Positions 1 through 64,000 of a stretch of 64,000 nt of DNA are shown here, in pieces. Position numbers and translations under genes: made by a program. Location: NCBI RefSeq assembly GCF_006345805.1, contig NC_042998.1:79670001-79734000 (forward strand). Reading direction: 5' to 3'. Under the pieces are notes generated by a model that saw nothing but the letters and a program-made list of their open reading frames with translations, had not been told where the DNA came from and ran no database searches. Source of the DNA: Octopus sinensis (Eukaryota). Positions within the stretch are counted from its first letter, which is position 1. The number at the start of each line of letters is the position of its first letter.

Positions 1-1279
1 ATTTATATACTTTTACAATCAGAGTTCAAATCTCATTGGGTTGATTTTTATCACCATGAATTGGATGGATCTTTAACACAATGCCTTTCTACTCGTAATC
101 CCTTCTTCAGTTTCAACATTCTACATTTAGTTTTCACCACTTCTTCCCATGCCTTCTTCATCCTTCCTCTTTCACAGGATCCTTCTACTTTGCACTTCTT
201 TACCAAACTACCACCATTCATGTGTATCATATATCCATAGCTGTGCAGCCTCTCCTAATGCACAATTTTTGTTTCAGCTCATTTGTGTACAATCAACTGT
301 CAACATTATCATTACATAACCAGCAGACAATGCTTCCTTCATTTCTTTCCAGCTTTCACATTAAATTCCCATGTTTCACTACCAAGCAATATTATACTTT
401 GTACATAGATATCATAAATCTGACCTTCACTCTAAGACAGAATCACTTTTCCACACATCTTTATAGAATGTAACCAAGATAACTCTATAAAAGATGGGAC
501 ACAAATGGGGGGCAAAATTAACACAGAGATAGACTCAGATTAAGGTTGATGTTTAATAAAAGTCATAAGAGTTGACTAGAAAGGTTGGTGATCAAAAAGG
601 CATACAGGTGTTGACCTCAGAAAAGATCCAATTCATCCCAGTATGGAAAAGCAGACATAAAAACACTGATTTTAATCAACTTTGAAAAGGATAACATTTT
701 AAATATTCAAATAGGTGCAACTATGGCTGTGTGATTAAGAAGCTTGCTTTGCAGTCATGTGGTTTCAGGTTCAGTCCCAATGTGTGGCATCTTGGGCAAG
801 CATCTTCTACAATAGCCTCAGGTTGAATACAACCGTCTGAGTGAATTTGGTTAACAAATTCCATGGAAGCCTTCTGTGCATGCCTGAGTCTATATGTTTG
901 TGTTGTGTGTGCGTCCCATCCCTACTGCCAAATTACCCCAGTCCAATGACTGAAACAAGTAAAAGATAAAAGGTAAAAATATTCTTTAAATATTTGAATG
1001 ATCACCATCATCATTTAACGTCCATTTTCCATGTTGGCATGTGTTGGATGGTTTCACAGGAGCTGACCAGCTGCCCAGGATCTATGTCTGTTTTGTCATG
1101 GTCTCTACAGTTAGATACCCATCCTAATGCCAACCACTGTACTGACTGATTTTTACATAGCACTGGCACAGATGTGTTTACATGGTACCAGTATGGGTGC
1201 TTTTGACATAGCACCAGCACACACAAGCCCACAAGCTTAGGAATATTCAGCTGGAGAGGGATGCAGGAGACAAGCCTGT

Positions 1280-1620
1280 ATGCAAGAACAACCATGCTTT
1301 TACTTGGTTTGGTGTATTTTCTCAAGCACAGTGAACTGCCAGGAGTCTAGGTCTTCTGTCATCCCCTCTGTGAGTCCAAATATCTGTAGATCCTTTCTCA
1401 CCACTTCATCCCATATCTTCCTGGGTCCACACCTTCCACATGTTCTCTCTACAATTAGAGATAGGCACCGCTTGATGCAACTGTCTTCATTCAAATACAT
1501 TACATTACATGTATTAGCACAGTCTTCTCTCTTGCACACTACATCTGATGCCTTGTATACCCAGTTTTCCTCTCAAATCACTTACACTCTGTCATATATG
1601 CACACTGACATTACACATCC
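1280..1620 (-). mobile_element. RTE LINE 3' fragment
   Basis: Degenerate RT C-terminus and tail (GRCGPRKIWDEVVRKDLQIFGLTEGMTED), homologous to 2500-2960 and 31870-32300. Confidence 0.75.
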
Positions 1621-2489
1621 ATGAATATTTTACAAATATTAAAAAGATAAGACAAAAATAAGAAAAATACCAAGACATCTGTATTTTCAAAATAGTTCTT
1701 CCAGTATGGACGAATCTTTCGCTGCCCACCAATGTCCCAGACATTCAAGCGGAAACCTTCAGATTGCACGGTTTTTATATTAAAGCCCTTCAGGAAAATA
1801 AGTAAAACAAAGATTTATTAGAAACCATAAGAATGAAAAACACCATCAACATTAATTATGGCAAATTTCAAATGAGAGAGACATAGCAGAACATTTACTT
1901 TTCACTCACTACTATGCAAACATATTTCAACAGAAAATATACGGCCATAAGATAGCCATATATCTCGTTTTACATATATCATCATCATCATCATTTACTG
2001 TCCGTTGTCCATGTTGGCATGGGTTGGATGATTTGAACAGGAGTAGCAAGCTGAAAAGCTGCACCAGACTCCAGTCTGATTTGGCAAGGTTTCTACAGCT
2101 AGATGCCCTTCCTAACACCAACCACTCCAAGAGTGTAATGGGTGCTTTTTACATGTCACTGGCATGGGTGCCATTTGCATGATACTGCTATCTTCCACAA
2201 TTGTGATTTTACTTGACTTGATGGGTCTTCTTTGTAAGCATGATATAATGCCAAAGGTCTCAGTCATTGCCTCCGTGAGGCCCAACACTCAAAATGAGCT
2301 TTTCACATGTCACCAGTATCAGCCACTTTGCCTCCATGAGGCCCAATGCTTGAAAGGTGCTTTTTATGCTCCAGCTATATGACACCAGCATCAGCCATGA
2401 CTATGATTTCACTTGGCTTGACGGGTCTTCTTGAGTACAGCATATTGCCAAAGGTCTCAGTCATTAGTCACTGCCTCTGTGAGGCTCAA

Positions 2490-2960
2490 ATTTCGAAGAT
2501 CATGCTTCACCACTTTGTCCCAGATCTTCCAGGGTCTACCTCTACCACATGTTCCCTCCACAGTTAGAGATTAGCACTTCTTTACACAGCTGTCCATGTC
2601 CATATGCATCACATGACCACACCAGCACAGTTGTCCCTCTTGCACACCACATCTGATGCCTCTTATGCCCAACTTTTCTCTCAAAATGCCTACACTATGT
2701 TGAACATGCACACTGACATTGTACATCCAGTGAAGCATACTGGCTTCATTTCTTTCAAGCCTATGCATGTCCTCGGCTGTCACAGCCCACGTTTCACTGC
2801 TGTGTAGCATAGCTGTTCGCACACAAATATCATACAATTTGCCTTGCACTCTGAAAGAGAGGCCCTTTGTTACCAGCAGAGGTAAGAGCTCTCTGAATTT
2901 TTCCCATCCTATTCTTCTTCACACAGCTGCACTCTTGGAACATCCACCTCTGCTACTAAC
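2490..2960 (-). mobile_element. RTE LINE 3' fragment
   Basis: GKLYDICVRTAMLHSSETWAVTAEDMHRLERNEASML... is an RTE RT C-terminal region. Confidence 0.8.
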
Positions 2961-2974
2961 ATATATATATACAT

Positions 2975-3380
2975 GACCTTCGTATGTTGAACCTCACAGA
3001 GGCTATGACGAAAGACCGAGACCTCTGGAGATATGCTGTGACTTCGAAGACCCAACAAATGAAGTGAGTTCATGGCTTGCATGACGGCCTGCTGTGCTTG
3101 AAGAGACCTATTGTGTAAAGTACATCAACATCAAAATAAAAATCGAATGGATATTGTAGTTGTGATACCCATGCCGGTGGGGCCTCACAGAGGAAATGAC
3201 GAAGACCGAGACCTCTGAGATATGCTGTGACTGCGAAGACCCAACAAATGAAATGAGTTCATGGCTCGCAGGACGGCCTGCTGTGCTAACCTTGGATTGT
3301 AGAGTGACCCGCTGTTCTTGAGGAGTGAGTCAAGTATGTCAACACCAACATCAAAATAAAAATCAAATGGAAATTGTAGT
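2975..3380 (+). repeat. Tandem ~190-bp duplication of a LINE 3' tail
   Basis: cctcacagagg...gagacctctg..gatatgctgtgact..gaagacccaacaaatgaa occurs at about 2992 and again at about 3184. Confidence 0.75.
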
Positions 3381-3555
3381 TAAGATACCTGTGCCGATGA
3401 CACGTAAAAAGTACTGTCCGAACATGGCAGATGCCAGCGCCGCCTGACTGGTGTCTATGTCGGTGACACGTAAAAGCACCAACCAATTGTAGCTGTTTGC
3501 CAGCTTCCCCTGGCCTCTGTGCCAGTGGCACATAAAAGGCACCCTCTACACTCAC

Positions 3556-3705
3556 GAGTGGTTGGTGTTAGGAAGGACATCCAGCTGTAGAAACACTGCC
3601 AGATCAGACTGGAGCCTGGTGCAGCCTCCTGGCTTCCCAGACCCCGGTCGAACCGTCCAACCCATGCAGGCATGGAAAACGAACGTCAAATGATGATGAT
3701 GATAT
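3556..3705 (+). mobile_element. RTE-tail short retroposon ending in (GAT)n (also ~1010-1140, 1985-2135, 31585-31720, 34288-34442, 35312-35470, 35830-35985, 56120-56270)
   Basis: gagtggttggtgttaggaagg.catccagctgtagaaac...ccaacccatgc.agcatggaaa.cg.acgttaaa(tga)n recurs many times in the window. Confidence 0.85.
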
Positions 3706-5691
3706 ATATATATATATATATAAATTAAAAAACACAATAATTGCACAAACAAATGGAAAACAGACACAGAATGTCACCAACTCCTCATCAGTTATCAGCC
3801 AGAGGGTCAAACATAATTTTGCATCTTACAGTAATATTTCATTCCTTTCTAGTGGCACCCGAAACAAGAAGCTGTCTGGAAATGGGATCAAACATAACTG
3901 AACGAGAGGATTCCATATGATAGTTGAGAGTGTCAATGTCATTCAAACATATTTACCTTGCTTGGAAACAAGTGAAGATTGAGAACAAGAAGGGCATCAA
4001 GCCATAGAAATTCTATCTCTGTCCACTTCATGCAAGCAAGGAAAACTGGATGTAGGATTCTAAGTAGTGTTTCAAGAATAAACTATAAATGCATGAGATG
4101 TGTAGTGGGTTCACAAGCAGGCTGACAAACACAACAGCTTTTGCTTACAGTGGTTGTACTGTAGAAATTGCTAAAAGCACATCCAAAGCAGACTCTCTCA
4201 CCTGTGCCTAGACAAGTCTCTAGAAGAAGTGGATATCTTAAGTTATTTAGTTCTCTGAACACTTGCCCCCACTTGCAGTGGGGGCAAGTGTTCAGAGAAG
4301 ATTGTGGCCAGAATAAGAACTGATTGGAAACTTCAAGGCATTAATATTTATGCAGGCAACAAAGGGTTTTTCACTGATAATGAGGGATAGATTTATAATG
4401 ATAATGTATGAAACGTGGTATTGTAGAGCAGTGAGACATTGTCTTGAACAGAGAGGATTTGTGAAGACTAGAAAAGAAAAATGAAGCAGATGTGTAATAC
4501 TAATGTATATAAATGAGACTGTACAAATGAACTGAGAGAAAAGTAAACATAAGAGGAATCAGATGTAGTGTGCAAGAGAGAAAATTGCATTGGTATGAAC
4601 ATGTGATACAAATGGACACAGACAATTGTACAAAGAGGTGGTGCACACTCAAAGTAAATGGAACCTGTGGAAGGGGAAGATCTAGGAAGATTTCTGAAAA
4701 AGTGATAAAGTTGTTACATCTTATGAGGGGATGACAAAAGACTGCACTGAGTGGAAATAGGCTGTGGCAGAAGCCCTACCTCCCCACCCAAGCATGGCAA
4801 AATGGACATTAAAATAGTGTATATATGTGTGTGTATCTCTGTCTCTCTCTATATATATAGGTGATGAGAGAAACTATGACAGAGAGACAGAAATAGATGT
4901 CTTGCTCTAGAGGAGACACATAGAGAGAGAGAGAGAATGGCGGTGAAGATGTGCCAGGATATACTCTCAAGGTGCAAGGAGAAGAATGTAAGTGGAGTAG
5001 TACAATAGGACAGAAGAGGGTGAGTGAAGGGGAGGAAAAGGGGAATGCAGTGAGTAGTGAGCACAGGTTTATAGGGTAGGACAGCAATGATACAGTTGGC
5101 AGTGGTGGAGGATAGAAGAGAACAATGACAAAGCAGCATTGGGCTGCAGGAGTAGCGGTGGGAGAGACAAGCAAATTGTACGATGAGATTAGTGTGGTTC
5201 ATTGATGGGGTGCATTAATGTAATGTGTATGTGGAGGACACATAATACACAGTGCTTCCAAAACTCAGTTTTTGCTGAGGTGGGTGGGTCTTCTCAAGAA
5301 CATCATATTCTGTCAGCTTTCCTCTATCAAATCTGTTCACAAGGTTTTAGTTGGCCTGGAACTATAGTGGAAGATACATGCCCAAGGTGCCATGCAGAAC
5401 CATGTGGTTATGGAGCAAACTTCTTACTACACAATCATGCCTGTACCTATAGATTGATACAATTAACTGGTCTTGTCACCAGATTTTAACTTATATTTAA
5501 CCAAATTTAATCATTAACAGAGTTCATATTTGCTACTAATTACTGCACTGATGAGAGAGAAAACAGAAGCATTAAAAAATATGCAATAATTAAACTGGCA
5601 GAATGGTCACAACAAGTATGCAATCAATGTGAAACTTCTGATTATAAAAACAGTAGGTTAAGTAACAGTAACAGAATATTTAAACAATTAC

Positions 5692-5835
5692 CTGAGTTGG
5701 TGTTATGTGGCTAATATCTTCTGAAGCAAGTTTTTTCAAAAGTGTAGTTTTACCAGCATTGTCAAGTCCTAATAACAATAATCGTACATCCTTGTCAGGC
5801 TGAGATTTCAGTTTACGAAGTAATGCTAATAAACC
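5692..5835 (-). CDS. ARL3: ADP-ribosylation factor-like protein 3, coding exon 2 (codons 2-49)
   Basis: Minus strand tttgccag|GGT...CAG|gtaatt, 144 nt, phase 0/0. Translates [48 protein letters not shown], with P-loop GLDNAGKT, near-identical to the human ARL3 N-terminus. Later exons were not found in 1-5690 and lie off the left edge. Confidence 0.96.
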
Positions 5836-8562
5836 CTGGCAAATACAATATCAAAATAATAATTGATTTAAAATGAGATAAATATTTGCATTGCAAGTAC
5901 ATGAGGAGATGTCAATGAATGAAAACAAAGAGAAAAGGTATTGAATTACCTTACATAATTTGTTTAATGACCCTATGATATTTTGGGAAAATAAAAGAAA
6001 GAAAATAATTGAAGAGATCAGAGAAATGTGTTGTCATTGGCAGGTGATTCTTGACTGTAGTGTGTAATGGTAAATTTTCATTGTTATTTGAACACAGTAG
6101 ATTAACATAATGAAAAGAGAACTGAATTAGTAAAATAAGCTAATGGAATGGTTATACTTTATAACCTATAGTAGTTGTATTACATAAGACCTGCCAGCTT
6201 CAAAAGACCTATGGCATGGTGGCAGGTAATCCAATAAGTAACTCATTGCACTTGCACTCTGGATATGTTGATATAAGATGTTCAGCAAGTTGGCTCTGAT
6301 TGAATTTATTTCAATGCTTGATCAAATTATTGGCTGTGGTTTTCCAAATTTTTGAGGACATATTAACCTATGATTTAGGACTTAAAAATACATCACTATT
6401 TTGAAATTGTCGGAAGTGTATTTGAAGACGAGTTTGCTACTCCCTAGAGCAAGTCAAACCACAACTCAAAACTGGGAAAATTGAATGTGATTAGTTTCAG
6501 TTATTTCCAGAACTTTCTATCCATAATTATTAGCACAAGTTATTGTGATTGAGTATTCTCAGCCAGTCTTCTTCTAATAGATCTTGTAGCATGACAACAG
6601 TTGATCAGGAAGAAATCCACAAGTCCATTTCATTGAGTACACCATACCTCAGCCTCGTCTAAGTCTAGGCTGCACAATTTGTTATATGCAAACATAGTGT
6701 CTGCGTATGTTTCATCCATTTGGTTAATTTAATTTGTTTGGATTTTAGGTGGTGTTTGTGGCAAAGTTTGGAAAGCTAAATCAGACTGTATTTGAAGAGA
6801 TCTCATAGAGAACTCTGCCAATGGACTAACCAAAATTCTTTGCTGTTTTGGAAGGTGTTTCGATGTTTAATTATATCAGAATACAAATAATACATCAAAT
6901 TCACACAGTTTAAATGAGTTATGCTTCATTCTCATTAGTTTCAATCAAAAAGTATATCAATACAATAAAACAAAAATACAAGCCAACAAATGGGCTTCTT
7001 TGTAGTAGCTCAACTTACAAGGAACAGCAGCCAAACCTTCCTCAAATCACACCTTACCATGTTAAAATTAATACTTCATGTAAAATTACCATTGAACATT
7101 ATTCCACTAACCCAATCTTCACAACACAATAGACATGCTGACATTCTCAAACAGGTATAGTTTATCCAGGTTTGAGATGGGGGCTAATCATGAAATTATA
7201 CAGAAAGCATTCAAGAATAATATAACAACACATACTTTTTTTTCATGCATGCATGCATACATACATACATACATACACGCACACACACACACACACACCA
7301 CACACACACACACATACATAAGCCAACTTGTATATGTGATTGGGTGCATACTCACGCACAATTTCAAGGCTATATTGTGGACGTTTAAACATCAGATCAA
7401 CAACCCCTGATTAAATAAACCAATAACTAAAAACATTCCAGCCGTAACTTTTCTGTCCGTCTTTTGTATTTAAACATGTGTATCTAGTACTGCATTATCG
7501 AATGTGTCCGACTATTTTCAAGTATATGGGGTATGGTTTGGCTGCTATTTTTAGCACACGGAGAGACCACGTAGAGAATTTCCTCGATTGGTTGTCAAAG
7601 TTATATTTTGTGTATCCAACAAATTTAATCTGCTGTAGAGTGTAAAATGCATGTTACTATTTCGATGGATGATGTTAATGAAGGTGATGGTTATGGTGTG
7701 TGTGTATGTGAAAATATTCTAAATATTTCCACAGGTAACACGTTGTCCGCCAGCTAGACCCTCGAAAGGGGAATATTGATGGTCGAGAGAGTAAAACCTC
7801 ACATAATATGCTTTGATTATACCTGATTACGTGCTTCCGTGCTCATAGTTCAATTTTGGCTGCGATTAATTTCACTTTTCCTTCTATTATATGCAATAAA
7901 TAATTATCAACAGTTTAGTCAATAAATCTGATTCATCACCGATAAAATCTGGCCTTGCTCCTAGTTCAGGAAAAATTTCATTACAAAACTGCGATAGAGC
8001 AGGATAAAATCTACAAAGTATTATTGTTTATACTTTGGGTAATTGTTTAGTTTACGTTCGTACAGAAAGGTGAAGGAACATAACTAAATACACTGAAGTA
8101 TATATATTATCTAATACTTTACTCATCCTTGTCACCCTTCATCATCTTATTCTGTTATATACAACTGATTTCTAGCTTCGCTTGAAGAAAATGACTATTT
8201 ACTCGACTTTTAAAACTATCTATCTGTATCTCTCACACATAAATCTATATTTCTGACTGGTTATCTAGCTATCATTTCTTACTGCTTTCTTCTTTCCCTT
8301 CATAAAACAGACTTGCAGCTAAAACTACGCCTCAAAAAAGATATAAAATAAACTGGAACTGAGAAAAAACAACTAAAACTAAAATCAAAGTTATCAATAT
8401 TGTCAACAATACGTTTAGATTTTACGAACGTAAACTGAACAATTACCATACTTTGTTATATTATATTATAATTATACTATAATTATAATCTACTGAAATA
8501 CTGGAATTATTTCAGAAAAGACGCGATATATGAATTAAGATATTCATTTCATTCAAACGGTC

Positions 8563-8798
8563 GCCATCATCAGTGAGATGGCAACGGCATTCTTATAGTG
8601 ATGTTTTTAAATTGCTTTAGTAAAAACAGTTCTCTGTAGAAAGCAACAGTAACATTCGTTGATATATGAAATATATCAGAAATAATAAAAGCTAAGAAGA
8701 GTCAAGTTAGAAGAAGTGCTAAATCATAGATAAATATACACAAAAGACGCGTCACTCACCATTGTGTATTCGCCAGCGATGGTTACTATGTGACGTCA
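8563..8798. promoter_or_regulatory. Candidate ARL3 (and possibly shared ARL3/SFXN2) promoter region
   Basis: Perfect CRE palindrome TGACGTCA at 8791-8798. X-box-like GTTACTATGTGAC at 8782-8794 and GTGAGATGGCAAC at 8573-8585 (RFX half-sites). Inverted YY1-core pair GCCATC (8563-8568) / GATGGC (8577-8582). CpG is locally elevated. Confidence 0.45.
8760..8762 (-). CDS. ARL3: Probable ARL3 exon 1 coding part (initiator ATG only), followed by a consensus donor
   Basis: Minus strand gcgaatacacaATG|GTGAGT in a CpG-enriched, promoter-like region. Exon 2 starts at Gly2 in phase 0, so an ATG-ending exon is required, as in human ARL3. A rival candidate lies at 8447-8449. Confidence 0.6.
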
Positions 8799-9129
8799 CA
8801 GAAATCATTCTATGACAGACGCTTCCTCCACTGTACGAAAGTATCTCAAACGAATTTATTTCGATCTGAACGGAAAAGATATTAATATACTAACATTTTA
8901 GAGTTAACACATTTAATATAGCGAAAATTAAATATCTAATTAGAAATATTTATGCAGTGAGGTTTAGACAACATCAGCTCAATGACTGATATTTTAATCA
9001 TTGAGGCAAAAATAGAAAGTATATAGATCTTCTCTAAGCTATGGGCACATCACATTAACCCTTTTAATTCCACAATCTGGTCCATGGGTCTCTTTTGCGC
9101 AATTCGTTCTATTGTAAGTATTCGGAATA

Positions 9130-9960
9130 GGCTCTCGACAGGGGCTTACCTCACGACACACTGGTATTTTCTATACTTTCCACGAACCAAAATCTAAAAC
9201 TAAATCTACAAGATAATTCTCTTTCTTCTTTTCTAACATACATGAACTTAAATTCAACAACTCTACACATCTCTTTCTAATACACAAACCAAACATTCTA
9301 TTCCCCTCTGAGACAAATTATTCAATTACTATCTATTGTCAATCTCTCCTAAATAAAGAGTGTATTCTTTACTCAAACTCCCTGACGCCTGCACATACGT
9401 ACCTACCGTTTTCCCTTACGCTGGTTCAAATCTTCTTCCCTTGTTCTCCAAACACATTTGCTTCATCTACCGCTCTTTGAGTTCCTTGAACCATTATTAA
9501 CTTTTCAACCATTATCATTTCCAGTATCAAGCAAATCTACCTTATTTCACTCATCCCTGGATCATTTTTCTTGGTCACTTCAAAGCTCACCATTCTTTTT
9601 GGCTCTTAAACTCATGCCATACAGATGTCGCCGGTGCAGAATTCAAATGTTTTATAATCTTCAGCTCTTTACATCAGCTAGTTTCATCCCGACACGCTCC
9701 CATCACCGATACATGAATACGAAAAATCCCTTCGATCTTTTTCCCACCTCCTAGCCCAGTCTCAACTGAATCATAGCTGTTTCTTCTGTACCTATCATCC
9801 GGCCCTTGCCTTATCATGACTACACACCTTACACCTACATACTACATTACGCTCTTACCATCTGGGTCTTGTGGTATTCGAAGTCAGCTGACTGGTCGAT
9901 CTGCCAATCTTATGCTAATTATCCCTGTCAGTACCCTCAGATAGAGCAAAAACATCCTCT
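9130..9960 (-). mobile_element. Highly degenerate non-LTR retrotransposon 3' region
   Basis: Minus-strand remnant ETAMIQLRLG resembles LINE ORF2 C-terminal RLRxGH blocks. Many stops. Confidence 0.45.
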
Positions 9961-10804
9961 TCGAGAAGTCTCTCGGTTACTGGGATTCCATGGTGTTTAA
10001 GTGACCGGTATCATAATATTTCCCCTAAATGGGGCGCCAGTTCGTCGTAGGGTTACTCATTTACAGCTGAATGGGCTGGAATATGAGATAAATGTGTTTT
10101 GCTCAAGAGCTCAACGCATCCGTCTGGGAATCGATATCGTGAATACAACACCCTAACAACTATACCTCGTGCTTTCACTTTGGTCATGCATCATCAGCCT
10201 TGAATAAACCCCTTCCATTATTTCGAAGCCCGCCTTCATACTCATTGGGGGTACAAAAACAAAAACAACAAAGGAGAAAATGCATTGTGAATGATGCTCT
10301 GTCTATAGTACGATAATGACAGGGCATTCTCTTGGGTTTTGATTACAAAATGAAAGTGGAAATATTAACGTATCTAGGTGGACATGCCCCCCTACCATAT
10401 TTATTTATTTGTTTGTTTATTTATTTATTCTTTTCAAAATTTCTTTGGAATACCGTCTCGACAACGGAGTTTACGATTTTACCCACGAGAAACAGCTTTC
10501 CAAATTTCTAAGTACTCCACACCACCACCACTCCTAGTTTTTTTTTTTTTTGGATCTTTTTTTTTTAACTTTTTCCTTTCTAGAATCCTACGTTTTTAAA
10601 ATAAAGTCTGTGTTGCATTGTCTATTTGTAGAAAGACGCAGAACACGTACACACGCGTCACACACGCACGCACACCCACACACACACAATTAATCTTTTT
10701 TAAGTGCGTGGCGTTGTAGGCTTGCACTTAAAATTCCCGCGTTTTAAATCAAACCTTTTTAGTTGCTATGGTGACAACAACACTATCTATCAATCTAGCA
10801 CTCA

Positions 10805-10806
10805 AC

Positions 10807-10883
<77 letters not shown>

Positions 10884-10915
10884 CAAGTATCTATCTATCT
10901 ATATATCTATCTATC
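10805..10915 (+). repeat. (TATC)n microsatellite; representative of many (TA)n, (CA)n, (TATG)n, (AAT)n and (CAT)n tracts
   Basis: Directly visible. Other large tracts are at about 22450-23055, 23490-23630, 30585-30645, 31725-31812, 38870-39005, 43000-43050 and 50170-50460. Confidence 0.95.
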
Positions 10916-12051
10916 TACTTTCCCTTCCTCTAATAGATGCTGTGACGGACAAGCAGATGGAGATCCGCTTCTCTCTCATAAGATTGTAGTTAGTTTTTCA
11001 GTTGGATCTTTTCTAAAATCTTTTAGAAAAGATCCTTTCAGTTTCACACACACACACACACATAAATATGAAATTAAGTATTTAGACTCTTTTAAGTAAA
11101 AGATAACATATCTTACAAATTTCATCGATCTGAGAAATGTAGACTGACATGCGCACACGTACACGCTTTCACAAGTGTCAGTGTCATGCAAGATGTGTTT
11201 TTCGTTTCCACTTTGCCATGTAAACATGCATGGATATAGTGAAATATTACTTGAAAATAGGTGAGGGTTGGCAACAGGAAGGGCATCCAGACATGCAAAA
11301 TATCTCTGATCCATAAAAGCATGGAAAAGTGGATACTTCATATAGTCCATATGTGTATGTGTACACACATACACGCACATTATATGTCCTATTTTCAACA
11401 GAGGCGTTACAGTCGTATCTGATTCTTCAAGTGCTTCAATTCTTTGTATACACATATATTGAGTCGACTGCTGACATTTATCAATGGTTTCTCTCATTGT
11501 GTTGGTAATGCCATTTTCTATCATATATAAAACTGTCGGCACTTTGGTTTTTTCCTTTGCTCACCATGGAAGAGTCGATGGTATTGAGTGAAAGGTAATG
11601 TTGTTGGCAGGCGAGGTTGATTTTGTCAAACATTTCTCTCTTGTCGTTTTATTTCTTCCTTCTCTCTTCTGGTGACTTCGAAATTTTTGGTTCCGATGGT
11701 GATGGAACATCGCAAGTGGTACGGTCTCGGGCCTGTATTTCAAAAGATTTAGGCTCAAATCCAATGGCTTTCAGTGTTGAGTTGGTCTCTGTATCTTCGA
11801 AGAGGGCATCCTCGAGGTCCTTTTCCTGAAGTGTATTCGCTGAATGGGAGTTGGCAGGGGAACTTCGATTTTTCTTTTCTTGCTTCAATCCTGACCATCG
11901 AAGACGGTGTTTCATGATCAGTGATTCGATTTTTTAATGCCTATTACTTTTATTTTATGATTATAAACCGAATGAAAAAAAAAGGCATTGGAGGTGCGAT
12001 ACATACCCCTCTCTCTCACACACATACACACACACACAGACATAGAGTCAC

Positions 12052-12082
<31 letters not shown>

Positions 12083-12779
12083 TGTATGTACGTACGTACG
12101 TACGTACGCACACGTATCTACGCGCATAGGCACACCATGATCTATATACACGCAGACGAGGGTCAGTTCATAAAAAAAAGTGAACCAAATAATATGACCG
12201 CTTTCTCATTGGGAAATATGTAAGTTCAACTTTTTTTTAAGTATCACCATTATAGGTGTTTATACTCCGGTGAAATTAAAAAATCAAGTCGTAAATAAAC
12301 GAAACCCTCGAATCCATCACTGTACACATACATACACGCGCATACATACACATGTATGTATGGGTGTATGTATGTACGCGCACGTGTCTACGCACATAGG
12401 TACACCATGCGAGGGTCGATTCATATGAAAAAAAAAGTGAACAAAATAATATGACCACTTGCTTATCGGCAAATTTGAAATTCGATTTTTTAAATTTTTT
12501 TTTAAGATAATCAAACCAAATGTTCATCATCTCGAGCCACTCATCCAATGAATATTTCTGCCAAATTTGGTGAAAATCCATTCAGCCGTTTCTCAGTAAT
12601 TTTGAAAACTCACAGACAAAGACGGGTGATTACAATACCCTGCTTTCGCTTACGTGTGCAGCGTAATAAACGGCTGAAATATTAAATGTTTTCCATATAG
12701 AAGCTGAAGTGCGCCGTTTTAGATGGTGGTTCTTTTTTTTTCTTTTTTTTTCTTGCAACAGGCCGGTTTTACATACTTA

Positions 12780-12871
12780 GTTTACGGCCATATCACATTG
12801 AAAACAACGGTTCTTGTCCGATCCTTGAAGTAAGCAACGTTAAGCCTAGTTAGTACTTAGGTGGGTGACCG
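12780..12871 (+). pseudogene. 5S rRNA-derived sequence (3'-truncated pseudogene or SINE3 head)
   Basis: gtttacggccatatcacattgaaaacaacggttcttgtccgatcc...ttagtacttaggtgggtgaccg matches 5S rRNA nt 1 to about 90 with several substitutions, then diverges. There is no 3' stem or T-run terminator. Confidence 0.85.
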
Positions 12872-13789
12872 ATTTGTGGTGTGAACTAACTGAACCACTT
12901 GGTGCTGGATTGATGGGGGATTTTTTCTTCTTTGTTCGTTCATGTTAGTGTTTTCTTCAGTTAATGATTTGTATTTTAATGTGGTTAGATCCTTTATGTT
13001 TTTGGCTTTCACTTTTTGAAATCTCGATTAACAAAAGTTATCATGCAGAAATTGAGCTTCCAAATCCTGTTTTCTGATTGAGTGAAAACAAACTTCAAAC
13101 CGCAGTAATATTTTTCTAAAATTGTTTCTGGAACAAGTGAGTAACAACTTCAGATTCAGCGTGAAAAAATTACATCAAGTTACCAAATTTGAAAATTTTC
13201 CCCAAATTTTAAAACTTCAAAAGATCCCAGAGATCCACAGAAAAGAAACCCTGTTTTGTAATTACTTAACAATTGAATGAAGTCTGTTATAAGTATTGAT
13301 CCTCTTTCGTCTATTCATTTCAACACATCCATAAATTACTAACTTGTTACAGCTCACATGCTACATTTTCACATATTACATCTTGTCTGTTACATAAGTT
13401 TGGATGCTTCTTACGTTTGAAATTGGATTTGGAATCAGATTCGGAGTAAACAGGGACACTATTTTGTTTTGTAAAGTAGGAATATAAATTGCAGAAAGCT
13501 TAGCTTGCATCTCTTGCTGACTACTGAGTAATAGATATACCCTACAGTGAAACAGAAATAAAATCTTTTTTCTCTAGGATTCGTTATCGTCGAGAACGAC
13601 TGCTAATGTATGGTGTACATAGAGTAAATGGGATTAGACTTATCTAGAATTGCTTCACAACCATTATAGCAACCAAACATCCTACTCTCGTTTTTCAGTC
13701 TTCCTTATGATAGGCAAATTTCTTTTTTCTTTCTTTCTTTTTTCTTTTTGCCTATCGAATATCAGTTTGATCACAGCAACGACTTACTT

Positions 13790-14125
13790 TTGTTTACAAT
13801 CAACAAAACCAAGAAGTTTTCTCTTGTTTTATATTGGCAAGTAACCATGTCAAGATAAACCCATTGTAATACCAATGTAATTTGTTCTGTATGTGACGAA
13901 GTTGGAGTTGTACCCATAATTATGTTGTATTATGTTGTAAACTCACGTCGAGTAGTCTTTCTAACTTGATTAGCATAATCGTTGAGAAATTCCTTTTCAT
14001 TATCATATAATGAAGAATGAGCTTGCATGCGAAGGCCTGGACAAAAACCAGGCCAGATGTGAAATGCAGGTTTCATTTCAAGTTGCTTAACTAGGTATTT
14101 AGTAATCAAAACTAAATACATGATT
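13790..14125 (-). mobile_element. hAT-superfamily transposase fragment
   Basis: Minus strand ...NEKEFLNDYANQVRK... then IMGTTPTSSHTEQITLVLQWV...RENFLVFVDC, resembling the hAT D(x)TPDxSHxEQ...ERFLxFVD block. Confidence 0.65.
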
Positions 14126-14243
14126 TAGGTATGGATTATGAATATGCGTGTGTGTGATTGTATTTGTGTGTGCGCGCGTGCCCCTGTGTGTGTGTTTGTG
14201 TGGTGCTTATAAACACCATGATGTACTTATAAGTAACAGAACA

Positions 14244-14961
14244 GGGATCTTTTCCTTTTGAACGGTACATGTCAACACAATTTCTAGTTAACTAAACACT
14301 TTAAAACTTCGTATGCTGGTAGAATGTGTCAAAATAAAACATTTTTTTCTCTTGGCTTTCTTGAGAAAATTGTAATTTGTTTGTTTAACGTAGTTTAATT
14401 TTTCGAATTTTAACCAATGAATCGCCTCTAGTGAGCTAAAATCATTTGCTGCGTCTAAAACTGAGACAACATCCTGTCACTAACCCTAACCCTCACCCTC
14501 ACCCTAACCCTAACCCTAAATTTTTTTTCTTAATTGTTACGCGTGTAAAAAAAACGAAAGCAATGGAGAATAATTTAAACAATTAACAAACAAAATAATT
14601 CTATAATTTTATACACACGCTATCCGTATACGTACGTTTTTTTTTTCTTAATTGTTATCCTTAAATTAATTTAACAATTAAGAAAAAAAAATTAGGGTTA
14701 GGGTGAGGGTGAGGGTTAGGGTTAGTGACAGGATGTTGTCTCAGTTTTAAACGCAGCAAATGACTTTAGCTCAATTAGAGGCAATTGATTGGTTAAAATT
14801 CGAAAAATTAAACTACGTTAAACAAACGAATTACAATTTTCTCAAGAAGCCAGAGAAAAAAAATGTTTTATTTTGACACATTCTACCAGTATACGAAGTT
14901 TTAAAGTGTTTAGTTAACTAGAAATTGTGTTGACATGTGCCGTTCAAAAGGAAAAGATCCC
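14244..14961. mobile_element. Foldback/MITE-like element with ~290-bp inverted arms containing telomeric repeats
   Basis: Arm 14244-14539 is the reverse complement of 14672-14961 with few mismatches. Ends are GGGATC...GATCCC. The direct repeat AGAACA flanks both sides (6-bp TSD). Confidence 0.9.
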
Positions 14962-15399
14962 AGAACAGACTTAAATAATTAGAACAAGTTTTTAAAAAAT
15001 TATTCGTTGACCAAAGTCCCCACCTCTCTTCCATGTATGTAGGCCATGCCAACTGGCTCCTCCGGTTACCTCTAGGCCTGCATACAAGATGCTTTCTTTT
15101 TAATTTGGCAAGCCTTAACTTTGTTCAAATGATTGTTCATAATAATATTGTAATGACCACTTTGTGCCATAATTTCCAAATTTTATTTCCATCTAGGACA
15201 TTGTCATTTTATAAGATTTTGCTGGCAAATTCTTAACTTGACATAAATATTTATTTACATGAAAAAAATGACCGGAGAACTTTTTTCTAATTCTTCTAAG
15301 TCTTTCTGCTAAAACTGTTTTGAAACCATTTGAGAGGAAGAAGTGGAGGGGGGAATCAGTAACCCAACACCAAGCGCTTCGGTTGGTCGCACACCACAA

Positions 15400-15660
15400 G
15401 GCAATGCACCGAAGCAAGGCAACACGCTCGCAGTATTACTACGGATGCTGGCGAGGCTAAGGCGTTGAAAAAGCCAAGCGCCCTCACGAGCATCACCTGA
15501 CACCTCGGTAAGGCGAGCTGCCAACGATGACAAGAACTTCGCGGTTAGTGGCCAAGTTCCTCCGAACGTCTCGAACGCCACAGGAAGAGATAATTCACTG
15601 TCAGGTCAACCAACAGTAAGGCCTTTATCTCCAAAAGTTAATCTTCACTCTCCAAGAAAG
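15400..15660 (-). mobile_element. 3' fragment of an RLE-type non-LTR retrotransposon (CRE-like)
   Basis: AFETFGGTW...FLSSLAARLTEVSGDAREGAWLFQRLSLASIRSNTASVL resembles the CRE C-terminus (ETxGxW...GDxR...QRISxAxQRGNAAS). Confidence 0.65.
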
Positions 15661-15680
15661 ATGATAAAATTCAATATATT

Positions 15681-16345
15681 AATAGTAGGCATCCGTCGGT
15701 CTCGAGAGACTATGAATCTGCGTCTGAAGAAATCGTATCAGTTGCTGATGGTGGTGCAGCGTCTGTCGTGGCTGTACAGACCCACACGGGAGTGGAAGTC
15801 ATGCATACAGCCATATAGCGACTGCATTTGAAGGAGCTCTCTGTTAGCGCTACTGACTTTTCCTTCTGTCGAGTGCGCTTTTCTTTGGTGGCGAGTTCCT
15901 ATTTTTCTTCCGTCTTCTTCGTCCCCTTTTGCAGTATTTGTCTCCAGTGTGGGCGATCATTTGCAGCCTCCTTCCATCTCAGGACGTCCAGATCAATCGA
16001 CTGCGTATCCTTCTTACAGACGTCCTTGAAACGAAGATGACGTCCTCGTGCTCTTGTACCGGTGGCCAATTCCCCATACAGATCTTTTCGGATCCTTCCA
16101 TCCGGCATGCTATGTAAATGATCGAGCCAGAGCAAAAGATATTGCTAGAGCAGGGTGAGTATACTGGATATCTTGGCTTTGTTTGAAGACTTCAGTGTTG
16201 GTGACGTGGTCGGTCTATTTGATATCCAAGATGCGTCTCTAATTACGAAGGTGAAAGACGTTGAGACGCCGCTCCTATCGGGAGTAGAGACACCACGTCT
16301 CACTGCCGTAAAGTAGTGTACTATGGACACACGCCTTATAGATAG
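15681..16345 (-). mobile_element. RTE-clade LINE, 3' part (host of the Gypsy insertion)
   Basis: Minus strand YKACVHSTLLYGSETW...DGRIRKDLYGEL...GRHLRFKDVCKKD. Degenerate. Its 3' end is near 15690. Confidence 0.88.
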
Positions 16346-16763
16346 TGTAACGTGAAAGGATCTATCATCGAAGCACTGGCAGGGTGTCGAGATCCTTTCT
16401 AGTCACATACAAAAATTCTTGTAGAAAACAAACAGACGAAACTCAGGTTAAAGGTGAACAGACAACTTGGTTTATTGATTCATGGTTGTACGTTGTCTGA
16501 TGGGGGAATAGACAGCCTCTGATGTATTGCTGGTGTTGGTCGTTGAGGTTGGTTGAAGTTGGTTGAAGCTGGTGTGTGGCTGTCAGAGCCAGGAAAACCG
16601 TGACCGATCGCAGTGCTGTCTTGAGCCGAAGAGAGAGATTTGAGGTTCGCGGGCTCGAGAGATGTTTTCCCGCACATGCGCATGGGGAAGACTTCCGGTG
16701 GCCACCCGGAAGTAGTCCCATTCTGCGCATGCGCGCCGAACCCTACACTGTAGCATCACTACA
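16346..16763 (-). repeat. 3' LTR (418 bp)
   Basis: Direct repeat of 21012-21428. AATAAA on the minus strand at 16471-16476. Preceded on the minus strand by the polypurine tract GGAGGGGAGCCC (16764-16775). Confidence 0.97.
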
Positions 16764-16888
16764 GGGCTCCCCTCCGAGTGCGAAGTACGGCAACCAGAAT
16801 ATTGTGGTGGTGCTGCAGAAAACAGAAGGCTTGCCGATCCCCCAGAAGACTTGGTACATACTATTATACAATAAGAAACATTTTAAAG

Positions 16889-19800
16889 TTAAATGTAAAT
16901 TGTTTTTGAAAGTTTCTTGGGCCAATGCACTGTTCTGCCCGATTTTGTAACATACGGTGTGCTCGGGGCACCCGTTGACGGCGAGGGTGGTGTTGTAGGA
17001 GCCGGTGAAGGTGTTTGTGCAGGTGAAGGCGTTTGTGCAGGTGAAGGCGTTTGTGCAGGTGAAGGCGTTTGTGCAGGTGAAGGCGTTTGTGCAGGTGAAA
17101 GTGTTGTTAAAGGTGCATAGGTGGGTGTGTCAAGGTTGTCATCAAAAGATGAAGACGTCTCAAAATGTGCCTTTTTTAAACGGTCCACGGAAACGGTCTC
17201 CGAACGACCATTTATCTCAATCGTGAAAACCTTTGGTGTGCGAGAAAGCACACGAAAAGGTCCTTTATAGGGAGAAACAAGTGGGCCCTTCACAGAATCG
17301 TCCCGAACAAAAACATGCGACCAGGTGTTCATATCCGGTGGAAGATGGGACGGTGGAGATTGCTTTCTGGGAAGCATGGGCGGAAGGTTTGAAAAATATT
17401 CCCGCAGTCTGGTGACATAGGTCGCCGGATCATGGGGCGGGGAAGTGTCTGGCACCAACATCGTACCGGGCAATGCCAGTGTGGTACCATACAGCAGCTC
17501 TGCAGCAGAAAACCCCAGGTCTGCCTTGACAGCAGTCCGACAGCCGAGAAGCACAATGGGCAGAAATTCGATCCAGGACTGTGGGTCCGAAGAGGCACGA
17601 AGAGCGGCCTTGAGCTGTCTATGGAACCGCTCAACCAATCCATTAGACGCTGGATGGTAGCTTGTGGTGTGGATATGGTGCATACCCAAAATTCGCGACA
17701 ATTCGCGAAATAGCGAGGCCTCAAACTGTCGTCCACGATCAGTTGTCAATCGGGACGGGACTCCGAAGCGAGAAATCCAGTTTGAAACGAAAGCTCGCGC
17801 AACAGTCTCAGCAGAAATGTCTGCTATCGGAATGGCTTCTGGCCAGCGGGAGAAACGATCGACACAAGTTAATAGATAAGAGAACCCGCGACTCACAGGC
17901 CATGGTCCAACCAGATCGATGTGGACATGGCGAAAACGGGCCTCCGTGGGGGGAATTGTCCAAGCGGGGCACGAACGTGCCGTTGAATCTTGGATCGTTG
18001 ACACTTGGAGCAGGTGCGTGTCCAACAAGTAATGTGCGACGCATATTCGGCCAGAAAAACCGAGCAGTGATTAGTTTGAGGGTGGCAGCGATGCCAGGAT
18101 GTGATAAGGAGTGCAGTGCTTCAAACACTGAGCGTTGATGGGTCTCAGGCACCAGTGGCCTGGGAGATCCAGTTGAAGTGTCACAAAGAATGGTGCCTTC
18201 GGCTGACGGAAGCGGAAGGTAGGAAAACTGGCAACAGGAGAACTTGGGAGAAGTTAAATCTAACGACGCCAAAGGTGGCTGCTCCTGCGATATGGCAGCT
18301 AAGTCGATAGCAGCAGGAGACGAAAGGGCGCAAACTGGAAGGCGAGAGAGAGCGTCAGCAGGAACGTTCTCTTTTCCAGGTATGTGTCGAATGTTGCTAG
18401 TAAATTGAGAGATAAAATCCAGGTGCCGAAAAGCACGGGGTGAGAGTTTGTCCGTTTTTGAAAACAGGGCAAACGTAAGGGGCTTGTGATCCGTATAGAT
18501 CACAAAATCTCGCCCTTCAAGTTGATGCTGGAAATGACGAACCGATAGATAGATCGCTAGGAGCTCACGATCAAAGGTGCTGTATCGTCGTTCAGCTGGT
18601 TGCAGTTGACGGGAAAAGAAGGCTAGAGGTCGAACATGGTCATCCACTGTGTGTTGTAACACAGCGCCAATCGCAGTGTCCGATGCGTCCACAGTCAAAG
18701 AGAGAGAAGCACCAGGAACTGGATGTGCAAGCAAAGAAACAGAAGCCAGCTCCTTCTTAATGGACTCAAAGGCTGTCACTGCCTCAACAGAGAGGGTGAC
18801 TTGACTGTCCTTTCTAGGAGGGTCCTTTAACAGCCTGGTGAGAGGTAGCAGCTTATCTGCACAACCGGGAATGAAGCGTCGGTAGAAATTGACCATCCCT
18901 AGATAATGCCTGAGCTGGCGCAAGGAAGTGGGGGGTGCGATGCGTTGAATGGCATCGACTTTTGACGAGAGGGGGCTGATTCCAGTCGAATCAATATGAT
19001 GCCCTAGAAAATCTAGGGAAGAGCGTCCGAAAACACACTTGTCGGGGTTTATGCGTATGCTATACGCGCGAAGACGCTGGAAGAGTTGAGAAAGGTGCCG
19101 GAGATGATTTTCTCGTGTGTCGCTCGCAATGAGTATGTCATCGACATAGGCAAACACAAAATCAAGACCGCGGACAACCTCATCAATGAAACGCTGGAAG
19201 GTGCTAGTAGCATTCCGCAAACCGAAACTCATATACAAAAACTCAAAACACCCAAACGGGGTAGTGATTGCAGTTTTTGGAACGTCGGCTGGGTTGACCG
19301 GTATTTGGTGGTAAGCGCGTATCAGATCGACCTTCGAAAAAATGGTACAACCATGGAGATTTGCTGTAAAGTCCCGGAGATTTCTAATCGGATAGCGATC
19401 GGCTATTGTGACGGCATTGAGGCGTCGATAGTCTCCAACCGGGCGAAAATCAGACTCGCCCTTTCGCGCCAAATGAAGGGGAGATGCCCATGGGCTGGTG
19501 GAGGGGCGTATAAGGCCAAGTTGAAGCATGTGCTCAAACTCGGCTCTGGCCGTTTTAAGTCGGTCTGGCGCTAGGCGCCGGGGGCGTGAGAATACAGGTG
19601 GCCCATTGGTGGTGATGAAATGGAGGGTCGAGTGGGTAGGATTTTCCGGTTTAAAGGCAATGTCCACTAGCTCCGGAAATGAAACCAAAAGAGAGTGAAA
19701 AGGGTCTCCAGAGGTGGCAACAAAGAATGTCGGGCTAAGGACCGCAGTGGTGGAACTCCCAGTCGGTGTAGAGAGCGACGTCGTGCTATCAAGAAGCCTC

Positions 19801-20183
19801 CGACGCCTGACATCCACCAATAGGTTAAACCTATCCAGGAAATCAGCGCCGAGAATAGGATGTGGGATATCAGCGATGACGAAAACCCATCGAAAATCTC
19901 GACGAAGGTTGAGGTTGAGGCGCAGCGAAACCTGACCGTAAGTGGTTATGGGAGACGAGTCAATAGCATGCAAGACAATCGAAGAGCGCTTGGGCTTGTC
20001 TGCAGCCAGACGAAGGGGCCAGATGCTGCAACAGGAACCGGTGTCTACCATGAAGAATGTCTTCGACACCAGATCTTTTACATAGAATGCACGATGTTTG
20101 GGAAACGAGATGGAAGAAGGTGACGTGCTCACCTCCTCCGGATTTAGTTTTCCGAGGGCTTGAAAGTGCACGGCTGGGTACAC
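16889..20183 (-). pseudogene. Gypsy pol (protease, RT, RNase H, integrase) with two apparent 1-bp deletions near 18035 and 17948-17953
   Basis: Protease FMVDTGS, RT YVDD, RNase H VDASD, integrase [22 protein letters not shown], and GPF motif. ORFs 17808-20183 and 16889-18028 join once two bases are restored. Confidence 0.93.
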
Positions 20184-20626
20184 CGATCTGCCCTTTTGGT
20201 AGAGCGACTACGACTGCGTTGTCGGCGCTCGATCGCACGGGATAGATCGTCGATTCGCCGCGTGAGCGCATCAATCCGCTCGGTTAGTGAAATTTGCGCA
20301 GGGCCCCCTATACATGCACAGAGGCCTCGCGATGGAGATGGATTCGGAAATTCCAGTATTCCATCGGCCGTCGTGGCAATCTGAATATTGCTCTCCCCCG
20401 AACGTGTGTTGCGGCGGAGGATTTCTGCTTTCACAGACGCGTATGTGGCATCCGGGTGGGGACTTATTATTAGATCCCTGATCGATGCGGCGAGTCGGGG
20501 ATGTAAGCCGGAATATAGCAGGTGCAACTGCTGCTGTGGAGAAATGGCATGTGCATCAAAATACCACTCCACTTGGGCAAACCACAGGCCCATATCCCCC
20601 GTAAATGAAGGCAAACCTGAAGCCAT
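20144..20626 (-). CDS. Gypsy gag, 160 aa, apparently internally deleted
   Basis: LPSFxGDxxLWFAQVE, IRDLI...P...Y..VK..ILRR, RSRSRS and terminal CTQPC...EN are typical of this gag group, but the ORF is much shorter than usual. Confidence 0.8.
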   Translation of the reverse strand: MASGLPSFTGDMGLWFAQVEWYFDAHAISPQQQLHLLYSGLHPRLAASIRDLIISPHPDATYASVKAEILRRNTRSGESNIQIATTADGILEFPNPSPSRGLCACIGGPAQISLTERIDALTRRIDDLSRAIERRQRSRSRSTKRADRCTQPCTFKPSEN

Positions 20627-20999
20627 GCCTTTGTCGGAAGGAATCTGTGAGAAGGGGGCAGAAGGTATGGTCTAGAAGTGGAGAGAGAACACGTGGAACC
20701 GAGAAGGCAATTCAAAATTGTGTTTGTGTGTGCACCTCGTGGGTAGCAAAAAAAGGAATAGGTGTGTACAAGGAAAACAAAATACAGAAAAGGAAAAAAA
20801 ATGAATGTGTGTGTGTTTTCTTTTTTCTTTGTTTTTTTTTTTTTTTTTGTACTGTGTGCGAAAAATAAGGCTATTTGACCCACCTCGCCGTGCTGAAAAG
20901 GAGAAAATAGGAAAATAAATGTGAATTTCCGCGCTCTTCGGCCCCAAAAAAAAAACCTGTTCGCTGTGTCTTTTTCTATCCTGTTCTTTTTCTCAACTA

Positions 21000-21009
21000 G
21001 GGGTCACCA
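21000..21009 (-). other. Primer-binding site, tRNA-Trp type
   Basis: TGGTGACCCC lies 2 nt after the 5' LTR and matches the first 10 nt of the tRNA-Trp PBS known from avian sarcoma/leukosis viruses (recalled, not searched). Confidence 0.7.
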
Positions 21010-21011
21010 AT

Positions 21012-21428
21012 TGTAACGTGAAAGGATCTATCATCGAAGCACTGGCAGGGTGTCGAGATCCTTTCTAGTCACATACAAAAATTCTTGTAGAAAACAAACA
21101 GACGAAACTCAGGTTAAAGGTGAACAGACAACTTGGTTTATTGATTCATGGTTGTACGTTGTCTGATGGGGGAATAGACAGCCTCTGATGTATGCTGGTG
21201 TTGGTCGTTGAGGTTGGTTGAAGTTGGTTGAAGCTGGTGTGTGGCTGTCAGAGCCAGGAAAACCGTGACCGATCGCAGTGCTGTCTTGAGCCGAAGAGAG
21301 AGATTTGAGGTTCGCGGGCTCGAGAGATGTTTTCCCGCACATGCGCATGGGGAAGACTTCCGGTGGCCACCCGGAAGTAGTCCCATTCTGCGCATGCGCG
21401 CCGAACCCTACACTGTAGCATCACTACA
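21012..21428 (-). repeat. 5' LTR (417 bp)
   Basis: Identical to 16346-16763 except for one 1-bp indel (gatgtatgc vs gatgtattgc). TGTA...TACA termini. Confidence 0.97.
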
Positions 21429-21745
21429 ATAGCAATGTTGGTGTTTGCCGCCAGTTTTTTTTTTTGAAACTTTCTTTGTGAGCCTGGCAAATATGGAGGA
21501 TGCTTGTCCGATTCACCTGTTGGTCTCAGGGACCAGGGGGAGGTCAACAGCAATAGTAGAGCCAAGATAGGTGAATTGATGGACTACTTCCAATTTGTAG
21601 TTGTTGATGTTGATAGTGTCGACACTTTGGCTCATTACTTGGGTCTTCTTCAGACTGATAGTTAGACTGAATTTCTGACAGGCCTTTGAGAGTTTGTCCA
21701 CGATGTGCTGCATTTGCTCTTCAGAGTGCGTTGTCAGTCGACCGC
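21429..21745 (-). mobile_element. RTE-clade LINE, upstream part (host of the Gypsy insertion)
   Basis: QHIVDKLSKACQKFSLTISLKKTQVM...VHQFTYLGSTI...RIGQASSIFARL...NIAI continues in frame into the left flank across the TSD. Confidence 0.88.
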
Positions 21746-22442
21746 GAACACCATTTCTCTTAAGAATATCTGGCGCACCCTGGATTTTGCTTTCAGTGTC
21801 GACAGACTAAACAAACAAAATCCAATATATGTTGCAAAACGTTTCTTTCAGGTATTTGTCTGGTCTCGAATCTGTGAAATCAAATGACCATCAACAGACG
21901 TTTTATGCGATTATCAAAAATTTTTCTAATTGACTTTAAAAAGAGTATGACAGTCACTACCCTCGAAGTCTGATAATTTTTCAATGGATTTCTGCCATTT
22001 TATATTTACTCTTGAAATAGAAAGAGCAGAATACCGATGGTGTAGAAGCTTACTCATTAGGCGATATGTGAGAAAGGAACCCATTTTTATATGCTCCAAA
22101 TCTAATCTAATCTGTCGTTTCAGAGGACTCCTGTCTCCTCCCTTGCATACTAGAGTCCGAAACTACTTTTCTTCCACCTTGCCAAATTTCTTTCAGTAAA
22201 CAATGTCGTGACTCAAGGAAAGGTAGTTTTTTGTGGATATTTTTAGGTAGCTGTTGATATCGTCAACACTTGTATGGCACAATCAACATTTTCTATCACA
22301 TGGATGTCTAGAGGCATCCGTATCTCTCCTGTTGATAGGTATTTATTAGCTTTCTCCGGACCGTAGTTGTCACAAAAAAAAAATGCACGTGGTATTTGTT
22401 TATGTTTCTGAAGAAAACCGTCGCTTTCCGTACAAATTTCTT

Positions 22443-22507
<65 letters not shown>

Positions 22508-22972
22508 TGTGTGTGTGTGTGGTGTGGGAGAAAGGGGATCTTTTGAAGATCGCGTAAAAGCGAAAGAGACAAAGAGAGCACGATTGGATCGGAAAAGTTC
22601 TTTTGAAGATGGCGTGCCGAGTGTGTGATTGATGGGGTGTGCGAGACAGAAAGTGTGGTGTGTATGTGAAGTTCTTTCATTAGTGTGTGTGAAGAGAGAG
22701 TGAGAGAGAGCAATGGTGCTGGTGTGTATGTATGTGTGTGTGTGTATGTGAGAGAGAGAGAGAGGTTATGTATGCATTTATGTGTATGTATGTATGTATA
22801 CATATATATATATATATTGATAGATAGATGTATGAATATGTGTGTGTATATATATATATATATATACATACACACATCTATATACGCATTATATATACAT
22901 CAATATATACATATACATATATACAGACATTTATATATGTATATATATATATATATATAGATGTATATGTAT

Positions 22973-23057
<85 letters not shown>

Positions 23058-23485
23058 TCCGACTTCCAGCCATCCACACGTCGTGACCATCTCCCACGTT
23101 CCTGCCTTTAGGCTTTCACTTCACACACGCCAGCTCAATTTGAATCGTTCTCAGTCGAAAGACGCCTGTTGTTATTTCTTGTTGTATTCGTAATTGTGTA
23201 CCACGTTCTCCGTTTTTTTTTGTTTGTTTGTTTATTTTTTGTCTTTGTTGCCATGCACAATTGCTAGCTTTCTTACAAAAGGGTCTTTGACATTTTTGGA
23301 GACAATCAGATCGAACCATCTTAAGTGTAACTGTCCGAAATGGTCATGACTTCTGGTACTTGACTGATGAAACAAGGCCAAGAATGACCCGTCTTTTTTT
23401 GCCTGTCTTTCCAATTGTTTCTCTTGTCCGCCTTTGTGTTGTCTATCTATCCGAACGTTTTAATGCCCTCTATTCCGTTTTTGTT

Positions 23486-23566
<81 letters not shown>

Positions 23567-23590
23567 AGTATGTATGTATACACATCTATG

Positions 23591-23630
<40 letters not shown>

Positions 23631-23840
23631 ACACACACATCCATCTATGTATGTATATACATATATATGTAGATCTTGTATATATTTATACATACATACA
23701 TACCCTATCTCTCTCTCTTATTATCTGTCAATCACTCACCACAAAAAGTGAATAAAAAAATTTCAGTTTCCTCTGTCTGTCTGTCTGTCTCTGTTTCTCT
23801 CTCCCAGACACACACAAACACACACACACACACACACACA

Positions 23841-24368
23841 CCATTGCTCTCTCTGTCTCTTCACACACACTAACAAAAGAACTTCACATACACACCACAC
23901 TTTCTGTCTCGCACACCCCATCAAACACACACACGTCACACCAACTTCAAAAGACCTTCCCTGATCCAATCGCGCTTTTTGTCTGTTTCGCTTTTACGCC
24001 GACTACAAAAGATCCCCTTTCCCTCAACCCCATATTTTTAATTTTTTACGGAAACAGACGATCTTCTTCAGGACTGTAAATAAATCCACGTAGTTTATAA
24101 ATGACAGTCTTGTTACTAATAACGTAAGATCGCCGCTTTCTCCTGTTCCTGGGTAGCCTTTTCTATATGTGATGTAGCAATCGCAAGTCTAGGGGTGGCT
24201 ACAATTCCCTGATGATGATATTCTCTAGCTTGCGGGATATGTATCCATACATAACTTTCTGCTTTCCTCCACATTACAGACGACCAGCTAGTCGCACGCG
24301 CGAATTTTGGATTTATGTATATAGCATTCATGTACGTATGTATGTATATGTTTGTATGTATGCGTGTG

Positions 24369-24400
<32 letters not shown>

Positions 24401-24422
24401 TGTATGTATGTATGTATGTATG

Positions 24423-24453
<31 letters not shown>

Positions 24454-25184
24454 TGCAATGTAGTTTTCAATGTATGCCTGGTCTTGATATCCACTTTAAT
24501 TCCGTCCACATAAAAAATTCATTACTGGAATATAAATTATGTAAGCCTTATGTAAGACAAAGTTGAACTCAGTGATTTTGATGTCATGGCTCATGAATAC
24601 ACACACACACACACACCACACACACACACACACACCATTGCTCTCTCTGTCTCTTCACACACACTAACAAAAGAACTTCACATACACACCACACTTTCTG
24701 TCTCGCACACCCCATCAAACACACACACGTCACACCAACTTCAAAAGATCTTCCCTGATCCAATCGCGCTTTTTGTCTGTTTCGCTTTTACGCCGACTAC
24801 AAAAGATCCCCTTTCCCTCAACCCCATATGTAAAAATTTTTTTTAATTTTTTACGGAAACAGACGATCTTTTTCAGGACTGTAAATAAATCCACATAGTT
24901 TATAAATGACAGTCTTGTTACTAATACCGTAAGATCGCCGCTTTCTCCTGTTCCTGGGTAGCAAAGTTGTAGCCTTTTCTATATGTGATGTAGCAATCGC
25001 AGGTCTAGGGGTGGCTACAATTCCCTGATGATGATATTCTCTAGCTTGCGGGATATGTATTCATGCATAACTTTCCGCTTTCCTCCACATTACAGACGAC
25101 CAGCTGGATGCGCGCGCGAATTTTGGATTTATGTATGTAGCATTCATGTACGTATGTATGTATATGTTTGTATGTATGCGTGTG

Positions 25185-25216
<32 letters not shown>

Positions 25217-25238
25217 TGTATGTATGTATGTATGTATG

Positions 25239-25269
<31 letters not shown>

Positions 25270-25412
25270 TGCAATGTAGTTTTCAATGTATGCCTGGTCT
25301 TGATATCCACTTTAATTCCGTCCACATAAAAAATTCATTACTGGAATATAAATTATGTAAGCCTTATGTAAGACAAAGTTGAACTCAGTGATTTTGATGT
25401 CATGGCTCATGA

Positions 25413-25416
<4 letters not shown>
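23841..25416 (+). repeat. Tandem duplication with a ~794-bp period; junction inside a (CA)n tract
   Basis: 23841-24600 and 24635-25416 align end to end, including the internal (TATG)n tract. A diverged inverted copy of the first part lies at about 22380-22720. Confidence 0.92.
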
Positions 25417-25448
<32 letters not shown>

Positions 25449-28429
25449 ACGCACATACAAACACATATACACATATTTTTCTATCCATGCATAAAAGTTT
25501 GTCTTCATGTGTGTAAGTATAAATTAAATATTTCATAATACTTTATAGAAGAAGGAGAAGATGGATATTACAAGAAGAAAATAAAAGCGCGATTTATCTA
25601 TTTCTCTCCGTTATTGTCACAGCGCTGTGGATGAAGTTTTGAATCTGTCTAATTGACACGAAGCAATTTTAGATAAATGATGCTAAACACGTGCGTATGT
25701 ATCAGTCAATAGTAGCAGGGAGATAACTGTAGTGTTACTTTCAACAGTCAGCAGTCACCTTCAGGTTCGGTAAGTGGTTTTTTCCTTTCTTGTCTCTTGT
25801 TTTGACCCATTCAAAGCACTTCACCCATGACATATTCAACTTGCGTTGAACAATAGGAACCTTCGGCTAATTGTTGTCCATCTCAGATCGAGCAACATTT
25901 GGTGTATGACAGTAGAATGTATGATTTTAGGGAGATTTGGATAGCTGGTCAAGCAATCACATACAGGTTCTCTCTTTTGCTGGCTTTCTTTCTTCTACAC
26001 ACAGAAACACGCATACATACAAACGTACACATACCTACATACACATATGTAGATACTGTTCATACGTACCTGAACATACATACATACGTACGTACATTTG
26101 TTTATTGTATAGGTTCGTAAACCTTTGTACAGTCACTGGATAAAAGAACTCGGTACAGTGATTGTGGTGTCTTGAGAAACCAGCAATCGGCAAAATTTCA
26201 TTGCGTACAATTATTACTGACAATAATGTTTCGAATGTTGGCACAAGGCCAGCAAACTTTAGAGGTTTGCTGGTACCTCAAGTACTTGACTGGTACTTGA
26301 TTTTATTGATCTCGAAAGGATGACAGACGAATTGAGCTCCGTATGATTTGAACGCCGAACATAAATCCCGGAAGAAATGCCGCTAAGCATTTTGTCCGCT
26401 GCGTATTAATGATAATAGTTTCAAATTTTGGCACACGGCTAGCAAATTTGGTGGCAGGGTTAGCCGATACCATCGTCTCCAATATTTGGCTGGCAGTTTA
26501 GTTTATCGACCCCGAAAGAATGAAAGGCAAGGAAGAAATATAGCAACGCAATTTGTATGAAACCGCGCACGCACTCGCATGCACCCACACACACGCGCGC
26601 ATGTGTGTATATAATGTAAATTATCTTGTGATTAAATTGAAATATTTCAAATTTTGGCACAAGGCTAGCAATTTTGAGCGGAAGGGCTAAGTCTGTAATT
26701 CTTTGGTATTAGACGATGTCATTCACCAACATAACCACTAGGATAAAAAAAGAAGGCGAATGACATCGTCTCTTCATTACACTCAGGAGACCAGTACCGA
26801 AGGAGTACTTATTTTATCGACTCCAAAAGGATAAAAGGCAAAGTCGACGTCGGCGGGTTTTGAACTCAGGACGTAACAAGCCGGAAGAAATACAGCAAAT
26901 CATTTTGTATGACGCAACCCACCCACTCATGCACACACGCGCGCGCGCGCGCGCGCATGCACACACACACACACACACACGAATGTACCCATACGTGTCT
27001 GTGTATATAAGGTAACTACTTTGCATGTTTGAATTGAAATAGATACACTTATGATCACGTCCAATGTTGAAGATACGGCAATGCAATTAGCATAATTGGT
27101 CCGTGTGCCCTAATGTCTTTTATGTAGAATAATGTTTATTTCAGTTATGTTCCCTTTCACTGTTACTCTTTATCTTTTGATTAATGCTTACCAACTTTTG
27201 AACATCGTAATTTATCAGAGGTGAAACCTTACATAACCGGTATGTTCTAAATAATCTAACGGTGTGTTTTAACTATTAGTACGTTGGAATTATAAATACT
27301 AATACCGGTGAATGATCAACATGCACTGTTATAATATCGTCTATTTTCTAAGATGGTCATAATGCGTGTTTTAGAGACCTAGTTATCTAAAGAGCTAAAC
27401 AAGCATTCACATATTTTCCACACGCACCCGCACGTCGTCATAGGGGTTTTTTTTTTGCCGGCGAGTTCAATTCATATGGACCCAATAGACATAAGCGCGG
27501 CGTGTGTGTAAACATAACGGTTGTTATCTACTTATAACATCTAAAATACTAATTCCTGGCATTGGTATAAGCCTACAGATTTGGTGGGAAGATAAAAAGC
27601 GATGACATCGACCCTGTACTTCTACCGTAATAATGAAAGGCAAAGTCGACACCAGGATTATTTGAATTCAGAACGGATACTGGCATGATTCTGTCAATCA
27701 AAATTTTCAGGTGATTTACTTGATAACAATATAGAAAGCACGCAACAAACATGATCTATTTCTTCTTAATTGTATACAGACAACGTCGAAACGATATCGC
27801 GATGTTTTGTGCAAACTATCCACATGATCATGTGTAGACACTAAAGAAAGTCCGGCTTATTGTTTCGTCACTAATTAAGACTAATTTAAAAGAAATAAAA
27901 CAGAAAATACAATAAAAACCCCAATAGGAGAGAAAGCGTGTCTAATAATGTCGAAAGTTCATTAAATCGAAGGAAACCGTAACCTAGGAGACCTCTCTCT
28001 CACACACTCACACACATGTTTGCATGATCTTTTACGATCTCTCACTCATTATTAACCTTTTATCTTAGCCGTTTTTTACTGTCTTTTTTTTTCTGTTCGT
28101 TGCTTTTTCTTGTTTTTTTTTGTGCTTCGTCGACCCACCCTTCTATATTGCTCTATGCAACAGTTCTTTCCCACCTCTTTCTTTGTCTCTCAAATTTATA
28201 CCTACAGCTCACCATCCATCATTTTAAAAAAATCATTATTTGTGTTTATTATCCGATGTGATAAATCCCAAATCTGTTACACAGAGGTTAACTGTACTTT
28301 AACTTTATTGAACCTACTGTTCATTAACGCATTTTGGGTCATTCGACAACCTCAAGGTGCGTTAATCCTGTTATATTCTTTTCTACTATAAGCACAAAGC
28401 CCGAAATTTCGGGGGAGGGTCTAGTCTAT

Positions 28430-29145
28430 TACATCGATGTCAATGCTCGACCGGTACTTATTTTATCGACCCCGAAACGATGATAGACAAAGTCGATTAC
28501 ATGGACCCCAACGGTACTTATTTTATCGGTCATGGAAGTTAAAGTCGACCTCGGCGAAATTTGAACTCAGAACGTTAAAGGTGGACGAAATGTCGCCTAG
28601 CATTTTGTCTGGTGTGCTAACGATTCTTATTTCTTTATTGCCCACAAGGGGCTAAACATAGAGGGAACTAAAAAGGACAGACAAAGGGATTAAGTCGATT
28701 ACATCGACCCCCAGTGCGTAACTGGCGTATCAAGTTACGGGCATTTTGATTGGGTTTTGGATAGAAAATTCACAAAAAAAGTCACTTCTATTGATTTTTT
28801 TTTTAATGGCTTTGCGAGGTGACTGGGGAAATAATGTAAATTTATCGACCCCGAAAGGTAAAGTCGACCTCGGCGGAATTTGAACTCAGAACGTAACGGC
28901 AGACGGAATACCTATTTCTTTACTGCCCACAAGGGGCTACACACAGAGGGGACAAACAAGAACAGACAAACGGATTAAGTCGATTATATCGACCTCAGTG
29001 CATAACTGGTACTTATTTAATCGACCCCGAAAGGATGAAAGACAAAGTCGACCTCGGCGGAATTTTAACTCAGAACGTAGCGGCAGACGAAATATCACTT
29101 AGCATTTCGCCCGGCGTGCTAACGATTCTGCCAGCTCACCGCCTT
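28430..29145 (-). mobile_element. Cluster of three to four tandem or nested copies of a second tRNA-derived SINE
   Basis: Repeated gtcgacctcggcggaatttgaactcagaacgt / atcgaccccgaaagg blocks. Same family as 63465-63698. Confidence 0.85.
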
Positions 29146-29539
29146 CGTTAATTCTCTCGTATAAAAACAAGCTGCTTCTTTTTCGCTTATTTCAGTTACC
29201 CTATTAATGATGTCACCATCGTTTATATTATGCTTATAGTTTAGTACATGAAATATATTTTCTTTATATATACTTTTAATCCAGTAGAGCTTCAAAAGTG
29301 AATATAAATCCTACAAAATGCTGTGGAATTTATATTCATTTTAAAGCTGTACGGGACAAAAAATGGCAAGACTTCCTTTTGTACCGCCCCCCCCCCCCAA
29401 AAAAAAAACACCACATATTTTATTTTATTTTTTTCTACACAAACCCCGGTTTTCAGCTACGGAGAATACGAATCTGCAAAGAAATTGGTAAAAATTGGCA
29501 TTTTGTAATTACTCCCCCCTCCCCTAATTTCTTCATTTT

Positions 29540-30580
29540 AAACTTTTTTTCAGATTGTGCTGCAGCAGTAGAGGAAGCATTTCTTGTTTGGTGTGCTGAA
29601 CGTTGCATGTTGCTCTGGGTGGCTTGTCATGCAGCAGTATGTGCTAACCGATCACAACGCTGCTCTTCTCTTTCCCTTCTTTGAGCTGAAGCCATCCTAA
29701 GTGCATTGAGAGAGTTCCTCTTGGCGGTGTCCTCGGCAGATTCATTTGCATGCATACGTTTACTTTTCTTTGCAGCATTTGTTTGCCAACCTATATTGGA
29801 TCTTTTGCATCAAGGCATGGTGGAAAATTATCAGTTTACGCAATAGAAAAAGTCCTAAGAAAAAAGTGGTAAATGTGTAGCACCCAAAAAATAGTAAAGT
29901 GTAGTTGGCAAAAATGTTAATCAAACAGACTGAATTAAGGATTTTTAATTTTGGGTAAGAGTTTTGAAGTGGCTAGTTTAAGTTGGAATAATTGTATGAA
30001 AAAGAGCGCTTACAGGAAAACAGGCAAATCGCGACTCGCAAATGAATACTGCTGGCAGTATTGTGCAAGCAGTCAATAAGAGCTCGCCACAGCTAACAAA
30101 GTAAAGTATTGGTTTTTTCCAGCTGGGTGTGTGTCACAATTTTTCGCTGGCCCAAGCCAAATCCTAGGCGAATTGAGAGTAGTTTATTTATGTTGGGGGT
30201 GCAGAATTTCAAGGAAAAAATTATAAGAAAAAGCGTCCTAAATCAAAGAGAGTACACATGTCAAATTTGGTGAAATTCAGTTGAAAATTGTAGGAGTAGA
30301 AGTGGTTCATACAACACACAGACAGACAACTTGCCTTTTAATATACAAGATCAAATGCGTACCTTTGCATGAATGTGGTGGGTTCAAATCCTAGGCGAAT
30401 TGAGACTAATCTATTTATGCTGGGGGTGTGGAATTTCGAGGAAAAAATTATAAGAAAAAACTTCCTAAGTCAAAGAGAGACCACGTCAAATTTGGTGAAA
30501 TTCGGTTGAAAATTGTAGGAGTAGAAGTGCTTCACACAACACACACACAGACAGACAATTTGCCTTTTAATATATGATAT
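29540..30580 (-). mobile_element. Helitron 5' fragment with duplicated 5' ends
   Basis: Minus strand MPxCKRSNIGWQTNAAKKSKRMHANESAEDTAKRN resembles a RepHel N-terminus. TC-TA-rich-TGTCTGTCTG 5' termini occur near 30350 and 30575. Confidence 0.65.
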
Positions 30581-30584
30581 AGAT

Positions 30585-30638
<54 letters not shown>

Positions 30639-31721
30639 TATATAAATTAGTAATGCAATACTAGAGTATTGCTTTCCAGTAAAGAATAGCCCTTGAGAGA
30701 AAAATATACAAAGAAGTAAATATATGGCACAACGAAGTACCGATATTTACTGGAAATATTACGTAATGTAATCTTGTATATTACGTTCGCTATTTCCAGT
30801 AAATATCTGTTCTTCGTTGTGCCATATATTTACTTCTTTATATATATATATATATATATATCTTAACATATAAAACTGAGAATGTGTTTCTGTCTGTCTG
30901 ACTGTGTGAATCCCTAAAACTCAAGAACTACCCAACCAATTTCATTCAAATTTTACATATGCCTTACTTAGGGTCCATGCAGTGTCATGGGCAAAACATT
31001 GTTTAATGGAAACCCGGAGCAATCTCTTATCTCTTACACTACTAAAGTATTATGTGTCAAAAGTGAAACAATAACATCTCTATTGTAATGTGAGATACTT
31101 CCAGTTTAATAGTTTCACTATTAATACTGAAACTATTATCTATATCTATCATATATGTGTATATATATATATGTGGCCGATGCCAGCGCCGCCTCGACTG
31201 GCTTCCGTGTCGGTGGCACGTAAAAAGCACCATCCGAATATATATCATCATCATTTAACATCCATTGTCCGTGCTGTCCGTGCAAGCATGACATAATGCC
31301 AAAGGTCTCGGTCATTGCCCAACACTTGAAAGGGACTTAGCCACTTTGCTTCTGTGAGGCCCAACGCTCTGAGTTCAAATTCCACCAAAGATGACTTTAC
31401 CTTCCATCCTTTCAGGGTTGCTAAAATAAGTACCAGTTACATACTGAAGTCAATGTACTCAACTTAGCCCCTTCTCCAAAATTGCCAGCCTTGTGCTAAA
31501 ATTTGAAACTATTATTATTATTAGTATATATATATATATGTCCAACCCATGCTAGCATGGAATACGGACGTTAAACGATGATGGGCATCCAGCCGTAGAA
31601 ACACTGCCAGATCTGACTGGGCCTGACGAAGCCTTCCAGCTTCACAGACCCCAGTTGACCCGTCCAACCCATGCTAGCATGGAAAGCGGACGCTAAACGA
31701 TGATGATGATGATGATGATGA

Positions 31722-31788
<67 letters not shown>

Positions 31789-31869
31789 TATATATATATA
31801 TATATATATATACTAGCAGAGACACCCAGTGTTGCTCAAGGTTAAAATGGCATAGACTTTTATTGTTTT

Positions 31870-33830
31870 ACTAGTTTTGGTCATGTGACTGCCTCTGCAT
31901 GTCTTCAGCAGTCACAGCCCATGTTTCACTGCTGTGTAGTATGGCAGTTTGCACACAGGCATCATACAATCTAACTTTCACTCTGAGCAAGAGGTCCTTT
32001 GTCACCAGTAGACGTAGGAGCTTTCTGAACTTTGTCCAGGCTATTCTTATTCTAGAAGCAATGCTCTCTGAGCATTCCCCCTCCCCACTACAGACTTGGT
32101 TACCTAGGTAGTGGAAGCTATCAACTACTTCTAGTTTCTTCCCCTGGCATGTGATGGAATCAGTTTCTAAGCATCTGCAGTGTTTATTGCCCCTGTGCAT
32201 CTGCCACACACAAAAGCTATCTTTCCGGTTAACCTTCCTTTGATGTTGCTGCACCTTTTATGCGTCCATAGCTTACACTGGGTACATCTTATGGAGTTTC
32301 TATTTACACCTTTTCTATAAATCGAACAGAGCCTTCGCCTTCCTACTTACTAGGACTTTGGTTTTTGCAACATTGACTCTAAGGCACTTCGATTCTAAAC
32401 CTTGCTTCCACACCTGAAATTTCTTCTCTGGTTCTGGTAGTGATTCTGCTATGAGAGCAAGGTCATCAGCATAGAGGAACTCCCAAGGGTAGCCTGTCTG
32501 TTATTGACTGGAAGACTATGATGAATAAGCGGGGGCTGAAGGCTGATCTTTGGTGAACCCCAATTTCTACATGGAATTCTTCGCTATAGTCATTGCCAAC
32601 CCTTACCTTACTAATGGCATCCCTGTACAAGGCCTGTACAGCTCTTATTAACCACTCGTTAATCCCCAGTTACTGCATTGCCCACCAGGTAAGGGATCGG
32701 AGGATCCTGTCAAAAGCTTTCTCCAAGTCAACAAAAACCAAGTATAGGGGTTTATCTTTGGCTAGGTATTTCTCCTGCAGTTGCTGTACCAGGAATATAG
32801 CATCAGTGGTGCTTCTACCTGGCATAAAACTGAACTGCATCTCATCTAAGCTGACTCTCTCCCTAATTAGTTGGGCTATGACCCTCTCCATGACCTTCAT
32901 CACCTGAACCAGCAGTTTGATATCCCTGTAGTTATTTCTATCTAAATCATCACCTTTATCTTTGTAGCAGTTGACTATGGTGCTGCTACACCAGTCATTG
33001 GGTATGACTCCTTCGTGAACTACCTGGTTTACAATATGGGTGATTAGGTCATGACCCACACCACCAGATATTTTAAGCATCTCAACAGTGATTCCTGATG
33101 GGCCAGGGTTTTTTTCCTGACTTCATATCCTTGATTGCTTTATCTACCAGGGTGATATCTATTTGGGTAGCTGGTCCCTCTATTGGGTCAAAATTTGGCA
33201 GGCTCTCCTCCTCCCATTCATTCTCCACATTCTGCAGCCTTTCATAATGGCTTCTCCAAGCCTCTTTCTTTTCAGAATCATTAAAAGCAAGTGCACCATC
33301 ATCCATGCTGACACATTTCTCTCCTGTGACATCACATTTTTTCTCAATCCGAAATACTTCAGTTCGTTGGTCCTCACGTTGCTGAACATTGGCAAACTTC
33401 TTTTCTGCTTCTCCCTTGGTTATGTATACATGTCGCCCAGCCTCCCTTCTGGCTATCTGGTATGGTTCCCTGTTACCCCAACTCTTTCCAGGCTTTCCAG
33501 GTCTGTTTCTTTGCTCTAATGGCCTTGTCTACCATATTATTCCACCACCATGTTACTCTAGGTCTGGGAGGGACTTTGCATCAGCCACTGATTTGGTCTG
33601 TGGCACTCAATAAGCTATCCCGTAGGAATTTCCAATTACCCTCTGTGTCCGAAGTCTGCAGTTCCTCTTCCCTCCCATCAAATTTCTCAGTGAGGATGTC
33701 CCTAAATCTTTGACCATGTGAAGGTTTCTTTAGCTTCCAAAATCCTTCTTTTCTGGATTGGTCTGCTTTTTGGCATCCTTCTGGCTTTGAGTCTAAAGTC
33801 AGTAATAATTAGTCTATGCTGGGAGTACAT
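31870..33830 (-). mobile_element. RTE-clade LINE ORF2, degenerate
   Basis: RT domains IPNDWCSSTIVNCYKDKGD, QFSFMPGRSTTDAIF, FVDLEKAFDR and FLYADDL, with stops and frameshifts. Confidence 0.92.
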
Positions 33831-36800
33831 TCTTCACTAGGGAGAGTTTTTGTATTTAAGAGCATGTATATATATATATTTATATACCATTATAGGTGTC
33901 TACTCTTTGAACCCCCCTCTTCAATACGCTATTTCACCATGCATTACCCCTCTCTCGATATCCTACGTTCTACTTGCCTAGAACCTGTCCTCTGAACCAC
34001 CCCCTCCCACTGGTGCTCCCCTATATTTCTGCACCCCCCCACCACCATTATAGGTGTCTACTATTTGAAGCCCCCTCTTCAATACGCTATTTCACCATGC
34101 ATTACCCCTCTCTCGGTATCCTACGTTCTACTTGCCTAGTACCTGTCCTCTGAACCATCCCTCCCACTGGTGCTCCCCTATATTTCTGCACCCCCCCCCC
34201 CATAAAAAGCACCATCCGAACGTGGCCGATGCCAGACCCCTCTGGCACCTGTGCAGGTGGCACGTAAAAAACACCCACTACACTAGCGGAGTGGTTGGCG
34301 TTAGGAAGGGCATCCAGCTGTAGAAACACTGCCAGACTAGACTGGAGCCTGGGGCAGTCCCGAGCTCCCCAGACCCCGGTCGAAACCGTCCAACCCGTGC
34401 TAGCGTGGAAAACGGACGTTAAATGATGATGATGATGATGATGTATGTATATATATGTATATTTTATAATATATTATTATTAATATCAGGAAATCAATAT
34501 TAGACAATTCTTCAGAAAGATATATACATGTCTAAAATAATTGTTGTATTAAATATATGAATATATATAAATATATGTAAATATGTATAAGTATAAATAT
34601 ATAATGTATATGACAGTTTAAAAGTTTTAAATTAAGTTTTTAAAGCATCTTACGATCATTTTGCAGAAGTGCTGTCCCTATACTGGAATCCTATAAGCAT
34701 TCAGAGATATAAAATTTGAATTTTGTATGATATATCGAATGGTAGTTTTTTTAAAAATTTGAAGTAATACTATAAAATAGTGTTTGTTTGAAATATGAAT
34801 TAAAAATTGAAATTACTGATTTTGATTTTGGTAAGTACACTTTAGTATGAGAGTCTTTAAATCCATATATACTTCCTTGGTTAGTCTTCATAATAATCCA
34901 TAATAGTTATGTGTAAAATCCATTATATTGTCTTGTATTCCAAATATAGTTCATAGATAATATAGAATAATGGAATCCTATATTGATAAGCATTTATAGA
35001 TAATCCTATATTGATAAGCATTTATATTTCAAACAAACACCATTTTGCCATAGTACTTACTCTCTTTTACTCTTTTACTTGTTTCAATCATTTGACTGTG
35101 GCCATGCTGGAGCACCACCTTTAGTCGAGCAAATCGACCCCGGGACTTATTCTTTGTAAGCCCAGTACTTATTCTATCGGTCTCTCTTGCCGAACCGCTA
35201 AGTGACAGGGACGTTAACACACCAGCATCGGTTGTCAAGCAATGCTAGGGGGACAAACACAGACACACAAACATATACACACACATACATATATATATGT
35301 ATGTACACTCACGGAGTGGTTGGCGTTAGGAAGGGCATCCAGCTGTAGAAACATTGCCAAATTAGACTGGAGCCTGGTGCAGCCTTCTGGCTTCCCAGAA
35401 CCCCGGACGAACCGTCCAACCCATGCTAGCATGGAGAACGGACGTTAAACGACGATGATGATGATGATGATATATATATATATTTTATAGAAGGAGCTTC
35501 TACAGGACAAGAACTGTTTCATTCAGATGAAATCTTCAGGAAGCTGGCTGTCAAAATAAGTTCTGGTATTTATGCATATAGGCAGATTTAATGGAGTGGT
35601 GGTGGGGGACGTTTTTTGGGTAGGTTGGTATTTAGGAGATATGATTCTTCTCATTTCAAAAAACACTCTGGCCTTTTGACCACTCCCCTAAGAACAATAG
35701 CTTGTGCCCTGTTTATCTCCTAAATACCAATCTTCTATAAAATAAATTACTTTACTCTGCTATGTATTGAGTACCTTATTTACTGTGGTTAACCCCGACT
35801 CAACCCGGGACCTACATATATATATATATATATATCATCATCATCATCATCATCATTTAGCATCCGTTTTCCATGCTAGCATGGGTTGGACGGTTCAACT
35901 GAGGTCTGTGAAGCCGGAAGGCTTCATCAGGCCCAGTCAGATCTGGCAGTGTTTCTACAGCTGGAAGGCCCTTCCTAACGCCATATATATACATATATAT
36001 GACAGGCTTCTTTCAGTTTCCATCTACCAAATCCACTCACAAGGCATTGGTCGGCCCGGGACTATAGCAGAAGACACTTGCCCAAGATGCCACGCAGTGG
36101 GACTGAACCCGGAACCATGTGGTTGGTAAGCAAGCTACTTACCACACAGCCACTCCTGCACCTACTTCATAATAAAAAAAAAAAAACTACCATTTGTTAA
36201 ATTATACAAATTTCACATTTGATATTAGTGAAGAGAAGATAGTTATATATAAATGCTTATCAATATAGGATTCCATTATTCTATATTATCTAAGTCTATG
36301 AACTATATTTAATGCTGCTAAACATTTTGCCCAACATGCTTATGATTCTGCCAGTTCGCTGCCAGTAAAGCAAATATTAAATAATATTATTAAAAATTTT
36401 TACAAATTTCCAAGAAGGATAATATTGAGGCTAATTTATATATGTGAATTTTTAAGAAATATAATGGTAATAGGCTTTAAGAAAATGAAGATAATGATTT
36501 TTAGGAAGTAGAACTAATGACAATTATTTTTTCTCATAATCTCAAAAATTATACCAAAATGATTAGAGACTTAATTAGTGTCACTCATTACAGGTTTTAG
36601 AGATAAGAAATAGGTTATTTGTAAAGATTAGCAGTTTAGTATTCAGGTTACTCTATCAAAGGTCCTGCTTATTTGTTCACATTGTTTTACATTAATCATG
36701 CATTGTTTCATAGCTTCATTTGGGCTGATTGTGGCCGGTTTAAATGCTGACCAGTTAGATGTAATATGTTACTACTGAGGTGTTTTGGCTCATTTATATA

Positions 36801-37506
36801 CTTATAGTGACTTGTAGTATTGACATCTTTAAATCTCTCTTCTTCAAAATTGCCCTGATTCACATCACTACAATTTGAGATCAGTCTCATTGCCATGGGG
36901 GAAATATTACCATACTGAAACAGATAAAAGTTGGCAACAAAAGGGCATCAGGTTGTAAAAATCCTGCCTCAACAAATTCTGTCTGACTATGGAAGCATAG
37001 AAAGTAGATATTAAATTATGATGATATATATAATGTTTCTGTCTTTCAGACCCACTCACAAAGCTTTAGTCAGCCCAGGGCTATAGTAGAAGACACTTGC
37101 CAATGGTGTCATGCAGTAGGACTGAACCTGAATCGCATGGTTGTGAAGTGAAATTCTAAGCCTAAAATACACATATATCGCCATCATTGTACCATTATCG
37201 CCATTGGTTTTATGCCAATGGCAAGCTGGAGAGCTGCACAAGGCTCCAGTCTGATTTCAGTTTCCGTTTACCAAATCCAATCACATGGCTTTTGTTGGCC
37301 TGAGGCCATAATAGAAGACACTTGCTCAAGGTGCCATGCAGTGGGATATAACCTGGAACCATGTGGTTGAGAAGCAAACTTCTTAACACACAGCCACGCC
37401 TACATATAATGTGTATGTATGCATATATATGTTGTCGAGGTTGTCGTCATCATCATTATCATTATTTAATGTCTGTTTTCCATTCTGGCATAGATTAGAT
37501 GGTACA

Positions 37507-37564
<58 letters not shown>

Positions 37565-38160
37565 AAGTTAATCCAAACAAGAAAGCACAAAAAAACACAA
37601 CAACGCGAGGACATGGAACAAATATAGTATTATTGGACACTCAGGAAAGAAGGAGGGTTTAACGTTTCGATCGGAGCTCTTCGTCGGAAACATAGGAGAA
37701 GGAAAGATCCAGAGAAGAGAAGACAGAGGAAAAAAAATCGCCTACAGTACACACGCGGTCACATATATATATGTATGTATGTATATATATATATATATAT
37801 ATATAGGCATGTATGTTTGTGCCTGCATGTATATGTGTGTGTGTTGTGTTTGTGCCCCAGCATGGCTGCAGTCCAATGGCTGAAATAAAAGATATATACA
37901 TATATATATGCATTCATGCAAACATGCACATGCGTGCACACAAACGTACACACACACACATACATGCATGCATATACTCAATTTAACAGCCAGTTTTTCA
38001 TATTTGCATAGGCTGGATGAAATTTTGTTGAGGTGGATTTTCTACAGCCAGATGCTCTCTCTGTCACTAACCCTTACTTGTTTCAGGCAAGGTAATATTT
38101 TCCTATGATCACACATTGCATGATGCCAGAGTTAGGTGACAGCATGCATGAACACACACA

Positions 38161-38207
<47 letters not shown>

Positions 38208-40007
38208 ACACACACACACATGCAAACATACACAGAGTGGTCTTTCCTAATCCACTCACAAGTCTTCAGTTGGCTCAGGGCCAAGTAGAAGACACTTGTC
38301 CTAGGTACCATGCAGTATAACTGAACCTGAAACAATGTGGCTGGTAAGCAAGTACCTTACCACACAGCCATGCCTCTGTGTGTGTGTGTGTGTGTGTGTG
38401 TAGGTAGGTAGGTAGGTATAATCTTCATGAAGAGAAAGCATAGTTAACCAACATTTGGTTTTCACTCATATCATTAGTAGCAGCAGATTAACAACAACAA
38501 TAATAACAATAATAATAATAATAATGCCTGCTGGCTGCACTGTACTGCATTATCATACAAAACAGTAACATCCAAGTATGTGTTGTACTATTGTAGTTAT
38601 TTTCACCAATATTTCTGAATCACTCTGCTTTGTCCATTAAACTGATTTACAGAAATGCTCTGATTTTCCTCATTCTTACCAAAGCATCTCTTCTCATTTG
38701 ATGGATAAATTCCATTTCTGCCTTTATGCCAAGAGTGAAAGACGAAAGAACAAAAATCAATGTATTGATTGGGGACAGCTGGATTTCTTTTAAGAAGTTT
38801 TGCAAGTGAATTATATGAAAATTTTCCCATCGCCTTCATCAGTGTTTTAACTCTGTAGTAGTCCTCTTCATCATTATCATCATCATTATCATCATCATCG
38901 TCATCTTTATCACTCATAATTATCATCATTGTCTTTACCATCATTATCATCACCATCACTACCACCATCACCATTATCATTGTCACCATCATCATCACTA
39001 TCATCATTCACATTAGTTATTGCAACGCTGATGATAATAAAGCCACTGGTATCTTTGTTATTGTCTTCATATTTATTTTATCATTAACAACAACAACAAG
39101 ACTAGCAATACCGTAACCCCAGACTGTTATCACTAAACAATGCCCTCAGTTGTCATTGATTTTACACTCTAGTTAAGCAGATAACAAGTAACAGAAAAAT
39201 GAAATAAGCTACTTTCTATTTTTATTTCGGAGATGTACTTGCATAGCAAGTGATTTGATCTGAGAGCGTGTGCTGAAACGAAAACAATTGCAGCGTGGAA
39301 GGTGTTTGTAAGTCATTTAAGAAACACAAAAGCTGTTCAATTCACTTCAACATTTAAGTTTAATTTGTCAAAATATTTTCGTCGCTTTAAGACCGCGACC
39401 TGTTCACTGACAAAAATCCGTGCTTCAATTCATACTTTCTCTCCTATTTTCTGGGAGTGATGGTAGTGGTAGCAGCAATGGCAGTAGTTGTGGTGTTGGA
39501 TGATGGTTTGATAGTGGTGGTAGCTGTGATTGTTTAGCCCCATGTCTGCAATGATCAAATTGACTTAAAGACATTCCACTCTTGACCATGGTGGAGGCAT
39601 GTGGTTTAGTGGTTAGGGTGTTGAACTCATGATCGTAAGATTGTGGTTTCAATTCCTGGACAGGGCAATGCATTGTGTTCTTGAGCAAAATACTTCATTT
39701 CATGTTTCTCCAGTCCACTCAGCTGGCAAGAATATATAATCCTATGATGGACCAGTGTTTCGTCCAGGTGAGGAATATATGTGCCATGAAACTATCCCTT
39801 ATGAGTCTGTATGACTTGAGAAGGAAACTTTACCATTACCTTTTACTCTTGACCATCTTATTATTTTTCTTTTCCATATACAATGGTCTTAAATTATATT
39901 TTCCAATGTCTACTTATAATTTTAAGACAGCAGGTATGATTCGAGTGAAATTTAGGACCATGTAATGAAAAGTTGTGATTATCTTGTCCTGTTTTTTTTA
40001 GACACTA

Positions 40008-42652
40008 TATGAGGGTGGGCTGAAAAGTTCATAGGCTGACTATAAAGGAGTGATGCTAGAGCTGTGAAATCTTGCAATTTCAACTCTTCTTATTAATAAT
40101 TGCGTTATTTTATTCTGAGTAAACTGATATCTGACTATTCTAAGAAGACTTCAAAAGTAACTAGTAGCAATTTCTCTTGAAAATAGACAAAATTTGGCAT
40201 TGTGGTGTTATCAAGCACCCACAGAAAAAAGGGTTTAGAACCCAAGGACATTCATGTTGTCGTGTTTGCTACATTAGGGGATGATGATCCAGCTTTAACA
40301 ATAGTGCAAAAGTGGGCAGCTGAATTTACAAGGGGGAGGGAGAGTCTTGAAGGTGACCCAAGATCTGAATGCCTTGCAGTTGCCACCTCTGAGGAAAATG
40401 TGGTGATAGATGACAGGTGATTGACTATAAATACAATGCAGTGGAAACACCTCTCTTCACCTGCTCCAAAGAAGGCCAAGGTCGTTTCATCTGTAAATAA
40501 GGTGATGGCCTCAATTTTTTGGGATGCAAAAGGCATTGTGTTTATTGACTATCTTCATAAGAGCCACACCACCAATGAAGAGTACTATCCTAAGTTGTTG
40601 AGGCAGTCTTTTCAGTCCACCAATGCACGTGGTAGGTCTTCTTAGGTGCACTTGGAGTCCTTTATGTATGTTTGATGTGGTATCCATGCTTTAGTGCCCA
40701 AAGAAGAATATTGCTAACGATCTCATCCTTTGCTCTGAAGCAGTGTCCTTTGAATCTAGTTCTTTCTCTAATGACATGTAATACTAGTGGTAAATTACCA
40801 AAGAGAAGTTCTTTCATAGGGTGTTGTCTCAGGAGGTGTCCAGATCAGCTTGAAGCATTCTTATAAAAGTTCCATCAATTTTCTTTTCAAGATGTTTTGT
40901 TAGGACCCATATTGTACATCTATATAACACAACTGACTGCACAACCACCTGAAAGAAATTATGTTTCAAATTTAATGAAAGTTTAGATTTCCAGACTATT
41001 GATAATTTATTTAATACTGCTCAGTCTTTGCTGATTTGGACACAAAATCACTTGCAGGCAGATCTTCCTTTGCAATTTTATTTCCAAGGTATGTGAGTTT
41101 GTCAATATTTTTTAAGGATTTTCCAGATGTAGAGTTGATGTTGCCACTCTGGTTGCACATCATATATTCTGTCTTGTCTGAGTTGATGTAGAGACCATCA
41201 CCTTTAGCAGCACTTTCAAGGCTGTACGTGAGAGACTCTGCATCACGAACTTCATCTGCTATTAGTGCCAAGTCATCAGCATAGTCAGCATTTGTGATGG
41301 TCTTAGTTGGAAAACGTCTGCTTTTGGTTGGTTGAAGAGTGAATCGTTTGTCCTTCATCTCATCTCCAGAGGTGCGTAGAACATAATCTAGACATTTAAT
41401 GAAAAGGTAGTGTGCCTAGGTATCACCCTAGAGGACACCAACCACTATGTCAATGAACTCTGTGTTGCCATCTAGAGAACAAACTATAGACTGAGTATTT
41501 CTATACAACATTATGATGGCACTGACAGTTTCCTTTGGGATACCGTATGCAAGAAGTATTTTTTTCCCTTTTCTTTCTATGTACAGCCTTCTGGCTTCCC
41601 AGACCCCAGTTGAACCGTCCAACCCATGCTAGCATGGAAAGCGGACGCTAAGCGATGATGATGATGATGATGTATAAGTCAAAGGCCCTAGAAAAATCAA
41701 ATAGTAGCACTGCTTTCAGGTTCCTCGCACAAACTCCTTCAATAACTCTTTGGATTGTAGGAATCTGGGCTAATGTAGATGTATTTCGTTAAAGCTATTC
41801 TGGTTTTTCTTCAAGATTTTTTTGATCCCCAGTCAGATATGATTGAGTTGCAGCATTGTAAACTTTGGCAGATATGGCAGTGAGAGTAACCCCCTTGTAG
41901 TTTTTGGTGGCACCAAGATCTCTCCCTTGTTTGGAAACAGGTGGATGTATCTTTTACTCCATCCATTTCTATATGGTTTTGGTGGTTCATATCATTACAG
42001 AGTCAAAGAAGAATGTCATTATATTTCCCTGTTTTCCAAACTTCAGGTGGGACTTCATTCAAACCAGCTGCCTTTGTGTTCTTCAACAATTTTATGACTG
42101 CTCCCAGCTCACTCATAGAAGACTCTCCAAGTTGTATGTTGAGTTGATGGTGAATGATCTTTCTAATCTCAGAGTCAGTAATTTCAGGTATTTTACCAAG
42201 TAGATTTTTAAAGTGATCTCACCACAGTCTGAGTCATTCAACTTTACTTGATGCTTTTATGTTGGAGCTCTTTCTTCATCAGGACAATGATCCAGCACAC
42301 AAGTCCTTGGTTTCAATGACTGCTGTATATATGACTGTGGCTTTGAACTGGTTGATCTCCCTCCCTATTTTCCTGATTTGACCCTCATCTGACTATCATC
42401 TGTTCCCCAACATGAAAAAAAGCATTTGGTTGGGAACCAATATTGCAGTGATGATGATGTCATATCTGCTGTTGATGACATTTTTGGCTAACAGGATGAA
42501 AGCTTCTTCACCAATGGGATCCAAACATTGCAACACTAATGAAAGAATGTGTGGATCACAAGGGGTGAGACAGATGAAAAATAAACCTCATTCACTCACA
42601 TTCCATGAGAGAGTATCTTGGTCAACTATGCACTTTTCAGCCAATCCTCATA
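40008..42652 (+). mobile_element. Mariner element with both TIRs, split by a LINE insertion
   Basis: TA-flanked TIRs tatgagggtgggctgaaaag / cttttcagccaatcctcata. Transposase remnants WAAEFTRGRESLEGDPRS and KVMASIFWDAKGIVFIDYL lie to the left; HQDN-, PDLxPSDYHLF-like remnants lie to the right. Confidence 0.85.
40610..42260 (-). mobile_element. RTE-like LINE fragment nested in the mariner, itself interrupted by a SINE (~41580-41670)
   Basis: ITNADYADDLALI...GLYINSDKTEYM...TYLG RT motifs on the minus strand. Confidence 0.85.
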
Positions 42653-42998
42653 TGTAAGACTACATTATCCAATGTAAGAATATTATTTACAGCAAAAATT
42701 CCCTAAGCTGTGCCAACAATGTATAATAGAAAAAAACTGATGCTTAAAATAATAATAATAATAATAATCATTTCCTCCAGCATGCTAACAATTTTGCCAG
42801 CTTGCCACCTTAATAATAATAATAATAATAATAACAATAATATCAAAAGATAGTGAGAGAGACATAAAGGAAATAGGAATAGTGTTGGGAAATTATTAGA
42901 AAGTTAAAGAGAACAAATAGCATGGTACCATGAGCTGCAGGTAGCAAGATCACTACTTATGGAAGATTCCAGGTGTTCCAACAAAATCAGAGTTGAAA

Positions 42999-43048
<50 letters not shown>

Positions 43049-43250
43049 TGTACTATAGACACAAAACCTGAAATTTTGGGTCAAGGGGCTAGTTGATAAC
43101 ATCAATCCCAGTGCTCAACTGTTACTTGTTTCATTGTTCCCAAAAGAACAAAAGGCAAAGTTGATCTCAGCAGAATTTTAATGTTATGATGAACACAATG
43201 CCACTAAGCATTTTGTCCAGCATGCTAATGATTTCTGCCAACTCACCACC

Positions 43251-43288
<38 letters not shown>

Positions 43289-46200
43289 CCTTTCTTTATT
43301 AGTCACAAGGTCCAACAAAAATAAGACTGGACATTACAAAACATGAAGGACAAAGTGGGGTTACAGAAAGTGTCATGTAAAAAGTTGATAACAATGAAAA
43401 ATATAAGAAAGAAAAAGCCTAAAAGAGACAAGCAACTCAAGGCTTCTCATGGAGACCCCACTAGAGCAAGAGCCCTTTCCCCATCTTTCTTTCTCTCACA
43501 GCCTTGGAAACTCAAAAGCACACGCTCAGAGTAGGCCTGTTGACACAGACCATCACTCCACATTCACCCACCTTTCAACAAATTTTCTGGAAGTTAGCAC
43601 TTCTCTCTCAACCCTCACTTTCCTTTCCTGATGGTATCTGAAAATGTTGATGAGGGGTAGGCCAAAGCGGAAAATATCTATCTTCAGCCCTTTCAGTCTA
43701 GACCACCACACAGCCTCTTTCGCTACAGTCATGAGACAGATGAAAACTGCCTCTCCTTGTCAGCCAAAGGAAGGCGGTGGGGCAATCCTCATTATGGAAT
43801 CAGCCGACAAGCAGACACGTCCTATACATGACAGCAGGTGTTCGACATAAACCCATATATCAGATATGCTCAGGCACTGGATGAGTGTGTGCAAAATGGT
43901 TTCATCACTCTGCGCTCATCTTGGGCAGGTCTGACTGACGATACTTCCATGCTTGTAGAGTTTATTTCGAACAGGCAAAGCCCTCTGGCAGTACTGCCTG
44001 GCCAAAGATTTGTAGAAGTTATCTATAGGCATCACCTAAAAGTCCTCCAGAACCAACAGGTGAGTTGAAATTCATCGACACCTTGATTCTCTCCGAGAAT
44101 GTCGTCATTTCCTTTCACCACTAACACTCTATACAATGCCATATTAGAACTTCCACTAGCCACATTGCCCAACTGGCTGAGGAGCATGAATGCCTGGCAA
44201 CACTCAAGGTGCCAGTCACCCAGCCTCAGTCTACACTTCATCCAAGATTGCAACTCATTAATAAGAGATGAGCTGCGGGAAAGCAATGGCAACCACACCT
44301 GCTCACTGTCATCGAGGCAATGCTATATGTGTCACATACTCAGCGCATGTCTGCACATTAACAGCCACAGTATACCCAGCCCACCATTCATAGAGGGTTG
44401 ACAGCAAATGGAGCACCTGACCAGTGGAGTCCATCCCTTCCATAAGAGGCGGAAAAGCAAAGCTCCAGCTCAACCAGGTATGAATTGGGGCAAGGCATGA
44501 CAGTGAGGTGGTAGTAAAAGACCGAGGCGATGTATGTGTTTACCACCTCTCCCCGATCTTTCAAGGATAGCTTCCTCTCAGCCCATTTCTGGGTGAGACT
44601 GGCTACCCTGCTCGTCACCTCACTCCAGTTCTTCTCCAGTTGCAGGTCCAGTCCAAATCAGACCCCAAGCAATTTTACAGGCCCAACCATCCAGCCTCCT
44701 ATAACGCTGTCGATCAGTATGGATCTCTCACTCTAGGTGCTCAGCTGCAGGCCGACTGACTTTTCCAGATTAATCTTTCTCCCATTACTTCCTCATATTC
44801 TTTCACAGTGGTGCTGACCAGGTCTATGTGCTTGTCGTCTGATGCTATGACAGTGACGTCATCTGCATATGCCAACACAACTCTCCCACATTCTAGTTCA
44901 CACGAGATGCCTCTCAACATCTCCAGTTTCCAAAGTAATGGTTTGAGCGTCAGTACATACAGAATGGACGAGAGTAGGCACCCTTGATGGACTGAATGCA
45001 TGATGTTGAATGGTTCCAATAGGTAATCATTCATATGGACTACTGAGCAGATGTCGCTGTATATGGCAGTGATCCAACTGTGGAAAACCAGACCAAAACC
45101 GGCTGCCATGGGAATAGCCACCAGATATTGGTGGTCAACCCTAGTGAAGGCTTTTGACTGATCTAAATTGATCAGAGCTCCACCCATGCCAGGTTTCTTA
45201 ACTACCCTATCCATGATGTAGCACATGAAGTGGGGATTGTCATGGATGGACCTGTTTGGGATGGTGCATATTTGTACATCTCCAACCAGTTTCTCAACAA
45301 CTAGTGCCAACTTCTTTACTAACACCTTGGCCAAAATTTTCATGCTCGTGTTAAGCAGAGTGATGGGTCTAATACCTCCCTTTTGTTTGAATCCTTTTTC
45401 AGCAGTAACACTGCTCCTTGGTTCACAGTTTTGGAAATTCTCTCATTCTGTTGCTAATTGGAGTAGATATCTGCTAAAAGGCCTGCAAATAAGTCTGGTA
45501 TACTTGAATAAAGTTCATAGAGCAGACCATCCAATCTCTGTGATTTGCCCCTGTGCAGCCCATTATCTCATCTCGTATTTCCTCAATTGTTGTTGGCTTT
45601 TCACAACACTCCACATCTCTTGCTGAGTGTCATGGCAGGCAGTGAAATCCATCCTGTAATCTGGACTACTGTTTGTCTCAGACAATTCGGCAAAATGCTG
45701 TTGAAAAGCCGCACACATCAGCTCCAGCTCGTTCACCATGTGCCCATTTTGGTCCACCAAAGACCGAATGGTGTTTTTGTTGCCATTTTGTGCCTTAGCT
45801 CTGATAATGCAACCTTCATGGTTGGCGTTGAAGTGTTGGTCGAAGGCCCACCTTGCTGCCAGCACATCAGTTGCAATGCCTTTCCTAAGCACCTCTTTTA
45901 ACTCTCTCACTAAATCACTAAATCACCCTCTATTCTATTTCTTTCTACAGCTAAAACTTTGCTAAACCTAATGGATTCTAATTTGATGGCCCCTTTTTAG
46001 GTTATACCACCATTTATTGTGGACAATTGCCTCCATCAAACCTTTCTGAACTAACTCTTTAATCTTGGCATACTGGAAGTGACATGTTCACCTTCCAGTA
46101 GCCGGGGCCCTGTCTACGTATGCTAAGTCAACTTTACTGGTCACCAATTTGTGATCTGTGTAGCCGACGATTTGAAACTGTGGACAAATTAATACTATCC

Positions 46201-48260
46201 CTGTCTAAAGACCTGCAAAATACTCTATCTAGATACAATCTGGATGTTCCAATGTGGTTTGCCCATGTCCACATTGGCATATTCGGGAAATCCAGTTAGT
46301 ACCTGTCAGACAGTTGAAAGTGACTGAGCAGGTTTGCGAGGCTTTTGCAACCCCCTTTCCTAACAGCTAGCCTCACACAATCCAGTTGTGGATCTAAGAT
46401 GACTAACACTAAAGGTAGGAATGTAGCCAGGAATCCAGATGCCTGAATTATTCCAGCTGTCCTGCATCTGCCAATGCATTAACAGCCACCAGTCTGAAGG
46501 CCTGGACCGCCAGCTTGCCTTCTGGGTCCAAGAAGACTGATCTTATTTTGAGATCCAGACCTTTCTGAAACAATACCACAGTAACCCCACCACCCATTCT
46601 TTGCTGACACAGAGATGTGTAGAACTTGTAGTCATTGAAAATGGGCATGAAAGCTCATGGCTTGGTTGGTCTAGATTCAGTAATGGCTATTACATCTATT
46701 TCTTGTGACTTAAGGTCATTGAATTGGTGACCTTGTTTCCAAGGGGACCTCAGGCCATGTACATTTATGCAACCTATTTTGAGTATGACCATTTGAGTGG
46801 CTGGTAAGGAGAAAAAAAGGAGAGAACTACTTACTGTTAGCATACTGGGATGGGAGCAGGGCAGATGTCCCACTCCTTAAGTGGAGTGTGGTTGTCTCCA
46901 TGACTAAGGATTTATAGAGGCTCCAGGATACTTTTGTGCTGAAGCCTCCAACCACCTGTGGAAATTTGGATTTTATGTTTATGTATGTTGCGATGTTCGA
47001 AATATCTGTATGTGTGGTGGCAGTGTGTTATCTGTGGGGGAAACAAAGTCAGTCGTTTTGATGTCTATATTTTTCTTTATGTATAATAGTAAGTTTGTGT
47101 TGTCTGTGTTTATGGCGGTGAGTCTTGTGGTATTTTTGTTATTTTTGTTTACTTTTTGTGCTGACCCAGTTGTGTCTTGAACTGTTGGCTGTGTCTCTGG
47201 TGTTAGTAGCAGTGGTGTTGGTGAAAGTGTTGGAAGCATGGGTGTTGATGTGTTGTTGTTTTCAGGTGATTTTGATTGCTTTTTTTTATTTTGAGAGTTC
47301 TACTTGTTTATTTGTTGGTGTACTGTTGTGCCTTTTTCTTAGTCTTTTATGTGTGACATCTGTCCACTTAGTTCTGTCAGCCTCTCTGCACAACATGTCT
47401 GAGTGGTCAGAGTCGGGAAGGGGTAGTTCTTGTGGGTTGAAATTTGCTGATGTTTTTTATTCCTCTGGCAAGAGCTGTGTTGTTAGTATTTTTGTAGGTT
47501 TTGTAGTGGTGGTTATGGTCAGCGCCTCTGTTGTTGTTGGCATTGTTTACTCTCGTGTAGCTGTTGGTGGTGGTGGTGTTTTTGCTGGAGCCCTCTCTGC
47601 TATCTTTTCTTGGGGTTTCTTCTCTTGTTGGGGCTGCTTCGGTTGTTGTGGTGTGGGTGGTGCTTGTATCAAGGGGGTAGTGCGCTCCTTCTGTTTTAGT
47701 TGTGGGCGGAAGGCTTTCAGGTGGTTATTCTGTCTGCATTGATAACGTCTTGGCCTTCTGCTCTCAATAGTGACATTTAGCATAGTGCCATCTGGAAGGC
47801 TGAGTTGGTCAGGAATTTGTTCCAAAATGTCTTGGTTTATTTGGACCATTATTTGCAATTCTTAACCAGCCCAGTTGTTTTTTCCTTGTTTCTTGACTTG
47901 GATGATTCTGATTTTATCCTCCAAGTCAAGAAGGACGGCCATGACAATCCAGCAAGCATTCATTTCTGGTGGTGTTTCCAGTATTTTTATCTTGGTGAGA
48001 CGCTGTCCCATGTAGGTTGGAACAAGGACATGTTCACTGTTTCTCAGCTGGGCTGTTGAGTACTGTTTTGCTATGTCTTCTGTAGGAAATCTAACTTCAA
48101 TTGTGCCATATTTCTTACCCTTCACCAGATCAGTTGCATCTTTCCAAATGGGTTGCAAGCATTTTTCAACTGCTTGCTTTGTAGCTGTTTCTATACATTC
48201 ATTTTTTAATGATATAGTTTTGTACACTATGATACATTTGTTTGTTTTCTCTATAATCTC
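43289..48260 (-). mobile_element. Tx1/L1-clade non-LTR retrotransposon, near full length, degenerate
   Basis: ORF1 remnants (47547-48250) with a decayed CCHC knuckle. ORF2 starts at 46792 with APE motif KIGCINVHGL, and carries RT motifs NLDQSKAFTRVDH, HQGCLLS and AYADD. The 3' end has AATAAA followed by (TTA)n. Confidence 0.9.
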
Positions 48261-48261
48261 T

Positions 48262-48485
48262 CTCTTACTCTTTACTCTTTTGCTTGTTTCAGTCATTTGA
48301 TTGCGGCCATGCTGGAGCACCGCCTTTAATCGAGCAACTCGACCCCGGGACTTATTCTTTTGTAAGCCCAGTACTTATTCTATCGGTCTCTTTTGCCGAA
48401 CCGCTAAGTAACGGGGACATAAACACACCAGCATCGGTTGTCAAGCAATGCTAGGGGGACAAACGCAGACACACAAACACACACA

Positions 48486-48527
<42 letters not shown>

Positions 48528-48700
48528 ATACATATATATGACGGGCTTCTTTCAGTTTCCGTCTACCAAATCCACTCACAAGGCTTTGGTCGGCCCAAGG
48601 CTATAGTAGAAGACACTTGCCCAAGGTGCCACACAGTGGGACTGAACCCGGAACCATGTGGTTGGTAAGCAAGCTACTTACCACACAGCCACTCCTGCGC
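48262..48700 (-). mobile_element. Full-length tRNA-derived SINE (family also at ~725-890, 35060-36162 nested, 50735-51115)
   Basis: Head ggctgtgtggtaagtagcttgc...ggttccgggttcagtccc (A/B-box-like), internal (TA)/(TG)n, tail ...gactgaaacaag(taaaaga)n. Confidence 0.85.
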
Positions 48701-48883
48701 CTGGTAGTGTGTTTATCAAAACACATCTTTTGCTTTTTCTTTATAAAATGTTTCTGTAGTCTTTGAGAGATTCTACAGAAACATTTATAAATTCATTTCC
48801 TGATTTTGCTATTGAAGCAAAACCTCAGCTGTTTAATGCATTGGGTTGTTTATGTTGTTGTTGGGCGTTCGATGTGTTAGTGT

Positions 48884-49135
48884 AATTAGTTAGATTTCCT
48901 ACAGAAGACATAGCAAAACAGTACTCCACAGCCCAGCTGAGAAACAGTGAACATGTCTTTGTTCCAACATACTTGGGACAGCGTCTCACCAAGATAAAAA
49001 TACTGGAAACACCACCAGAAATGAATGCTTGCTGGATTGTCATGGCCATCCTTCTTGACTTGGAGGATAAAATCAGAATCATCCAAGTCAAGAAACAAGG
49101 AAAAAACAACTGGGCTGGTTAAGAATTACAAATAT
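48884..49135 (+). repeat. Inverted duplicate of Tx1 ORF1 segment 47850-48095
   Basis: The sequence is the reverse complement of about 47850-48095 with only a few substitutions. Confidence 0.9.
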
Positions 49136-50201
49136 GGCGGGCTTGGATTCACAGGTGTTAGTGGTGGTAGTGAGAGGGCTTTGTATTAGTAGCATCCATT
49201 AGCTGAATTTCCTTGCTCTTCTCCTCTTCTTTCTCACATTTCTTTTCTTGTTTTTCCTTCTGTTGCTTAGCATTTCACATGCTAGCAAGACTTAGGTCGT
49301 CCCTCTCTCTGCCTTTTAAGGTGTGGAGTGGGCAGAGACAATTCATTTTTACACTTTTTTGGCAGTTTTCCAACAGCAGAGAAAGGAAGTCAAAGAGAAA
49401 AGAAGAGCTAACACTCTTCTCCAAAGACATTTTTACAAATTTAAAAAATTGAAAAATAGAGATTTTTAATTGAAAATTTGTCTAACTGCTCAACTCAGCA
49501 AAAGCCAACTTGGCCTAGCCACAGAAATGTCACAAGAAATTTTCAGATACAATAATATTATCTGTAAAAATTGCATGAAAACTTACAGCTCATGAACGCA
49601 CATCCTTCCTCTTTGAAATCTATGAATAAAGTTAATAATAATAATAATGATGATGACGCCATCGCCGCCAATAGTAATAATAATAATAATAAAAGAAACT
49701 GAGAAACTTTCAAAATACAAAGATCTGGAAATAGCGGTAACTCAAATGTGGAGTCTAAAAACAGAAACAATTGCTATCATAGTAGGTGCATTAGGTATGT
49801 TAAAAGAATATTCAGACAAATACATAGCAAAACACCAGGACTAACATACAGAAAATAGCACTGCTAGGCACCATAAACTTTCTACATAAAACACTTTCAA
49901 TACACTAAAACTAAGAGTATCACAACAAACCACAGAACATACCCAAGGCACACAGAGCTGCTCTTGGTAGTGCACATGATAAAAATAAGACTGAATAACA
50001 TTAATAATAGTAATAATGATTACAAATTTTGGCACAAGGCCAGCAACTTTGGGTAGGGGGTTAAGTCAATTACATTGACCATGGTACTTTATCAATCCTG
50101 GTACTTATTTTATTAACCCGGAAAAGCTGGCAAAGTTGACCTTGGCAGAATTTGAACTCAGAAATACTACTACTACTACTACTACCACCACCACCACCAC
50201 C

Positions 50202-50238
<37 letters not shown>

Positions 50239-50408
50239 GAGTTAAAATTAAAAGAAGAGTGCCATTGTTATCGAGTGAACGATATTTTGACATCTTGTGT
50301 GTCTTCAACTGGTTCAAAAAATAAATTTGTCAATGTACTTTTAATTTTGACTCTATATCTTCAGGAGGAGTTACCTCAATCCTTTCTATATTAATGATGA
50401 TGATGATG

Positions 50409-50463
<55 letters not shown>

Positions 50464-50526
50464 AAAAATTAATTAATTGTATTTAATTTTTCTATAGAAA
50501 TTAGGTGCCAGGAACAAAAGAGAAGA

Positions 50527-50678
50527 ATGTCTGACCGAATAGACCTCGACAAACCTCTATGGAACCAAGACACATTTTATGGTCGTCTAAGGTATTTTGC
50601 TTGGGTTACAAACCCATCCACATGTTTAACACCAACAAGTAAACTCTTTGAAGCTAGAGATCTTGTAAATAAATACAG
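50527..50678 (+). CDS. SFXN2: Sideroflexin-2-like mitochondrial carrier, first coding exon (acceptor at 50497 gives 29 nt of 5' UTR)
   Basis: MSDRIDLDKPLWNQDTFYGRLRYFAWVTNPSTCLTPTSKLFEARDLVNKY(R) is a sideroflexin N-terminus. It ends AG|GCAAGT in phase 2, matching the next exon. Upstream acceptor tttttctatag|. Confidence 0.93.
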
Positions 50679-50734
50679 GCAAGTAAGATTTCTTTTCTTT
50701 TTCTGTTATGTGCATGGTTACAATATGTGAATTT

Positions 50735-51115
50735 TATCTTTTATCTTTTACTTGTTTCAGTCGTTAGACTGTGGCCATGCTGGAGCACTGGCTTGAAGAA
50801 TTGTAGTTGTACTTTTTGATCCCAGTACTTATTCTTTGTAAAGCCTGGTACTTTTTCTGTTGGCCTCTTTTGCTGAATTGCTCAGTTACGGGGACATAAA
50901 CGCATCACCACCAGTTGTCAAGCAGCGATGGGGGACAAACACACACACACGCAATGGGCTTCTTACAGTTTCCATCGACTAAATTCACTCACAAGACTTT
51001 GGTCAGTCCAAGGCTATAGTAGAAGACACTTGCCCAAGGTGCCATGCAGTGGAACTGAACCTGGAACCATGTGATTGGAAAGCAAACTTCTTACCCAACA
51101 ACCACACTTGTGCCT
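50735..51115 (-). mobile_element. tRNA-derived SINE in SFXN2 coding intron 1
   Basis: Same head and tail as 48262-48700. Confidence 0.8.
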
Positions 51116-51319
51116 GTTTAAATATATTCATTTATTTTTTCAGTAGTTTCACAGACACAGACACATACACACTCACATACATATTTAATCACACACATAC
51201 GCACACAGCTGTATAGGCCTTGCTCTTTCTACCAAACCAATATGGCTTGGAAGTTAATATTTTTTTGCCATTGCACATTTTTTGTTCTCATCCATATCCT
51301 AATTAATTCTTTTTTGTAG

Positions 51320-51490
51320 GTTGCAACAGGAACCTCCACATACAACACGAGAACAAGTTTTGAAAGCCCATCGTCTAGTTTTATCTGCCTTCCATCCTGA
51401 CTCTGGTGAGTTACAGAACTTCATTGGCAGAATGTCTTTTCAGGTACCTGGTGGAATGTTGCTCATTGGGTGTATGATTAGTTTCTACCG
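51320..51490 (+). CDS. SFXN2: Sideroflexin-2-like coding exon (171 nt)
   Basis: tttttgtag|g TTG...CG|gtaagt. Encodes LQQEPPHTTREQVLKAHRLVLSAFHPDSGELQNFIGRMSFQVPGGMLLIGCMISFYR, containing the family motifs SAFHPDxGE and GRMSFQVPGGM. Confidence 0.96.
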
Positions 51491-51576
51491 GTAAGTTCTT
51501 CCACATTGAAATGTGGCTGAATCCTATCAAATTGACTGTATTTTAAGCTTAGACAAAGTTTCAGAGTAATATGAAC

Positions 51577-51866
51577 AGCTGTGACTGGCTATATCTGAGC
51601 AGGTGTGAAAGCTCCAATATACGAGCAGGTGTGAAAGTGGCTGTTTGTGAGCAGGTGTGAAAGCGGCTATATACGAGCAGGTGTGAAAGCGACTATATGT
51701 GAGCAGGTGTGAAAGTGGCTATATGTGAGCAGGTGCAACAGTAGCTATATATGAGCAGGTGTGACAGTGGCTATACATGAGCAGGTGTGACTGGCTATAT
51801 ATGAGCAGATGTAACAGTGACTACATATGAGCTGGTGTGACAGTAGCTATATATGACCAAGTGTAG
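51577..51866 (+). repeat. 26-bp minisatellite, about 11 copies
   Basis: Unit approximately GAGCAGGTGTGAAAGTGGCTATATAT, degenerating toward the 3' end. Confidence 0.9.
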
Positions 51867-51895
51867 GTGATGTTTATTTGTGGCATGGGTGACAA

Positions 51896-51941
<46 letters not shown>

Positions 51942-53105
51942 TAGGCCCAGAGATAATTGTCGCTATACTATTCTGAAAAACTAGCCAGAGCTTAAGTACT
52001 CTATTGCATACTCTGACTACCTCTATGACCTTGTCTGTCCATTTCTCTGCAAGAAGTATTTCCACACCACCTACCCTGTTGCTGTTACCTTCCCAGAAGA
52101 TTTTAGGGCATGAGAGACAGTATCTATATATGAATGTGATAGTGTCTATATAAGGATATTGATTACAATAGTGATGGCGGTGGGAGTGGAGTAGAATTGG
52201 TGAAGGAGGAGATCAACAATGATGACAATTGTGATGGCAGTGACAGTGGTAATTGCAGTGATGATAATGATGATGATGATGAGAATGATGACTACTACTA
52301 CTAATACAAGGAAAAAGTGGACAGTGACTTCAAAGTTTCACTGGTTGTTGGCTTTGTCAGATATTCTGACAAGACTAATGACTAGTGAAACTTTGGAGTC
52401 CTTATGAACCTTTTACTTGTATAAATAAATGTGATACTCTACTTAGTTACTCTTCATTTACTCTTTGATTGCTTTTATGTAGATATAACTATTCATACAC
52501 TAAGATATATAAACATATATATAAATATCATCATTATCATATCATGTCCATTTTCCATACTCACATAGGTTAGAATGTTTAACAGGATCCACCCAGTTAG
52601 AGGACCCTACCTTTCTCCAATGTCTCAGTTTTGGCATGGTTCCTACAGCTGGATGCTCACCCTAATACCAAATGCTTTACAAAGTGTAGTGGGTGCATTT
52701 TTCTATGGCACCAGCACTATACAGGTTGCTTCATCATCAGCAAGACAAAAAGAGTTTTCTTAAGCCTTGCATTATTGCTGCTTGATTCAATTTACCAACC
52801 ACTGAGTTACTGAGTGCTTTGTTTTTGTGGCACCAATGCTAGTAGAGGCATCTTGTAGTTCACAAGGTGAAAAAAGGCTCCTTTAGCTGAAAGAATAGAA
52901 GAAAGTATGATGGAAAAAAATAATTTATTGTGAGGAGGATAGTAAGTGGACAGAGTAACAGAAGTAACAGTGTGTGTGTGTGTGTGGAGGATAATTTAGA
53001 AGAAGAGGAAAAGGAGAGGGAAGGAAACTTCACATAAATTATTTTTCCAGAACATAAAAGGAAATAGAAATACTGAAAATATTTTGTTTTGTTTTCATTT
53101 TCCAG

Positions 53106-53204
53106 CACAAACTCTGCTGTGATTTTTTGGCAATGGGCCAATCAGTCTTTCAATGCGCTTGTGAATTACACCAACAGAAATGCAGGATCTGACATATCCC
53201 AAAA
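53106..53204 (+). CDS. SFXN2: Sideroflexin-2-like coding exon (99 nt)
   Basis: ttccag|c ACA...AA|gtaaga. Encodes TNSAVIFWQWANQSFNALVNYTNRNAGSDISQ, the sideroflexin signature WQWxNQSFNALVNYTNRNA. Confidence 0.97.
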
Positions 53205-53694
53205 GTAAGAATTTACATATTTCTGAAATTATTTTAAAAGAATCTACCCTTATATATTTTTATAGTTAGATTACAAATGTATCAGAAGAGGGAATAAAAG
53301 TGTGTAATTTTAAAAATTTTATTTAGGACATTAGTAGTAATAATTCTGTTGTTTCTTTTTTTTTATTATTATTATTAATGCATCCTCCAAAGGAGATATA
53401 CCAATCTTGTCTCTTTCAATATGCAACTCATATCATGAAAACATCATCGCACCATACTCCACTTTAATCATGAGCAGCACTCAGCTAGACCTCTCGAAAT
53501 AACTCCAATTGTTGGGTTTCACTGTCTCTGAAGATCTGGCAAAAGCACATTCTTAACATAGCTAGGCTTGCACCCCAACAACTGGCCCTTTTCTTCATAG
53601 CCAGAAGATACTTCAGCCTCCAAAATTACTGATACTCTACAAACTTGGGTAAAGTTCACAATAGAGAAATCCAGGAAAGGACTGTCTCACTGAT

Positions 53695-54898
53695 TACATT
53701 TTTTTTATGCATTTGTGTACATTTAAACTAATTAAATATTATTTTACAGAATAATAGAATTAAAATTTCTTTGATTAAAACCTTTTCTAACATGGAAGTA
53801 TCCAAAGTGCATTTAAGGCACATAATGTGTTATGAGTACAAAAAAGGAAACTCTGCAGCTGAAGCGACTCAAAACATACACTCAGTTTATGGGAAAGAAT
53901 ACTTAAATGAAAGAACTCGCAGAAGATGGTTAGCAAAATTCAGAAGTGGAGATTTCAGCCTTGAAGATGAAGATTGAACAGGACGTCCAGTTGAGATTGA
54001 TGATAAGCTTCTTGAGGCATTACTTGAAGAAAATCCTGCATTATCAGTTGAAGAATTGGCAATAAAGTTTAGTTCAAACCATACAACTGTTCATCATCAT
54101 CTTCAACAACTTGGAAAGGTTCCTAAACTTGGAAAATGGGTGCCTTATGAATTGCTTGAAAGCAACTGCAAATCCCAGGCTGACATCTGCTCTTCTATCC
54201 ATTCTTGCGAACTCTTTTCACCCTTTTTGGATAGGCTTGTGACTGGTGATGAAAAATGGATCTTCTATCGAAATGTTAAACGTCATAAACAGTGGCTTGG
54301 TAAAAGGGAAAACGCTCAACTACTACCAAGAAGAGAACTTCATGGAAAAAAGGTTCTTCTCTCTATCTGGTGGGATTGCAAAGGAGTAATTCACTTCCAA
54401 TTGTTACCACTTAATGCAACAGTCAATGCTCAAGCCTGCTGTCAGCAATTAGAGTGTTTGAACCAAGCTTTGAAGAAAAAAAAGACCTGCTTTAGTGAAT
54501 TGAAAAGGAATGATGTTTCATCAGGACAATGCGCGACCTCACACTGCAAAGATCACATCACAGAAGATCAAAGAACTTGGTTGGGAAAAAATTCCTCATC
54601 CACCTTATTCTCCCGACCTTGCTCCTTCAGACTACCATTTCTTTCGTAGTTTACAGAATCATTTGGGGGACATAACTTTTGAAAGCCAGGAGGAGGTCAA
54701 AACTGACATTTCAGAGTTGTTCGCTTTGAAACCAAAAGAGTTTTATATTGATGGGATTAAAAAGCTTGTAAATAGATGGAAGGAAGCCATAGATAATCAA
54801 GGAAAGTACATTGATGATTAAATTTCAATTAAATATAACATTTGATTACTTGTTTTCTTTATTCAAAATTCAGACAGAACTTATGGGATGACCTGATA
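53695..54898 (+). mobile_element. Mariner (DD34D) transposon, transposase pseudogene 53792-54821, in an SFXN2 intron
   Basis: GKWVPYEL, VTGDEKWI, HQDNARPH and YSPDLAPSDYHFF motifs. One in-frame TGA (53975) and one frameshift at an A-run (~54480). The right TIR ends acctgaTA at 54898; the left TIR was not seen. Confidence 0.95.
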
Positions 54899-55347
54899 GT
54901 TCAAAAGCACCACTTTATCTTGTTTTGTCATTGATATTTACCTATTGATGACCATATCACCAAAAGATATACATATATATGTGACAATTGTTATATGCAT
55001 GCTTCAGTCCTTAGGACCATTGGATCCAGTCAAACTGTCCCATCCGTGTCAGCATAGAACATAAACATTAAACGATGGGGAACTTGATTACATGACCTAA
55101 ACATAAATGGTAGGGTTGCCCCTATATAGTAGAATCTGAAGAAACTGATGATGGTCTGCATCATCTATCATTAGTCAATAGAGGAGTGCTTAGAAGAGTT
55201 TGGTGAGTTCTTTTGATATGATGAGTGAAGAACTTAATATTTTAGGTCTTTTTTTTTATCTCATATTGAAAAAAAAAGAAAAAAATATATTGTTTGTGAC
55301 TTTGATTTTTGTATGTTCTTACTATTTTGAAATATTTCTTCAAACAG

Positions 55348-55426
55348 GAAGCTGGCTATTGCTTATGTCAGTTCAACTACATCAGCTTTGGTTGCAGCTC
55401 TTGGACTCAAGGCTATCTTAGCTCAA
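55348..55426 (+). CDS. SFXN2: Sideroflexin-2-like coding exon (79 nt)
   Basis: caaacag|g AAG...CAA|gtatgt. Encodes KLAIAYVSSTTSALVAALGLKAILAQ. Phases 2 and 0 fit the neighbouring exons. Confidence 0.93.
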
Positions 55427-56497
55427 GTATGTCTCATTCATTCCTGCAATTTCTTCTTTTTTAATCGTTTGTAACTTCAAAGACAAGTGAGATGTTGACA
55501 CAAACTACATTTCCATAAACTAAATACTTTGTTGTATCCAGTTTGTTTTTCTTATTGATATGTATGTTCAAATCTCATCCAGCTCAGCTTTGCTATTCAT
55601 TTTTGACTATATTAAGTACCTTTGATGATAGGTTCACTTGGCCATAGCTATCCTGGAGTTCAACAACAAGTATTATCATTTCTAGTGTTGTGGCCCATAT
55701 TGTTCCAATGCATGGCAACCTCAATAGTTCAGGTGGCATGAAAAATGCATCCAATATATGCTATAAAGTGGTTGGTGTTAGGAATGACACCCAGCCCAGA
55801 AACCATGCCAAAGCAGACATTAGAAAGCGGATGCAGTCCTTAGAGTCATTAGACCCTCAAACCATCCAACCCATGACAGCATGGAAAATGGATGTTAAAT
55901 GAGGTGGGAGAGCAATGTAACTACACACATGCTATTGGCAATTTCTTTTCCTTCTTTGGACTTTTCCCTTTCTCCTTTCCGACAAAGCACTATGCTTAAA
56001 ACGCCAAACTCTCTCTTTTTACTGAGCATCAAGCTAATACATTTCTTGTGCACATCCTCTTGTCCATTAACTTTATTCATTTATTTGAATTGACTAAATA
56101 TATATACATGCCTGTATCATCATCATCATCATTTAACGTCCGCTTTCCATGCTAGCATGGGTTGGACGATTTGACTGCGGTCTGGCGAACCAGACTCCAA
56201 TCTGATCTGGCAGAGTTTCTACAGCTGGATGCCCTTCCTAACGCCAACCACTCCGAGAGTGTAGTGAGTGCTTTTACATACCACCAGCACGAGGGCCAGT
56301 TTGGTGGTACTGGCAACGGCCATGCCCAAATGGTGGAGTAAGAAGAAAAATAAGCGAAAATGCACATTGGAAATCAAAAAAGTAAAGGCTTTTTATGAAA
56401 AGTAACGATAGACATATACAATTAGATGAACTTTATATTTTTGTAAAATACTATAATCAAAAACATGGAAACTAGACCATGTTTTAACTTTATTCAA

Positions 56498-56559
<62 letters not shown>

Positions 56560-57924
56560 GGTCTAGTTTCCATGTTTTTGATTATAGTATTTTACAAAAA
56601 TATAAATTTTTTTGCAATGTTGAAGTGTGTTAAACATTAAAAAAATATTTTGCAATGTTCATAAAGTTCAATTAATGCTTTCATACACTCGTAGTAATCA
56701 CCAGATTTCAAAATGTATTTAACTGACAGATGAGTTCTTGACAATTGTAGTAAAATGACTGACTTCTTCCTTTTTGAACCTCTTAGAAGGCTCCAACAAG
56801 CTGAATTTTTGCAATACAGTTTTGACCAATCTACATGCACCTTAAATGCCATGGTTTTCCAGGCATTCCGATATTACTGGCATAGATCTCACCTTTATTG
56901 TAACCAATTAGTTTGCGATTTACATGTAATTGGTTTTATGAGTGAGCAAACTTAGTTGGTTTTGATCATTTTTATTTCAGTTGGTGGGAGTCTTCTATAA
57001 TTTGTTTATATTCATATGTTAAAGATATTTTTTAATCCACATCATTAAGTGGTTGTTATATTATTGTTGTTATTTCCATTCAGAACACAGGTTTATACAT
57101 ATAGAAGTTATAACAGACAAGAAAGATAGGGAGTATATCTTAAACGTAGTTGGGGGGGGGGGAAGAAGGATCCTAAAACGTAACAGCTAGCAAAAGAAAG
57201 AGGTGAGTAAGGGAAGTGAAGAGGAACACAATGTTAAAGGACGCTATCAAAGTAACAAATAGGGTGAGAAAGGATACTTCGCATAAGTAAAGGAAAAAGA
57301 AAGAAAGAAAGAAAGATAGGTGGCGGAATATGTGTAACAAATGTACACAAAATAAAATTACATGTATATGTGTATACGAAAGTGTATATTAGTATAAATA
57401 CACATATATGCTCACATTTATAAATATATGGAAATATGCATGTAAATACACATCCACACAAATATAAGTGTATACATGCATACATATACATCCATGTATT
57501 TATGTGCACAAGTATAAACATACACACTTACTTACACATATACATAGGCGCACACATACGAATATATATGCATGCCAACAATACAGACATCCACATAAAA
57601 ATATATCTAGGTCCTGACATATATATACAAACAACTTTTTTTTTAAAATTTGCTGAGTGTATAATAATAAAAATCGGATAAAAGACATGCAAAATAGAAC
57701 ACCATATATCAAATTATCTATAAATATAAGGATTAAATTGGTTTGTAAAATACAATAAAATGAAATAAAAATAAAATAAAATCTTAAACATGAAAATAAT
57801 ATATACATATAACAGTTGAAGGTGTTCTTAAGAAATACATCGAAATATATACAATATCTTTGCAATGTGAAATAAACCATGCATTGCGAGATACAAATCC
57901 AACAGTGGGATTGAAAACTAGTTT

Positions 57925-58625
57925 AAGATTCAAAAAATATATACTATCCATATGGTATATTGTTAGCCAACATTTTGAATTTTGTTGCATGTCTGCAGGA
58001 ATTCAAGAGTTTGCGTCTTTGATTCAAAGCGCTTTTGTCCTGGAATAAAATATAAAATTTTTCCAACAGACATAAATCACATTTGATGGATCTTTTATGC
58101 GTACTGTGTCTGTAAGGTGATGCTCTATCTAAAATTCTCCATGTCACATTGAAAGGCCAGGTTTCATTTTGTTTTAATTCCCAGACATATTTTGCCAGGG
58201 TGATCTTTGTCCTATTTTCAGGGTATCGGAAGGAATTTCTATGAGAATAAGATCAGGTTTTGAAGGAATTTTCAGAAGCCCCTGTGTAAGTTCTATATTC
58301 GTGTGAGCCTTCTATCTACTTTTAGGCTCTATACACAATTCCTTTCTCCAGACATTTTCCTTCCAATGGACAGGAGGTCCCATCTTTGGAATTAAAATTT
58401 TTAGGAAAAGAATCAGCACTATGGCTATTTGCAATTATTTTATTGTTGTGTTGGTTAATATAAGAGGTGAAGTTTTTGCAACAAGAATAGCTGATCTTAA
58501 GTATTCTTCTATTAAGTATTCTATAAAACTTATGGTTAGATTGAAAGTGCGAGGGATATTAACACAGTATATGGGGATTGAACAATAAGTGTAAGCCAGT
58601 GTCAACGGTGGTTCCAGAAATTTCA
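57925..58625 (-). mobile_element. Penelope-like element 3' fragment (GIY-YIG endonuclease region)
   Basis: LKISYSC...SCPLEGKCLEKGIVYRA...TWRILDRASPY...KCDLCLLEKFYIL...LNQRRKLLNSCRH. Confidence 0.85.
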
Positions 58626-58803
58626 AACCAGAAACAAAAGCCTAGAAGATGAGCCTCGTCCTGGAAGATCTGTAGATCTGCAGTCACAAAGCAAGCTTCT
58701 TAGATCACTCGGCCATGTCTACATCTATTTTTCAATATTTAGTTTTACTGTGAGTTTAAACTTTTTTGTTTTATATCTTTTTTTTTATTTTCATCTTCTG
58801 TAG

Positions 58804-58889
58804 CGCACAACTGGCATATTGCAGCGTTTTGTTCCTTTCACTGCTGTTGCAGCAGCTAACATTGTAAATATTCCTTTAATGAGACAAAG
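58804..58889 (+). CDS. SFXN2: Sideroflexin-2-like coding exon (86 nt)
   Basis: cttctgtag|CGC...AG|gtaaaa. Encodes RTTGILQRFVPFTAVAAANIVNIPLMRQ (motif RFVPFxAVAAANxxNIPLMRQ). Confidence 0.97.
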
Positions 58890-59759
58890 GTAAAAAGTTT
58901 GTCATTTATTTGTCCTTTTGTTTTGTCTGTATTAACTACTGATATTGTAATCTAGGCCTCATTTTTAATCTATCTTACACCTGTAGAGGAAATACATGGC
59001 TACCTTGCATTATAAAATGATGGATGGTAGTAAGTGGAAAGAAGAAAGATGTATTGGGTCACCAGAGCAACATGACTATCTCTATCTTCTTTCCACCTAC
59101 TCTCACTCACCAGTGTTAATGTGGTGTAATCATGTATCTCCTTTATAGCGAGACAACTGTGCTCATCCCTCTTCTCATTCTTTAGCCTCTCAACATCTGA
59201 CATAAAGCCAAATACACCCCCCATTCAGTTGAGGGAGCTTTTTTTTTCTCATTTCTTTTCTTGCCTTGCAAGTTAGTCAGGAACCTCATTAGTGCCAGTA
59301 GCACAAAAAAAGTACCCAGTACAGGCTGTAAAGTAGTTGGCATTAGGAAGGGCATCCTGTCATAGAAACCATGCCAAAGCTAACATCAGAGTTCAGTGCA
59401 TTCCTGTGATTCATCAGAGCTTATCAAACCTTCCAACCTATGCCAACATAGAAAACAAACATTAAATGATGATGATGACAACCTGATTTTACTCATACAA
59501 ACAAGCTATGTTTCCTACACACCTGTTCAGTCTGTTTCCCATGTACATAACGATATATTTAGTGTGGACTTCTCATAACTTGTTTGTGTCTTACACCTGG
59601 TCTGTAAACTTGTTACATAATTTTCTTGTGTGTGTGTGTTACTGATTCTCTAGTTTCTTGCTCAAATTGCCATTGTTGTCTCATTGTTGTTTTAACCCAT
59701 TTTTAACCAGCAATACAACTTCAAACTATCTACTTAACATAATACTAAATCTCCCTTAA

Positions 59760-59978
59760 CCCTTTAGCATTTAAACTAGCCATATCCAGCCCAAATGTTC
59801 TGTCTGTTTCTTCTTCAAACCGAACATATCCAGCCTCTCAAACCTACCTTCAATGTCATTCTAAAAATGAACAATCACATCATTGAGATCTTGAAGCTAC
59901 AAGATAATGCATGATTAATTCAAAACAATTTGAGTAAATAAACATTACATTTGACGAAGTAGTCTGAAAGCTAAAGGG
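59760..59978. mobile_element. piggyBac-like MITE (219 bp)
   Basis: TTAA|CCCTTTAGC ... GCTAAAGGG|TTAA terminal inverted repeats with a TTAA TSD. Confidence 0.85.
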
Positions 59979-61194
59979 TTAAATGATGTCTTAGCATTTT
60001 CATTTTAAAGACCCTAAAGAATTCATTAAGTTGTTAACCAGACCAGCCATTAATAAGTGAGTAGAATAGCCAACATCTAGAAAGATGGTTATTTCAGTCC
60101 ATAACAGTCAATCAGATATATTATTTATATTTCTAGTGTTGGACTGATTGGTTCAGTACCTTAGATATGTAGACTTAATGTGTTCAACAAGTGTCACCCC
60201 AAACAAATGCTGTCGATGATTGCAAAATAAGCTGGGTGAAAAATAGCAATAGATCTGTTTCTGAGACAAGCCACTGATGAAATAATCAGTTGCTGCAAGA
60301 TAGCCCTAGACATCCATATTCAAATATTCACCCAACAGCCAGTCACCTTTCTACTTTGTTTCCCCCACCCACTTATCTCAATAATTCACTACACTAATCC
60401 CTTTCCTTTCTCCAGTTCCCTGCCATATTCCCCCTCACCACCACCACCACCACACCAATCACTTTCTACGTTATTACTCTGTTACTCTCTCCACTACCAC
60501 TTACTTTATCACAACAAATCTGTTTCTCACATATTACTTTATCCTTCCTTATCACCCACCTAGAATACTCACACAATCTCTCTTCTATTCTCCTTCAGCT
60601 ATAGGAGGCCACTTTAGACCCTTGGTCTTGCAAGTTATGAGCCAATCTTCACTCGTGCTGGTGCCATGAAAAAAAGCACCTAGTATACTTCTATAGAATG
60701 GTTATCATTAGGAAGGGCACCCAGCAACAGGAACCTTGCTCTTATAGATATTGGAGCATAATGTCATCCCCCAAATCCTCAGATTCTATTGAACTGTCCA
60801 ACCAATGCCAGCCTAGAAGACAAACGTTAATAACAATGGTGGTTATGGTTATGAAGAAGACGAGGAGGAGAATCAGTCATTGCTGTTTTGTCCTAAGTCA
60901 TTACTGATCAAGCAGACCTTTGATGAAATATATTTCAATCTTGTCCTATGTTGTCCTTATTGTATCTATAATTACATTATCTCATATGCTCTTTCCTTTG
61001 TTCAGATGATAGGGTGATTTGAATGTTATTTCTAGCAGGCTGAGTAACTACAGTGAGTCTTCCTTGTTGGTTTAACTGATATACTTAGTGTAAATTATGA
61101 GTGAATGTGTGTGTTAAAGATGGCATCTGTGCAAGTTGCACACTTCAGTTCTAGTTATGACAAATTCTAATTCTATACATATTTCTCTTTCTAG

Positions 61195-61255
61195 TGAATT
61201 TCTTGATGGAATCATTGTGTATGATGAAAATAAGAATCCTGTGACAACATCAAAG
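61195..61255 (+). CDS. SFXN2: Sideroflexin-2-like coding exon (61 nt)
   Basis: tctttctag|t GAA...AAG|gtaatt. Encodes EFLDGIIVYDENKNPVTTSK. Confidence 0.93.
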
Positions 61256-62785
61256 GTAATTAGGCAATAATTGCTGAATTTAATATTGTATGGCAGATCA
61301 TTAGCATCATGTTTTATATTAATATATACACTTGAAACAGGTTTACATTAAGATATCAGTATGTATAATATTTATAATAATCATCATCATCATCATTTAA
61401 CATCCACTTTTCCATACTTCCATGGGTCAGATGAAATTTGTTGAGGCAGATTTTCTACAGCTGGATCATCTTTCTATCGTTAGCTCTCACCTGTTTCCAA
61501 GCAAGGTAATATTTCTCCATGGCCAGGCATGTTTTTCTCAGAAAACTGGAAACAAACCACCTTGAAATGAGGTTCATTACAGCTGTTTCAGATGCGTTTT
61601 TTTATTAATGAACAAATCAATTACATCATGAAAAACACATTTTCTTTAGGTCGATTGAAATTTAAATCTAAAATTTAACATTTAAGATTTGGCTTGGAAA
61701 GAATAAACGTTGACTCCTTCAACACATGCACATATATGTGTTGACACATACCAAAAGACTGCACTAGGCTTCAATGTCTATTTTGGTATGGTTTTTATGG
61801 CTGGATGCCTTTCCTAACACCAATCACCTTACAGAGTGGACAGTGCTTTTTACATAGCACCAGCACTGGCAGGGCCTGTTTTGGTATGATTTTTACAGCT
61901 GAATGCCCTTCCAAATACCAACTACTTTACAGTGTGGACTGGATGCTTTTCACGTGGCACTAGTACTGGTGGGGATCACCAAGTTACTCACAAGACAAAG
62001 ATCCTTTGAGAGGCGAGGTGCATTGGAAGAGCTGGCCTTGTGCCAGGTGTGATGAGAGGTTAGAGTGTGATAGAGGACAGAAACAGGCGTCTTGCTTGAG
62101 AGGAGATATATGGTTATCCAGTCGGAGGGAGAGAGCAAGAGATTGAGAGAGAGTGTGGAAGAGATGTATGTGTTTGTCCCACTCCCACTGCTTAATAACC
62201 AGTGTTGATTTGTTTATGTTCCCGTAACTTAATGGTCTTGTGAAAATAGATCAATAGAATGAGTACCAGCCTGGGGTCAGTTTGTTTGACTAAACTCTTC
62301 ACAGTGATGCCCAAGCATGGCTGCAGTCTAGTGACTGAAACAAGTAAAGAATAAAGGACTTGAAAAAGGGAAAGAGGGAGATAGAGAGAGGGGTTGAAAG
62401 GGGTAGAGAGAAAGAAATTTATTAAACACTGATAAAGTTCAGTGCAGATGTCAACTTCAGCTTAATCCTTTCAGGGCGTTGTTGTTATTTATCCCCAGGT
62501 CAAAAGTGTTCCATATATGACCATAGCATTTTCTTCATATCTTTAAATTACATTGTCCAATTTCTTCTTTCTTTTTTAAGACAATAAATTGTGATTTCAG
62601 AGGGACATTACTATCATTTCTAGCAAGTTGTGAGACTCATACAGGCTTTCTTTTTGGCTGAGGGGTTATGCCAATACATAAGCACTAATATATATTATAT
62701 CTCTACAGACTTCATTACTTTTTCTTTTCCTGACATTTATATTGTATCTGTTATAAAATTAATAATTTTTTCTCCTTATTACCAG

Positions 62786-62852
62786 TATGCTGCTGTCAAA
62801 GGAATTAGTCAAGTGGTATTCTCAAGAATTATAATGGCTGCACCATCAATGC
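62786..62852 (+). CDS. SFXN2: Sideroflexin-2-like coding exon (67 nt); the gene continues beyond the window
   Basis: ttaccag|TAT...ATG C|gtaagt. Encodes YAAVKGISQVVFSRIIMAAPSM. The seven exons sum to 715 nt in a single frame. Confidence 0.95.
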
Positions 62853-63464
62853 GTAAGTATTTGTTTCACAGATAAACACAGAACAGAAGTTCTCTAGAGA
62901 AGTTCCTTCATAATTCACCTGATATTAACTTCAAAATAAAAATATATATATATCAGAAAGTATTAAAGCCCATCTAATGTGGAATAATATTCATAGATTC
63001 TTTAAGGGGACAAGCTGGTAAAATTGTTAGCATGTTGGGCAAAATACTTAGCAGTATTTTGTCCATCTTTTCATACTGAGTTCAGATTCCGCTGAGGTTG
63101 ACTTTGCCTTTCATCCTTTCAAGGTCAATAAAATAAATACCAGCTGAGTACTGGGGTTGATGTAACTGACTTACCCTTCCCCCAAAATTGCTAGCCTTGT
63201 ACCAAAATTTGAAATCAACATTCATGGATCCTAAGGTTACTGAAAATTACAAATGATAAAGTTAGTATGATACTGATCTATCTGTTGAAGAGTCAGCGAT
63301 ATATAGGCTGACACCTATACTACTGCATATTCATGATAAAAACATGTGATACATCATAGAGAGGATGGATAAAGAATTTGGCATGGGTGAGACCCTGATA
63401 AATTTAAGCTTTCGATATGATCAACCACCAATATTTGGTGGTTGTCTTCACAGCAGTTAATTCT

Positions 63465-63698
63465 TATTTCTTTATTGCCCACAAGGGGCTAAACATAGAG
63501 GGAACAAACAAGGACAGACAAAGAGATTAAGTCGATTACATCGACTCCAGTGCATAACTGGTACTTAATTTATCGACCCCAGAAGGATGAAGGGCAAAGT
63601 TGACCTCAGTGGAATTTGAACTCAGAACATAATAGCAGATGAAATACCGCTTAGCAATTCACCTGGCATGCTAACGTTTCTACCAGCTCACCGCCTTC
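63465..63698 (-). mobile_element. Complete tRNA-derived SINE with a 16-bp TSD
   Basis: Head ggcggtgagctggtagaaacgttagc; tail ccccttgtgggcaataaagaaa; TSD cacagcagttaattct at 63449-63464 and 63699-63714. Confidence 0.9.
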
Positions 63699-64000
63699 CA
63701 CAGCAGTTAATTCTATTCCCATTTCCAGGGACTGTGTTGCTGAAATGTACAGTAATATCTGCTTGGTGGTTAGAATGAATAGCTACCTAGTGGAGCTATT
63801 CAACATCATGTGTTCAATCCAAGTTGTCCTCTCTGGTCTCCTCTATATGTACTGACTTCTGAGCCACAGCTGTGAACTAGAGATATTGAAGAGCATTCCA
63901 TGTGAACTAGGATGTAGAAGATCCATATCAACATGTGTGTACAATGTCATCAATATGGTGCTGGACACCGAACATATCAAGGTTATCAATACGATTCTAT

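Follow-up and report, generated by a model that had tools for sequence, protein, structure and literature searches.

The locus raises the question of whether ARL3 and SFXN2, divergent neighbors in the octopus genome, are an ancestral pair that still shares a promoter, with start codons now 41,764 nt apart (8763-50526). The window, a 64,000-nt stretch of Octopus sinensis chromosomal DNA, carries ARL3 on the minus strand and an SFXN2 orthologue on the plus strand, head-to-head (Table 1). The count between the ARL3 ATG (8762-8760) and the SFXN2 ATG (50527) agrees with the ~41 kb given in the initial annotation, and the adjacency and divergence described there were recovered as well. Its limits, 5692 and 62852, are genuine exon ends but not gene ends, since both genes continue past the window edges. 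In human, the same two genes are arranged divergently at 10q24.32, with closely spaced start sites. For the octopus, we consider it probable that an ancestral head-to-head pair is served by one shared promoter of ~350 bp, with a 41-kb, repeat-laden 5′ UTR intron in front of the SFXN2 ATG exon.

The minus-strand gene is indeed ARL3, as proposed from the initial inspection. Its product matches ADP-ribosylation factor-like protein 3 isoform X2 of O. sinensis (RefSeq) at 100% identity and ARL3 of other phyla at 80 to 84%, the named proteins among its best 120 matches are ARL3 from many phyla (76 to 94% identity), and PF00025 is precomputed on all 120, identifying an orthologue of this Arf-like GTPase. 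The start codon, placed by the CDS end of the O. vulgaris ARL3 model, is the last codon of exon 1, and amino acids 2 to 49 are encoded by a single exon; the 5′ UTR and the transcription start site (TSS) lie to the right of 8762 and the coding sequence beyond amino acid 88 to the left of the window. This end of exon 1 (ATG/GTRAG) is kept in eight species, among them Octopus, Argonauta, chiton, Haliotis, Lingula, Ptychodera, and deer. Seven SFXN2 coding exons lie inside the window and three past its end, and the spliced product is the 325-aa RefSeq protein sideroflexin-2-like isoform X2 of O. sinensis. The SFXNs domain (PF03820) is matched exon by exon over its full length and is also present on all homologues.

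ARL3 and SFXN2 are divergent neighbors in O. vulgaris, Argonauta (ATGs 20.9 kb apart), the chiton Liolophura (1.4 kb), the abalone Haliotis (1.2 kb), the brachiopod Lingula (1.0 kb), Priapulus (5.6 kb), the hemichordate Ptychodera (3.2 kb), and three deer (8.4 kb between CDS starts), with tblastn verifying that the neighbors are ARL3. The 5′-5′ pair spans mammals, a hemichordate, a priapulid, a brachiopod, and three mollusc classes. There is thus good support for the suspected ancient linkage, dating back to the bilaterian ancestor or earlier; in the annelid Owenia, the adjacency was not seen within 10 kb. The mammalian pair shares with that of the octopus both orthologues, the orientation, and an ARL3 exon 1 ending in ATG/GT. 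In deer, too, the SFXN2 ATG is located well away from ARL3, in a downstream exon, and a single CpG island is found at ARL3 exon 1, with none at the SFXN2 ATG exon. The two differ in the region of the SFXN2 5′ UTR intron, which in octopus extends over 41 kb and consists mostly of transposons. A convergent NAD-isocitrate-dehydrogenase-like gene lies alongside ARL3-SFXN2 in some lineages.

Conserved 5′-5′ microsyntenic pairs (CAMPs) with shared or bidirectional promoters, such as HSPE1-HSPD1, are a described class, and their adjacency has been explained by cis-regulatory constraint (Irimia et al. 2012, PMC3514665). ARL3-SFXN2, a nonparalogous pair with 5′-5′ orientation in deuterostomes, ecdysozoans, and lophotrochozoans, is therefore not a new kind of thing and, in octopus, is a well-documented case of this known class. 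It differs from other CAMPs in the 42 kb by which the octopus coding starts have come to be separated, with a presumed promoter that is still compact. The main texts covered by our literature search do not name the pair.

Table 1. Features of the ARL3-SFXN2 locus (positions counted from the first nucleotide of the window)
Feature	Position	Strand	Source or remark
ARL3 coding exon 3, aa 50-88	1671-1787	-	tblastn
ARL3 coding exon 2, aa 2-49 (GLLALLRKL...PTQ)	5692-5835	-	tblastn, database search
ARL3 start codon, last 3 nt of exon 1 (ATG/GTGAGT)	8760-8762	-	
Core promoter block, single-copy	8725-8860	.	CpG o/e 1.4-1.5 vs window median 0.41
Composite element, ARL3 sense: TGACGTCA (8798-8791) - CATA - GTAACC (8786-8781)	8781-8798	-	putative factor sites
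E1, 3′ part of SFXN2 noncoding first exon	9084-9113	+	O. vulgaris model CAI9718226; donor GTAAGT at 9114
E2, small 5′ UTR exon	13751-13840	+	O. vulgaris model
Young LTR retrotransposon, identical 418-bp LTRs	16346-21429	-	open gag-like, RT/RNase H, and integrase frames
E3, 22-nt 5′ UTR exon	25748-25769	+	O. vulgaris model; CAG acceptor and GTAAGT donor kept in window
Alternative upstream exon, beside (CA)n run	26983-27011	+	O. bimaculoides isoform X1 model; joins 50504/50505
Decayed non-LTR reverse-transcriptase fragment	32673-33122	-	
Decayed non-LTR reverse-transcriptase fragment	41014-41415	-	
Decayed non-LTR reverse-transcriptase fragment	44744-45442	-	
First coding exon (MGVDVLLFS)	47238-47265	+	O. 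sinensis RefSeq isoform X1; in high-copy repeat, CpG-depleted
SFXN2 ATG exon (ATG 50527)	50498-50678	+	GC donor CAG/GCAAGT at 50679
SFXN2 coding exon	51320-51490	+	
SFXN2 coding exon	53106-53204	+	
SFXN2 coding exon	55348-55426	+	
SFXN2 coding exon	58804-58889	+	
SFXN2 coding exon	61195-61255	+	
SFXN2 coding exon	62786-62852	+	last inside window
SFXN2 exons past window end	65659-65758, 66969-67016, 69809-69923	+	

From the acceptor at 50497/50498, the initial annotation had deduced a noncoding exon upstream of the SFXN2 ATG exon and had placed it beside ARL3 exon 1. Three annotated isoforms with N-terminal extensions do read from an upstream exon into the ATG exon; for O. sinensis isoform X1 and the O. 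vulgaris model, the entry point is 50497/50498, and for O. bimaculoides isoform X1, it lies 7 nt downstream, at a second acceptor (50504/50505). The predicted placement found its match in the O. vulgaris model, whose N-terminal extension maps to E1, a sequence identical in O. sinensis. E1 ends 351 bp from the ARL3 ATG, and the annotated model starts 321 bp away, with the 5′ end (TSS) at or left of 9084. The model has canonical splice sites at all junctions, and the PASA/EVM pipeline behind the O. vulgaris annotation used Iso-Seq and RNA-seq data (PMC10700109). Taken from this one species' automated gene model, which provides the link between E1 and the ATG exon, the first exon of SFXN2 in octopus most likely lies 41 kb upstream of its ATG. 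The upstream ATG of the model is surely not the true start. What had to be given up is the idea of one large intron from 9 to 50 kb, which is interrupted by the small annotated exons between E1 and the ATG exon and offers a second acceptor. The E2 acceptor reads TTTTTG/CC in O. sinensis versus TTTCAG/CC and lacks the AG, and therefore, E2 may be skipped there. Several of the "isoform X1" N termini are artifacts in which 5′ UTR exons were read as coding.

The core promoter block is the only part of the ARL3 upstream region that can be aligned between Octopus and Argonauta, and CpG o/e peaks at 8401-8900. Situated 18 to 30 nt upstream of the ARL3 ATG is a composite of a CRE (TGACGTCA) and an RFX/X-box half-site (GTTACC), a new observation of putative factor sites. 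CRE and half-site recur in six lineages (Octopus, Argonauta, chiton, abalone, Lingula, and Ptychodera) with a spacing of 4 to 12 nt; in Lingula, the half-site is the variant GATACC. No other occurrence of the module was found in the 673 kb scanned. RFX-dependent promoters of ciliary genes have the X-box consensus RYYNYY N1-3 RRNRAC; C. elegans arl-3 is listed among the homologues of DAF-19 targets, and expression of Drosophila arl3 is unaltered in dRfx mutants (Laurencon et al. 2007, PMC2375033). Like these genes, ARL3 encodes a ciliary protein and has a GTTACC/GGTAAC half-site ~50 nt or less from the ATG, the usual X-box position. Unlike them, the invertebrate ARL3 genes do not match the consensus, and Drosophila arl3 does not depend on dRFX. 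Judged by eye, GTAACC AT CGCTGG of Octopus, GTTACC AC CGCAAG of Argonauta, and GTTACC CC GGCACA of Ptychodera all fail in the right half, and the sole match is GTTGCC CCT GGTAAC of deer. Hence, the conserved invertebrate element is the half-site and not a full X-box. The octopus combines this half-site with a perfect CRE, whereas deer has the full X-box and only the GACGTC core of the CRE. A comparable composite is X1-X2 of MHC class II promoters, in which an RFX site lies beside a CRE-like X2 box bound by CREB. In both cases, an RGYAAC half-site precedes a TGACGTCA-type element on the same strand, with a few bases in between. However, the gene class is unrelated, and the spacing of the putative ARL3 sites varies from 4 to 12 nt among species.

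Before a shared promoter is considered, the identity of the sideroflexin and the true adjacency of the two genes have to be weighed. If the gene were SFXN1/3- or SFXN5-like, its likeness to human 10q24 would be coincidental. The trees, built without human SFXN1-5, leave some room for this, since the backbone among protostome SFXN2, vertebrate SFXN2, and SFXN1/3 was not resolved in the careful tree. However, the quick tree placed the octopus protein in a 31-row clade (SH-aLRT 96) with proteins named SFXN2 by NCBI, and two other octopus paralogues, encoded at separate SFXN1/3-like (C14) and SFXN5-like (C15) loci, grouped with SFXN1-like and SFXN5-like proteins. A grouping of the octopus protein with SFXN1/3 was rejected by the AU test (p 6e-6), whereas one SFXN2 clade was not (p 0.29). 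Moreover, every informative name among the best 120 matches is sideroflexin-2 (the others are unnamed or generic), the ARL3-linked sideroflexins of deer and Ptychodera carry the same GRMSFQVPGGM-type signature, and linkage to ARL3 recurs in eight other lineages. The tree check suggested earlier thus came out for SFXN2, and a different orthology is extremely unlikely. Likewise, a further host gene concealed at 9-50 kb, e.g., a long noncoding RNA (lncRNA) or a small multiexon gene, would mean that ARL3 and SFXN2 are not true neighbors. An lncRNA is compatible with the data, the Pfam screen covered open reading frames of ≥90 aa, and CpG o/e peaks outside obvious transposons are found at 12.1-12.5, 26.2-27.1, and 28.4-29.2 kb. 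Against this stands that the Pfam screen revealed no domains other than those of transposons, that there were no Rfam or tRNA matches, that repeats make up at least 51% of the interval (a lower bound), and that the O. vulgaris and Argonauta annotations have no gene call between the two genes; in O. vulgaris, nested genes would have been visible, as they are in Owenia. A hidden gene is thus very unlikely, in line with the absence of an intervening host gene noted at the outset.

A more serious objection is that the adjacency is ancestral but the promoter is not shared. SFXN2 would then be transcribed mainly from a proximal, possibly transposon-derived promoter lying a few kb before the ATG exon, e.g., near 47.2 kb. 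The long O. vulgaris model would represent a minor RNA that originates at the ARL3 promoter, by read-through or as an upstream-antisense transcript, and happens to be spliced into SFXN2, and nothing but the lack of a breakpoint between the genes would account for the survival of the pair. O. sinensis RefSeq isoform X1 has the start of its CDS in the exon at 47238-47265, which could mark such an independent, transposon-derived promoter. Furthermore, the annotations of three species give three different upstream exons, E1 cannot be aligned in Argonauta, and E2 has lost its acceptor in O. sinensis. However, the 47.2-kb exon lies inside a high-copy repeat, and 47-50.5 kb is strongly depleted of CpG, unlike the ARL3/E1 region. 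O. vulgaris also tolerates a young 3.9-kb element, found only in this species, 188 bp upstream of the ATG-exon acceptor. That acceptor is used, and therefore, the ATG exon is never the first exon in any model; deer have the same one-island architecture. On balance, we regard a mainly proximal promoter as unlikely. In the shared-promoter model that we prefer, both genes would be transcribed outward from the single-copy region of ~350 bp (8763-9113), which is presumably bidirectional: ARL3 from an exon 1 that ends with its ATG, and SFXN2 from a noncoding exon with its donor at 9113/9114, in which case the O. vulgaris model would reflect the main SFXN2 transcript. The CRE and RFX half-site, kept at a short, fixed distance upstream of the ARL3 start codon in animals from hemichordates to molluscs, would be part of this promoter. 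The 41 kb from there to the ATG exon would be a 5′ UTR intron that took up LTR, LINE, SINE-like, and microsatellite sequence and in which a few alternative 5′ UTR exons, small and little conserved, are found. Some of the insertions are younger than the split of O. sinensis and O. vulgaris; the 5.1-kb LTR element (16346-21429) is present in O. sinensis only and absent from O. vulgaris.

Promoter sharing may have kept ARL3 and SFXN2 together. Going further, the CRE and RFX half-site could date from the bilaterian ancestor as a promoter element that drives both genes and, by being shared, held the pair for >550 million years; we regard this as possible but doubtful, and the conserved module may serve ARL3 alone. 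If it were true, a mitochondrial carrier would be tied to the ciliary/RFX program, which would amount to a functional coupling with a ciliary GTPase, and the NAD-isocitrate-dehydrogenase-like gene would also be held in the cluster in some lineages. A bidirectional promoter would, moreover, have withstood a 40-fold lengthening of the interval, since the inserted DNA became part of a 5′ UTR intron. Conserved 5′-5′ pairs are the clearest cases of selection on gene order itself, and ARL3-SFXN2 lends itself unusually well to a clean test: the promoter that the two genes presumably share is tiny and single-copy, and the predicted pair of factor sites is conserved base for base in deuterostomes and protostomes. 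The start codons lie as little as 1 kb apart in Lingula and as much as 42 kb apart in Octopus, and therefore, promoter sharing versus mere proximity can be asked directly. The pair also bears on how ancient gene linkages are accommodated in a cephalopod genome rich in repeats. Conserved metazoan microsyntenies that cephalopods have kept are larger on average than cephalopod-specific ones, mainly owing to their intergenic regions (PMC9023564). For annotation, the lesson lies in the position of the octopus SFXN2 first exon and in "isoform X1" N termini that derive from 5′ UTR exons.

Our data confirm that ARL3 (minus strand, coding for a GTPase of the cilium) and SFXN2 (plus strand, coding for a mitochondrial carrier, a sideroflexin) are divergent neighbours in the window, which was placed at G000:C2:79670001-79734000 in the 2.72-Gb Octopus sinensis assembly. 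The 166 assembled residues of ARL3 are 100% identical to the RefSeq protein 'ADP-ribosylation factor-like protein 3 isoform X2 [Octopus sinensis]', and the octopus protein shares 80-84% identity with ARL3 of vertebrates, hemichordates, spiders and snails (human ARL3 was the first probe only; database proteins took its place). The initial annotation had rightly put ARL3 exon 1 at ~8.5-9 kb, and the start codon closes this exon. For SFXN2, ten coding exons were assembled, the last three of which lie 1.6-5.9 kb past the window end. When the first coding intron is taken as GC-AG (50679-51319), the translation equals, letter for letter, the 325-aa RefSeq protein 'sideroflexin-2-like isoform X2 [Octopus sinensis]'. 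A GT-AG intron (donor 50683, acceptor 51329, 323 aa) was dropped in favor of the GC-AG intron because 325 aa fits the RefSeq proteins of O. sinensis and O. bimaculoides and the lengths of homologues. The GC donor reads CAG/GCAAGT; the GT donor lies 4 nt and its acceptor 10 nt downstream, in-frame and giving a product 2 aa shorter, and alternative splicing at this intron is possible.

Coordinates of features at the ARL3-SFXN2 locus (window-based unless a contig or locus is named)
Feature	Coordinates	Strand	Basis or remark
ARL3 start codon, final codon of exon 1 (ACAATG/GTGAGT)	8762-8760	minus	O. vulgaris ARL3 CDS end and sequence
ARL3 aa 2-49	5835-5692	minus	
ARL3 aa 50-88	1787-1671	minus	
ARL3 remaining exons	-2058..-2108 and -4012..-4197	minus	left of window
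Iso_dh gene, Octopus	G000:C2:79653031-79659850 = -16969 to -10150	plus	
Iso_dh gene, Argonauta and Ptychodera loci	L012 22738-30922; L013 30115-33399		
O. vulgaris model CAI9718226, exons E1, E2, E3	9084-9113, 13751-13840, 25748-25769	plus	
O. bimaculoides X1 upstream exon	26983-27011	plus	joins second acceptor 50504/50505
O. sinensis X1 upstream exon	47238-47265	plus	MGVDVLLFS/EIRCQEQKRR-M
LTR retrotransposon	16346-21429	minus	5.1 kb; gag-like (DUF7041), RT/RNase H, integrase frames open
Gag-like DUF7041, RVT_1, RNase H, integrase	16.9-20.7 kb		Pfam
RVT_1 fragments	32.7-33.1, 41.0-41.4, 44.7-45.4 kb		Pfam

The two start codons are 41,764 nt apart, and the claim that no other host gene lies between them agrees with all searches made. 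Pfam analysis of ORFs of >=90 aa gave transposon domains only, and neither Rfam nor ARAGORN gave a match in the interval. The annotation of the 83-kb syntenic O. vulgaris locus, whose listing would show nested genes where present, as in Owenia, contains no gene besides ARL3 and SFXN2, and no gene is called between the ATGs in Argonauta, a 0.9-kb stretch there being outside view.

Four sideroflexin loci were found in the O. sinensis genome: SFXN2, multi-exon paralogues on the contigs C14 and C15 (one each), and a copy on C13496 that lacks introns and has stops. A tree of 94 rows places the window protein inside a 31-row clade (SH-aLRT 96) that holds NCBI-named SFXN2 proteins of molluscs, arthropods, Lingula, Priapulus and the ascidian Phallusia; the C14 paralogue groups with sea-urchin 'sideroflexin-1-like' and C. 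briggsae SFXN-1.3, and the C15 paralogue groups with 'sideroflexin-5-like'. A GRMSFQVPGGM-type signature is common to the partial ARL3-adjacent SFXN genes of deer and Ptychodera; the C14 paralogue has GRMSAQVPMNM. In the careful tree, the deer fragment joined vertebrate-type representatives (100/96), and the backbone was without resolution. AU tests did not reject one SFXN2 clade (p 0.29) and rejected a grouping of the mollusc proteins with SFXN1/3 (p 6e-6), where only the mollusc proteins were moved and part of the likelihood cost is that of a broken protostome clade. The window sideroflexin is accepted as an SFXN2 orthologue, on a tree without human SFXN1-5, and its earlier assignment to SFXN2 rather than SFXN1/3 is upheld by the 31-row clade and the AU test. 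A PDB sequence search gave no match for a sideroflexin structure. The C13496 copy (G000:C13496:154005-155022), located on a small contig that is unplaced, is of SFXN1/3 type, has in-frame stops and probably represents a processed pseudogene.

Was the pair linked in the bilaterian ancestor, as the initial annotation had proposed? Measured between CDS starts, and with tblastn verifying that the neighbour is ARL3 in the loci holding it, the 5'-5' pair is present in O. vulgaris (0.3 kb in the gene model), Argonauta (20.9 kb), Liolophura (1.4 kb), Haliotis (1.2 kb), Lingula (1.0 kb), Priapulus (5.6 kb), Ptychodera (3.2 kb) and three deer genomes (8.4 kb); it was not found within 10 kb in Owenia. 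For the lineages sampled, the economical reading is that the pair arose in or before the bilaterian ancestor and was lost occasionally afterwards, and the proposal is largely right on synteny. The conserved block may comprise three genes, since an isocitrate/isopropylmalate dehydrogenase family gene (PF00180, Iso_dh) adjoins ARL3 tail to tail in Octopus, Argonauta and Ptychodera. The ARL3-SFXN2 pair is a well-characterised example of an already described class, since such conserved microsyntenies have been reported: Irimia et al. 2012 found hundreds of conserved ancient microsyntenic pairs, enriched for 5'-5' orientation and short intergenic distance, and credited shared regulation for both enrichments (PMC3514665), and Schmidbaur et al. 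2022 found 275 metazoan microsyntenies kept in a squid, on average larger than cephalopod-specific ones, mainly via intergenic regions (PMC9023564). In the literature searched, to which the Irimia 2012 supplement did not belong, the pair is not named as conserved or bidirectional, and the Schmidbaur 2022 supplements name neither gene.

The exon with the SFXN2 ATG starts at an acceptor, TTTCTATAG/AAATTAGG (50497/50498), from which a non-coding upstream exon had been postulated. Indeed, three annotated isoforms have N-terminal extensions read through the 29-nt 5' UTR part of this exon, and an upstream exon must exist because such extensions can arise only by reading in from one. In Argonauta, a polypyrimidine tract and AG are retained ahead of the 5' UTR segment that is conserved, and they line up with the 50504/50505 acceptor. 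Most is learned from the O. vulgaris model CAI9718226; its coding sequence begins 321 bp away from the ATG of ARL3, corresponding to window position 9084, and its small exons have canonical splice sites throughout in O. vulgaris. Tiny exons strung together 41 kb upstream and encoding a non-conserved peptide have the look of a genuine long 5' UTR on which the longest ORF was called, and the O. vulgaris annotation was built from Iso-Seq and RNA-seq via StringTie, PASA, TransDecoder and EVM, after which PASA updated the UTRs (PMC10700109); therefore, we take the model as evidence, at the transcript level, that SFXN2 has a first exon next to ARL3 exon 1. We infer this position from the gene model, and the placement made in the initial annotation is largely right, but the single large intron from 9 to 50 kb is wrong in detail, as small upstream exons start at 13751, 25748, 26983 and 47238. 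Of these exons, E1 and E3 are intact in O. sinensis, and E2 is without its acceptor AG (TTTTTG/CC at window 13745-13751 versus TTTCAG/CC at 14805-14811 of the O. vulgaris locus L005), which reflects either a difference between the species in how the 5' UTR is spliced or an assembly error at a homopolymer.

A start much closer to the SFXN2 ATG might be read from the O. sinensis X1 exon at 47.2 kb. This exon lies within a high-copy repeat (45065-47849), with a nearby reverse-transcriptase fragment (44744-45442) on the opposite strand; it resembles a 5' exon that was exonised or is driven by a transposon promoter, and translation is unlikely to begin at its ATG. The stretch from 47 to 50.5 kb is CpG-depleted (observed/expected mostly 0.08-0.5, with a local rise to ~0.96 at 48.2-48.7 kb). 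At 8401-8900, the ratio is 1.43-1.48, the top value outside transposons (window median, 0.41), and 8600-9520 is essentially single-copy. In deer, the lone CpG island is at ARL3 exon 1, with none at the SFXN2 ATG exon 8.4 kb off. Octopus and Argonauta align at 8725-8860 only; beyond ~100 bp from the ARL3 ATG, the alignment is noise in the SFXN2 E1 region. Taken as a whole, we consider it fairly probable that ARL3 and SFXN2 use a shared promoter; the functional coupling of cilia and mitochondria proposed in the initial annotation is hypothetical.

The one unexpected addition is a putative, deeply conserved CRE/RFX half-site module. Inside 8725-8860, in ARL3 sense, the composite element reads TGACGTCA, 4-12 nt, GT(T/A)ACC, 18-30 nt, ATG/GTRAG. 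Octopus, Argonauta, the chiton Liolophura, Haliotis, Lingula (with GATACC) and Ptychodera, a hemichordate, all carry it. In Priapulus, TGACGTAT stands at a start that is annotated differently, and deer have a full X-box (GTTGCC CCT GGTAAC), upstream of which lies a GACGTC core. Across the loci examined, the frequency of TGACGTCA is 0.041 per kb. At this rate, ~0.0025 matches are expected per lineage in a 60-nt target, and the presence of the motif there in five independent lineages is far beyond chance (~1e-12). The composite pattern, which was derived from these same sites, had no match elsewhere in 673 kb on both strands. By sequence, GTTACC/GGTAAC is an RFX half-site; a full X-box was not found in the octopus promoter, which has the half-site only, and the sites of the invertebrates do not match the full X-box consensus of PMC2375033. 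In that study, Drosophila arl3 was not dRFX-dependent.

At least 51% of the interval between the start codons is repeats, a lower bound that combines self-matches, tandem repeats, genome-wide matches of sampled pieces and matches to other octopus DNA, of which only 132 kb was compared. Insertions are still continuing. The two 418-bp LTRs of the 5.1-kb retrotransposon are 100% identical, and the element is absent from the orthologous O. vulgaris site; therefore, its insertion postdates the O. sinensis/O. vulgaris split. Conversely, a 3.9-kb element in O. vulgaris (L005 47293-51207, corresponding to window 50310), 188 bp upstream of the SFXN2 acceptor, is absent in O. sinensis. Candidate copies of its family number in the thousands in O. 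sinensis, and the family was recently active, since many of them are 96-99% identical. A frameshift-split mariner/Mos1-type transposase remnant (HTH_48, Transposase_1, DDE_3; 53732-54818) sits in the SFXN2 intron between exons 53106-53204 and 55348-55426. A SINE-like repeat of ~370 bp, which has many genomic copies at 75-80% identity, occurs as an adjacent pair at 11174-11930, 2.4 kb from the putative shared promoter.
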